A program made the translations under genes and the position numbers. A stretch of DNA of 64,000 bases from Antedon mediterranea (taxonomy: Eukaryota > Animalia > Echinodermata). The stretch spans positions 18,039,648 to 18,103,647 of the forward strand of contig NC_092673.1 in the NCBI RefSeq assembly GCF_964355755.1. The letters run 5' to 3'. The first letter of the stretch is position 1, and each line of letters starts with the position of its first letter. Positions 1 through 64,000 of this stretch are shown piece by piece. Under the pieces are notes generated by a model. It worked only from the letters and a program-made list of their open reading frames with translations, was not told where the DNA came from and ran no database searches.

Positions 1-480
1 TCTTAGTTGACTTAAAGCTCGCTTATATCTAGTATCAAGGGTCTGTAGTAAGTATCCATCTACTCCGAAATTGTTTTTGAACATTTTATAATATCTTAAT
101 TTTGAAGAAATATTGATGCTTTCATGAAAGGATTGGCGTTCCATATCGGTTAGCCTTTCTTTTATTTTATTAATTATATGAAATTTATCAAGGACATTAT
201 TTTGTGAAAACCATGTTTCCATGACCAATAGAGCATAACATATGTTTTACATCGCTTACCCAACAATTACTATTATTTTGCGCTTTATGAAGTTGAGATT
301 TATAACATTTCTTCGCATATCTGTCCTCGTTCATATTTACTAGTCTTACCCAATAACGGATAACATTGAGTACACCTTCGATTGATAAAGAGAATCGTCT
401 ACATGCTCCTCTAATTGAAACATTTGTGGCTCATTTCCCGACCCCTAAAACATATCTACAGAAATTATTTTGAATATCAT
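1..480 (-). mobile_element. Decayed non-LTR retrotransposon (LINE) ORF2, 3' part; continues at 7969-9560 on the other side of the BEL insertion
   Basis: Minus strand near 420-478 reads QNNFCRYVLGV, typical of LINE post-RT sequence; collinear with RT fragments right of the BEL element. Confidence 0.6.
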
Positions 481-1096
481 TGTAAGTGCCAAATCCAAGC
501 TAGGTATACTGTGCTTGTGTTCACTGAAGGGTGTCAAGTGAACAGGTGACCAACCATATGGGTTATGCTAATGAGGGCATAGCTTGCTTGGGCTGTGGCT
601 GGCAGTTGGATAGTTAGGCTTGTTGGGTAAGGACCTAGCAAGCACAAAAGGCTTATTTAGAAGCCTAAGCTGGCCTAGCTCTAGAAGTGGTAGATGTACC
701 AAGGCTTACTTAGAAGCCTAAGCTGGCCTAGCTATAGAAGTGATGTACCAAGGCTTACTTAGAAGCCTAAAGGTGTAGTACAGTAGTAATTGATATAGTG
801 TATAGCTATAGCTGCACATGTTATCCAGGCATATCTTTGGTAAGCAATTGAGACTTATCTTATTATTATTATAGTTATTTTGAACCAAGAATTATTTATA
901 TTGTATTGTTTTATCTATGACTTATTTAGATACTTATGTAAGGTCTATTATTATTGTATAGAATTATTTATGTTGTACTGTATGATAGATACCGTATATA
1001 TTATTTGTAATCATTATTTATTTGTTATAGTAAATCGGATCAAGTCGGAGAACAATTAAATTCCGCATTTGCAAGAAACCTGTTTGTGCAGTTATA
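481..1096 (+). repeat. 5' LTR of BEL/Pao element (616 bp)
   Basis: Direct repeat of 7341-7968; contains ~3 internal ~50-bp subrepeats (aaggcttacttagaagcctaag...). Confidence 0.95.
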
Positions 1097-1119
1097 AAAT
1101 TTACAAAGACATATCCACG

Positions 1120-4100
1120 ATGGCTGAAGCTGCTTCAGAGAAATCAGTTAGAGTAAAACGTAAGACCGAGAAGGGTGCAGAGTATGAAAAGGAATGAAAG
1201 TTGAAAGGAATCAAAGAGTTGTGGCGTCGTGTTAAATTTGTGTCAGAAGCGTTGAAAGCTTCTTTGAATAAGGAAGTTACAAGAGAAAATCTGATTAAGG
1301 TGCATCAAGATTGGTTAATGGTGTATGGTGAATTTATGTTCCTTCATGATGAAATTTGTGGCTTGCTGAACGAGGAAGAGAAAATAATGTATAATGAATG
1401 GTTTGAAGACAAAGATGTGTGGTTGGCAAACTTAAAGGCTAAGGTAGAGGATTGGTTTGCGGTGCTTGAGGTAGAGCAGTCTGCGGCGGTAAATTCTCAT
1501 CGCTCCGCAAGCAGGAAATCAACTAACAGTTCAAAATATTCTAAACGATCACTAAGTGCTTCTGTGATTCAAGAAGAGCAAAAACATGCAGAGTTGCTAG
1601 CCAGGCAGAGGAGTCTCACAGAAAAGCAGAGAATTCAACAGGAAGAGTTCAAACTGAAACAAGAAGAGTTCAAACTCAAACAGTTAAAAGAAGAAAACGC
1701 TTTAAAAGAAGAGATAGACGTCGCCGAAGCAAGATTGAATGTTGCAAGGGATTTCGCAAGCGGAAGTGGTTCTGGTAGCCACAAAAGTACGTCATCAATG
1801 GAAGGGTTTCTAGATAGTGCATACCGACGAAATGTGTTATCGTTTGGTCCAGCGGATCCTGCTACTATTCCTGTATTAGATTTAGACCCATTGGATCCTG
1901 TTGTAGTCCCTGTTGTTCCTGGTGATGTAACACAAGCCTTTGCTCCAGCCGATCATGTTACAATTCCTGTGCTAACGTCAGTTGTTCCTGTGGTAGTACC
2001 TGCTGTTCCCGTAAATGTACTGGCAACCCAAAACTTTGCTCAAGCAGATCCTGCTCCTACTACAATTCTTAACTTAGCTTCGAACACAGTGGCTCCTGTG
2101 GGGGTTCCTGTTACGCAAAGTCATCTGTTTCCGCAAAACCGGCAGGGTTGTCAGGATTCTTTTTCTTCTAATAGAAATGTTGGTTCTACTGATATGAACG
2201 AGGTGATAAGGACTATGCGGAAGCCACAAATGGAAATTAAGAAATTTGCAGGTGAATCCTTGGAATTCAAACGTTTTATAAGACAATTTAAGTCTAGAGT
2301 GGAACAGTTTTGTTCAGCAGATGAGAAATTGCAGTACCTGGAACAATTTACAACTGGAGAGGCCCATCGCATAGTTAAAGGATTTTCTTACCTAGACGCA
2401 GACACGGGGTACCCATCGGCAATCAAAGAATTGACAGAACGTTATGGTGATCCTGAAGTGATAGCCAACGCATTTGTTAAGAAGCTGTATTCATGGCCTG
2501 TTCTTCGTTCTTCAGATTCCAAATCCTTGGATGATTTTGCTATTTTCCTGAAAGAGTGTGAGGCAGCTACGCAGTGTGTGGGCAGTTTGGCTGTGCTTGA
2601 ATTTTTTGAGAATCTTAAAACTATTGTTACTAAGCTACCCTACAACTTGCAGGAAAGATGGCGAGGAAAGGTGTATGACTTGAAGGCCAAGCAGGAACGA
2701 GTAAAATTTAGTGACCTTGTTGAATTTGTACGAAAAGAAGCCAAAAAGTCTAATGATCCCGTGTATGGCAAACTTCAACTTGATGCTAGAGGCAACAAGT
2801 TCAAGGAGTCTTCTAAGGTGTCTGCAGTAAATGTAAAGCAAGTGGAGAAGTGTTTGTGTTGTGAAAGGCCACATTCAGTCGCTCAATGCTCAGAAATGAA
2901 AAGGATGGCTATTCAAGAACGGTTTGAGATGCTAAAGAGAAAAAATGTCTGTTTTTTGTGTCTTGGTAAAGGTCATACAAAGAGATGGTGTTCATCCGGC
3001 ATCACATGTTCGAAATGTAGAGGTACCCACAACACATTGTTGCATTATGACAATAGAGAGGTAATATATGGTAAAACCAAAGGCAATTTTCCCGCAGTAT
3101 TAACGTCTACGACACCTAAACATGCTGTACCAACATCTGTCACTGATGGTAGTAGCTGTGTAACCTCTGAAGGAAAATTAGAATGCACGCTTGCTGTGAT
3201 AGCTGTTAAAGTGTGTGTAGGTTGGAAATGTACTCTGTGTTATGCTTTCCTCGATCCAGGAAGTAATGTATCTTTCTGTAGCCAAAGGTTGATGACAGAA
3301 TTAGGTGTGCAAGGCAAGAAAAGATCTATAACCTTAGATACTATGTTAAATTCTCAACTTGTTGAAACCTGTACTGTAGATGGTCTAATTGTTTCGGATA
3401 TTGAAGGTAACAGTAGCATTCGTATGCCCGCTGTCTACAACAAAGACAAAATACCTGTTAAAATCGAACACATTCCAACAATGAAAGATATAGAACAATG
3501 GGGTCATTTACATGATGTTAAACTGCACCAGCTTTCATCAAACGCAACCATAGATCTTCTTATTGGAAATAATGTCCCGGATGCGTACACCCCATCAGAT
3601 ATTAGAACGGGTCCACCAAGCTCTCCTCATGCTACCAAGACTGCTTTGGACTGGATTCCTTGGAATGTCATTCGGATTGGTAATACTACAAATGTCAACT
3701 CAAGTTTCATCAATGTGGCTATATCTAAACGTGACGAGTCAGAAAGTCTAGAGAGAACATACAGAGAAAGTTTAAAATACGATTTTCCGGAAAGAGTTAT
3801 AGACGATAAAAGAGAGTGGTCACAAGAAGATAAACGATTTATTAAAATAATGACTGATAGCTGTAACTTTGTTGACGGTCACTATCAGATGGAGCTTCCT
3901 TTAAGAGACAAGAAATTAAAGTTACCGTGCAACGAAAACCTTGCTAAACATAGACTGGAAAGCCTTCGGAGGAAGTTAATTCGCAACGATACCTTTAAAC
4001 AGGATTATGTTAAATTTATGACTAGCGTTATAGACCAGGGTTATGCGGAAGAGGTTTCACCTTATGAATCGCAAGATGGTTTAACGTGGTATATCATCAT

Positions 4101-7100
4101 CATGGTGTCTATCACCCGAAAAAACCCACGAAGATACGGGTTGTGTTCGATTGTGCCGCTCGGTATCTTGGTGTTGCGTTGAATGATCTTCTTTTATGTG
4201 GTCCTAATTTGCTCAACAATTTAAATGGTATTCTACTTAGATTTCGTCAGCATCCTGTAGCTTTTATGAGTGACATCGAGACCATGTTCTACCAAGTAAA
4301 AGTTCCTGAAAAGCATCGCAATCTTTTTCGCTTCTTTTGGTGGTCAGGTGGCGATCTAGAAGCAACTCCTATCAAGTACAGGATGACTGTCCATCTGTTC
4401 GGAGCCACGTCATCTCCGTCTTGCGCTAATTTTGCATTGCAACAAACAGCCAAAGACAACCAGAAATTACATAGTAAAGAGGCAGTATCAACTGTACTAA
4501 ATGATTTCTACATGGATGACTGTTTGCGATCAGTTGAGTCTACACAAAAGGCACTCGGTTTAATTCAAGAGTTGAAGAACTTATGTCAAAAAGGCGGATT
4601 CAACCTTACAAAATGGGTCTGCACCAACAAATATATTCTATCGCAAATTCCAGTCGAAGACCGGACCAAAGGAGTATTGAACTTGGATCTTGACCATTCT
4701 CCGCTACCAAAAGAACGAGCACTAGGCCTTCAATGGGATGTGGAAAAGGACTTGTTCGGGTTTAGTATTGGCAAGTTTAAAGCAGAAAACACAAGAAGAG
4801 CAATCTTATCTGCTGTTAGCACTATTTATGACCCCTTAGGGTTTGTTGCGCCTGTCAGCGTGTCGGCAAAGAACCTACTTCAAGATTTATGTAAACTAAA
4901 GTTAGGATGGGATGAACGTATACCGGACGAGCATGCGATGAAATGGCAGAATTGGTGTAAGCAAATTTGTCTCATTGAATCCGTAACTGTACCTAGATGT
5001 TACGTACCAGGAAGCAATTCACATTTCGTCAATACTCAAGTCCATGCATTTTCTGACGCCAGTGCCGAAGGTTATGGTTGTGTGATCTATCTTAGGCAAA
5101 TAAGTGAGCAGGGAAAAATTAGATGTTCTTTCGTAACGGGGAAAGCTCGCGTGGCTCCTATAAAGAAAGTAACTATCCCAAGAATGGAACTAACAGCAGC
5201 AACTATGTCAGTCAAAATCTGTGCAGTTGTTCTCCGAGAGTTGGATATCAAACTCCACCAAACCTTCTACTGGACAGATAGTACCTCAGTGCTGAGATAC
5301 ATAGCTAATGAGTCCTCACGCTTTCATACCTTTGTGTCCAACAGAGTAACCATCATAAGGAGTGCAACTAGTAATAAACCGATGGAAGTTTGTTGATACC
5401 AAACAAAATCCGGCAGATGTTGCGTCAAGAGGACAGAATCCTAAACAATTTCTTTCGGATCCAGTATGGCTTCAAGGTCCAAGGTTTCTATTGGAAGATG
5501 AAGGTAAATGGCCTCAGCAAATAATATCAATGAAAGAGGATTCAAGAGATTGTGAGGTAAAAGCAAGCCACTCTACTCAGGTTAATGATATTAATCATCC
5601 AGTGTGTATACTAGTTGAACACTATTCATCTTGGCACTCGCTTAAGAAGGCAGTTGCATATATTTTAAAGGTGAAAGGTGTATTGCTGAGGAAAATAAGA
5701 GGCGCTACTCGATCACACACAAGCGGATCCCACAGGTTAACTGTTCGTGACCTTCATGAAGCGGAAATGTTGATTGTGAAACACGTTCAAAGAAAGTTTT
5801 ATTCCGAAGAGATGGAAGTTCTGCAGAGAAGTACAGAAAGTAACACAATGATAGTTTCAAGATCCAGCCCTTTGTATAGACTGGATCCATGGTTAAACGA
5901 AGGAGTTCTAAATGTTGGTGGACGCCTGAATCTGGCAGACATCTCGACAAATGCAAAGCACCCAATCATCATTCCCAAACAATCACTTGTTGCTAGTTTA
6001 ATGCTTGATGACATTCATCGAAGAAGTGGGCACAGTGGCCGAAATATGATGTTATCTGTACTTCGGGAAAAATATTGGGTAATAGGCGCCAACGCATTAG
6101 CTCGTAAGATTACTAACAGGTGTGTACAATGCAGAAAATATCGTGGGAAAACAATGGAACAAATGATGGCAAATCTACCTGCTGATAGAGTGACATCAGG
6201 CCAAGCTGCATTTACTAGAGTAGGCATGGACTTTTTTGGACCAATTGAAGTCAAGCAAAGACGAAGCACTGTCAAAAGATATGGTGTGGTATTTGTGTGT
6301 CTGTCCTCTAAGGCAATCCATATTGAAATAGCTAGTTCCCTGGATACAAACGCCTGTATAAACGCCATAAGACGATTTACAGCTAGACGAGGACCAGTGA
6401 AGCAAATTAGGTCTGACAATGGTACAAACCTCGTTGGAACATGCCGAGAGATGAGTAAGGAAATTAAGGCGTGGAACCAAGCCAGAATTTATGAAACTTT
6501 GCTGCAAAAGGATATAGACTGGGTATTTAATCCACCCACCGGATCCCATTATGGTGGGATATGGGAACGTCAAATCAGAACTATACGGCAGATATTATAT
6601 GCATTAGTCCAAAGTCAGACGTTAACAGATGATACCTTGCATACATTCATTTGTGAAGTGGAAAACATTGTCAACAATAGGCCAATAACAAGCAATCAGG
6701 AGGATGTTAACGATCTTAAACCCCTCACACCTAACCAACTCATACTTCTAAAGGGTGATGTAAATCTACCACCTTGTAATTCTGAGAATAAATCCAATTA
6801 CTTCCGGAGAAGATGGAAACAAGCTCAATATTTGGCTGATCGTTTCTGGGAGAGATGGAAAAGTGAATATCTTCCGCTTTTACAAAGAAGACAAAAGTGG
6901 TTATCTCCAAGAAGAAATGCTAAAATTGGAGATATTGTTTTACTGATAAGTGAGAACACCCCAAGAAATGTGTGGCCAATGGGTAAAGTTGTGGAGACAT
7001 TACCAAACAAGGATGGGTTTGTTCGGCAAGTAAAGGTAAAGACACATGCAAGTATCCTGACGAGACCTGTGAGTAAACTATGTTTGCTGTTGGAGAATGA

Positions 7101-7116
7101 TGATCCGGAAAAGTAA
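1120..7116 (+). pseudogene. BEL/Pao gag-pol polyprotein with one in-frame stop and two frameshifts
   Basis: ATG 1120 in frame with ORF 1201-4182 but TGA at 1195-1197; triple Cys/His knuckle (CLCC..H..C, CFLC..GH..C, CSKC..HNTLLH); protease FLDPGS; RT HHGVYHPKK..RVVFD and YMDD; RNaseH FSDAS..PRMEL..WTDS; integrase H-H-C-C, MDFFGP, SDNGTN, WER; frameshifts near 4095 and 5380. Confidence 0.93.
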
Positions 7117-7340
7117 ATCCTATATTATTCTGGATTGAACAAAACAAAGAAGGAAGCTGAGAAAACTTAAGAAACTTTAAATGAACTTTATATTTAACTT
7201 TATTTTTGTCGCCACTTATATACATTGTTGTTTAACATTATAGTCAATAAGTTGATGGATAATTTGTGTTATAGGCCTGGATTTTACACTTTCATTGTAT
7301 TTGTATGTAGAATTGTGCAATGCGCAATTGTGGGTGGGTA

Positions 7341-7968
7341 TGTAAGTGCCAAATCCAAGCTAGGTATACTGTGCTTGTGTTCACTGAAGGGTGTCAAGTG
7401 AACAGGTGACCAACCATATGGGTTATGCTAATGAGGGCATAGCTTGCTTGGGCTGTGGCTGGCAGTTGGATAGTTAGGCTTGTTGGGTAAGGACCTAGCA
7501 AGCACAAAAGGCTTATTTAGAAGCCTAAGCTGGCCTAGCTCTAGAAGTGGTAGATGTACCAAGGCTTACTTAGAAGCCTAAGCTGGCCTAGCTATAGAAG
7601 TGATGTACCAAGGCTTACTTAGAAGCCTAAAGGTGTAGTACAGTAGTAATTGATATAGTGTATAGCTATAGCTGCACATGTTATCCAGGCATATCTTTGG
7701 TAAGCAATTGAGACTTATCTTATTATTATTATAGTTGTAATTATTTTGAACCAAGAATTATTTATATTGTATTGTTTTATCTATGACTTATTTAGATACT
7801 TATGTAAGGTCTATTATTATTGTATAGAATTATTTATGTTGTACTGTATGATAGATACCGTATACCGGTATATTATTTGTAATCATTATTTATTTGTTAT
7901 AGTAAATCGGATCAAGTCGGAGAACAATTAAATTCCGCATTTGCAAGAAACTTGTTTGTGCAGTTATA
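7341..7968 (+). repeat. 3' LTR of BEL/Pao element (628 bp)
   Basis: Direct repeat of 481-1096 with two ~6-bp insertions and about one substitution. Confidence 0.95.
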
Positions 7969-9560
7969 ATCATCAATTTTTTTGTTGTTTAGTTTTCCCC
8001 ATATTTCACTACCATACAGTATAATTGGGTTTATTTTAACATCAAATAAGTAGTTCCAAATATTCACTGGTAAATGTCCATATTTCTGATATACTATATT
8101 TTTGAGTGAGAAAAGTGCTTTATTAGCCTGTGTATTATTTTGTTCTCTGGCCTTTTCCCAAATTCCTGAACAATCGAAAGTGATATTTAAGAGATTTTAC
8201 TATTTCAATTTCTTTACCAAGTTAATTCCACTTTTCGTAGTTCTTAAGTTTTCCATTTTTTTAAAATACTATTATTTTACTTTTGTCAATGTTAACTACC
8301 AATCCCCACCTATTACAATAATATGCTAATTTATTTAAAAGATCTTGTAATGAGTACACTGTATCACTGATTAAAACTAGATCATCTGCATACAGTAGGT
8401 GATTAATATTTATGTTATCAATTTTTATTTTGTTTCGATTTTCAGCAGTATGTAATAACTCAGTTATATCATTAAATAATAATGAAGATAAAGGTGACCC
8501 TTGTTGTATTCCTACTTCACATTTAAAGGATTCTCCAATTTTGTTGCCAACCTTTATATGCCCTTTTTAGTTTACTATACATTGTTTTTATAACTTTGAT
8601 TATTTTACCTTTTATACCAGATTTTCTTAGTTTACTTATAAGGAAATCGTGTCTAATAGAATCGAAAGCGCGTTTTAAATCTATAAACGCCATGTACACA
8701 GTTCCTCGTTTTTTTGAGAGATATTTGTTAACAATTGTGTCTAAAATAAATATGTTATCAATAGGACGACAATCTTTTCTAAACCTTCCCTGTTCTTGAT
8801 GTAATATTTCATTTTCTTCTGTCCATTTGCTTAATCTATTGCTTATAATGTATAAAAACACCTTGCCTAAAGTGGATATTCAAGGATACGCCTCTATAAT
8901 TTGCTGGTTGATCTCTTTTACCCTTTTTAAATATAGGAATAATAATGCTTGTTGCCCATTGTTGGGGAAAATTTCCAGAGGTAAAAATACTATTAACAAT
9001 TTTCGTAATAATAGCAGCATTTGGCATACAAGTAAAAAATTCAATTGGAAATCCATCAATACCTGGAGCTTTACCCCTTTTCTGTGCTTTAATTGCATAA
9101 ATTACCTCTTCCCGGCTGATTTCTTCATTGTAACAATCGTTATGTTCGCAATTGTTATCGTTATCGTCTTCTATATTGATTTCTTGTATATTATTTGTTT
9201 GATTTTGGAACATTGTTTTGAAGTAATCATGCCATTTTTTAAGTGTAATGTTTGTCACGTTTTGTTGTCGTTTGGTTTTTAGGTTTTTCCAAAATGTTGT
9301 ACTGTTATGTTCCTTTATTAACCTGATTAATTTTTTTTGTGATGAATTTTTATGTTTATTTTTTTAATTTTATTAATTTTTTATAACTCCTTTTCTTTAA
9401 CAGATATTCATTTAATAGGGTGTTAGTTTTGTATTTTCTATATTTATTAAGAATGCTACGAATAATAATTTTCTTTTTTATGCATTGACGATCAAACCAT
9501 GTATTCTTGGGCAATTTTTTTTTTGTATTTGTGTTTGTTTTTTTGTATTTATGTACATTT
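7969..9560 (-). mobile_element. Decayed LINE ORF2 (RT region)
   Basis: Minus-strand fragments KAPGIDG, NYRGVSL, QEQGRFRK..DNIFIL..AFIDLKRAFDSI, GIQQGSPLS and LYADD; multiple frameshifts. Confidence 0.88.
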
Positions 9561-10033
9561 ATAGTACACTGGTTTTCATTAGGTGTTAAAAATCAGTACC
9601 GGAAGTATGTACAAACTTTCTCTACCATTGAGTATAAATTCTAGAAGTTGCACTTAATTTACTGAAATTTCCCATTACCTAAATTTATATGTAAATTCAT
9701 TAAACTGCTTATTGGTCTCATATTGTTAACATCTAAACATTTGTTTGTACAATTTTATGAAATATGTATTTTATTAATGTTTACATTTTGTGATTGATAT
9801 TGTACAGTAAGTAGATTTTAATGATTACTTACATTAAGTAATAGGCTAACAATCACTAGATCTGATCCATGGTAAGATATTATATTTTGTTTTCATTTAT
9901 CAATAATGATAATTAGGATTTTATCACATTATTTAGCAGTAATTGTTGTTGTTTGTATTTACAAAAAAAACCAATTTCACATAATATCTGTTGTCAGTAT
10001 TTATAAACGTTCATGATTATGATTCCTTTCCAG

Positions 10034-10147
10034 GATGGTAACACTCCATTACAGTCATATCTGTGGAGTGTATATACACCTACCTTAGAAATAGTGACGT
10101 GTCTCATTCAGCATGGGGCACCATTGGCATTAGCATTGCAAAATAAG
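10034..10147 (+). CDS. Ankyrin-repeat exon (phase 0/0)
   Basis: ttccag|DGNTPLQSYLWSVYTPTLEIVTCLIQHGAPLALALQNK|gt matches the ankyrin consensus G-TPL..IV..L+.HGA. Confidence 0.85.
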
Positions 10148-13100
10148 GTAAATGTACAGGGATTTGCTAGTGTAATAGGCTAACATTCTATAGATCTGCT
10201 GAAGTAAACCATTCAATGAGAGAAAAAAGTAAGCACATTAACAAAAATCAAATTTTATTAAAACAAACCAAATAAAAAAATAACTAAATAGTTATATATG
10301 ATTTATGATAACTGATTTAAAGTGTAAAGTCTAATTAATTGTAAATATGAAATAAAATTCGACAACTACTAAACAACTAAAAAATGTTTATGTTAAAAAA
10401 ATTAATAGAATCTGATTTTAATAAAAAATGATTATTAATTAAAAACCTGCTCCCTCCCTTACCTTACAAAAAATGCTTCTGTCAGTCTATCCAGCTAATT
10501 ATGAACATGGCCTTAAAGAAATCCGTTTCCAACCTAGGGTCTTTTTGTGCAAACATTTGCCACAAAATGAAGAGAAATGTACACAATGTTTTGTTAGTTT
10601 TCAAAATCTAAATTGTTTGAGTAATGCAATTTAATAAAGAAAAGTAATATGAAATTAGTCTTTTCAAACTGAATGCTTTTAAGAAAAGTTCCGTCTCTTA
10701 TCTTATGACTTTTTTGAAAAAATTAATTCTCGTTAAAATATAATATACTAGTAAGTGCTCACAGATGCTTCTCGAATACATGAACTTTGGTAAATAACTG
10801 AAAATTGCACTGTACACAAAGCAATACAGATATGATGGAATTTATGTATTCAAATATAATTTTCATCCTGAGAATGACCTTAATTTTGTTTATTGCATGG
10901 TATTGTTCACCAAATTTCTGTCTTGGTACATTTGATGATGGGATGGTACTGTATCAGGCTTCATGATATGATATGATCTTCATCGAGGCAAATGATAAAT
11001 TTGTTTTGATCGTCAATATTCATTCATTCATTCATTCAGGCTTATCGCCTGACTTTATTTACTTTAGGCCTCTGGCCCCTAGTAATTAATAAAATAATAA
11101 TTACATTGAAAAATAAAGCAATTTATGGTCACAAGATAAATGAATTAATTAATTTCGTTCTCTAAGCAAAACATATATCTTAACTTATTAGCATGATAAA
11201 TATATTTAGATAGATTATCAATAATTATTGAATCCTGTGATAATATTAAACGGCAGAATTTAAAAGTATTTGGATTTTCAAAAAGAAGGTATAAATTTTT
11301 TTCTGATTTCCTTGTAACGAGAGCAAACTGTAACAAAATGATATTCATCTTCAACTTCATTTATATCACATATTTTACATAACCTATTTCTGCGTTCTAT
11401 TCTTTTCCAGTACAGTAAGTAGATAACCATAATAAATGCACCCGCTCCCAAAGTAATAATGACTTATCTATTCTATTAGGGAATAACTCTCAGGGTAAAA
11501 GAACTTTTGTTTATAGATCAACTAAATTATGGAATTCTCTACCAAATAACACAAAATCAGAACTGCATAATATGTCTTTGGCAACTTTTAAATCTTCACT
11601 ATAGAAAACATATATGTATTAACCTTTTTGCCTTCACAATTGTAAATAGTTTTATATCTGTTTTCTTTCCTTTTATTTTTCTTTTTTTTTTATTTTTGTT
11701 GTAAATATGTTTACTGAACCACTTTGGAAATCAGTACATTTGTATTGAAAGTGTATTTCAGTTTAAAGAAAGAAGAAATAAATAAATAAATAGATTTTAA
11801 TGATTACTTACATTAAAGTAATAGGCTAACAATCACTAGATCTGATCCATGGTAAGATATTATATTTTGTTTTCATTTATCAATAATGATAATTAGGATT
11901 TTATCACATTATTTAGCAGTAATTGTTGTTGTTTATATTAACAAACAAAAAACAATTTCACATAATGTCTGTTGTCAGTATTTATAAACATTCATGATTA
12001 TGATTCCTTTCCAGTATGGTGACACTCTATTACATTCATATTTGAGGAGTACTGCACCTACCTTAGAAATAGTGACGTGTCTCATTCAGCATGGGGCACC
12101 ATTAGCATTGCAAAATAAGGTAATGTACAGGGATTTGCTAGTGTAATAGGCTAACATTCTATACATCTGATGTGGTAAACCATTCTATTTTGTTCTGGTT
12201 TACCACATTATTTAGCAGTAATTTTTACTGTATTGTCTCATATTATGGTATATCTGCAGCATTGCAAAATAGGGTAATGTAGGCTTACAAAGAATTGTCA
12301 GGACAATTTCACATTTTATTGTTATCAGTATTTATAAACTTCAACTTCAGTATCAATTAGCCTCCATATTAATCAATAGTATTACTACCTCAAAGAGTAG
12401 TATTATTTAATCAGACTTACAGATATAGAATTCTAAAGTGTTTGATTTTGTTCACATTTTCTCTTTTTACACATAGCACATTCTAACAAGTTTGTTTTGA
12501 TTTAGATATTCATTTATAAGTCAACTATAATTGTAATGTGTTGTTGTTGTTTTAATATTTCATTTGTATCTGGATAGTATCCAAATATTATTTTCTTTGA
12601 AAGTTTATAGTAAAACTATTTGTTGTTTTATATTATGGCTCAAACATTTTAACACATCTACCTACTGTTCCAAAGTAAACTTTTATTCAATTTATCTCTC
12701 TCTCTCTCTCCTCCATCTTTCAATGTTGAAGGCGGTAGACTATAAACGGCAGCGCTTAAGTTTTGGTTTGGATACAGGAGTTATAGGTGGCGCACTGTAC
12801 AAATTGATGTCATTTATTGGCAAATAGTATACAAATAATGAATGTTTATGAGTGCAATGGTACAAATAATGGCACGAGGTGAATGATGAAAGGTTATATC
12901 AACGAGGCAAAGCCGAGTTGATATAACCTTTCATCATTCACCTCGTGCCATTATTTGTACCATTACACGAATACAAAACATTCATTATTTGTTTTATATA
13001 ACATCTAAATAACAAACAAAAATGTTTCAAAAAGTACTATTTAACGATCGTTGAATAGTGCGTACTATTGCACGCCATGTGACCCACATTCGTCCAATCA

Positions 13101-16100
13101 AATGACAGGAATTTATATAGGTGTTATATAATAATTTCTATTCATGTCCTAATTTACAACCAATGTTAAAAAATAGTAAATCTACGTGTTATCACGTGAT
13201 GCTCTTTCATCCAATCTCTAGATGGTAAATGTTTGAGCCATGACATAATACTGTATGTATGTGATGCGTATTAAAGTGTGTTATATTGTATATCAATAAT
13301 TTCTCAAAAACTACTAATACTATACTAAACCCATTTTTTTAATAAGGATGGAAATACACCTGTCTCTGTTTTAGAAAGTAACAGGAAGATAGGGGACCAG
13401 AGAAAAACTGAAATTTTAAACTTCTTTAAAAGTAAGTGAAGTTTTAATTATTAAAATTTTGGAATCAACTAGTTTTCATTACAAACGATAAAGATTTGAT
13501 TTCTTGTTCCAAATGAAGAAGAATCAAAACTAGAAAATTAGCATTTATGATATCATTTACATGTTCAGGTAGCAATAGATTAAATAATCCACTGGGATTG
13601 TAGTAAACATGGAAGTTGTGATATGTTGCAAGATGTAAAAACCTTATTTTTTATGATTTGAAAATTGCAAATAAATTAGAACAATTATTTTGCCATTACA
13701 ATAAAAATACACAAAAATGCAAACTTTGAATTAACAATATTGAATAAGTTAGGCCACATTTTTTTTTTTTATGGAACATCATTTTTCACATCAAATCAAT
13801 CTCTTTATTCATCAATACATCAAAACAATTACACATAAAAAAAATAAAGATGTGAAGATGAACGAGACCTCCAAGAAACCCCAAGCTAGTTACAAAAAAG
13901 ACATACAAAAAATAAATTCAAATATTATTTGTTGTGATATTATCAAACAACAAGGTAAATATTTACTGGGTCGGGTAGCTAGGCCTCCTTTATGTAATAA
14001 GCCTGCCTAGTTAGGCGTTGCATTCACCTAATCTTGCGAAGAATAATATACAGATAATTACTAATTAATGATTCCTTGGCAATAAAATATTCACATCGCG
14101 TCTAGGGAGGGCTAATAACAAATGAGGGCGCTAGGTATGCATAGTTTAAATAGTTTAGTTGATTAATTTCTTCAAGCAAGTTGCGTGGTGCAACGGATGA
14201 AGCATTGTCTTGTAATGGTGTGACTAATACTTCGCAAGTTCAAGTCTCAGTAGATGACTTTTGTTTATATATCGCAAAACGAGTGTTGCCACACGAAAAT
14301 TACACTATATCAAAATATCTTCGAGAAATTACTGGATTTCATATGTTTAATGACAGGGACACGATAATTACTCGAAAATTTCTCCGTCAATATCATCATA
14401 CTCGAGGATATATACCATTTACAATTCTTGCAGTGGTACTCATGTGATGCAGTTTCAACCAATCACGTTCACATATTTACATAGGCTATGTAATATAAAT
14501 ATATATTTAGCCTTAGCTTGTTGGTACTGTTAGTAGGACTAACTAAAAAGAGAACCAAAACTGAATGTGAAACTGAAAGTTGACACACTTTTATAGGCTA
14601 AGACCGATCATATTACACTTAAGTCCAATTATGGGCAATTGCAGTTGAGTTTTACAAATAGTGTTAAATGCAATTCAACTTCAGTGGAAATGAAATGTAC
14701 TGCACTTAAGTCAAATGTATTGCACTTAAGTCAAATGTATTGTACTTAAGTTGAATACAATTGTACTTCAGTGCAATGTATTTGGCTTAAGTTTAACTTG
14801 GAGGTAACTGATAAAATTGCTTGCCATAGCAGTGATGCTTCATCTTTGGTTCGCAGATTGTTATACTAAATTCTATGTGTATAATGTTAATATATGTTGT
14901 GAATTTTCAATTATGTATACAGTTCAAATATGAGTGGGATATTCTTGTTTTTGTATACTGGTCCCCCTTCCACAATACTTGACCCCTCTCAAATTTAGCA
15001 TTAGATGCGCCCCTGCTTCAATAGGATCAAATCCCCCTTGTCATTCCCCCTCCCCAATGATATGTGTCATGAATATTTAAAAGTGTTGCCAAGCTGACGT
15101 GACTTTTTATATAGTTCTTTTATTTTAAAAATTATATGTAATTGTTTTGTTTTTGGTAATTTTTCAGATTTACCAAGTCCTGTTAGTGATCAATTTGAGA
15201 AACTAAAGGTTGAAAAACAGAATGGTGAGTTTAAGAATCATCATCAGAATTTACTTTTCACTGAATTATAAAGTATTCTAGTATCCTTCTAAACAGGACT
15301 GTCTGTATGTCAACCAATGCATATCTGTAGATACCTTGGCTTACTACTAGTAACAATTTCTCACTGAAAGTTCATTTATTGGGCACCAGACATTTGCAAA
15401 CACTAAGTAACTAATTGATAATATAATAATGTTGATTAAAAATCCAACCAATCCAATACGAAAAAAAATAAAAAATAAACAAAGCAGAAACTGTTGGCCT
15501 ACACTGTAGCTATCCACAGAATTATAGAGTATTTCAAAAAAGAGTTTGAGGGGAAAAAGTGCTTAATCAATTCAATTTCTTTTATTTCATTCTTAAATTT
15601 CATCCATACCAACAAACGTACAAACAGAAAAAAGAAAATTTGCTCTAAACTTTAAATATATAATGATATTTCTCCATCTACAATACATATGTTTGCAAAC
15701 ACAAGCAACAAGAATTTTACAACTATTCAACATACATTGCATGAAACCTTAGATAGATTTTTGCATATACTCATTAAGGGAAAGGACACTATGTTCAATA
15801 AACATCATACTGATGGCACTACTGATTCTAGAGACATTCAGTATATGGCGCAGAGCATTATTTTAGCATACATTAAGAGATCTAATTGTCTTAGATGGTC
15901 ACACCAAAGGGCAGCATAATAAAGATTAATACAATAAGATCTAAAGAGGCAACATAACATTATATTAGTAATTTGCGATTGAGTGAATCCCACCCTGTCT
16001 AACTCCATTAGATACTGGTAAATGGAATATATATGTTGTACAGGAGAGGGGACATAACCCCACCCTGTCTAACTCCATTAGATACAGGTAAATGGAATAT

Positions 16101-19100
16101 ATATGTTGTACAGGAGAGGGGACATAACCCCACCCTGTCTAACTCCATTAGATACAGGTAAATGGAATATATATGTTGTACAGGAGAGGGGACATAACCC
16201 CACCCTGTCTAACTCCATTAGATACTGGTAAATGGAATATATATGTTGTAGAGGAGAGGGGACATAACCCCACCCTGTCTAACTCCATTAGAGACTGTAA
16301 ATGGAATATATATGTTGTACAGGAGAGGGGACATAACCCCACCCTGTCTAACTCCATTAGATACTGGTAAATGGAATATATATGTTGTACAGGAGAGGGG
16401 ACATAACCCCACCCTGTCTAACTCCATTAGATACTGGTAAATGGAATATATATGTTGTACAGGAGAGGGGACATAACCCCACCCTGTCTAACTCCATTAG
16501 ATACTGGTAAATGGAATATATATGTTGTACAAGAGAGGGGACATAACCGCACCCTGTCTAACTCCATTGAATACTGTAAATGGAATATATATGTTGTACA
16601 GGAGAGGGGACATAACCCCACCCTGTCTAACTCCATTAGATACTGTAAATGGAATATATATATGTTGTACAAGAGAGGGGACATAACCCCACCCTGTCTA
16701 ACTCCATTAGATACTGGTAAATGGAATATATATGTTATAAAGGAGAGGGGACATAACCCCACCCTGCCTAACTCCATTAGATACTGGTAAATGGAATATA
16801 TATGTTGTACAGGAGAGGGGACATAACCCCACCCTGTCTAACTCCATTAGATACTGGTAAATGGAATATATATGTTGTACAGGAGAGGGGACATAACCCC
16901 ACCCTGTCTAACTCCATTGGATACTGTAAATGGAATATATATGTTGTACAGGAGAGGGGACATAACCCCACCCTGTCTAACTCCATTAGATACTGGTAAA
17001 TGGAATATATATGTTGTACAGGAGAGGGGACATAACCCCACCCAGTCTAACTCCATTAGATACTGGTAAATGGAATATATATGTTGTACAGGAGAGGGGA
17101 CATAACCCCACCCTGTCTAACTCCATTAGATACTGGTAAATGGAATATATATGTTGTACAGGAGAGAGGACATAACCCCACCCTGTCTAACTCCATTAGA
17201 TACTGGTAAATGGAATATATATGTTGTACAGGAGAGGGGACATAACCCCACCCTGTCTAACTCCATTAGATACTGGTAAATGGAATATATATGTTGTACA
17301 GGAGAGGGGACATAACCCCACCCTGTCTAACTCCATTAGAGACTGTAAATGGAATATATATGTTGTACAGGAGAGGGGACATAACCCCACCCTGTCTAAC
17401 TCCATTAGATACTGGTAAATGGAATATATATGTTGTACAGGAGAGGGGACATAACCGCACCCTGTCTAACTCCATTAGATACTGGTAAATGGAATATATA
17501 TGTTGTACAGGAGAGGGGACATAACCCCACCCTGTCTAACTCCATTAGATACTGGTAAATGGAATATATATGTTGTACAGGAGAGGGGACATAACCCCAC
17601 CCTGTCTAACTCCATTAGATACTGGTAAATGGAATATATATGTTGTACAAGAGAGGGGACATAACCGCACCCTGTCTAACTCCATTGAATACTGTAAATG
17701 GAATATATATGTTGTACAGGAGAGGGGACATAACCCCACCCTGTCTAACTCCATTAGATACTGTAAATGGAATATATATGTTGTACAGGAGAGGGGACAT
17801 AACCCCACCCAGTCTAACTCCATTAGATACAGGTAAATGGAATATATATGTTGTACAGGAGAGGGGACATAACCCCACCCTGTCTAACTCCATTAGATAC
17901 TGGTAAATGGAATATATATGTTATAAAGGAGAGGGGACATAACCCCACCCTGTCTAACTCCATTAGATACTGGTAAATGGAATATATATGTTGTACAGGA
18001 GAGGGGACATAACCCCACCCTGTCTAACTCCATTAGATACTGGTAAATGGAATATATATGTTGTACAAGAGAGGGGACATAACCCCACCCTGTCTAACTC
18101 CATTAGATACTGGTAAATGGAATATATATGTTGTACAGGAGAGGGGACATAACCTCACCCTGTCTAACTCCATTAGATACTGGTAAATGGAATATATATG
18201 TTGTACAGGAGAGGGGACATAACCCCACCCTGTCTAACTCCATTAGATACTGTAAATGGAATATATATGTTGTACAGGAGAGGGGGCATAACCCCACCCA
18301 GTCTAACTCCATTAGATACTGGTAAATGGAACATATATGTTGTACAGGAGAGGGGACATAACCCCACCCTGTCTAACTCCATTAGATACTGGTAAATGGA
18401 ATATATATGTTGTACAGGAGAGGGGACATAACCCCACCCTGTCTAACTCCATTAGATACTGGTAAATGGAATATATATGTTGTACAGGAGAGGGGACATA
18501 ACCCCACCCTGTCTAACTCCATTAGATACTGGTAAATGGAATATATATGTTGTACAGGAGAGGGGACATAACCCCACCCTGTCTAACTCCATTAGATACT
18601 GGTAAATGGAATATATATGTTGTACAGGAGAGGGGACATAACCCCACCCAGTCTAACTCCATTAGATACTGTAAATGGAATATATATGTTGTACAGGAGA
18701 GGGGACATAACCCCACCTTGTCTTACTCCATTAGATACTGGTAAATGGAATATATATGTTGTACAGGAGAGGGGACATAACCCCACCCAGTCTAACTCCA
18801 TTAGATACTGGTAAATGGAATATATATGTTGTACAGGAGAGGGGACATAACCCCACCTTGTCTTACTCCATTAGATACTGGTAAATGGAATATATATGTT
18901 GTACAGGAGAGGGGACATAACCCCACCCTGTCTAACTCCATTAGATACTGGTAAATGGAATATATATGTTGTACAGGAGAGGGGACATAACCCCACCCTG
19001 TCTAACTCCATTAGATACTGGTAAATGGAATATATATGTTGTACAGGAGAGGGGACATAACCCCACCCAGTCTAACTCCATTAGATACTGGTAAATGGAA

Positions 19101-22100
19101 TATATATGTTGTACAGGAGAGGGGACATAACCCCACCCTGTCTAACTCCATTAGATACTGGTAAATGGAATATATATGTTGTACAGGAGAGGGGACATAA
19201 CCCCACCCTGTCTAACTCCATTAGATACTGGTAAATGGAATATATATGTTGTACAGGAGAGGGGACATAACCCCACCCTGTCTAACTCCATTAGATACTG
19301 GTAAATGGAATATATATGTTGTACAGGAGAGGGGACATAACCCCACCCAGTCTAACTCCATTAGATACTGGTAAATGGAATATATATGTTGTACAGGAGA
19401 GGGGACATAACCCCACCCTGTCTAACTCCATTAGATACTAGTAAATGGAATATATATGTTGTACAGGAGAGGGGACATAACCCCACCCTGTCTAACTCCA
19501 TTAGATACTGGTAAATGGAATATATATGTTGTACAGGAGAGGAGACATAACCCCACCCTGTCTAACTCCATTAGATACTGGTAAATGGAATATATATGTT
19601 GTACAGGAGAGGGGACATAACCCCACCCAGTCTAACTCCATTAGATACTGGTAAATGGAATATATATGTTATAAAGGAGAGGGGACATAACCCCACCCAG
19701 TCTAACTCCATTAGATACTGGTAAATGGAATATATATGTTGTACAGGAGAGGGGACATAACCCCACCCTGTCTAACTCCATACTGGTAAATGGAATATAT
19801 ATGTTGTACAGGAGAGGGGACATAACCCCACCCTGTCTAACTCCATTAGATACTGGTAAATGGAATATATATGTTGTACAGGAGAGGGGACATAACCCCA
19901 CCCAGTCTAACTCCATTAGATACTGGTAAATGGAATATATATGTTATAAAGGAGAGGGGACATAACCCCACCCAGTCTAACTCCATTAGATACTGGTAAA
20001 TGGAATATATATGTTGTACAGGAGAGGGGACATAACCCCACCCAGTCTAACTCCATTAGATACTGGTAAATGGAATATATGTTGTACAGGAGAGGGGACA
20101 TAACCCCACCCTGTCTAACTCCATTAGATACTGGTAAATGGAATATATATGTTGTACAGGAGAGGGGACATAACCCCACCCTGTCTAACTCCATTAGATA
20201 CTGGTAAATGGAATATATATGTTGTACAGGAGAGGGGACATAACCCCACCCTGTCTAACTCCATTAGATACTGTAAATGGAATATACATGTTGTACAGGA
20301 GAAGGGACATAACCCCACCCTGTCTAACTCCATTAGATACTGGTAAATGGAATATATATGTTATACAGGAGAGAGGACATAACCCCACCCTGTCTAACTA
20401 CATTAGATACTGGTAAATGGAATATATATGTTGTACAGGAGAGGGGACATAACCCCACCCTGTCTAACTCCATTAGATACTGGTAAATGGAATGTATATG
20501 TTGTACAGGAGAGGGGACATAACCCCACCCTGTCTAACTCCATTAGATACTGTAAATGGAATATATATGTTGTACAGGAGAGGGGACATAACCCCACCCT
20601 GTCTAACTCCATTAGATACTGTAAATGGAATATATATGTTGTACAGGAGAGGGGACATAACCCCACCCTGTCTAACTCCATTAGATACTGGTAAATGGAA
20701 TATATTTGTTGTACAGGAGAGGGGACATAACCCCACCCTGTCTAACTCCATTAGATACTGGTAAATGGAATATATATGTTGTACAGGAGAGGGGACATAA
20801 CCCCACCCAGTCTAACTCCATTAGATACTGGTAAATGGAATATATTTGTTGTACAGGAGAGGGGACATAACCCCACCCTGTCTAACTCCATTAGATACTG
20901 GTAAATGGAATATATTTGTTGTACAGGAGAGGGGACATAACCCCACCCTGTCTAACTCCATTAGATACTGGTAAATGGAATATATATGTTGTACAGGAGA
21001 GGGGACATAACCCCACCCAGTCTAACTCCATTAGATACTGGTAAATGGAATATATATGTTGTACAAGAGAGGGGACATAACCCCACCCTGTCTAACTCCA
21101 TTAGATACTGGTAAATGGAATATATATGTTGTACAGGAGAGGGGACATAACCCCACCCTGTCTAACTCCATTAGATACTGGTAAATGGAATATATATGTT
21201 GTACAGGAGAGGGGACATAACCCCACCCAGTCTAACTCCATTAGATACTGGTAAATGGAATATATATGTTGTACAGGAGAGGGGACATAACCCCACCCTG
21301 TCTAACTCCATTAGATACTGGTAAATGGAATATATATGTTGTACAGGAGAGGGGACATAACCCCACCCTGTCTAACTCCATTAGATACTGTAAATGGAAT
21401 ATATATGTTGTACAGGAGAGGGGACATAACCCCACCCTGTCTAACTCCATTAGATACTGGTAAATGGAATATATATGTTGTACAGGAGAGGGGACATAAC
21501 CCCACCCTGTCTAACTCCATTAGATACTGTAAATGGAATATATATGTTGTACAGGAGAGGGGACATAACCCCACCCTGTCTAACTCCATTAGATACTGGT
21601 AAATGGAATATATATGTTGTACAGGAGAGGGGACATAACCCCACCCAGTCTAACTCCATTAGATACTGTAAATGGAATATATATGTTGTACAGGAGAGGG
21701 GACATAACCCCACCCTGTCTAACTCCATTAGATACTGGTAAATGGAATATATATGTTGTACAGGAGAGGGGACATAACCCCACCCTGTCTAACTCCATTA
21801 GATACTGTAAATGGAATATATATGTTGTATAGGAGAGGGGACATAACCCCACCCTGTCTAACTCCATTAGATACTGTAAATGGAATATATATGTTGTACA
21901 GGAGAGGGGACATAACCCCACCCTGTCTAACTCCATTAGATACTGGTAAATGGAATATATATGTTGTACAGGAGAGGGGACATAACCCCACCCAGTCTAA
22001 CTCCATTAGATACTGTAAATGGAATATATATGTTGTACAGGAGAGGGGACATAACCCCACCCTGTCTAACTCCATTAGATACTGGTAAATGGAATATATA

Positions 22101-25100
22101 TGTTGTACAGGAGAGGGGACATAACCCCACCCTGTCTAACTCCATTAGATACTGGTAAATGGAATATATATGTTGTACAGGAGAGGGGACATAACCCCAC
22201 CCTGTCTAACTCCATTAGATACTGTAAATGGAATATATATGTTGTACAGGAGAGGGGACATAACCCCACCCTGTCTAACTCCATTAGATACTGGTAAATG
22301 GAATATATATGTTGTACAGGAGAGGGGACATAACCCCACCCTGTCTAACTCCATTGAATACTGTAAATGGAATATATATGTTGTACAGGAGAGGGGACAT
22401 AACCCCACCCTGTCTAACTCCATTAGATACTGGTAAATGGAATATATATGTTGTACAGGAGAGGGGACATAACCCCACCCTGTCTAACTCCATTAGATAC
22501 TGTAAATGGAATATATATGTTGTACAGGAGAGGGGACATAACCCCACCCTGTCTAACTCCATTAGATACTGGTAAATGGAATATATATGTTGTACAGGAG
22601 AGGGGACATAACCCCACCCTGTCTAACTCCATTAGATACTGTAAATGGAATATATATGTTGTACAGGAGAGGGGACATAACCCCACCCTGTCTAACTCCA
22701 TTAGATACTGGTAAATGGAATATATATGTTGTACAGGAGAGGGGACATAACCCCACCCAGTCTAACTCCATTAGATACTGTAAATGGAATATATATGTTG
22801 TACAGGAGAGGGGACATAACCCCACCCTGTCTAACTCCATTAGATACTGGTAAATGGAATATATATGTTGTACAGGAGAGGGGACATAACCCCACCCTGT
22901 CTAACTCCATTAGATACTGGTAAATGGAATATATAGGTTGTACAGGAGAGAGGACATAACCCCACCCTGTCTAACTCCATTAGATACTGGTAAATGGAAT
23001 ATATATGTTGTACAGGAGAGGGGACATAACCCCACCCTGTCTAACTCCATTAGATACTGGTAAATGGAATATATATGTTGTACAGGAGAGGGGACATAAC
23101 CCCACCCTGTCTAACTCCATTAGATACTGTAAATGGAATATATATGTTGTACAGGAGAGGGGACATAACCCCACCCTGTCTAACTCCATTAGATACTGTA
23201 AATGGAATATATATGTTGTACAGGAGAGGGGACATAACCCCACCCTGTCTAACTCCATTAGATACTGGTAAATGGAATATATATGTTGTACAGGAGAGGG
23301 GACATAACCCCACCCTGTCTAACTCCATTAGATACTGGTAAATGGAATATATATGTTGTACAGGAGAGGGGACATAACCCCACCCTGTCTAACTCCATTA
23401 GATACTGTAAATGGAATATATATGTTGTACAGGAGAGGGGACATAACCCCACCCTGTCTAACTACATTAGATACTGGTAAATGGAATATATATGTTGTAC
23501 AGGAGAGGGGACATAACCCCACCCTGTCTAACTACATTAGATACTGTAAATGGAATATATATGTTGTACAGGAGAGGGGACATAACCCCACCCTGTCTAA
23601 CTCCATTAGATACTGTAAATGGAATATATATGTTGTACAGGAGAGGGGACATAACCCCACCCTGTCTAACTCCATTAGATACTGGTAAATGGAATATATA
23701 TGTTATAAAGGAGAGGGGACATAACCCCACCCTGTCTATCTCCATTGGATACTGTAAATGGAATATATATGTTGTACAGGAGAGGGGACATAACCCCACC
23801 CAGTCTAACTCCATTAGATACTGTAAATGGAATATATATGTTGTACAGGAGAGGGGACATAACCCCACCCTGTCTAACTCCATTAGATACTGGTAAATGG
23901 AATATATATGTTGTACAGGAGAGGGGACATAACCCCACCCTGTCTAACTCCATTAGATACTGGTAAATGGAATATATAGGTTGTACAGGAGAGAGGACAT
24001 AACCCCACCCTGTCTAACTCCATTAGATACTGGTAAATGGAATATATATGTTGTACAGGAGAGGGGACATAACCCCACCCTGTCTAACTCCATTAGATAC
24101 TGGTAAATGGAATATATATGTTGTACAGGAGAGGGGACATAACCCCACCCTGTCTAACTCCATTAGATACTGTAAATGGAATATATATGTTGTACAGGAG
24201 AGGGGACATAACCCCACCCTGTCTAACTCCATTAGATACTGGTAAATGGAATATATATGTTGTACAGGAGAGGGGACATAACCCCACCCTGTCTAACTCC
24301 ATTAGATACTGTAAATGGAATATATATGTTATAAAGGAGAGGGGACATAACCCCACCCAGTCTAACTCCATTAGATACAGGTAAATGGAATATATATGTT
24401 GTACAGGAGAGAGGCCATAACCCCACCCTGTCTAACTCCATTAGATACTGTAAATGGAATATATATGTTGTACAGGAGAGGGGACATAACCCCACCCTGT
24501 CTAACTCCATTAGATACTGTAAATGGAATATATATGTTGTACAGGAGAGGGGACATAACCCCACCCTGTCTAACTACATTAGATACTGGTAAATGGAATA
24601 TATATGTTGTACAGGAGAGGGGACATAACCCCACCCTGTCTAACTACATTAGATACTGTAAATGGAATATATATATTGTACAGGAGAGGGGACATAACCC
24701 CACCCTGTCTAACTTCCATTGGATACTGTGGATTGGAAACCGAGTTACCCCAATCTCATACCAACATTTGAGCAATTTAACAATACAAAGATTCATACCA
24801 TTGTTAATGAGCTTACTATGAAGAGTCCACATTGCTTGACTTGATCAAAAGCCTTACTGGCATCTAGAGAGCAGGCAAAAACTGGACTACCATTTCTATT
24901 GTAGTAGTCAATGACATGTTTTAATACAAAGATACAAGTATCAGTCGAGTGTTTTGCTATTAAATGCAAATTGGTAGTCGCTGGATTCAAATGAGTTACC
25001 ACAGTGACTGATCAAAATAAATTAAAAAAACTTAGATAATACAGAAGCTAAAGCATAGGGGTATAGTTGTTGTTATTAGTAATATCACCTGATTTACTCT

Positions 25101-28100
25101 TAACAATCGGCACTAATAACTAGAATAACACATGACCATGACACAGCATATCATTCAAGCATAAACTCAATAAGATATTAACCCTTTAAAGACATGGCCC
25201 GCATCCCATACGGGGTAATTTACTGTCCCAGGACATGCAATCAGGCGCAGGATTGGTTAAAGCAAATAACAGAATAGGCAAATTGGTTGGTTTTTTCATT
25301 GGAAAGCAGCAAATAAGCCTATCCTACAACACTGCCAAAAGCAGTCCCACTGTCCATTTGACCAATCCTGCGCTTGTTTTAAGACATGAGGCCCGTATAT
25401 GTACGGGTTGACTTTTTGGGGTCACTAAATTGCACTTTTTGAGCATTTGACCTTTGAACTAGGCAAAACAAAATTTTTACATAATAAATCCAACAATTGC
25501 AGAAAGTTATAGTCATAAAAATGGATTTTTTCATTTTTCCTAAACCTATTAAAAATACTTTATTTAGCCTCGGTCACTTGGGGTAGAAGAAACCTTGCGT
25601 CTTCAAATGGTTAAGTCCTTTACTAGCATATTTATTGTGTGCACAATAATAATTTATTATTATACTGTATGACACACACACATCAATGTAAACAATTAAC
25701 CATTACAGTGTGTTACATGCATAGATATGAATGCAGATGTAGAAAATGTGTAATGGAATAATAGGAATAAAGATTGTATGAAATTGTCTGTTAATCCTGG
25801 AAAGTTCAATTTCAATTTCAATATTATAACATAAAAAAACATAAAACCTAGTTTGTTAATAAATATAATTGCATATAAATACAATGAAAAGTAGTTCAGT
25901 CATGTGGGTGGATTGGGAGGGGGTGGGGGGGGGGAGTAATATAAGTCAGAAGATATAACATTAAATACAAAAAAGAAAAAGAAATACATGAACTAATAGT
26001 ATATATTTTAAAAAAACAAAGCCACAATTTAAACCACTTTATCCGATCTTAACAGGTCTTATTATAATATATATATTTAATGTTCATCATATCTAGAAAG
26101 TAAAAGACTAAACATTAATTTAGAAACACAGTGTAAATATCTACAATAGAATGAGTATTGTATATTCTGTTCATATCATTATTAATAAGCTGGTGTGGTG
26201 TTGATACACAACAGAAACTGGCCACAATAAAAAATGAATGAAAATTAAATATAACTATTCTATAAATATAACCATTGAGAAGTAATTTCTTCATGATATA
26301 AATAAACACATGTGTATGATAAATCAGGTTGAAATAAAATAATTTGCATTGTGTAATGAAGACAATTGTGGCAATGGCTATTTATCAAATACCATTAAGT
26401 AATATCTTACATTAGATTTTTATTTTTCAGATCAAATTATGGAAGTAATTGTGGGATCTGCTGGTGAAACGCTTCATCTTAAGGATGAAGACATCAAGTT
26501 GGAGATACATTCTGAAGCAATTAAAGGGGAGAAAGTTAAAGTATCGCTAGAAAATTGTTTTGAGGAAACAGAATTTCTTGTACTTCATCCTCATGAATCA
26601 ATAATATCACCTATTGTTAAATGTGGACCAGAAGGCACCACCTTCAACAAACCCATTCCATTGTCATTTCCACACGATGCTGTAAATGAACAAAATTGGG
26701 AATTCACTCTACTTGTTAAAGGTCGCATTCAAGATGAATGGAAACCAATAGCATTGACAGATGATAGAAAGGATGTACATTTTACTTTAAGCAACGGTCG
26801 ATGTTATGTAACTATAAATCATTTTAGTTGGTATACACTAAAGGGTTTAAGAAAGTTCTTTCGTGCTAAGAAAAAAATGTTATTAGGAGTTTTTGGAAAG
26901 ATGCTTGCAAAGGATGAATATCAACTTCAAACAAGACTTTTTAAGCCGTCAGATGAAAAGGTAATTGTTATAATTTGTTGTTGAACTGTATTTGAATAAT
27001 GTATTCTTACTTACATTATATTATAGCTGTTCAAAATACAATACAGTAGTTGCTTTGTCACAAAGGATAGTTGTTGTTACTGAGTGGATCTTGTATTTCA
27101 TTGAATATTATGTTAGCTTAAAGCAAACATTGAATTAAATTGACATAATACTTCCAATATTTTTATTTATTTTAAAATGGTACAGTATTAAAAATGCGAG
27201 ACCAAGACTGTACACTATCAAGATTTAAACATGGTTGCATTGTCTGGCTTGCTTTTCCTTTGAATAATTAGGAAGCATTGTACACAGAATAATAAATATA
27301 TTAAATGTGTTGTTTGTACAGTATTACATATATATTTCAGACGATAGAAAAAGAACACAAAGAAAATGGTGAGCAGATGTTAAGACAGCCTATAGAAATA
27401 CTCTGTATGTCTGAAGACATGAAAATTACTGTTGAAGTATTAGACCAGAAATGGAAAATCCAGGAGGTCTCTAAAGAACCACAGGTAAAAACATTTGTTG
27501 AATAAAAATGTAAAACTGTATAATATTATAATTATAGACCTTATATAACAGCTTTGGTAGGTTGAAATGGTAAAGAATATAATTATAATTATTTATTTTG
27601 AGCTGTAGAACTTGAGGCGAGAATTTGTATATAGGCGAAAATTTTAATGGTGATTAGAACAGCATACCCAGATTTTAATCTATTTATGGAAGAAGGGCAA
27701 ACAACATGTAGAAGTGAGTTCCAATCCTCAACTGATGTAAAAAAGTGTCTCCTTATTTCCTGTTTTGTTGTGAGCTTTGACAACTTTAAGGAATTACCTT
27801 GTTTTTGTAAAAGTTGATTTCCAAAGTAGCCTGTTACTTTCAATGGGATCTATATTGTTAATTATCTTGTATATTTGGATAATGTCTGCCCTTTTTTCAG
27901 TAATCCATTTAGTAGTTTCAGAATCTTGAGCCTATCAACATATCCAGTGCCTTTTAAATCAAATACTAATCAAGTGGATCGCTGTTGAACAAGCAAATTT
28001 AAATCTTTCTAGAACCTTATAATCTAAGCACTTAGATATATTCTATAATAGGCCTAATCAGAGATTTATAGAGAGATGTATAAACTTTTTCCATCTAAAT

Positions 28101-31100
28101 ACTTGAAAGATCTTTTTAATGTTCATGTTTAATTTGTGACGTTTCATGAGTGGTCCCCAAATTATGTACGAAAAGAAATATCGCATCCGGCCTTGTTTAA
28201 ACAATCTAATAAAAATTAGTGGTCCGACTTGACCATCATTACCGTTATTTAATCTCAACTTTAGTGATTTGGGGAAAAAACCAAGCTGCGACACTTTTGT
28301 CATGAATGACGGAATAGCAAATAAAATTAACAAGAGTAAAAAAATGCTAGATGAAATTTTTTTTTTTAACCAAATATTTCAGTATTAATAAGGCTAGTTT
28401 TTGTTTTTATTGTACTTGCTCTTTTTTCGTCGGGGTAATGCTAGAGATTGATATTACACAAAGTATGTCGACGTACCTGCTTGGTTGAATGTGATCAAGC
28501 TGACCATGTGCTTTATCAGTGTACTGACGTACTATTTTCAGTATGAAAATGTGTAAACCACAGCCGATTGATGACCGTCGAAACGATGTGTGTTTTTAAA
28601 AATCTATTTCATTTTTCAAAGAGAAAAGAAACATTGTACGTCCCATACATCCCCCGCTAGATCCACCACTGAAGAGGATACCATAGAAAGGACTGCGGCA
28701 TATAGGTAGTAGATGCCACATCACCTACGGTCAAAGAAACTAAAAGTTTCTGTCTTTATCTTAGTCCCAACATGGTTGTGACTATAAGTGGTGGGTTTTT
28801 TCTATCAAAGCCGCTACCATAAAATCCTGAACCCTCCCCTAGGTAACTATTTTCATCAGTAAGAGTACCCCATTGTCCATCAACAATAACATTGCACACT
28901 CCCAAAAAGATTTCTACAGTATGAGGTGCCATACTTTCAAAAATTTGCTAAGCTTAGCCCAACTATTGTTTGAACTCTCCAGCTTGTCAGGTCAGTCAGA
29001 ATAATCACTGTATTGCTTTATACAGTATATTTATTTAGGCAAATTTTCAAGGATCTTTTTCAAATGTGGCAGTCTTGTTTAAAATACAAGCATAAAGTGA
29101 AATCCTGACATCTGATAAGAGTTACACCTAGAACACAAGTACTGTCTTATCAACAAACTACAACTCCACTCCAATATATTTATATGAGTATGGTGTTTTT
29201 TCTAGATTGTCACTGCTGAATACCTAAGGCGTACAAGACCATCAAAGACGTTTCTTTTAATAAGAGGTAATTCATTATTAAAAGCAAAAGTGTTACTGTC
29301 ACAGAAGTCAAATAATATTGATCCAGTTCCAGTGTTTTGTAAGTATTTAAAGTGATAACGGTAAAAAATTGAATCTACATTTATGCCGTAATGAATATGA
29401 TGTGTAACACAGTAATAGTTCATAATGTACATTTAGTGTCTTTGGTCGCAAAAAGAATCTTTGTTTGTTTTGTATTGAAATAATTATTTTATTTGTTACA
29501 GGTGTTGTTGATTCAAAACAAAACCCAGGTATCTTATGCTATATTTGAATTGTTACTAATCTATACGTTGTTATAATGCACAGAAAACTGGCTTTCTATA
29601 CTTCTAAAAATGTACCTTCTTTTATTATAATCGAATTTGTATTATTTTTAGGCAGTAGTAAGGACAAAAATGAAGGAGCGTCATTAAGTAACCAATGCCA
29701 TCCAAGTGAAGGTAAGTTACTAGTATACAAATAATGCATTTGAAGGTATATGAACTATTTTCACATATACTGTACCTTTTTGGGTTAATACACTGTCACG
29801 CTCAGATTGAAGTTAACTATATGGCTACTGAAGAACGCAATTAAAAGTATACAGATATATAACATTAGCAACTGAATGTATTTATTTCTTTGTCCGCCGG
29901 TCACTTCTTCGTGGACTTATTCACTACCAATTACAATCCAATCATACATAAACAATCATGTGTATACTCGGCTTGGTTTACTACAAATGGTAGTCAGACA
30001 GTTACGTATTGGTACCAACTTCAGCCCAACGGGCAGCACTACAAACAAACGTTAACGTTTAATTGTTACAGTTATCTACGTTAGCACACAATTACATTGT
30101 AGCCTATACATTATCGTTATTACAAGTATATGGTATTACAAGTGTATAGCCTTACAATAAATGAGTATCTTACTTACAATGGTCAATCTGTATTATTGCT
30201 GAGGTGCGACACCTCCCTTCTCTACAAGGTTGATGTGAGGTGTAATTACTACATTCCTCTGCAATTCTTTTATACGGTAATACACCTGACTAGTTCTATG
30301 CAAATTACCCTTTGCATTTAACTTTAAATACCTGTCACTTTTGACTGTGACAATTCACCCCACCCAGGTTAAATGTAACACTTTTAACTAACAAATACAA
30401 CTTTATACTTATACTCAAAAGACCACCGTTTGTAGTTTACAATAAATCTCACTTATAGAGACGCCAATACACTATTAAGCTTTACTTTATAATACTTAAT
30501 TAAATCAATAACTACTGTACGTTTACAATATATAACAAAATAATACTTTTCTTTCAACCTTATTTAGTTCATGCGACTCAAATAGTCTGCACCAACGTTA
30601 TTAATACCTTTTATGACCCTTATTCGGTATTTGAATGGTTGTAAACTAAGGGCCCAGCGCAGAATTCGACCATTTGCTGCTACCCAATTCTTCTTTAAGC
30701 ACACCTAGGCCTAACCTAGAAAGAAGCTAGGCTTACCATGGCAAGCACCACTGCTCGGCGACCAAATTTAAGCGTAGGCCTATCCTAGGTAGCAAAACAG
30801 TTGTGTAGCAGAATTGACAAGATACAGTACATTGGTGTGCATTTTTTTTTTATAAATGAGGCCGCCGTGCAGATGACCTGGTTTCATTCTCGAAAATTGT
30901 GTTGTAAGCCTAGCGCGATCGGTATTCTGCAACAAGATTTACACACCATCATGCTTTTATGTTTTTTTTGCTGCACACTTTTTGCACTCTAGTGCATGAT
31001 AGGGAAAAATAAAGAGCGCACACATGACGCATTTCAGTAAGTCTGATGGCTACATCCTTTAACCCATGTTATAATAGATAATATTATAATATGGTTCGAC

Positions 31101-34100
31101 TGGCAATTTTCCAAATTATTTGAAGCTCGCCAAAGTTTTACCTGTTTTGTAAAAAGGTAGCAAAGATATACTCTCAAATTATAGACAAATTTCGTTACTT
31201 AGTGTTTTCTCTAAAATAACAGAAAAGTTAATGTACTTGCATCTTTATGACTTCCTTGACTGCCATAATATTCTTTTTACACATCAATATGGTTTCCGTA
31301 AAAATCATTCTACATCTTATGCGATTATTGATTTTATTAATAATGTGACTTCTTCTTTTGAACAAAGAGAATTTTTGTTATCAGTTTTTGTTGACTTATC
31401 TAAAGCATTCGACGTTATTAATCATAAGATTCTTATTAGTAAATTACATAACTATGGTATTAGAGGTATTGCTTTAGAATGGTTTACAAGTTACCTAAAA
31501 CATAGGAAACAATATGTATGGGTAACTGTGGAGGAAATCACTTGTGGGGTGCTGTCCTTGGACCATTGGTATTTTTAATTTATGTGAACGATTTATCCAG
31601 AGCCAGTGACACCCTTCGGGTTATTTCCTTTGCAGATGACACTACACTTTTTTATTCCCATCCTGATTTAAATGTTTTATATGATACAGTGAATAATGAG
31701 TTAATATCTATAAATGACTGGCTCATCTCAAATAAACTTATTATCAACTCACAAAAAAACAAATTATATCCTTTTTCATAACAAAGAAAGCCTACCTAAT
31801 TATTCAAATCGGTTTATCACCATAAATGGAAAAACTATTGAAGGCATGCCTAAAACTCTGTTCCTTGGTGTCTATATTCAAGAACATTTAAGATGGACCT
31901 GTCATCAAAATCACGTAGCAAAAAAGGTTTCTAAAACAATAGGAATTATTAACAAACTCAAATATATTTTCCCACAATGTGTTCTTCTTTCTAGTATAAC
32001 TCATTAATTCTTCCACATATTCATTATTACCTCCGCCAAGGAGGTTATATTTTCACCGCTGTATGTTTGTGTGTGTGTCTGTCTGTCTGTGAACAGCCTG
32101 GAGGCCACAGTTTTCATCCGAATCTAGCCAAATTTGGCCACAATGATCTATGCCCCAAAAGCTCGACTTTGAGTGTGCAGTTAGCCTATTTACACTTAGA
32201 ACTAATAAAAAAGAATTTTTAAAAATATATATATTTTCCGGGGACATTTTATGTAGGGGAATTTTACAGTAGGCGGAGGTTTGTACTCTCGGAGTACCCT
32301 CTAGTTGTAATATAATTTGGTGTGCTGATTACCCTTCAAATATTAACAAAGTAAACAAACTGCTTAAACGTGCTATTAGAATTATTACACTTTCCACTTA
32401 TGAAACCCCATCTAAACCTTTATTCAAAGAACTTAAGAGCCATTGTCTGTAAGAATCAAAGAAATATCAAAAAGAGTGGCAGACTCAAAAAAATGGATTT
32501 CTTTCAAATTTTGCACATGGCTATATATGTGTTGAGAGAAATCAAATATGAAGTATTTTTTATTTCACACGTATATTTCCATGGCAACGGCCAAATTTGT
32601 GTTTTTGACAAATTTTGTCCTTTTTTAAGGTTTTTTAAAATGGATATTGGTACTACTTTGATGAACGATATTTTTGTTTTGTTCATTTAATTATAAAAGA
32701 TAATTAGTGTATGCATAATAACAATGCATTGTGCACCTGTTTCAAATTTTTTTATTTTTTTTTATTTCATACTTTGGGAGATACCATTTATTTAAAAAGG
32801 GGTGTTTTTCACTTTTTTTAAATTGTTCAATGCAACTAAACTTTACTTCACCATAACGCCCAAAGTGGTGTATTTTTTTAGCTGATTTATTACAAATAGG
32901 TAGTTCCAATGTTTAATAATTGATTTCTAAAATAAAATACTGGGGTAAATTTAAAATCTGCAAGCAGTGTTGCGAGAAACATAGGCATTTTTATAAAAAA
33001 AAACCATGGTATATTAATAAAAACATTTTATTTTCTTTGATTATTGGATTTGAAACTCATTGGTCAGAAAAATTCTTAATATTTTATATAGTTCTAGTTG
33101 TGTTGTGAGAAAAAAAAAAATTTTTAATTATAGATTCTGTAATTCTCAGTTTTAATGTCATTTTATAGGTTATATCCTCTGGAAATTTGAATAAATTATC
33201 AGATCGTTGTGAATTTTAATCTTTGCAACAGATTACTCCTCTCTTATTTTGAAGCTCCTCTTTCATTTGTTTACTTCTTTTATTTGCTAACCTAAGCAGA
33301 TCCCACATGCCCATCCACCACCACTTTCGACTACCATCCCTCCCCCCCCCCCCCGACTATAACCACAACAAGATAAACTGCAACACTTCGGTCGATCATC
33401 CACTATAGAGTGTCAAATGCATGCATTCAAGCACCACCCACACTGCCGCTGCTATCGCCCCAATGAATAGACAGATTCAAACTCCTCCATCCCACCCCTT
33501 CCCCCTTTCTCCAAGCCCCCACCCACCCCAAGTTAAAAATTGCAATGCAAAAGATAGGACATAAAGTTAAGTTTTTAGACCCTCGCCTTCAACCTCCTAA
33601 CTATTTAAAAGTCCTGGATCCACCACTTTTTCCTCCCCAAAATAGAACCAATCAAAAGTCATATACTCAGGTATGTTAATGCTACATAACAAATATTGAA
33701 GCCCTGATTTGAAATTTCATTTCATTTAAGGTCAGCATGTAAAATATCACACTTTATTATTAAATATTGGTTTTAAATTCTATATTTTTTTTACTGTGAT
33801 GGTTGGATTCAGTATTAATTATTAATTAATAATTATCTGATAATTATTTAATTTCCCTTAGTTATGCATAGCAACAGTTACTATGGTAACTAAAATTGAG
33901 ATATTCTTTAGATTTTGCCTATTTATCTTATACAAATTTAATTTTAATTTGTAGATTATTAGCAGGCAATGCCTTATTTGCATTTTCAAATTACCGTTTC
34001 ACAAGGTCATATTCGTAAACACTTTCTTCTGTGATTATTTTTATTCATAAAAACCCCATATTTTATTTACAGCGGCCAACTCCCTTAACGGACGCACTTT

Positions 34101-37100
34101 GAAAAGCCTGTTTGTTCTTCCTATCTAATTAGTGCATTTGGTGCTTACCGTAAGCAGCTGCGGGCACCTTTTTATACAAAAAATGAGATTTTTTGTAAGC
34201 GGCCAATCGAAAAATGTGATACTTATTGCATGGACCTATGAAGTAGAGGTGCATGTTTATTGTATTTCTTTATATATTAGCTTTATTTTGAAGAGGTTTT
34301 AAAAACATTACTGTGAAGAGATGAGAAAACTACACTGATTTTGACCGACCATTTTTCATATGATAAAAGTTTTTAAAATTGGTCTGAAAATGCTAAAAAA
34401 TACTAAACCACCTGATTATAAATAATAGGCCTACAATCATAAGCGGCAACTTTTCCAGGTCCCGAGGGTGGCCACTTACTGTATTTAAACAAGAATATTT
34501 CTTACAAAAAACGCTGCTTGCTTATTGTTATTGCTAAGGTTAAGTCTGGGGGTCACTTCATCAAGCCTAGATACTTCAAGTATCCTATTACAAACAAAAA
34601 CTTCAATGGACTGTTTTGATAATAATTCAATGATTATCTGACAGTGAATTATAGTAATATCATGGGACTCATAAATACCAGAAATGCTTTGGGATTTGTC
34701 ATTAGACTCTTTTCCCAGCCGTTTTTTGGATTCAACAGGTGGTACCTATAAATTATAGTCGAGTTTCCATTTTAACAAAAATGTCAAAGTGTAGTACTAT
34801 ACTGCTGCTTGATTTCATCTAAAGAATGAGTCATCTCGTGTGACGTAGCGGGCTAGAGCAGCAATTATCCTTAGTTATGCATAGAAACAGGTTCTAAGAT
34901 AACATAAATATACATATACATTTTGACATAACTTGACCCAACAAATTACCCTTTCACAAGTCAGACATTTTCTGGGATTCAGTAGATAAGTAAATTTGGG
35001 AAAAGGTAGTAAAGCTATGTAATCAATTGTTTGTAGTCATGAAACCCCATATTAAAAATATTGTACTTAGTTAGTGTAGAAACAGTTGCTACAATACACT
35101 ATAGGTAAAATGTTGATGTCATTTGACCTCCATATGTAATTTTTTTTTTTCATGAAAACTCCATATTTAATTTTTTTTTACCTTTATTCAGATTCGTCAA
35201 TCAAGGATTCAGTATTTAAAGTAAATTTGGCAAAAAGTAGAAATGTAAAACTATGTAGAAAAAATGTTTTGTATTTATGAAAAACCCCTTATTTTTTTGA
35301 AATTTTCGCATAGAAACAGTTACTATGGTAAAATGTTGACCTCAAAATGAATGAATTTACAAGGTCAAGTTTGTCATTAATGGAATGCAGTAGAAGTAAA
35401 ATTGAGAAAAATTACAAATGCAATCAATTCTTTGATTTTTTACGGTTTTTTTTAAATTACTTTCCTTAGTTACACATAGAAATTGTTGCTAAGGTAACAC
35501 TATAGGTAAAATATGAAAATTGTTGAGAATTGTTATGAACTATCTTGTAAATTTTGATCAAACATTAGTTGTAGTAAAGTGGGGACCTGTCCTGTTTTCC
35601 ATTCTGACCCCTTTTGACCTATGACCTATTTACAAGGTCAGATTTTTTGGGAGGTCTTTCTGTATCTCTTTACACAAAATAGATTTAAAAATGTATAACA
35701 ACCATTGACGCAATTATTTCCAAGTTTAACATTATTTTCCTACTAAATATTTCAATGCAAAATACTGTTTTTCTGGCAATTAATTGAAATAAACCTGGCA
35801 ACACATTCTCCTATTTTATCTAAACTATTCGTATGACTCTAGTAGCATTATGACAAGCCACATATACATTTTATTATTGGATTAGCCATATTTAAATTGT
35901 GTTTCATGTGTTTTGTTTGTTGATATTTTATTATATTTTTGTATTTTTCGTATTTTCCTGGCAACACAAAACCTATGTACGAAATTTACCCCAGTGTTTT
36001 TTTTGTGATTATTGTTGACAAACCTATTGACTATCAAATTAAAAAACATCATTGATTTAAAAACACCACTTTGGAAGTTATAGGTACGTTTATGAGGTAT
36101 ACTTTTATAAAAAAAATATTTTTTAAAAACACCCCTTTTTAAAATAATGGTATCAACCAAACTCCATTTTGTATTTTTTTTTTTTCTACATTAAATGGAA
36201 CTCAATACATGTTGTTTACACTGCTACAAACAAAAACTGTATACTGTAAGTATTTTTGGTTAAAATAAGTATACAAGTTTGTACTTTTTCACTATAGAAA
36301 ATCTGTGAAAAATGGCAAAAACATCAAAATTTGGATAATTGACCGTTGTCATGGCAACGGAGGCTAAAAATTCAAATGAATGATGTAGATATGCTTTTTA
36401 GTGAAATGTCTATTCATGGTAAAAATTTGAGAGAAATCCATTTTTTTACATCTGCCACCAAATCTTTGATTTTTACAGACAATTGCTCTTAAGTTGCTAA
36501 ATTTATTTGACATACATACAGTAAATGCCAAGTGGCCTCTTTTATTTTTCAATATATTCACAATAATCTTCCTACTTCTATAATTAATTTATTTAATAAT
36601 GTTGTACATTATCATGATTATAAACTTCGTAGCATGCATTGTAACTTCCAGTTAAATATTTCTTTTAGAAGACTTAGAAGTTCGCAATTTTTTATTTCCG
36701 TTTCAGGTCCCAGACTCTGGAACGAGTTGGATGTCACTATTAAAAGTTTAACTTCTCTTTTTACCTTTCGAAATAAGTTTAAAAGATATTATCTATCATT
36801 GTATTAAAGTGTTCATGAATATAACTATTATTATTTATATTAATATTCTGTTTTTGTTTTGTTTTATTTGTTTTATTGATTTTATTTATTATTTTTATCA
36901 AATTTTGATTTGATTTCTGTTAATCAACAATGTAAATATTCTTTACTCTAAAAGGGTCTTACGTGACAAGATTTTTTATCTTCTAGTAATGATCCTATTA
37001 TGATTTCTTTATATTGATGAAATAAATGTTGTTGTTGTTATTGTCTGGATGATTAAAACGTTATAATACTGTAATGTTAATAATTGTGAAAATGATGATG

Positions 37101-39610
37101 ACTAGAATATTTCTCTCTATAATCTGAGACAACAATACCAGAAATATGATTTTTTTGTCGGTTCTTTTGATCTTGCTCTTGGTGAATTCATTGTTATGCA
37201 AATTACTATTTATATCACGAAAATCATAGAACATCAACTAAGCCTACCTGCTATTAGTGTCACTTATGTAACCACTGACTAAAAAAACCCAGTATTTGTA
37301 AGCTCTATAATTTCAATAAAAGTTACTGTACTTTATTGATGAATTCTATAGTATAATTTTTTTTCTCTGTTGAAATGTACCATTTATTTAAAAAATGTAA
37401 TTCTTAATATATGATTTTTAGTTTTCGCCATTTTGTGAAAAAGCCATAGCTCTATTGTATTATGATATTTTATCGGATTTTATCACTTACATAATTTATA
37501 TTTTTAGTTAATTGTGTTGAAAATGTATTTATTTTTTATTAAAAAAACACACTATATTTCCTCCATGACTTTGTGTAGACCTATTTTGTTGGATCGCCTT
37601 CATTTAGTCAGGTGTAGTCACAGAGATTCATCACCATACTTCACGAGATTCTCTCTCAAACTTTCTTTATGGATCACTGATGTTGACTAAACAGTAAAAC
37701 TGCGCAAGTGCAAATTAGCGGCGTCACCAATGGCCAATGAGCTTAAGGTCATTGCCGATGACTCAGCACAAAGTGAATTATAGCCGTTGCCAATCTCTGA
37801 TATTGTTGTCTCAGCTAAAATTATAAGCAAAGAATAGAGAAAAACAAAAATAAATGTAATATTAATTTTAACTCAAACTCATTTTGAAACAATAAAAATG
37901 TCAAATTAATGACCAGTAATTTTGTTTGCAGACAACAACACAATGGCAGATTCTGAAACTTTGAACAGTTTCCGAGACCTAAAAGCTGGTCTCAGTAGGT
38001 GCTTTGATGGTGAAAGATACCACTGGCTGAGATTCCTACTATTTGATCAATTGGATGTCGGGGACCTTACAAATAAAGATTTCAATGGACATGACATACT
38101 CAATACACTTAAAGACAAAGGTTTCATCTCATCAACCAATGTTAACTTGCTGTTAGAGATTACAAATACATCTGAAATCCAACAGGCCAAAGATCTTGTA
38201 TCAAAGTATATGACAGACAACAACATTCAGAATAGACATACTGATGATAGAACCAAGTTGTCACCTTACAGAAAGCGACTGTTCAAGGCCCTGAAACAAG
38301 TTGACCCAGATGCATTACGTAATGTTACTGCTTACTATGAATTGAAAAAATATAACTTATCAAATATATGGGATGCAGTTCTGAAGCTTGAAAATAGAGG
38401 AGAATTAGCAGATGATTTAGACAAAATAGAGAGGTTTGCAGAACGTCTTGGAGGAATAGCAAGGAACATACTACTTGGTAATGGTATTTAATATTCTTAC
38501 AAAACTATTCGAAAGTTAATTGTAATGTAACTATTCATATCTTTCATTTGTTTTAAAATTGTCCATGATGGTAATTTAATTTAAATGATACAATTGATTT
38601 AATTTCAATCATTGTTTATATGCTATACATGTATTATTATTAAAATACATTATTTTATTTATTAACTGATTATTTATAGGTAATAGTGGGAAGGATATTG
38701 CGTCATCAAGTCACCAATGTGAACAAAGTGAAGGTAAATTATTCATAAAATAGTATAGAAAAACAAAAAGAATGATTATAATATGATATTGTTATGATGA
38801 TCAACAAGATTATAATGACGATGAATTGATAATAAAGATACTGTAAAAAATGTTGGATATACGATACGATAGTATTTATTGTCATTTTAACATGGTAAAA
38901 ATGAAATAAAAAAATAAATATATCATCTTTATCATTCAAATTAATTAATTGAATTTCAGTATATTAACGGGCGGTTTAGAATTAATGTTCTGTGTTAATA
39001 ATAATAGATATAGGAAATTAATTTATTTGTTTAATCTGCATTATAATCAAGTATACTACTGAATTTATTACATAATATTTGATACTTGCTTCTCTTCAAC
39101 TGTGTAGCTCTCTCAAACGGTGACTTTGAACAGTTGATTAAAGACTTTGCCAAATGGTTTGATGAACGTAAACTCCTCAACAGCCTAAAAGTTCTTTTCT
39201 TAGAAATGGTAGATGACATTGAAGCAGTGAAAAGGGTTACCAGTACAAGCGACCTATTGGTTCTTTTAATCAATTCTGATCTATTGAGTCGAAAACGTCT
39301 TGCTGTCCTGTATGACACAATAAAAGTAACTGAACAATTTGACTTTCAGCCATCTATCACAAAAAAGCTTTCTCCTTTCAAGAATATCAAGAAGTGTAAG
39401 GTAGTGTCACTACACGCAGTCAATCTTTTTGATTGGGGAAAATCTCTTGATGAACGATACAACTTTCCTAACCTTAAGTATGCAGATAGCTGGAGTTTGA
39501 TTTTAGATTTTGTTCCTCGTGGGTTGCTGAGTGAAGACAAAATTGAATCCATTAAGAAGATGTTGAAAGATGAAAAAACAGTACTGGGTATGATCGACAA
39601 GCATTGTTAG
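10034..39610 (+). CDS. Spliced host gene: ankyrin repeats - ZU5 (HFSW) - UPA-like - tandem DED-like x2 (PIDD-like death-fold protein); 5' end not identified in window
   Basis: Exons 10034-10147, 12015-12119, 13347-13431, 15168-15224, 26431-26960, 27341-27484, 29206-29338, 29502-29528, 29652-29711, 37932-38483, 38680-38733, 39108-39610; all AG/GT flanked and phase-compatible; total 2364 nt ending in TAG. Confidence 0.75.
11020..11400 (-). mobile_element. LINE 3' end fragment with simple-repeat tail
   Basis: Minus strand IEDEYHF..VC motif of the LINE C-terminus; (TGAA)n tail at ~11020-11037. Confidence 0.6.
11425..11790 (+). mobile_element. 5'-truncated CR1/L2-type LINE 3' end
   Basis: RTFVYRSTKLWNSLP motif; (AAAT)n tail; splits the duplicated unit with TAGAT on both sides (possible TSD). 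Confidence 0.65.
12015..12119 (+). CDS. Ankyrin-repeat exon (phase 0/0)
   Basis: ttccag|YGDTLLHSYLRSTAPTLEIVTCLIQHGAPLALQNK|gt. Confidence 0.85.
12830..13132. mobile_element. Palindromic non-autonomous element (long hairpin 12830-12992)
   Basis: ~75-bp inverted arms around the loop gaggcaaagccgag; the inner ~45 bp pair perfectly. Confidence 0.6.
13347..13431 (+). CDS. Terminal ankyrin (capping) exon
   Basis: aag|DGNTPVSVLESNRKIGDQRKTEILNFFK a|gtaagt. Confidence 0.75.
14690..14795. repeat. Degenerate 20-bp tandem repeat
   Basis: tgcacttaagtcaaatgtat and variants, ~5 copies. Confidence 0.6.
15168..15224 (+). CDS. Linker exon (phase 1/1)
   Basis: tttcag|(N)LPSPVSDQFEKLKVEKQN g|gtgagt. Confidence 0.7.
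15989..24729 (-). repeat. ~125-copy 69/70-bp tandem satellite derived from LINE RT coding sequence
   Basis: Minus-strand 69-bp unit translates PFTVSNGVRQGGVMSPLLYNIYI; the commoner 70-bp unit has one extra base; very low divergence. Confidence 0.97.
25182..25610. mobile_element. piggyBac-like MITE
   Basis: TTAA on both sides; TIRs CCCTTTAAAGAC / GTCTTCAAATGG (10/12 match); removal restores the LINE frame KGLNILL. Confidence 0.8.
26431..26960 (+). CDS. ZU5-domain exon with HFSW motif and start of UPA-like region
   Basis: VGSAGETL..LEI..EAI..ISPIVKCGPEGTTFNKPIPLSFPHDA is the ZU5 signature; VTINHFSWYTL with HFSW at 26820-26831. Confidence 0.9.
27341..27484 (+). CDS. UPA-like region exon (phase 0/0)
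   Basis: ttcag|TIEKEHKENGEQMLRQPIEIL..KEPQ|gt; 144 nt. Confidence 0.8.
27585..28050 (-). mobile_element. CR1-type LINE 3' end fragment
   Basis: Minus strand GNSLKL..EIRRHFFTSVEDWNSL. Confidence 0.7.
29206..29338 (+). CDS. UPA-like region exon (phase 0/1)
   Basis: tctag|IVTAEYLRRTRPSKTFLLIRG..DPVPVF t|gtaagt. Confidence 0.7.
29502..29528 (+). CDS. 27-nt micro-exon (phase 1/1)
   Basis: tacag|(C)VVDSKQNP g|gt. Confidence 0.55.
29652..29711 (+). CDS. Linker exon preceding first DED module
   Basis: tttag|(G)SSKDKNEGASLSNQCHPSE g|gtaagt; paralogous to 38680-38733. Confidence 0.75.
29794..30352 (-). mobile_element. Probable 3' LTR of a truncated LTR element
   Basis: TGTCAC...GTGACA termini; purine tract (gggtggggtgaat) immediately 5' on the minus strand; no partner LTR seen. 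Confidence 0.5.
32026..32305 (+). mobile_element. Helentron/DINE-1-like non-autonomous element (HINE)
   Basis: 5' subTIR ACCTCCGCC, (GTCT)n microsatellite, 3' GGCGGAGGT plus short hairpin ending CTAGT; inserted in TT; removal restores the LINE frame HIHYCNIIW. Confidence 0.75.
32437..36488. mobile_element. ~4-kb non-autonomous TIR DNA transposon with TTAA TSD (Kolobok-like)
   Basis: TTAA flanks; TIRs GAGC(C/A)ATTGTCTGTAA(G/A)AATCAAAGA with imperfect inverted similarity over several hundred bp; removal restores the LINE frame LFKELKLLNLFDI; no transposase. Confidence 0.85.
37720..37770 (+). promoter_or_regulatory. Candidate regulatory cluster: two CCAAT boxes and ATGACTCAGCA (AP-1/ARE-MARE consensus)
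   Basis: Motif matches only; ~170 bp upstream of the first DED exon. Confidence 0.3.
37932..38483 (+). CDS. Tandem DED-like exon 1
   Basis: FRDLKAGLS..WLRFLLFD..GHDILNTLKDKGFISSTNVNLLLEI, then LSPYRKRLF..IWDAVLKLENRGEL; DED-type helical pattern. Confidence 0.8.
38680..38733 (+). CDS. Linker exon preceding second DED module
   Basis: tag|(G)NSGKDIASSSHQCEQSE g|gt. Confidence 0.75.
39108..39610 (+). CDS. Tandem DED-like terminal exon
   Basis: FEQLIKDFAKWF..SLKVLF..DLLVLLINSDLLSRKRLAVLYD, then a shortened second unit ..DSWSLILDF..RGLLSEDKI; TAG ends at 39610. Confidence 0.7.
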
Positions 39611-40349
39611 GTGTTTTCCCGAATAATCATACGATCAAAACAGTACTGGGTGAGATCAACTAGCGTTGTAAGGTGTTTTCCCGAATGATCGTACGTACGA
39701 TCAAAATGATACTTTCACCTATAATTTAATTGTACAATAATTTAATTAATTGTTTTTATGTAATTCATTTTGGTGCCACAAATGTAAAACTTTGCTTAGT
39801 GGTTGCTTTCTTTTAAAATATAAATTGAATCTACAGTATATACTTGTGTATTTAATAGCTCTGTTAAAAATTGAATTTTGAATAAATTAGACTGTATTAT
39901 TACAGAACCTTCGGGACCCAAAAAATTGTTGCGGGAAAAAACAAATACTGTATACAAAATGAACAATTACAATACTGGAATATTTACAAACAAAATTAAC
40001 AGTACAAGCCATCAAAAAAATGTTAATAATTTTGACCTGAAAATACATACATGTGGGTATAACATTGCTAATGTTCCTGTTGCAGGCATTACCTATTGCT
40101 ATATTTAGAGATAAGACCATTTTAACTGTTTTTATATTTTGTTGTGCATTTATATTAGAGTCTCTAGGTTGAGATTACAGGCAAAAATCAAATGACAAAT
40201 ATACATTTTTATTTTATGTTATTTTATTTTATTCTCATCCAACAGCGAGTAACCCGCCAATTACAGGATGGATAAACTATTTAATAATTTCACAAGACAA
40301 ATATAAACACAAGATGCTCTACATAAACAAAGACTTATTATTAAGTCTT

Positions 40350-40475
40350 TGGGAGTGGAGTTGTAAATTGTCATGAGAAAAAAACCCTGACATATGACAG
40401 GACTTGAACCCAGGACCCTTAGATTGGTAGCCAAGCATCATAACCACCAAGCCACAGCTCCACTCCACTCCACTC
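40350..40475 (-). mobile_element. tRNA-derived SINE
   Basis: Minus strand A box TGGCTTGGTGG and B box GGTTCAAGTCC; no complete cloverleaf. Confidence 0.65.
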
Positions 40476-41125
40476 CATTTTTTGAATAACAATTGATTTA
40501 AGCAAGAAGAATATGTGCTACTCCAGACCTCAATGCCATAAAACGAATAATGGATTAATAAATGAATTGTAGATTATAATATGATGTCTTGAGGAACAAA
40601 ATATCTCAACTTAAATAATATGCCTATTTCTTACACTTACATTTTGGGCATAAACTATCACAATTATTTTTCCATGGAAGAAATTTATCAAATTTGACTC
40701 CCAACAACAACAAACAAGACTTCATCTACCTCATTGATTACATTCTCTCCAATATACAGACATCCAATTTTTTGTTAAATGTTTCTTCTGTTTTGAAAAA
40801 TAATCCAAAGGTCAAAGTCACAATCCACTCTTGATTCCCTCTTTTATAAAAAAACATTTGTAAAAAAAAAATAGTTCAAGGAATCCAGCCTTGCTTGTCA
40901 AATGAAACGACAACATTGATTTCAAGATTTTTGTAAAATACAGCTTTCTTAAAACAAAACTTTACAAATTTCAATTTTGTTTACCGTTTCAAATTCTATT
41001 ATTGATTTTATAAAAAGATTAAAAAGAAAATTAGACTTTTAGTTTCCTCAAGGAAATTGAGTAATTGTGTATTAAAAAGACCACAGACCAAAGAAATCAT
41101 GAAATGAAATAAAGTAGGTAATGCC

Positions 41126-41493
41126 GTAGTAGACAGTTGTCAACATATTGAAGCAGTAACTCGGTTGTCAATTCTCTACTCAATACTGTAGTAGACAGTT
41201 GTCAACATATTGAAGCTGTAACTCAGTTGTCAATTGTGTACTCAATGCTGTAGTAGACAGTTGTCAACATATTGAAGCTGTAACTCAGTTGTCAATTGTG
41301 TACTCAATGCTGTAGTAGACAGTTGTCAACATATTGAAGCTGTAACTCAGTTGTCAATTGTGTACTCAATGCTGTAGTAGACAGTTGTAAAAATATTGAA
41401 GCTGTAACTCAGTTGTCAATTGTGTACTCAATGCTGTAGTAGACAGTTGTCAACATATTGAAGCTGTAACTCAGTTGTCAAATTGTCTACTCA
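41126..41493. repeat. 62-bp minisatellite, ~6 copies
   Basis: gtagtagacagttgtcaacatattgaagctgtaactcagttgtcaattgtgtactcaatgct. Confidence 0.95.
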
Positions 41494-41658
41494 TTTATTT
41501 GTCATTTCATATTGAAAACCAATTACTCTTACTATTTGAAAATGGACAGACAGACATGCTTACTGTTTTTATATGATTACAGCTTAGATATCTAAAGTTA
41601 CATAATTAGCATACACATTTTGCTTGGTAGGATATGGGAACAAAAAGTGTTTTTTTTT

Positions 41659-42964
41659 TCAAATATTGATACAGTATTTTATAGTTAGATGGACAATTAG
41701 AGATGCCGCTACAATCTTATTGTTTAAAGTGTATTTTGCAGCTATTATTGATTGGTAGCACATCAAATATTGATACAGTATTTAGTTAGATGGACAATTA
41801 GAGATGCCGCTACAATCTTATTGTTCAAAGTGTATTTTGCAGCTATTATTGATTGGTAGCACATCAAATATTGATACAGTATTTAGTTAGATGGACAATT
41901 AGAGATGCCCCTACAATCTTATTGTTCAAAGTGTATAATTACAGCTATTATTGATTGGTAGCACATCAAATATTGATACAGTATTTAGTTAGATGGACAA
42001 TTAGAGATGCCCCTACAATCTTATTGTTCAAAGTGTATAATTACAGCTATTATTGATTGGTAGCACATCAAATATTGATACAGTATTTAGTTAGATGGAC
42101 AATTAGAGATGCCCCTACAATCTTATTGTTCAAAGTGTATATTGCAGCTATTATTGATTGGTAGCACATCAAATATTGATACAGTATTTAGTTAGATGGA
42201 CAATTAGAGATGCCCCTACAATCTTATTGTTCAAAGTGTATTTTGCAGCTATTATTGATTGGTAGCACATCAAATATTGATACAGTATTTAGTTAGATGG
42301 ACAATTAGAGATGCCCCTACAATCTTATTGTTCAAAGTGTACATTGCAGCTATTATTGATTGGTAGCACATCAAATATTGATACAGTATTTAGTTAGATG
42401 GACAATTAGAGATGCCGCTACAATCTTATTGTTTAAAGTGTATAATTACAGCTATTATTGATTGGTAGCACATCAAATATTGATACAGTATTTAGTTAGA
42501 TGGACAATTAGAGATGCCGCTACAATCTTATTGTTCAAAGTGTATAATTGCAGCTATTATTGATTGGTAGCACATCAAATATTGATACAGTATTTAGTTA
42601 GATGGACAATTAGAGATGCCGCTACAATCTTATTGTTTAAAGTGTATAATTGCAGCTATTATTGATTGGTAGCACATCAAATATTGATACAGTATTTAGT
42701 TAGATGGACAATTAGAGATGCCGCTACAATCTTATTGTTCAAAGTGTATAATTGCAGCTATTATTGATTGGTAGCACATCAAATATTGATACAGTATTTA
42801 GTTAGATGGACAATTAGAGATGCCGCTACAATCTTATTGTTTAAAGTGTATAATTGCAGCTATTATTGATTGGTAGCACATCAAATATTGATACAGTATT
42901 TAGTTAGATGGACAATTAGAGATGCCGCTACAATCTTATTGTTTAAAGTGTACATTGCAGCTAT
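41659..42964. repeat. ~100-bp minisatellite, ~13 copies
   Basis: tcaaatattgatacagtatttagttagatggacaattagagatgcc...ggtagcaca. Confidence 0.95.
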
Positions 42965-44040
42965 AAACATGTTAAAGTAAAATAATAATTTGATAAATGA
43001 AAACAATTCAAATTAATAAGAGGACGCAATAGGATATGATGGCAGCAAATATGTGTTTGATGGTGATAAAATGATTACTGATAATAATGTTGCTATTTTT
43101 TTGTATTAATAACTATGGTAGTTATGATTAATGATGCTAAGTTGTATTTTAAATCAAGAAATCATGTAATAATTAGACCATGACAATCTAAATGTATTGT
43201 AACCAAGACAATAATATTTTCCACTCAACAATATAATTTTTTTGTGGATAAATTCAAAAGCTGTAGGAATCCTTGTATTTATAGTACAGAGATTTTTACA
43301 AAAAATGACCAAATTGATAATTATAACTATTAATGATGTGCAATTGTCAGTCTGTGTTAACTGTCACCATTTTTAATTCATATTTTGCGATATCAATGTT
43401 GTCATTCTTCATGCTGCATTTTGGTTAATAGGCCTAACAATAAATATAATAAGTCAATTTACATTAATATTTTGTTCTTTCTTTTCTAAGTTTGCAAAAT
43501 TACAAAAACAAAACATGACAAACACATATCTGTGTTTGTTCTGTTTTGTTTTTGTAATTTTGAACATATTTACATTAATTATAAATAACTAACATGTGCA
43601 TATTATGCAAATTAGACCTGAGGTAAAACGGAAGTACAGAACGATGTTTAAACATAATGATTTGAATAAATAAATGTTTTTGTACAGAACTGAATTATAT
43701 TTTTTATATGAATGAATTTTCTAATACCTATTTGTTAAAAATGAAATGTTTTATATTTTGATATTTTTCACTTTTAATTCAATTTTGTAAATTAAAACTC
43801 AATTAAGTATTTATGCTGCTGTGTTTTAATGTTTATATTCATATATTCTTAAATAAATACTAATGAATGAAAAGCTTTTTGTTTGTTTGTAAGGATTGTG
43901 TGTTTGTTTGGAAGGGGGAGATTTTAACATCGGAGAGATCATTATACTGTATTAAAATGTACGTGGTTTGCTATTCATCGTATATTATACAAAATATCCA
44001 TTCCACCAATCCAGAGAGTAATAAAGTTCTTCGATATTAC

Positions 44041-47000
44041 CATGGATTAAAGAATAGAAGGATATGCATCGACGGTGACATCAAACGATTTTACAACGCG
44101 CTTGCCTATACTAAAGCACTGCTGCCAATCAAACAAACACGTTCATTGAACTCCGTGTCTCTAACCGCGGCCCTCTGTAAAACGCTGCGAATCAACTGTT
44201 ACATTTTTTGAGACCAAAACGTAACCATGTAGAAATCGTATGCGCAGTCTGAATGTTCTATTGACATGTCTGCGTCGATGATTAATTGATAACAAACATA
44301 TATTGCTGAATAATTCTGTTTTAGTTTCATCACAATCGGACTACGAAAAGTTCACTTTCTTACGACTGGTAATTTTAAGTAGTTGGTAATATTAATAAAA
44401 TATGCAATTTTTATATTTGAATTATCATTATTTGCCTGCCATCTTCTGTCATTAAAAATTGCGTTAATCTATAGAATATTAAATTATGCATTTGACCATG
44501 TATGTTGTTAGCGTGGCCGGTGTTCAGACATACACCAATCGTGTTTTTTAATATATGGCTAAGCAGTGGTTTCTTCATAAATCTCCTTAATTATCGATGT
44601 GATTATATTTAAACTGTAGTGCCTGGTGATTGGCTAGTGGTTATGTCATCCACATCACCGGGCCTAATTGAATGAAAACAGCGATCCCTGATCCGGGATT
44701 GGCTGGCTATGTATAGTTGCGATTCGTTACCTAGCGGTCGTTTTGAAAAGTACACGCAGGGCAAACTTGATCACGAACAAACGAAGTAGGCCTACCTATT
44801 ATTATTCACACAAGAAGTAAGACAACGGTGAGTATTTAAGATTAGCCTAGGCCTACTGTGATATAAAGATATACTGTTATATTTAAGAAATTGACCTTTG
44901 TATCGGAATTCAGATAGGTTCACAAACTTGACCCAGAAAGTCCGAAGGAGAGTTTGTCCAGATGTTTTAATGACCATTTAGTTTATAATAGAATCCCTAA
45001 AGAAAACACTTAGCTTAATTTTGTGACTTTCCCATCGTTAAACCAGGAGTATTCGACACTATTTAAGTACAGATTTGACAGTGTCATCCATCACAGAAAT
45101 ACCTTATGACACCGTTAATCACTCCCACTTAAACACCCCTGGATCAACTTAGGACCAATCGTTACCCTCACAGATGATGTAATGACATTATGCAAATGAA
45201 CTGAGCCAATATACTCCCAAGTTTCAGAAGGGCCCAGACACACCTTACAACCACTTCTCCAGAAGCAGACCTACACACTTCACACCTCACCGACAGCATC
45301 ATTGATCCTCCGCGTTCCTTATCTATACTTATAGTTGTATATTGTACTGAAGTATTATACTGAATAAATAATATATGTGTTACGACAGTCAAGCGAGTCA
45401 GAGTCCTTCATTAGTACCTCAACAACCCGAAACATTATATTACATGGTGGAAGACCCAAATTTCATAAGGAACGGAGTGAGAAAACAAGAAATAAACACT
45501 TAACAAGACACGAAGACGAAGACGAAGACAAAAATAACCATATTTGTTTGAAAGGAGAGAAATTTACTTTGACTCAAAAGACAAGCTGAAATTATATTTG
45601 AATGAGATCGAGACAAGCAGAAATTTGATCAAATTATTACCATTGGATGAAGACAAAAAAGATAATCGAGGAAGACACAAAAGACAAGCTGAAATTATAT
45701 TTGAATGAAATCGAGACAAGCAGAAATTTTATGAAATTATAACCATTGGATAAAGACAAAGAAGATAATCGAGGAAGACCCAAGAAGAATCAAAACAGAA
45801 GCAAGCGGACAAGAACTGTTTCGTTTAGAGACTTTCAACTTCACGCCGTTTTTTTCGATCGTTTTTTTAACATTTACCTTTTTTTGAACATTGATGAACA
45901 CCTTTCGCATTTTTTTTAATTCGTTGTTTGAAAATTTGAACATTGATGAGCACCTTTAACATTTCTTTAATTCGTTGTTTGAACATTTAGACATTTTTGA
46001 ACACTTTTTGCATTCCTTTAATTCATTTTTAATTGGATCCGAAGCATTTGGGGTAAGTCAAAACCATTTTGATTTTTGATTTGTAACCTTGATTGAAATA
46101 GTGAGAGTTTACATATATACACACTAAAATTGTTTTTTAAATTGTTAAATAATTGTTGAATAAACCCACCGATAATAATGAGAAAATTCAGAACACCGTT
46201 AACGTAGTAAATGACGAAAACAATGTTTAATTTATCGACGAACATGATAGGACACCAACCCAATTGCAATCAGATACCCTTACACATCCAACTAAGATAG
46301 AACCCCTTAACTTGCAACCTTACATTGACTGTGTAGAGAATAACATGGGATTAGCAGCCCCATTCCAAATGAAAGAAGAACAAATCAAGGAACAAACTAA
46401 TTTAATTATGACAGCACCTAATGATTCAAGTATGACATTAAACCGAGGTAGATTTAAAGCAGGACATTTCCAAGTTTTAGTTTCGTATTCTAAACCGACT
46501 TCAGTCAAACGCAACACTGATAAAACAAAACACGAATCTAATGATCGCAAATTTTGGTGGAATATTGACAGATATAACGATACAGATAAATTAATTAAAG
46601 AGATCATTAATGATAAACAGATACCGATAAGTGGATCGCCAAAACGATTCATAAAACGTTTGTATAATGCAACGAATTACTGATTTAATTTTTTTGCAAG
46701 ATTATTTTTAAATTACGACATTTGCTAAATTAATGATAGCATAGTCTACGTATTTGATGAGATTTGTTTAGTAATGATGTGATTTCAGTTAAAAAAAGAA
46801 TTGAATTTATGTTTAAGTATTGATTTTGTAACGAGTTTGATAATGATTAATTTTGAATTTTGATGATCGATATATTGAGATATTGAAAAGAACGACAATC
46901 ATTTTGTAACAAATATTTTGTTTAACCTTGAGTCGTTAATCTCAAGCATTAATTAATTGATATACAAGAACAGGAGATTTTCTTAGTACTTTTAATTGTA

Positions 47001-48633
47001 ATTTTTTTAACATTGAGTACAAAAGTCGAATTTGTCGACCGATTGAAATCGTAATTACCTGTGAATATAAATGCTTAAATCGATAAAGTTGTGACGATAA
47101 TGATATATTGTGGATAAGTTTGTGTCAACGGGACACACACATTTGTTTCTTTAAAGTTTTAAGTGATTAAGTTTGATATTTTGATTTTAGGCTAATCAGC
47201 CACAGTTTCTTGAGTTTTATATTTTAATTTGATGATTTATGTTTGAAGACCATTAGAACGCGATGAGTTGTCGCACGATTTGATGTATGTTCAATGTAAC
47301 ATACTATTTTTAAGTTTTGTAATTTTATTTTTAACTGATTTATGTTTGATTTACGCGAATTTTATACCAAATTCATTTTAACTTCAATTTTTTAAAGAGA
47401 GAGAAGAGAGAGAGTGAAAGTGATAAGGTTACACTTCAGAGTCAATGGTTTTGGCTAACTCAATTTTTGCATATATGTATAATAATGTTTTTTTCTTTTA
47501 TATAACTTTAATTTTGCATGCCACTATTATAACCATTTTTATATGTTAAATAGATTAGAAAAAAAAAAAAGGGAAACAGAGGGATGTGATATAAAGATAT
47601 ACTTTTATATTTAAGAAATTGACCTTTGTATCGGAATTCAGATAGGTTCACAAACTTGACCCAGAAAGTCCGAAGGAGAGTTTGTCCAGATGTTTTAATG
47701 ACCATTTAGTTTATAATAGAATCCCTAAAGAAAACACTTAGCTTAATTTTGTGACTTTCCCATCGTTAAACCAGGAGTATTCGACACTATTTAAGTACAG
47801 ATTTGACAGTGTCATCCATCACAGAAATACCTTATGACACCGTTAATCACTCCCACTTAAACACCCCTGGATCAACTTAGGACCAATCGTTACCCTCACA
47901 GATGATGTAATGACATTATGCAAATGAACTGAGCCAATATACTCCCAAGTTTCAGAAGGGCCCAGACACACCTTACAACCACTTCTCCAGAAGCAGACCT
48001 ACACACTTCACACCTCACCGACAGCATCATTGATCCTCCGCGTTCCTTATCTATACTTATAGTTGTATATTGTACTGAAGTATTATACTGAATAAATAAT
48101 ATATGTGTTACGACAGTCAAGCGAGTCAGAGTCCTTCATTAGTACCTCAACAACCCGAAACATTATATTACACTACCTAGGCAGTATCAATGTCGGCAAA
48201 TCATAGGGTTTACTAGCCCAGTTTAGCCTAGTTAGTACAAGGCCTAGCTAGGCTAGCATTCTTGTAATTTTACAACAAATGAGACAACTAATAGTTATTG
48301 TCTCAGATGTAGGGCTACTACAGGTCATAAAATGCTACTTTAATCATCATAAAAAAATCATTAGCGTAGATCAATCACGGCAGAAACCAACATAGTCAAT
48401 AGTTGACCATCTACAAACATCATGCAACCAAAGAACGCGCGAAAGAAGCGTAGCCAACAAGGTTAAATGTCGTTGCACATGTGCAGTAAACAATATATTA
48501 GGCACGCGACCGTTTCGTTGTTACCATGCGGTTAATTAAACTGTAACATTGTGGGCGGTCCGCAGTCTGTCGGCGAGAGTCAAGGAACCCTTGATCTCAC
48601 GTCGATGCATATCCTTCTATTCTTTAATCCATG
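44041..48633. mobile_element. Non-autonomous P-element-like DNA transposon (contains a nested LTR element)
   Basis: Perfect ~33-bp TIR CATGGATTAAAGAATAGAAGGATATGCATCGAC; 7-bp TSD ATATTAC; CATG termini. Confidence 0.85.
44857..48172 (+). mobile_element. Non-autonomous LTR retrotransposon (Gypsy-like structure, no gag-pol)
   Basis: 588-bp LTRs 44857-45444 and 47585-48172, TG..CA termini, about one mismatch; 4-bp TSD CTAC; PBS-like TGGTGGAAGACCC at 45445; PPT before 47585. Confidence 0.92.
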
Positions 48634-49125
48634 ATATTACACATTACACAGCGATGTTAAGTCGTAGGCAAAAATGGTGATTGCGCCCTCTATAAAAAAT
48701 AAAAGTTTATTCACCCAACAAACCACTCAACAACATGCATGGGATGCCGAAGAATGTCAAACACAAGAAGTAAGTTTTTGTTTCATTATTATCATTACTG
48801 TATCCTAGGCCTACAAACTTAGTACTATATTATATCGGCCTATATAGGCCTAGCTAGGCTAGTTCTAACTAGCTAGGGCAGGCCCTACCTCTAGTAGGGC
48901 TTTTAGCCCTTATAGCTAGGCCTATTCTATATACTATAGTGGGCCTAGGCTAGGCCCCTAGCTAGTAGAATAAAGACAGGCCTGCTGAGGGAGTCTCCAC
49001 AACTTGTCGTTAGAGAACAGACATCAACTGCATTGTGATTGGTCCTAAGACGAACATAAACACATGGATGGATGAGGATGTAGGGGGATTCTGGGTTTAT
49101 AATTGCTTTTAAATATCGTTTTTTA

Positions 49126-50028
49126 GGCGCTAGTTCCGTTTCGCACCTGTCGTTTATTTCGACTCAAAATTGGTTAAGTAACTTTATCGTGAGTACCACA
49201 CCTTAGAATTAGGCCTCAAAAATACTTTTACGAAGGAGATCACACAAAAAGTAAAAAATAAATCCTTTAATGAATGAATTTACAGACGTGTTTCTCGCAC
49301 ATCGGTTTGTGAATTTCGCATACTCCATGTTCAATGTTGTTGTTTCTATGGAGCGCCAAAAGAGCAATCATAATAGAGGGCTAAAAACTCAGTAAATTTA
49401 ATGCATTTATTGGTGAAAATTACGTTAAATTTTATCATATTTTGTCAATGTCAACGCAACAAAAATATTACTGTTGATACTGTACATGGTTTTTGCAGGA
49501 ACTTTTATTTTAGGAATGAAAATCGACAAATTCATTATCATATTACATGTACTGCTGTAAGGGTATACCTGATCTAAATAATATTCCTCTTACTCTTAGT
49601 CTATATTCTTACTCTTAGTTAGGCCTAGGGTTGGTTGCTATTTGAAAACAGCAAATTATTAGCAGTAAAATGTTACAGCATTTTTATTGACAAAATATAT
49701 TAAAATTATACGTGTATTTCAATAATAAATGCATTAAAAGAAGACGCATTCCACTGAGTTTTTAACCATCTATTGTTTTTGCTCTTTTGGCGCTCCACAG
49801 AAACGAAAATATTGAACTTCGAGTATGCTAAATTCGCGAACGGTATGCGAGAATCATGTCTGTAAAATCATCAATTTAAGGATTTATTTGTTACTTTTTA
49901 TGTGATTCTTCTTCATAAAAGTACTTATGAGGCCCAATTTTAAGGTGTAGTATTCACAATAAGTTGCTTAACAATTTCGAGTCAAAAGGAAGTCGAAATA
50001 AAAACAGGTGCGAAACGGAACTAGCGCC
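49126..50028. mobile_element. Foldback MITE with 8-bp TSD (Merlin- or MULE-like)
   Basis: TIR GGCGCTAGTTCCGTTTCGCACCTG; inverted similarity over most of its length; TSD GTTTTTTA. Confidence 0.85.
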
Positions 50029-50180
50029 GTTTTTTATTAAATAAAAAATATTATAACTAGGCTAAGCCTATATAGACATGTCAGAATGAAGAAGTAATAT
50101 TAATAACGAGAAATTTAAACAATTAAATTTCATATACATTTTAGGGTAAATTCATGGAGAGTCTGTTTTTCAGCAGCTTA

Positions 50181-51746
50181 AGCCTGGTTTCCAGTCGACG
50201 TAAGATTTGTTTCCGCTTACGATTGCGTCGTTTTCTTACGATTACGCTTGCGTTCCGATCAGTTGACCAAAAACTAACGTCGACACAAAATTGTCATAAT
50301 CACGTTGGACCGCAAAAATTTAGATCATTACATGTGCTGATTCCGTCGTTACGAAAGTTGAATTAATCGCAAAGTCTGTCCTTCTTGCCCTTACGTTGAG
50401 TTGAAATTTTTCCTTGCGATTACAACACATATGACGTGATAACAAGAAATGATTTCTGATTGGCTCATAAATTCCGCGCGAAAAGAGGAGGCCATTTTCC
50501 AAAACATAAACAGTGCAGTTAAGCTATGACATATTTTTTACATAATCTTAATTAGTTATTAATTAAAATGTTTTATCAGTTCTTCTTTTGATAGTCGCCG
50601 ACAAATTTAGTCTTTTTATTTTGAGAATTATTTTATGAGCGGCTTACAATCCCATGATTTTACCCACCCGAGAGAGCTTGTTTATCGGAGTTTTAATTTT
50701 GTGTCTGCCGCCTTTTGTTTTGATTTTCTTTGTACCACCCTGCATGGCTTAATTATTGTTTATGATTAGACTGTTGTTATAACGTTGAATATCATGACTT
50801 GCCTACGATGTTATTTACATATACATTTTATCTATTGGTTTTTTTTACCCGGTTTTCATTTTTTTATAAATAGATAATTCAAATGATGTAGGCTAATCAT
50901 TATTTATTTTCATCATCAAATTATCATAGGCCTATAAATTGCAAACACTACGGTGAATTTAATAAATATGTATTATTAATTTATTACCTAACCTACCTTC
51001 ATCCTACAATTAAAACAAAATCATTACGTAATTTTTCCCCACCTGCTTTTGAATGCAAACTATATGCCAGGTGAACATATTTTTATCCTGATGATCCTGA
51101 TGATGACACTGTTCTCTAACATTTTATGACATTTTATTGCCATATAGTTTTTAATTTAGTCTGCCTATGTGTATTATTATTATTATGTTTATATAATTAT
51201 ATTTAAGTAACAAGCAAGACAATTTTGTATAGTTCTCACATCTATTTTGTATTTCATCCACCTAAATTATTACATTCTATCACGAATTGAACATCATTGT
51301 GGTTCAGGTTTATTTACGTATCATTTATTGTCAACAATATTCTTATAGTTATATACGGTACTTTCTACTTTATTTCACCTTTCCAAGCTTTAACCTTCTT
51401 GTCAACGTCACATAATCCTCGTCACTGATTGGCTGGTTCTCAAGTCAACTTTCGTAAGCGTAAGCGGAAGGGTATAAAATCGCATCGTAAGGCATGTTCA
51501 TCCAGAAATTCACCGGTTTCCTGTCGAACCGTCGAATATCGACGTACTGTAACAGATGGAAGCTTCAGTCACCGGTTTCCTGTCAAACACTTGTACTACG
51601 GCGATTTCTACTTGTGTTACGTCGTTTTGACATTTAGCTTTTTTCAACCGGTTTCCTGTCGATTTTCAATTTCCAATGTAAAAATGACGCAATCGTAAGA
51701 AAATCGTAAGAAATTCTAATTTCTTACGTCGACTGGAAACCAGGCT
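50181..51746. mobile_element. PIF/Harbinger-like non-autonomous element
   Basis: TIR AGCCTGGTTTCCAGTCGACGTAAGA; TTA TSD. Confidence 0.85.
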
Positions 51747-52125
51747 TTAGGGAAGCTCATTAATATTCATGAGATATTACAAAATCACGTCATCAGTGGA
51801 TTCCAAACTCGCGACGTCATGTACGTTGTGTTTGTCGACTAATTTACATCTCTCTCCCCTGTCAAACGACGACCACCCGATCATTGTGAAATACATTTTT
51901 TGTAGATTTTGTAAGCTAGTAGAAGGCCTAAAGTGTAATAATAACAGTAGTACAGTAGCATATATTTATTTGACATTTAATGAAATACAAAATTTAGTAC
52001 AGATCATAGAGTCATAAATTATACTATTTTTACCTCTATAGTACAGATCGTATTATCGGCTTCACGTACTAGGCCTAGCCTAAATCATTTTTTTTTATGG
52101 GTGAGAGCCATTCTGACTAGGGATT

Positions 52126-54465
52126 CAGGGCCGTAGCCAGGATCTGTCAAGGGGGGGTTCGGACACTAAGTATTTGGGTCACTGTCCCACTGTCACTGTG
52201 TTTCCCTTGTGGCCCGGGCAACAGCCTTAATTTCATACTAAATGTTGTTTCTGCCACTAAATTGAGTTCCATTTCATCATATACCATCCGGACACGGAAC
52301 TTGATAGGCTTAGTCATAAAGTAGTTACAGAGTTGCAGGGCATTTTATCATTGTTGAATGTTTTGATATTAGCCTAATTGTTAAAACGACCTTCACAACC
52401 AAAATATTTCTTTGTAATAAAATCTATTTTAAATGGAACGCTACAAAAATAATCCTCTGCTTTATCAGAGCATGCATACCTAATAACCAGACAAGAACGT
52501 GTCTTTATTACATTTTACTATCAATCTATTTTCAAGTCACGCAATCCATTTTTCAACAATATAGTAGTATAATAACATTTTGATTGAATAGTGAGGGATT
52601 AGTTACAGTTTGACTTTGAATAAACAATTGGTAATTTACTGAAAATCCAAAATGAACTTGTGTTATAATACAAAAAAAATTATTCAATCAAAGAAACGCT
52701 CTACTACACATGAGAAATAGATGTCGGTCGATAAACTTCTGATGACGACTAAAACAACGACAATCAGCTAAATGTTAGTAATTTTATTTCATCTCTGGCT
52801 TGTTACATTTTTCATGACACATTACCGGACTTCCCCCTCCTCTCGCAATGAACGACAGTACAGATCCTCCCTATCTAGGCTCGTGTATGTAGCATACTAC
52901 TACGTTATTCACAAATTACGCACGCATAGCAGTGTTACTAGAACCATCACAGATTACCTCTAATGGATCAATCATTCACACATGATTTTAAAAATTCATC
53001 GACAAACGAAATATAGCCTATATTCATTCCTTTTAAATATTAGGCATATTGCCAAGGCTAATAATCGATTTGTCCATAATTATTGCGTTTTGCCGGGGGT
53101 TTTCCATAATCTAAGGCCAATTTTTAGGCCAAATCATAATTGTGCGTATAGTGTTGTATTTCCGATGCGTGTAGTACCCTATTTATCTTCATTTCCGTAC
53201 GTTCGTCGTAAATAGGCCGAATTTCCGTAGTAATTTATAGACGTTCCAAAATTTGAACCGTGCTATACCGGTAACAGAGCAAAGTTTGCTTCTTTCTGCA
53301 AATTTCCTATCATTATTTTCTTTGTTTTATTTGGAGTGTGGTTTAAAACATCACTTTTGTAAAGTTTATAGTGGATAAATGAAAAGGAATTTTTGGAAAA
53401 TGTGGTTTTAACATCTGACTTTATTTAGCATTTTTAAATGAATTAAAATTCCAAATTATACAATTTAACCTTTTGCTCAATATATTTATAGCAACTGCTT
53501 CATATTTTTTGTACAACTTTTTAAAATTATTAATTGATAATTAATTTACTGTACATTAATTGAGTACAGTTATTAGAATGTATTACCGTACCAAAAGTAC
53601 CTTAATCGGAGACTTCCCTGCGACGTTTGCATTGAACGAAAAGAAAATTATCATAAATTTACGTGCGCGAGTACTATTTGCGGCCATCTAGGGGTCTCAT
53701 TTAACAATTTGCTTGCTCAAATACTCAGTGTCTACAGCCCTGGAGTCTTTGGGCAACCCTCTTCTTAAAATAGTCCTGCGACCGCCCCTGATAGCTCTAT
53801 CTATATTTATTTACAGCAATTTGTTGAGGAAACTAAATATATCAATGTAAATAGGTGGTATTGGTACAGTTGAGTAGGCCTACGTATCGGCTGGTGGTCT
53901 AGAAAAAAATAATCGAATGCCATAGGCCTAATGTAAACTACAGTACATGATACCATAGATATTATAGTGTAATATATTAAATTCACTATAATCCTCTATG
54001 ATGATGATACACTATACTTCATAGCCACACATAAATATTGTAGGTAACCGCAGCGTTCCATTTTTTGATGTACGTCGGAAGGCTATATACTTTATGCATG
54101 CTGACTGCCAGTGATCGAAACAATAGGTACGCGGTTGTCTAGCGGTGTTCTTTGTACGATTCGTTCGTGCCCAAGCTCGCGTCAATATCATGTTACATCC
54201 TGGGACCAAAAATTCGTATTATTTTTCAGGTGAAAATCGGCAACCAATTCATTTGTTATTCACGAACGAGTTTACAAATTTTTCAATTTACAAACAACCT
54301 TTTGTATTGTGGGGCACGTATTTGGAGGATTTTCAGAGATGAGGGTGTGGTGAGGTATTGTGGATGTCGGGGATAGGGGTTCGCAGTCGGTTAAGGGGGT
54401 GGGGGGGGTTTGCTGTAAAGGGGGGTTCGCCCGAACCATAAAAACCCCCCCTGGCTACGGGCCTG
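52126..54465. mobile_element. hAT-like non-autonomous element with 5-bp TSD
   Basis: Termini CAGGGCCGTAGCCAGG / CCTGGCTACGGGCCTG; GGATT on both sides. Confidence 0.75.
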
Positions 54466-56081
54466 GGATTCCATGTCATGATGGCTACGTTAAAACATTG
54501 GGGCCCATGGGCCTAGCTACTGTAGCCTACTAGACGATTGGCCCATAAATAACAAAACTCAGTGGATTTCAAACTCCTAAACAATCTAAACCTAAAACGT
54601 TCTACAAAATCGGCTGTAAATATTGAGGCAAAACAAGGTCCGATCGCCGTCCGCACGTTATGGTGTCCCGCGATCGTCTAAGTAGGCCTAAAATAGTTTA
54701 CTCTCCAAAAAAGCGGATACTGCATCAAGCAAGTAGACTTAGTAGTAGGAAGGAGACCTAGCCGATCCGGCCCAGTTAAAAATTGAGCTAGCTAGTGTAG
54801 TAGACCCTATGCGAATTGATACTACCAGGCCTTTTACTATAGGCTACACTTGTTAAAATTAGCAATACTATGTTCACCAATATTCCAACTCTCTCATTCG
54901 ATCTCTATTATAAGATACCATTCCGGTAGGTCAAGTCGACCTTCAATGAAATACTGTACATCGTTCATGTTGTGATTATAGACGGGGTATACTCGACCCG
55001 ACCAGTTTGGTATTGTATACTGTACCTGCTTATCATGTGACGATGTCAGGCATGGGCAGAGAGCATGTGTATCGCTCCTCAGCAGCAGGAATGTACAGTA
55101 TACGTTACGCTTCATTGATTATGAAGGCTTTTCCCTAAGTCAGTGCGAACATCGGCAAACGTAAACTGAATCTCCAAATGATTTTACACAATTGTGATGA
55201 ATTTTCATAGAAAATTGACTTTATAAATGGGAAGACCGACTAAAATTACATCAGATAAGTATAATTTTACAAAAGTAATTGATATGGTTAATGATAACAA
55301 GTCGTCGGAAGATTGACCATTTCATGAATTTCCTATTCTGTAACCACAGTGTTATTTTGCCGTAGCTGCACTTGTAATCTGGCCTCATTTCACAGCCTTC
55401 GTTCTGCTTCACTGGGCGCTGATATAAATTGAAACTTTTACCGTTGAAGAGATAAACAAATATATTTTATATAATTTTAAACCCAGAACCCTCCTTTAAT
55501 GTTCATGCTCGACTCATTATTGAAGAGATCGGGCCTCCAGTCCTTGTAACCAAACATTTTTAAAAACCCATGAAAAAGGTAAAAAAGAATTGACAAGCAG
55601 AGAGTCGACCCCTGCAACCCTGCCTCTAGGCCTATACCCTCATCAATACACCACCGATCCATCCAGCTTGTTGATCGAATCAGGTTTTACTTTGTATAAT
55701 ATGAATAGAGAACAAATGTATTATATGTAAGCATTTTAACCAACCAATCAGAACTGAGTTGACCTTGTTTCTATACTGGTGTCACCACATAACAAACAGG
55801 CCTTCCTGGGGTTTCCCTGATCTCACAACAAGCATTCAAACATGGTGTTGTGGTCTTTCATTTTCAGAAAACACAGTGTGGTGGTCTTTTGTTTTCATGA
55901 TGCATCAAACAACTACAATGCACTGCAAGTTTGACGTGATGCGTAAACAAACTTTTCTATTTAATTGTAACGGTAGTCGTGACAAGGGCCAAGACAATAA
56001 CGATGGCAAAAAATTATCAAATATAATATTTATTCAATCAAAAGTAATATTATAAAACAATGTGAAAATGTAGTGATTCTG

Positions 56082-59000
56082 ACTGATGTTATAGTCTCAA
56101 GAATCAATACCCAAACTAACTAACTTAACTACAAAACATATATTTATATTAAGGGGACAAAGGTATGACTAATTAAATGGTACCACATCCTGATTGACTT
56201 TCCTTGGAAGACCCTCCTCCGGTATGTAGTGTTCCAAGTTAAGTAGGCATCGGGGTGAGGAAGGGGTGAATAGCCTGTGTGACTAATAGGGTTTGGTCCC
56301 ACCATGTTACATTCCCCCGCTCGTCAATTCGAAGCCATGTCTTCGAAACCAACGAGTCACTGAGCCAAAAATGTATTGACAAACAAAAAAACAAACTTAA
56401 CTACGAACATCTTAAATTTAAACAAAAAGAAAAAGTAATTAATGCAAATAGTCACAAATTAATAAATCGGCAAACGTGGCAAAATATACAAAATTAAAAG
56501 TAAAATTGTTCAAAGTTCCCAATTTAAAAGTCATAATAATAATATAAAGTGTTCAGCTCAGCAATGCTCAGTTAAAACTAGACATGTAACTCGTCACTTT
56601 GACGAGTTTGGTTATCCGCCGCGCAAGTGGTGCAACATTAACATTAAGGGGATAGGTTGAAGACAAATGGAAGTGTTCACGTTGGCATTATGACCTGAAC
56701 TGAAGAATATGATATGTTGTTATTGCTGAATTTTATTATTTAAATTCATAGTATACACAGTATAATCTGTATCCATACCACATACAGTGTAGAATAGGTG
56801 AAATTACGGGACCCGCTATTTATTGCAATTTTTAACATGTTGACGGTTTTAAAATGAAACGCGAAGGTAGCAATTCCGAAAGGAAATTATCTCAGCAACA
56901 ACGTATTAGCGTGTAGAAGAAATTTGAATACGTGAAATATTGATGCGCGCTCTTTTAAATGTAATGAATTATGACGCAAAAGATGAAAATACGACCTTTT
57001 TTATTTAACTGGCCATATGATGACGTCACAACATCCGATTGGCAACATTTTTACATAATTTCGTATCTACAATCCAATAGCTTCCAGAAAAAGTTTTAAT
57101 CGTGATTATCACATTTTATTCTTACGAGCTATAACAGATTAAAATTTACTGTAAAGATGAAATTGATGCCACACGTGATTTAAATTTTTAGGCATGATGA
57201 CGTCAAAAAAATTAAAATATTTTTAACTCATGCGAAAGATAGTTGATTGACCTAGACAATATCAAAATCGGGGTGAAAATGGAAAACGGATAAGTGGAGA
57301 TGCGCTCTATTCAATGTGATGAGCTATGACGAAAGATACAAAAATCCTAAATTTTATATTCGCGTGGCCATACGATGACGTCACAATGTCCGGTTAGCCA
57401 TATTATATACCTGATCCGATATCTACAACTCATCTACTTCTAGAATATGTCATCCACAAAAATTTGACCGTCTAGTTTAGAAATTACGACTGTTTAAAAA
57501 AAGGCATTTTAAACGAATTTTTAAACCTTTTCATAAAAAACGCGCGCAAATTGTCCAATTCGACGTGCTCGTATGACGTATCTTTAAGTCGAAATTGTTA
57601 AAAATTTGGTAAAATTACTAGAAAAGGCTGGAAAAACATAAATCACGCGAAAAAAATACGTTTTCAATGCTACGTGCGCACCGCACACGTAAAAATGTGC
57701 GCACGCGTGGGAATTTTTGACATGCTTAAAACGACATGAAACACGTAGAAAGTTGATTATAAATTCATTTTGCGCATTTTGAAATTTTAAATGCGCGTGC
57801 GCGCGTAACTTTGTGTAAAACACGCAATTTTCTTTCAACAGAAAGTTAGCGCATGATATAAATTAAACTTTTGCAAAGTTTCAAGTTGAAATGTTATTTG
57901 GTTGTCGAGCTATGTTAAATACGACAAAATCGTTAAATCGCGCATATTGTCACGTTGCGCAATTGTAAACGTCATGAAAAGCTTCGCTTGACGACGTTAC
58001 GTAAATGTCAATATGTTAAGATAGTTACCGAAATGTTATGTTTGCGAGTTTTAGAGAAAAGCGTTACACAAAAATCATACAGAAAGAAAGAAGAAGAATA
58101 AAAAGTTGATGATGATGATGATGATGATGATTTCGTACAATCACAAGAGGTTATCCTGCAACTTCATTGCGGATAACCAAAAAGTCAGTTGGTCATAAAT
58201 TCAGTATTAACTCCCGATGGATACATCAATCAGCAGTCTATCAGTCCGTTGCCAGGAAGCAGTTTGTATTTTTGTAACAAAAAAAATCTGTAAACAACAT
58301 AACTGCAGTTGACTGCTCATTATATCTTGAAGAAAATGTTTAAAAAATGTACATTTCTGGACTCAAGTTTATCATTAAAGTGAAACAGTTTATCAATAAG
58401 TAATTATCATGTAAGTGTTAAAAGTTTCTTGTGATCCATTGTAAACTTCATTCAGGGAACATAGTTGTGAAAAGCTTCTTATATCTAGTGGGCAGGAGGG
58501 GAGAACCAATAAAACAAAATTCAACATACACATCATCATGAAAGTTGCAGTAAATTTAATACTACATTTAACTAAATCCAATTTGATAAGCAAATATTAG
58601 CGTATTATATTTAAGATTATACATTACAAACATGAAAGTGATTTTACAAAATTATTTAAAAAGGCACTCTTAACTACTGTACTGTACATAAGATAAAATA
58701 CGTAGTGATCCATCAGGTTTGGGGACAGAAACAACGGGGGCAGACCATGGGCTTGTCGATGGTTCAATAATACCATTATCATGCATGTGTTGTATTTGTA
58801 ATTTGACTTGGTCTTCTAATGCATAAGGGATTCTATAGGCTTTTTGTCTTTGGGGTATCTGTTGTTGTACGTACTTCATGTTTAACCATATCTGTTCTAC
58901 CTGGGATATCTGTAAACATAAATCGTTTTGAGTCATGATATGGTGAAGGTCGCCTTTCTGGGAAGGAGTAAGGTAGCCCGGGATTTCAATATCTTTATAG

Positions 59001-60935
59001 GATTGGGCCTGGGAAGTGGCGGGGCCTGGTGGCTCAGGAGGAAACCAGTCGTCTGGATCTGGGTCACGGGCAGTGTACATACAATCATTGTTTTGTTTCT
59101 GTGGACGTTCGTTGTATAACCGTAGTAAATTATAATGTGGTATGTTTTGTGTTTGTTACCAACTAGTATTTCATAATTAACATCACTTAAAACTTTAGAG
59201 ATAGGATAGGGACCTTGGAATTTAGATTTAACTTTTGATGTGTCATCTGGGAGGAGAATTAATACTTTCTGTCCAACCTTAAATTTTCGAGGCAATGTTT
59301 TCTTATCATAATAATGTTTCTGTTTCACTTGGGCTTGTTTAAGGTTGGTTCTAGCAATGTCATTTTTCTTGGGAAAGGTTTAAGTGGTAGGGCATCAGTG
59401 ATTGGGAACGTTTTAACGTTAAGGGCAGCAGCTAAATTAATAGCCTCTTGTCTTTCTTGGTCACAGGCTTGTTTTCTGGTAATACTGTAGCTAATATAGA
59501 AGGGGGCCATGTGACGTCGTTTGGGTTACCGGTCATAACTTCGTTGCCAAGTAATAAGTCTTTAGGGGTGTCATTACTCACGGCTGCCTTTAATTTTCCT
59601 TTATAAGCCTTACATTACAATCAATAGTACGTGTACAACTGGGAGGGTTATGCATTGACCAGTAAAGCCTTGTACGGTAACAGTTTCACTGGTATAATCC
59701 TTGGGTTTAACAAAAGTACTTTTTACAATGCTTTGGGAGCACCCAGTGTCTCTATGTGTGTCTGTCTGTTGTTAATTGTACCAGACAGTAACCATGGGTT
59801 TGTCCCACAATTGTGTTCAATATACAGGCCTAGTAATTGATCTTTTGCAGGGTTGTTGTTAAGGGGGCATTGTCGACGAAATGTGGCCTGGTTTATTACA
59901 TTTGTAGCACGTAATGTTTTGTGTAGTGTAGTGGTGATTGGTGTAGGTACCGCTAGGGGCTGAATAATTATCAAAAGGGATCGAGAGCAAGGGTTCTGGG
60001 GAATAACTCGATGTACTGTAGGTTGGGGAGGGCCTTGGGATGTGGGACTGTAACTAGGAAACGGCGGGCTGTTGATGGAGGGGTGGATATTCTCGGGGAA
60101 GGTCTGGTGTTGGGTTTAGAGATAGATTCCATCCAGGGTTTACCTTTAATTTCAATCAGGGTATCGGCAATTCGGGAAAATTCGTGGGACGTTTTAGGCT
60201 CTCTTTCTTTGATTAGGGAAGCAAGTGGGAAGGGGAGTTTTTGGATCGCCTGATCTAAAAGAAAAAAGTCAAGAATTTCCTTGGGGTCTTGTAGGTTAAC
60301 TTTTGCACTTCGGAGCCACCTCGTCATGTCTCGATCAAGTTTTCCAACCCACACTCTAGTGGACATTGAAAGGGGTTTGGGGGTTTGTCTAAATTGTTTC
60401 CGATATGTTTTGGCTGTGAGGTGGTACTTCAGGATAGCATCTTTAAGGTCGTTGTATGTGAAGTTCTGTAAAGGCATATCGTTGTAGACCTCCCTGGCTT
60501 TACCAGTTAATTTTGGGAGAAGGTGTAGGGTCCAATTTTCAGGGGGAATTTGGCACTGTGCTGCAATACGCTCAAAGCATGACAAGTAGATATCAATGTC
60601 ATCCTTCTGTGATTTTAGGGATCTTATTAATTAAGCAATCTCCTTCAGTGCGATCCTAGTCAAGCTAAGAAGCTAACCCAGTCAAGGAAGCCCTTCAACA
60701 GTCGGACCCAGCATATATTTGGATGCTACTGATGTTATACTCTCAAGAATCAATACCCAAACTAACTAACTTAACTACAAAACATATATTTATATTAAGG
60801 GGACAAAAGTATGACTAATTAAATGGTACCACATCCTGATTCCATTCCATTCCTGTTACAAGTTAAGTAGACATCGAGGAGAGTAAGGGGTGAATAGCCT
60901 GTGCGACTAATAGGGTTTGGTCCCACCATGTTACA
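56082..60935 (-). mobile_element. Decayed Gmr1-type Gypsy LTR retrotransposon
   Basis: LTR-like direct repeats ~56082-56311 and ~60728-60935; gag FERIA..W..LTGKA..YRKQFR (59971-60585); zinc knuckle CYKCNKPGH; integrase C-terminus KQKHYYDK..FQGPY (59130-59330) upstream of the RT start SPWSAPVV..KPDGSLR (58700-58850). Confidence 0.8.
56577..58180 (-). mobile_element. Helentron/DINE-1-like non-autonomous element (HINE)
   Basis: subTIRs GGTTATCCGC / GCGGATAACC; (ATC)n and (TTC)n microsatellites near the 5' end; 3' hairpin CTCGTCA..TGACGAG ending CTAGT. Confidence 0.75.
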
Positions 60936-61071
60936 TTAATACTGAAATTTATTACAAAAATTCGAGAACTTGCAATGCACATAGAGTATGACCATGGACC
61001 TATCTAATTTATAGGTCCATGGTATTATAAAGAAATTGGTACACTATTTAAAAAGTGTAATAAGGGATCGC

Positions 61072-62850
61072 CTCACAGTGTGTTGATTGACTTGGTACTG
61101 TACACCATGCACTGTGGCTGCTGTGTACAATCTCACAGTGTGTTGATTGACTTGGTACTGTACACCATGCACTGTGGCTGCTGTGTACAATCTCACAGTG
61201 TGTTGATTGACTTGGTACTGTACACCATGCACTGTGGCTGCTGTGTACAATCTCACAGTGTGTTGATTGACTTGGTACTGTACACCATGCACTGTGGCTG
61301 TTGTGTACAATCTCACAGTGTGTTGATTGACTTGGTACTGTACACCATGCACTGTGGCTGCTGTGTACAATCTCACAGTGTGTTGATTGACTTGGTACTG
61401 TACACCATGCACTGTGGCTGTTGTGTACAATCTCACAGTGTGTTGATTGACTTGGTACTGTACACCATGCACTGTGGCTGTTGTGTACAATCTCACAGTG
61501 TGTTGATTGACTTGGTACTGTACACCATGCACTGTGGCTGCTGTGTACAATCTCACAGTGTGTTGATTGACTTGGTACTGTACACCATGGACTGTGGCTG
61601 CTGTGTACAATCTCACAGTGTGTTGATTGACTTGGTACTGTACACCATGCACTGTGGCTGCTGTGTACAATCTCACAGTGTGTTGATTGACTTGGTACTG
61701 TACACCATGCACTGTGGCTGTTGTGTACAATCTCACAGTGTGTTGATTGACTTGGTACTGTACACCATGCACTGTGGCTGCTGTGTACAATCTCACAGTG
61801 TGTTGATTGACTTGGTACTGTACACCATGCACTGTGGCTGCTGTGTACAATCTCACAGTGTGTTGATTGACTTGGTACTGTAGACCATGCACTGTGGCTG
61901 CTGTGTACAATCTCACAGTGTGTTGATTGACTTGGTACTGTAGACCATGCACTGTGGCTGCTGTGTACAATCTCACAGTGTGTTGATTGACTTGGTACTG
62001 TACACCATGCACTGTGGCTGCTGTGTACAATCTCACAATGTGTTGATTGACTTGGTACTGTACACCATGCACTGTGGCTGCTGTGTACAATCTCACAGTG
62101 TGTTGATTGACTTGGTACTGTACACCATGCACTGTGGCTGCTGTGTACAATCTCACAGTGTGTTGATTGACTTGGTACTGTACACCATGCACTGTGGCTG
62201 TTGTGTACAATCTCACAGTGTGTTGATTGACTTGGTACTGTACACCATGCACTGTGGCTGCTGTGTACAATCTCACAGTGTGTTGATTGACTTGGTAATG
62301 TACACCATGCACTGTGGCTGTTGTGTACAATCTCACAGTGTGTTGATTAACTTGGTACTGTACACCATGCACTGTGGCTGCTGTGTACAATCTCACAGTG
62401 TGTTGATTGACTTGGTACTGTACACCATGCACTGTGGCTGCTGTGTACAATCTCACAGTGTGTTGATTGACTTGGTACTGTAGACCATGCACTGTGGCTG
62501 CTGTGTACAATCTCACAGTGTGTTGATTGACTTGGTACTGTAGACCATGCACTGTGGCTGCTGTGTACAATCTCACAGTGTGTTGATTGACTTGGTACTG
62601 TACACCATGCACTGTGGCTGCTGTGTACAATCTCACAGTGTGTTGATTGACTTGGTACTGTACACCATGCACTGTGGCTGCTGTGTACAATCTCACAGTG
62701 TGTTGATTGACTTGGTACTGTACACCATGCACTGTGGCTGCTGTGTACAATCTCACAGTGTGTTGATTGACTTGGTACTGTACACCATGCACTGTGGCTG
62801 CTGTGTACAATCTCACAGTGTGTTGATTGACTTGGTACTGTACACCATGC
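61072..62850. repeat. 60-bp minisatellite, ~30 near-identical copies
   Basis: ctcacagtgtgttgattgacttggtactgtacaccatgcactgtggctgctgtgtacaat. Confidence 0.97.
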
Positions 62851-62970
62851 CAACTCGTACCCACCAACTCGTACCCAAATTTTGGCTTACTCGTACCCAA
62901 AATTTTGGCTCACCCGTACCCATCATTATTGGCTAACCCGTACCCATCATTGGCTGGCCCGTACCCAAGT
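62851..62970. repeat. Cluster of (A/C)(C/T)CGTACCC motifs, probably subterminal repeats of a DNA transposon
   Basis: Six spaced CGTACCC motifs directly abutting the 60-bp array. Confidence 0.5.
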
Positions 62971-64000
62971 TTAATGCTATTTAAAGTATATTTATATAGG
63001 CCTATTACAGTTAAACCCAGTTTTATTACATTTTTAGATCATATGTTCGATATTATAATGGCAAAAACTATTTACCTAAGTATAATTTATGTACAGACTC
63101 ATACGAAAAAAGCACAGCTTTCATCGTATTTGGGTCGTAGTTAAATTAATACTTGAGGGCGCTGTTTTACATGGAAGATGTCAGTGGTCGGCTATGCTGC
63201 ATTCTATTTTTTTTCATTTATGAATAGTTATTGATCGATCTATTATTTACTACGAATAGCCTGTACACACTTTTCATTTTATTTTACAGATAATGAAGTA
63301 ATGTGCTTTTTGAAAATCGTTTTAAAAATGGTTTTTGTTGTTTTGTTTTAACATTTCGAAAATATTTAATACATTTTTAAGTAGTCACTCGTATTTTAAA
63401 ATCATGAAACTATTGTGGATACCAGCCTCATTTTTGCTGCTAAGGACCATTTTAGAATAATGAATCTAAGTAGATTATTGCCGTTTTTAAAACAAATTCC
63501 CTAGGACATGATGGATGTGAGAATAATAATAAAAGGTAACCTCCAATAATTTAACATTTAATTACAAACGACAACATTTGCTGTTATTACGTTTTCATTT
63601 TATAATGATTATTACTGTATTATTATGACTAAAAACCGAAATAAAATACTACTAAAACTAAAAAAAAATCATCTTATCGCTGACAGATACGTATGTACAC
63701 AGACACGTGTAGGTAGGCCTTCAGAACGTTTATATTATTTTAGTAAATAAGACGACATCCGTTGCCATGGAAAAACGAGTGTGGGTCATTTATTTGTAGA
63801 ATATTATAGAATGCGTATTTTTTTAAAAAAGGGAATCCCTCGTCAGCAAAAACACGTAGCTGTTATTGAGGAAACATCTACCAAAAATGTTTAATTGCTG
63901 TAAACAAACAGATAATTTTACTGAATTATTTAAGAAAAAAAAAAATAGAAAACGATCGTTTGGCGTTGTCTATTTTTTTTACACACTGTAGCTGTTATAG

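Follow-up and report, generated by a model that had tools for sequence, protein, structure and literature searches.

A crinoid gene joining a ZU5-UPA module to two predicted tandem-DED units and a candidate autoproteolysis site

The gene at positions 10034..39610 of a 64,000-bp stretch of DNA (the window, to which all coordinates refer) from the crinoid (feather star) Antedon mediterranea encodes a ZU5-UPA module followed by two predicted tandem-DED units. The gene is exon-shuffled and belongs to a crinoid family that shares one tandem-DED module across many protein types. In the best explanation we can offer, to which we give about an even chance, the product is likely to cut itself between Phe252 and Ser253 and its C-terminal piece nucleates DED assemblies. 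By analogy with human CARD8 or PIDD1, it is likely to be a switch in immunity or cell death, but one whose output domain differs from theirs.

Twelve exons, all on the forward strand, were rebuilt into one frame of 785 amino acids plus a stop; the first-pass annotation had proposed 12 canonical exons and about 787 residues, and the junctions it had placed at 15224/26431 and 29711/37932 were found there with canonical sites. AG was present at all 12 acceptors and GT at all 11 donors, the donors matching the consensus at 5-9 of 9 positions, and the phases agreed along the chain. The 2,358 coding bases contained no internal stop or frameshift, and in the three long exons the model frame had 0 internal stops against 12-23 in each other frame. 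Two ankyrin repeat exons, E1 (10034..10147, 38 aa, phase 0-0), which is an internal exon without a start codon, and E2 (12015..12119, 35 aa, phase 0-0), are followed by an ankyrin capping exon, E3 (13347..13431, phase 0-1), and a linker exon, E4 (15168..15224, phase 1-1). The ZU5 domain and the start of UPA share one unbroken exon, E5 (26431..26960, phase 1-0), while E6 (27341..27484, phase 0-0) and E7 (29206..29338, phase 0-1) encode the middle and the end of UPA. Linker exons E8 (29502..29528, 27 nt, phase 1-1) and E9 (29652..29711, phase 1-1) lead to E10 (37932..38477, phase 1-1), a tandem DED of type A, and E11 (38680..38733, phase 1-1), a linker exon related to E9 (83% over 42 nt), leads to E12 (39108..39610), which contains a tandem DED of type B and the stop. 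All module borders from E4 onward were in phase 1.

No start codon for the 12-exon chain was found within the window; in-frame ATGs were located in E5 at 26439 (M124) and 26877 (M270) and in E10 at 37943. An independent NCBI annotation, RefSeq XP_071949163.1 and XP_071949164.1 (P0001), corresponds to model residues 270-785 and shares the last seven junctions, E5/E6 to E11/E12, with our model. It covers UPA and both tandem DEDs and leaves out the ankyrin and ZU5 parts, as its two transcripts start at Met270 despite the presence of Met124 near the E5 start, and ZU5 is not joined in frame. For junctions E1/E2 to E4/E5, transcript or database support at the locus was not found. Four RNA runs over 25000-40500 covered introns like DNA and thus have no bearing on expression; no GT-AG joints at exon borders were seen among the 15 of 84 joints listed.

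The ZU5 domain proposed in the first-pass annotation is certain at the level of the Pfam profile (E 4.8e-16). The best solved sequence match for the region was UNC5B (E 3.8e-7), and the match to ankyrins was weak (E 0.02-0.08). The accompanying UPA-like call also stood: in the predicted model of P0001 (pLDDT 84.8), residues 1-126 matched the UPA of UNC5B, NLRP1 (7crv, Z 10.4), ankyrin-B (Z 10.1) and CARD8 (7jkq, Z 10.0), and Pfam recognised UPA in the paralog P0019 (E 6.5e-5). For another paralog, P0020, the top structure row in the ESM Atlas was UNC5CL (TM 0.50). Pfam and predicted fold together place UPA directly after ZU5, as in autoproteolytic ZU5-UPA proteins.

Examination of E5 revealed a predicted autoproteolysis site, His251-Phe252-Ser253 (26820..26828, forward strand), at the position equivalent to that of CARD8 and PIDD1; this motif is new here, being absent from the first-pass annotation. 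Phe252 aligns to UNC5B Leu677, the counterpart of the scissile CARD8 residue Phe296 according to PMC3210808. PIDD1 is cut at His-Phe-Ser, and the nucleophile can be Ser, Cys or Thr (PMC9162469). All 12 paralogous ZU5 copies, which are close paralogs (49-76%) and not independent cases, keep Phe followed by Ser (5), Cys (5) or Thr (2), with His at position -2 in 11 and Ser in 1, and their neighbouring residues vary. Presence of [H/S]-F-[S/T/C] at the UNC5B Leu677 position therefore matches the autoproteolytic ZU5-UPA proteins, by analogy with which the product is likely to cleave itself at Phe252/Ser253.

E10 and E12 are each predicted to fold as a packed DED pair, in line with the two DED-DED units of the first-pass annotation. 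Pfam DED matches (E 5e-4 and 2e-3) did not reach the curated cut-off, and Foldseek alone returned weak E-values for the units (1e-3 to 1e-2). The model of unit A (E10, P0001 residues 162-332) had a pLDDT above 90 over most of its length and matched the caspase-8 tandem DED 4zbw with Z 15.1 and rmsd 2.6 over 155 aligned residues; its top three Atlas rows were all DED (0.91). Unit B (E12, pLDDT 89.7) also had a caspase-8 tandem DED as its best match, with rmsd 3.5 over 149 aligned residues and Z 12.8, a value within the range flagged by the tool as common for helical bundles, and its structure matches ranked 1-12 were all DED proteins. The best solved matches were the tandem DEDs of caspase-8 and FLIP. 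Both C-terminal exons resemble caspase-8, cFLIP and vFLIP in being predicted as a rigid DED pair, but differ from them in their identity of 16-20%, the presence of two pairs, the C-terminal position and the lack of a caspase or pseudo-caspase domain.

The fourth DED, the second in E12, was found to lack about 10 residues, a stretch as long as a helix that all 32 aligned homologues possess. In a second study, a contig representing either an allele or a close paralog runs across the deletion site without a gap and with 13 substitutions, and the shortened form is therefore no assembly error. This shortening, the sub-cut-off Pfam DED scores and the RefSeq start at Met270 count against our best explanation. 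A young chimeric copy in a birth-and-death cluster, becoming a pseudogene with no selected function, would fit the damaged fourth DED, and also the mosaic ancestry of the parts, the C-terminal tail derived from a 62-bp local duplication, the heavy transposon load and the absence of a start codon from the window. However, 12 exons open throughout, two RefSeq transcripts and a second contig showing the shortened form to be real all argue against such decay, which we regard as quite improbable.

Comparison with known systems indicated that the term "PIDD-like", used in the first-pass annotation, was overstated, since there is one ZU5, no LRR and no death domain, and the layout is closer to those of UNC5CL and CARD8. 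PIDD1 (LRR-ZU5-ZU5-UPA-DD) has in common with the gene a repeat domain, an HFS-type ZU5, UPA and a death-fold output (PMC9162469). Identity with PIDD1 was rejected on three grounds: 1) the N-terminal exons are ankyrin and not LRR, with RefSeq ankyrin model P0168 suggesting further ankyrin left of the window, 2) there is a single ZU5 exon with one site instead of two, a second copy being absent from the window, and 3) DED pairs outrank any death domain among the matches to the C-terminal exons. With DEDs in place of the PIDD1 death domain, recruitment of RAIDD/caspase-2 is not expected. The order of ankyrin repeats, ZU5, UPA and death fold is also that of the canonical ankyrins (ANK-ZU5-ZU5-UPA-DD), which have about 24 repeats. 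Identity with these (Ank1-3) was likewise rejected, as the gene has one ZU5 and tandem DEDs; moreover, the window contains 2 repeats plus a cap, and the repeats find their closest counterparts in crinoid ANK-Roc proteins. A Roco GTPase was rejected because no Roc-COR was found, and tblastn with 171 proteins including Roco models gave no match outside the 12 exons except the last exon of P0168.

CARD8 and NLRP1 (FIIND, that is ZU5-UPA, then CARD) resemble the gene in having a single ZU5-UPA, a cleavage motif that precedes the final ZU5 strand and a C-terminal death-fold output, but here the output consists of two tandem DEDs and not a CARD, the motif is HFS and not SFS, and there is no NACHT. 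The ZU5-UPA-DD supramodule of UNC5CL and UNC5 is similar as well, and UNC5CL keeps autoproteolysis according to PMC10084454; unlike these proteins, our model has no transmembrane helix or ectodomain and has tandem DEDs instead of a death domain, and UNC5B has Gln-Leu-Gly where the gene has HFS. In marine-invertebrate death-fold expansions (DED-TRADD-N; amphioxus DED-NACHT), a constant unit is similarly shuffled onto sensors and effectors, and fusions to FIIND and UPA-ZU5 are reported among the TRADD-N proteins of the DEDD2 clade, which usually also have a DED (PMC8195603). The crinoid unit differs in being a one-exon tandem DED, and no TRADD-N was detected with the general profiles of Pfam.

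Of all the joins in the proposed protein, that between ankyrin and ZU5 is the least secure. Single-exon Pfam Ank matches had E-values of 0.049 (E1) and 0.012 (E2). E1 was 61-74% identical to ankyrin repeats of paralogs P0166-P0168, and E2 is a tandem duplicate of E1 with its flanks (92% over 412 nt). E2 was also 92% identical to the first repeat of the ANK-Roc model P0167, and E3 73% identical to P0167 residues 74-103; the nearest ankyrin paralogs head Roco GTPases. An exon of the E4 type also precedes ZU5 in P0020 (67% over 24 aa). The order ANK-ANK-E3-linker is joined in P0167 and linker-ZU5 in P0020 and P0019, and no remnants of Roc/COR or other family exons were found between E4 and E5; these joins, the lack of such remnants and the phase-1 borders support the link. 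It is placed in doubt by the absence of ankyrin from all 11 annotated ZU5 paralogs, and by a satellite and an LTR element that break up the 5′ region; ZU5 was absent from the four ankyrin matches, two of which are ANK-Roc. The 70-bp satellite (15989..24728, 125 copies, no strand assigned) takes up 8.7 kb of the 11.2-kb E4/E5 intron. The LTR element, a BEL/Pao retrotransposon with LTRs 97.9% alike, lies upstream of E1 (481..7969, forward strand), and window positions 1093-1197 within it code for the final 34 aa of P0168, stop included, at 100% identity. The upstream ankyrin repeats of P0168 thus run into the element and end there, and E1-E12 may be cut off from their start codon. We consider the chances about evenly divided that E1-E4 form the N-terminal sensor of a ZU5-UPA-tandem DED protein with its start codon left of the window.

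The end of P0168 in the element, the satellite and the closeness of E2 and E3 to the head of P0167 would also be expected of a split locus, in which an ankyrin gene, originally of ANK-Roc type, has its transcript trapped by the LTR element, leaving E1-E4 as orphaned 3′ exons, and the expressed product is a sensor-less UPA-tandem DED-tandem DED protein. Such a product would resemble an already-cleaved C-terminal piece and would serve either as a constitutively active DED scaffold or as a decoy similar to short cFLIP; the RefSeq CDS indeed starts 17 residues past the predicted cut in both transcripts, and stand-alone models of two tandem DEDs are known (P0011, P0025). Against this, frames and splice sites of E1-E5 are intact, as is the ZU5 stretch of E5 including the HFS motif, and the E4 type precedes ZU5 in P0020. 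Both in-exon indels between E1 and E2 are multiples of three, whereas indels in the flanks are one base long; substitutions (9/105 in the exon, 11/295 in the flank) did not differ significantly (Fisher p 0.066). Furthermore, many RefSeq models in the cluster look fragmentary, several starting inside an intron or mid-domain, and the short model may reflect missing evidence. We judge a split locus rather unlikely.

The first-pass annotation had suggested a possibly undescribed PIDDosome/DISC hybrid; comparison with its relatives showed that the gene does not stand alone, as the tandem-DED exon is shuffled crinoid-wide and is commonest on NLRs. Five of the 11 annotated ZU5 paralogs (P0015, P0018, P0019, P0020 and P0022) have ZU5-UPA followed by a tandem DED, and each of the 11 unnamed relatives whose origin was checked came from a crinoid. 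Module carriers in the family include NLRs, Roco GTPases, a RIG-I-like helicase, Rel, kinases and caspases; the 71 long module-bearing proteins scanned comprised 22 with NACHT, 8 with Roc/COR, 5 with B-box/NHL, 3 with kinase, 2 with TIR, 1 with Rel, 1 RIG-I-like and 2 with caspase. The caspases with an intact QACxx motif and a tandem DED were P0143 (type A) and P0097 (type B), the latter being the Anneissia "caspase-8-like" protein. Recruitment of DED caspases without an adaptor, as had been suggested, is plausible in that these crinoid caspases share both DED-pair types, but with the exon commonest on NLRs, caspases are only one candidate partner. In the tree, the tandem-DED caspases were far from the modules of the gene. 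Complex prediction for tandem DED A with the P0143 prodomain, with no alignments used, gave a score of 0.00 in two runs, which speaks neither for nor against binding.

It is possible, though unlikely in our view, that the product does cleave itself but its partners are the NLR, Roco, RIG-I-like, TIR or Rel proteins with the same module, to which its tandem DEDs would bind, leading to NF-kB-type transcriptional signalling or sensor tuning, as with UNC5CL and PIDD1-C. The ratio of 22 NACHT and 8 Roc/COR to 2 caspase carriers points in this direction and counts against a caspase output, and the type A module groups within those at the C-terminus of Roco models encoded on the same chromosome-scale contig, with 70-87% identity. 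However, such closeness reflects recent exon copying and not binding, the best solved matches are caspase-8/FLIP tandem DEDs, and each module type is also found on a crinoid caspase.

Because the HFS motif is present, the mechanism we favour is that of a self-cleaving switch, modelled on CARD8, NLRP1, PIDD1 and UNC5CL. ZU5-UPA would cut itself between Phe252 and Ser253, and the two pieces would stay associated and inhibited. Binding, cutting or degradation of the N-terminal piece would then release the C-terminal piece, UPA would drive oligomerisation, and the freed UPA with its two tandem DEDs would nucleate DED assemblies with tandem-DED proteins, e.g. the crinoid caspases. A bolder proposal, which we hold to be doubtful, is that crinoids rebuilt cytosolic immune signalling on a shuffled tandem-DED exon, with this gene as an ankyrin-sensor, self-cleaving ZU5-UPA receptor. 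Its ankyrin exons would vary fast, and like CARD8 it would act as a tripwire, activating four-DED or two-DED caspases without an adaptor.

Death-fold domain shuffling in marine invertebrates is already well known, and the copy studied may be young. A search by title and abstract opening found no literature on ANK-ZU5-UPA-DED proteins or the crinoid tandem-DED family, although the architecture tables of PMC8195603 may list a similar protein. The results point to a large crinoid tandem-DED immune network, a description of which was not found in the literature searched. The ZU5 paralogs offer a natural series of Ser, Thr and Cys nucleophiles in near-identical ZU5 folds, useful for the study of cleavage chemistry. 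Self-cleaving ZU5-UPA switches have been characterised with death-domain (PIDD1, UNC5CL) and CARD (CARD8, NLRP1) outputs. If the ankyrin-sensor receptor reading is true, the gene would be a DED version of this switch, known with DD, CARD and PYD outputs. A version ending in tandem DEDs would show that death-fold outputs of different classes can be fitted to the switch, and that it can feed caspase-8-type assemblies directly.

Twelve plus-strand exons were rebuilt directly from the raw window sequence, E1 (10034-10147), E2 (12015-12119), E3 (13347-13431), E4 (15168-15224), E5 (26431-26960), E6 (27341-27484), E7 (29206-29338), E8 (29502-29528), E9 (29652-29711), E10 (37932-38477), E11 (38680-38733) and E12 (39108-39610), and joined in phase to encode 785 aa and a stop. 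Every acceptor was an AG preceded by a pyrimidine-rich tract, all donors were GT and agreed with the consensus at 5-9 of 9 positions, and for each of the three long exons only the model frame was open, bearing out the in-phase chain of the first-pass annotation. Since E1 starts at an acceptor, the start codon lies outside this chain. A database search with E10 returned a 100% match from Antedon mediterranea, the RefSeq protein of the locus (P0001; XP_071949163.1 and XP_071949164.1), corresponding to model residues 270-785, so that NCBI uses the identical seven junctions from E5/E6 onward. P0001 starts at Met270 despite an in-frame Met124 near the E5 start, indicating that its transcripts begin within E5 or join at an internal acceptor (three candidates); it is either a truncated model or a genuine short isoform. 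We conclude that the locus is a real gene.

Pfam detected ZU5 on E5 (E 4.8e-16), ankyrin weakly on E1 and E2 (E 0.049 and 0.012), and DED with sub-threshold scores on E10 and E12, which carry tandem-DED (tDED) units A and B, respectively. The AlphaFold2 model of P0001 (44-sequence alignment; mean pLDDT 84.8) consisted of a beta-sandwich and two helical units, with low-confidence linkers. Compared with 48,161 solved chains, the beta-sandwich matched the UPA of UNC5B and those of NLRP1, ankyrin-B and CARD8 (Z 10.0-10.4 for the latter three), and unit A matched the caspase-8 tDED (Z 15.1, rmsd 2.6, 155 residues); Foldseek was weakly concordant, and unit A grouped with DED and vFLIP-like clusters in the ESM Atlas. 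E12 modelled alone (pLDDT 89.7) had the caspase-8 tDED as top match (Z 12.8, rmsd 3.5, 149 residues), DED proteins occupying ranks 1-12. From these fold matches four DED folds are predicted, in keeping with the up to four DED-like domains first proposed. Some 10 residues that 32 of 32 aligned homologues possess were missing from the fourth DED; since a contig from a second study crosses the deletion site without a gap, the shortening is not an assembly error. With this shortened domain set beside the in-phase exons, we consider a decaying chimera improbable. A 62-bp local duplication (39575-39695) overlapped the stop codon and provided the final ten or so residues, which were absent in the closest paralogs.

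The E5 segment His251-Phe252-Ser253 (26820-26828, plus strand) placed Phe252 against UNC5B Leu677 in sequence alignment, with the numbering offset confirmed by the structure match; Leu677 has been equated with the scissile Phe296 of CARD8 (PMC3210808). According to PMC9162469, the PIDD1 motif is His-Phe-Ser, possible nucleophiles are Ser, Cys and Thr, and Ser replaces His in NLRP1 and CARD8. Across 12 ZU5 copies from 11 paralogs, Phe was invariant (12/12), preceded by His (11/12) or Ser (1/12) and followed by Ser (5/12), Cys (5/12) or Thr (2/12). Because the nucleophile position switches only among three competent residues, this suggests selection for cleavage chemistry, although the copies are close kin. 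We infer probable cleavage at Phe252/Ser253.

When E1-E3 were used together as a profile, four Antedon proteins matched, two ankyrin-only and two ANK-Roc, with ZU5 in none of the four. The relative P0167 had the order ANK-ANK-E3-linker-Roc, and another, P0020, had the same linker, an E4-type linker and ZU5-UPA-tDED; by transitivity, these joins make an ANK-E3-E4-ZU5 splice reasonable. Searching relatives' proteins against the window revealed nothing Roc-like between the ankyrin and ZU5 exons. Against the ankyrin-ZU5 join, ankyrin occurred in 0 of 11 ZU5 models, an 8.7-kb satellite occupies the E4/E5 intron, and RefSeq omits the join. A split locus yielding a sensor-less scaffold or decoy, favoured by these three points and opposed by the P0167 and P0020 joins, is possible but doubtful. 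The satellite (15989-24728; 70-bp unit, 125 copies, 97% matches) was nearly without CpG; its minus strand resembles what we take to be a short LINE reverse transcriptase (RT) piece and an RT-like fragment lies just after it (24796-25011), so tandem amplification of a LINE fragment may have given rise to the satellite.

Upstream of E1, the RefSeq ankyrin model P0168 begins with a start and two ankyrin repeats that have no counterpart in the window, and its last exon is identical to 1093-1197, stop included, within a full-length BEL/Pao LTR retrotransposon (481-7969, plus strand; LTRs 97.9% identical). On the simplest reading, the gene has its 5' exons to the left of the window and the element is intronic, with or without trapping of the transcript; the ending of P0168 inside the element points to a possible gene trap, and the last exon of P0168 could possibly represent another copy of the element elsewhere. 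The element had an apparent 5-bp target duplication, a stop near the start of its coding region plus frame changes, and was nested in a minus-strand LINE remnant. E1 and E2 arose by a recent tandem duplication; all nine substitutions between the exons fell within the first 43 bases and both exon indels preserved the frame, hinting at a variable binding surface at a non-significant p of 0.066 (exon versus flank). The intervals 58936-60630 (minus strand), 61072-62850, 41120-42964 and 31153-32004 contained SCAN-like gag and integrase C-terminal fragments of a second LTR element, tandem arrays of 60, 62 and 102 bp, and a LINE RT fragment within the E9/E10 intron; a 150-aa open frame (46231-46680, plus strand) had no Pfam match.

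Paralogs, which the first-pass annotation had proposed seeking in this genome, numbered 11 (eight further Antedon proteins from the ZU5 search, three from other searches); tDED followed ZU5-UPA in 5 of the 11 and preceded it in several. P0001 gave 169 matches against 1.84 billion representatives, the best 150 being taken further, and the tDED unit occurred in 158 of the 171 proteins collected (202 copies). A domain scan of 71 new proteins of at least 400 aa, of 143 (thresholds 1e-3 and 1e-5; best five families per protein), revealed 1) at least 22 NACHT, 8 Roc/COR, 5 B-box/NHL, 3 kinase, 2 caspase and 2 TIR proteins, and 2) at least one fusion each with Rel, RIG-I-like, URGCP GTPase, USP, PARP14-like, fibrinogen and ENTH domains. 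The 11 relatives whose species were looked up, of 143, were all crinoid (Antedon 5, Anneissia japonica 6), and it is on these that the unit may be called crinoid-specific. Individual relatives included a caspase-8-like protein (P0097/P0171; Anneissia japonica XP_033126911.1) with two tDED units (four DEDs) and then an intact caspase domain, a tDED joined to a Rel homology domain (P0121), and a RIG-I-like helicase (P0091) bearing a tDED where such helicases usually have CARDs. Most models of an expanded ANK-Roc-COR-tDED Roco family (P0002-P0009, P0012, P0018, P0167, P0169) share a 36.19-Mb contig with the present gene; P0018 was Roc-COR-tDED-ZU5-UPA-tDED. In a midpoint-rooted FastTree, unit A nested within the units that Roco models carry at their C-terminus (support 0.92-0.95), unit B grouped with stand-alone and ZU5-linked units, and caspase prodomains were distant from both. 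Module borders from E4 onward were all phase 1 and the ankyrin exons phase 0-0, a layout that would be expected from exon shuffling and duplication.

Judged by the criteria for PIDD1, ankyrin and Roco membership, the gene fell outside all three, and the initial label PIDD-like, read as PIDD1 membership, was dropped. ZU5-UPA with DD, CARD or PYD is already known, such clusters being listed in the ESM Atlas; invertebrate TRADD-N proteins foreshadow DED combined with FIIND or UPA-ZU5 (PMC8195603), some FIIND sequences are labelled 'ded' (PMC3210808), DED-NACHT fusions occur in amphioxus and sea urchin (PMC2575513), UNC5CL autoprocessing is confirmed (PMC7883297), and PIDD is reported as not found in lophotrochozoans (PMC11463336). 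No description of ANK-ZU5-UPA-tDED-tDED was found in our literature search, the source tables of PMC8195603 lying outside its scope.

By analogy with CARD8, UNC5CL or PIDD1, and as read from sequence and predicted folds, 1) the precursor would cleave itself at Phe252/Ser253, 2) the pieces would remain associated and ZU5 would hold the C-terminal part in check, the arrangement described for CARD8, NLRP1 and UNC5B (PMC9162469, PMC10084454), 3) a trigger on the N-terminal part would release UPA-tDED-tDED, and 4) this would oligomerise and seed DED assemblies, following tandem-DED filament logic (PMC11874512); this whole sequence of steps is the most likely of the readings, at about even odds. Candidate targets would be crinoid caspases with type A (P0143) or type B (P0097, four DEDs) prodomains. 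Partners other than caspases, compatible with cleavage and to be set beside both these prodomains and the range of fusions, seem unlikely. Tentatively, and with considerable doubt as to the whole, the gene may encode a full ankyrin-sensor, self-cleaving ZU5-UPA receptor in a crinoid tandem-DED immune network, which would activate caspases without an adaptor.
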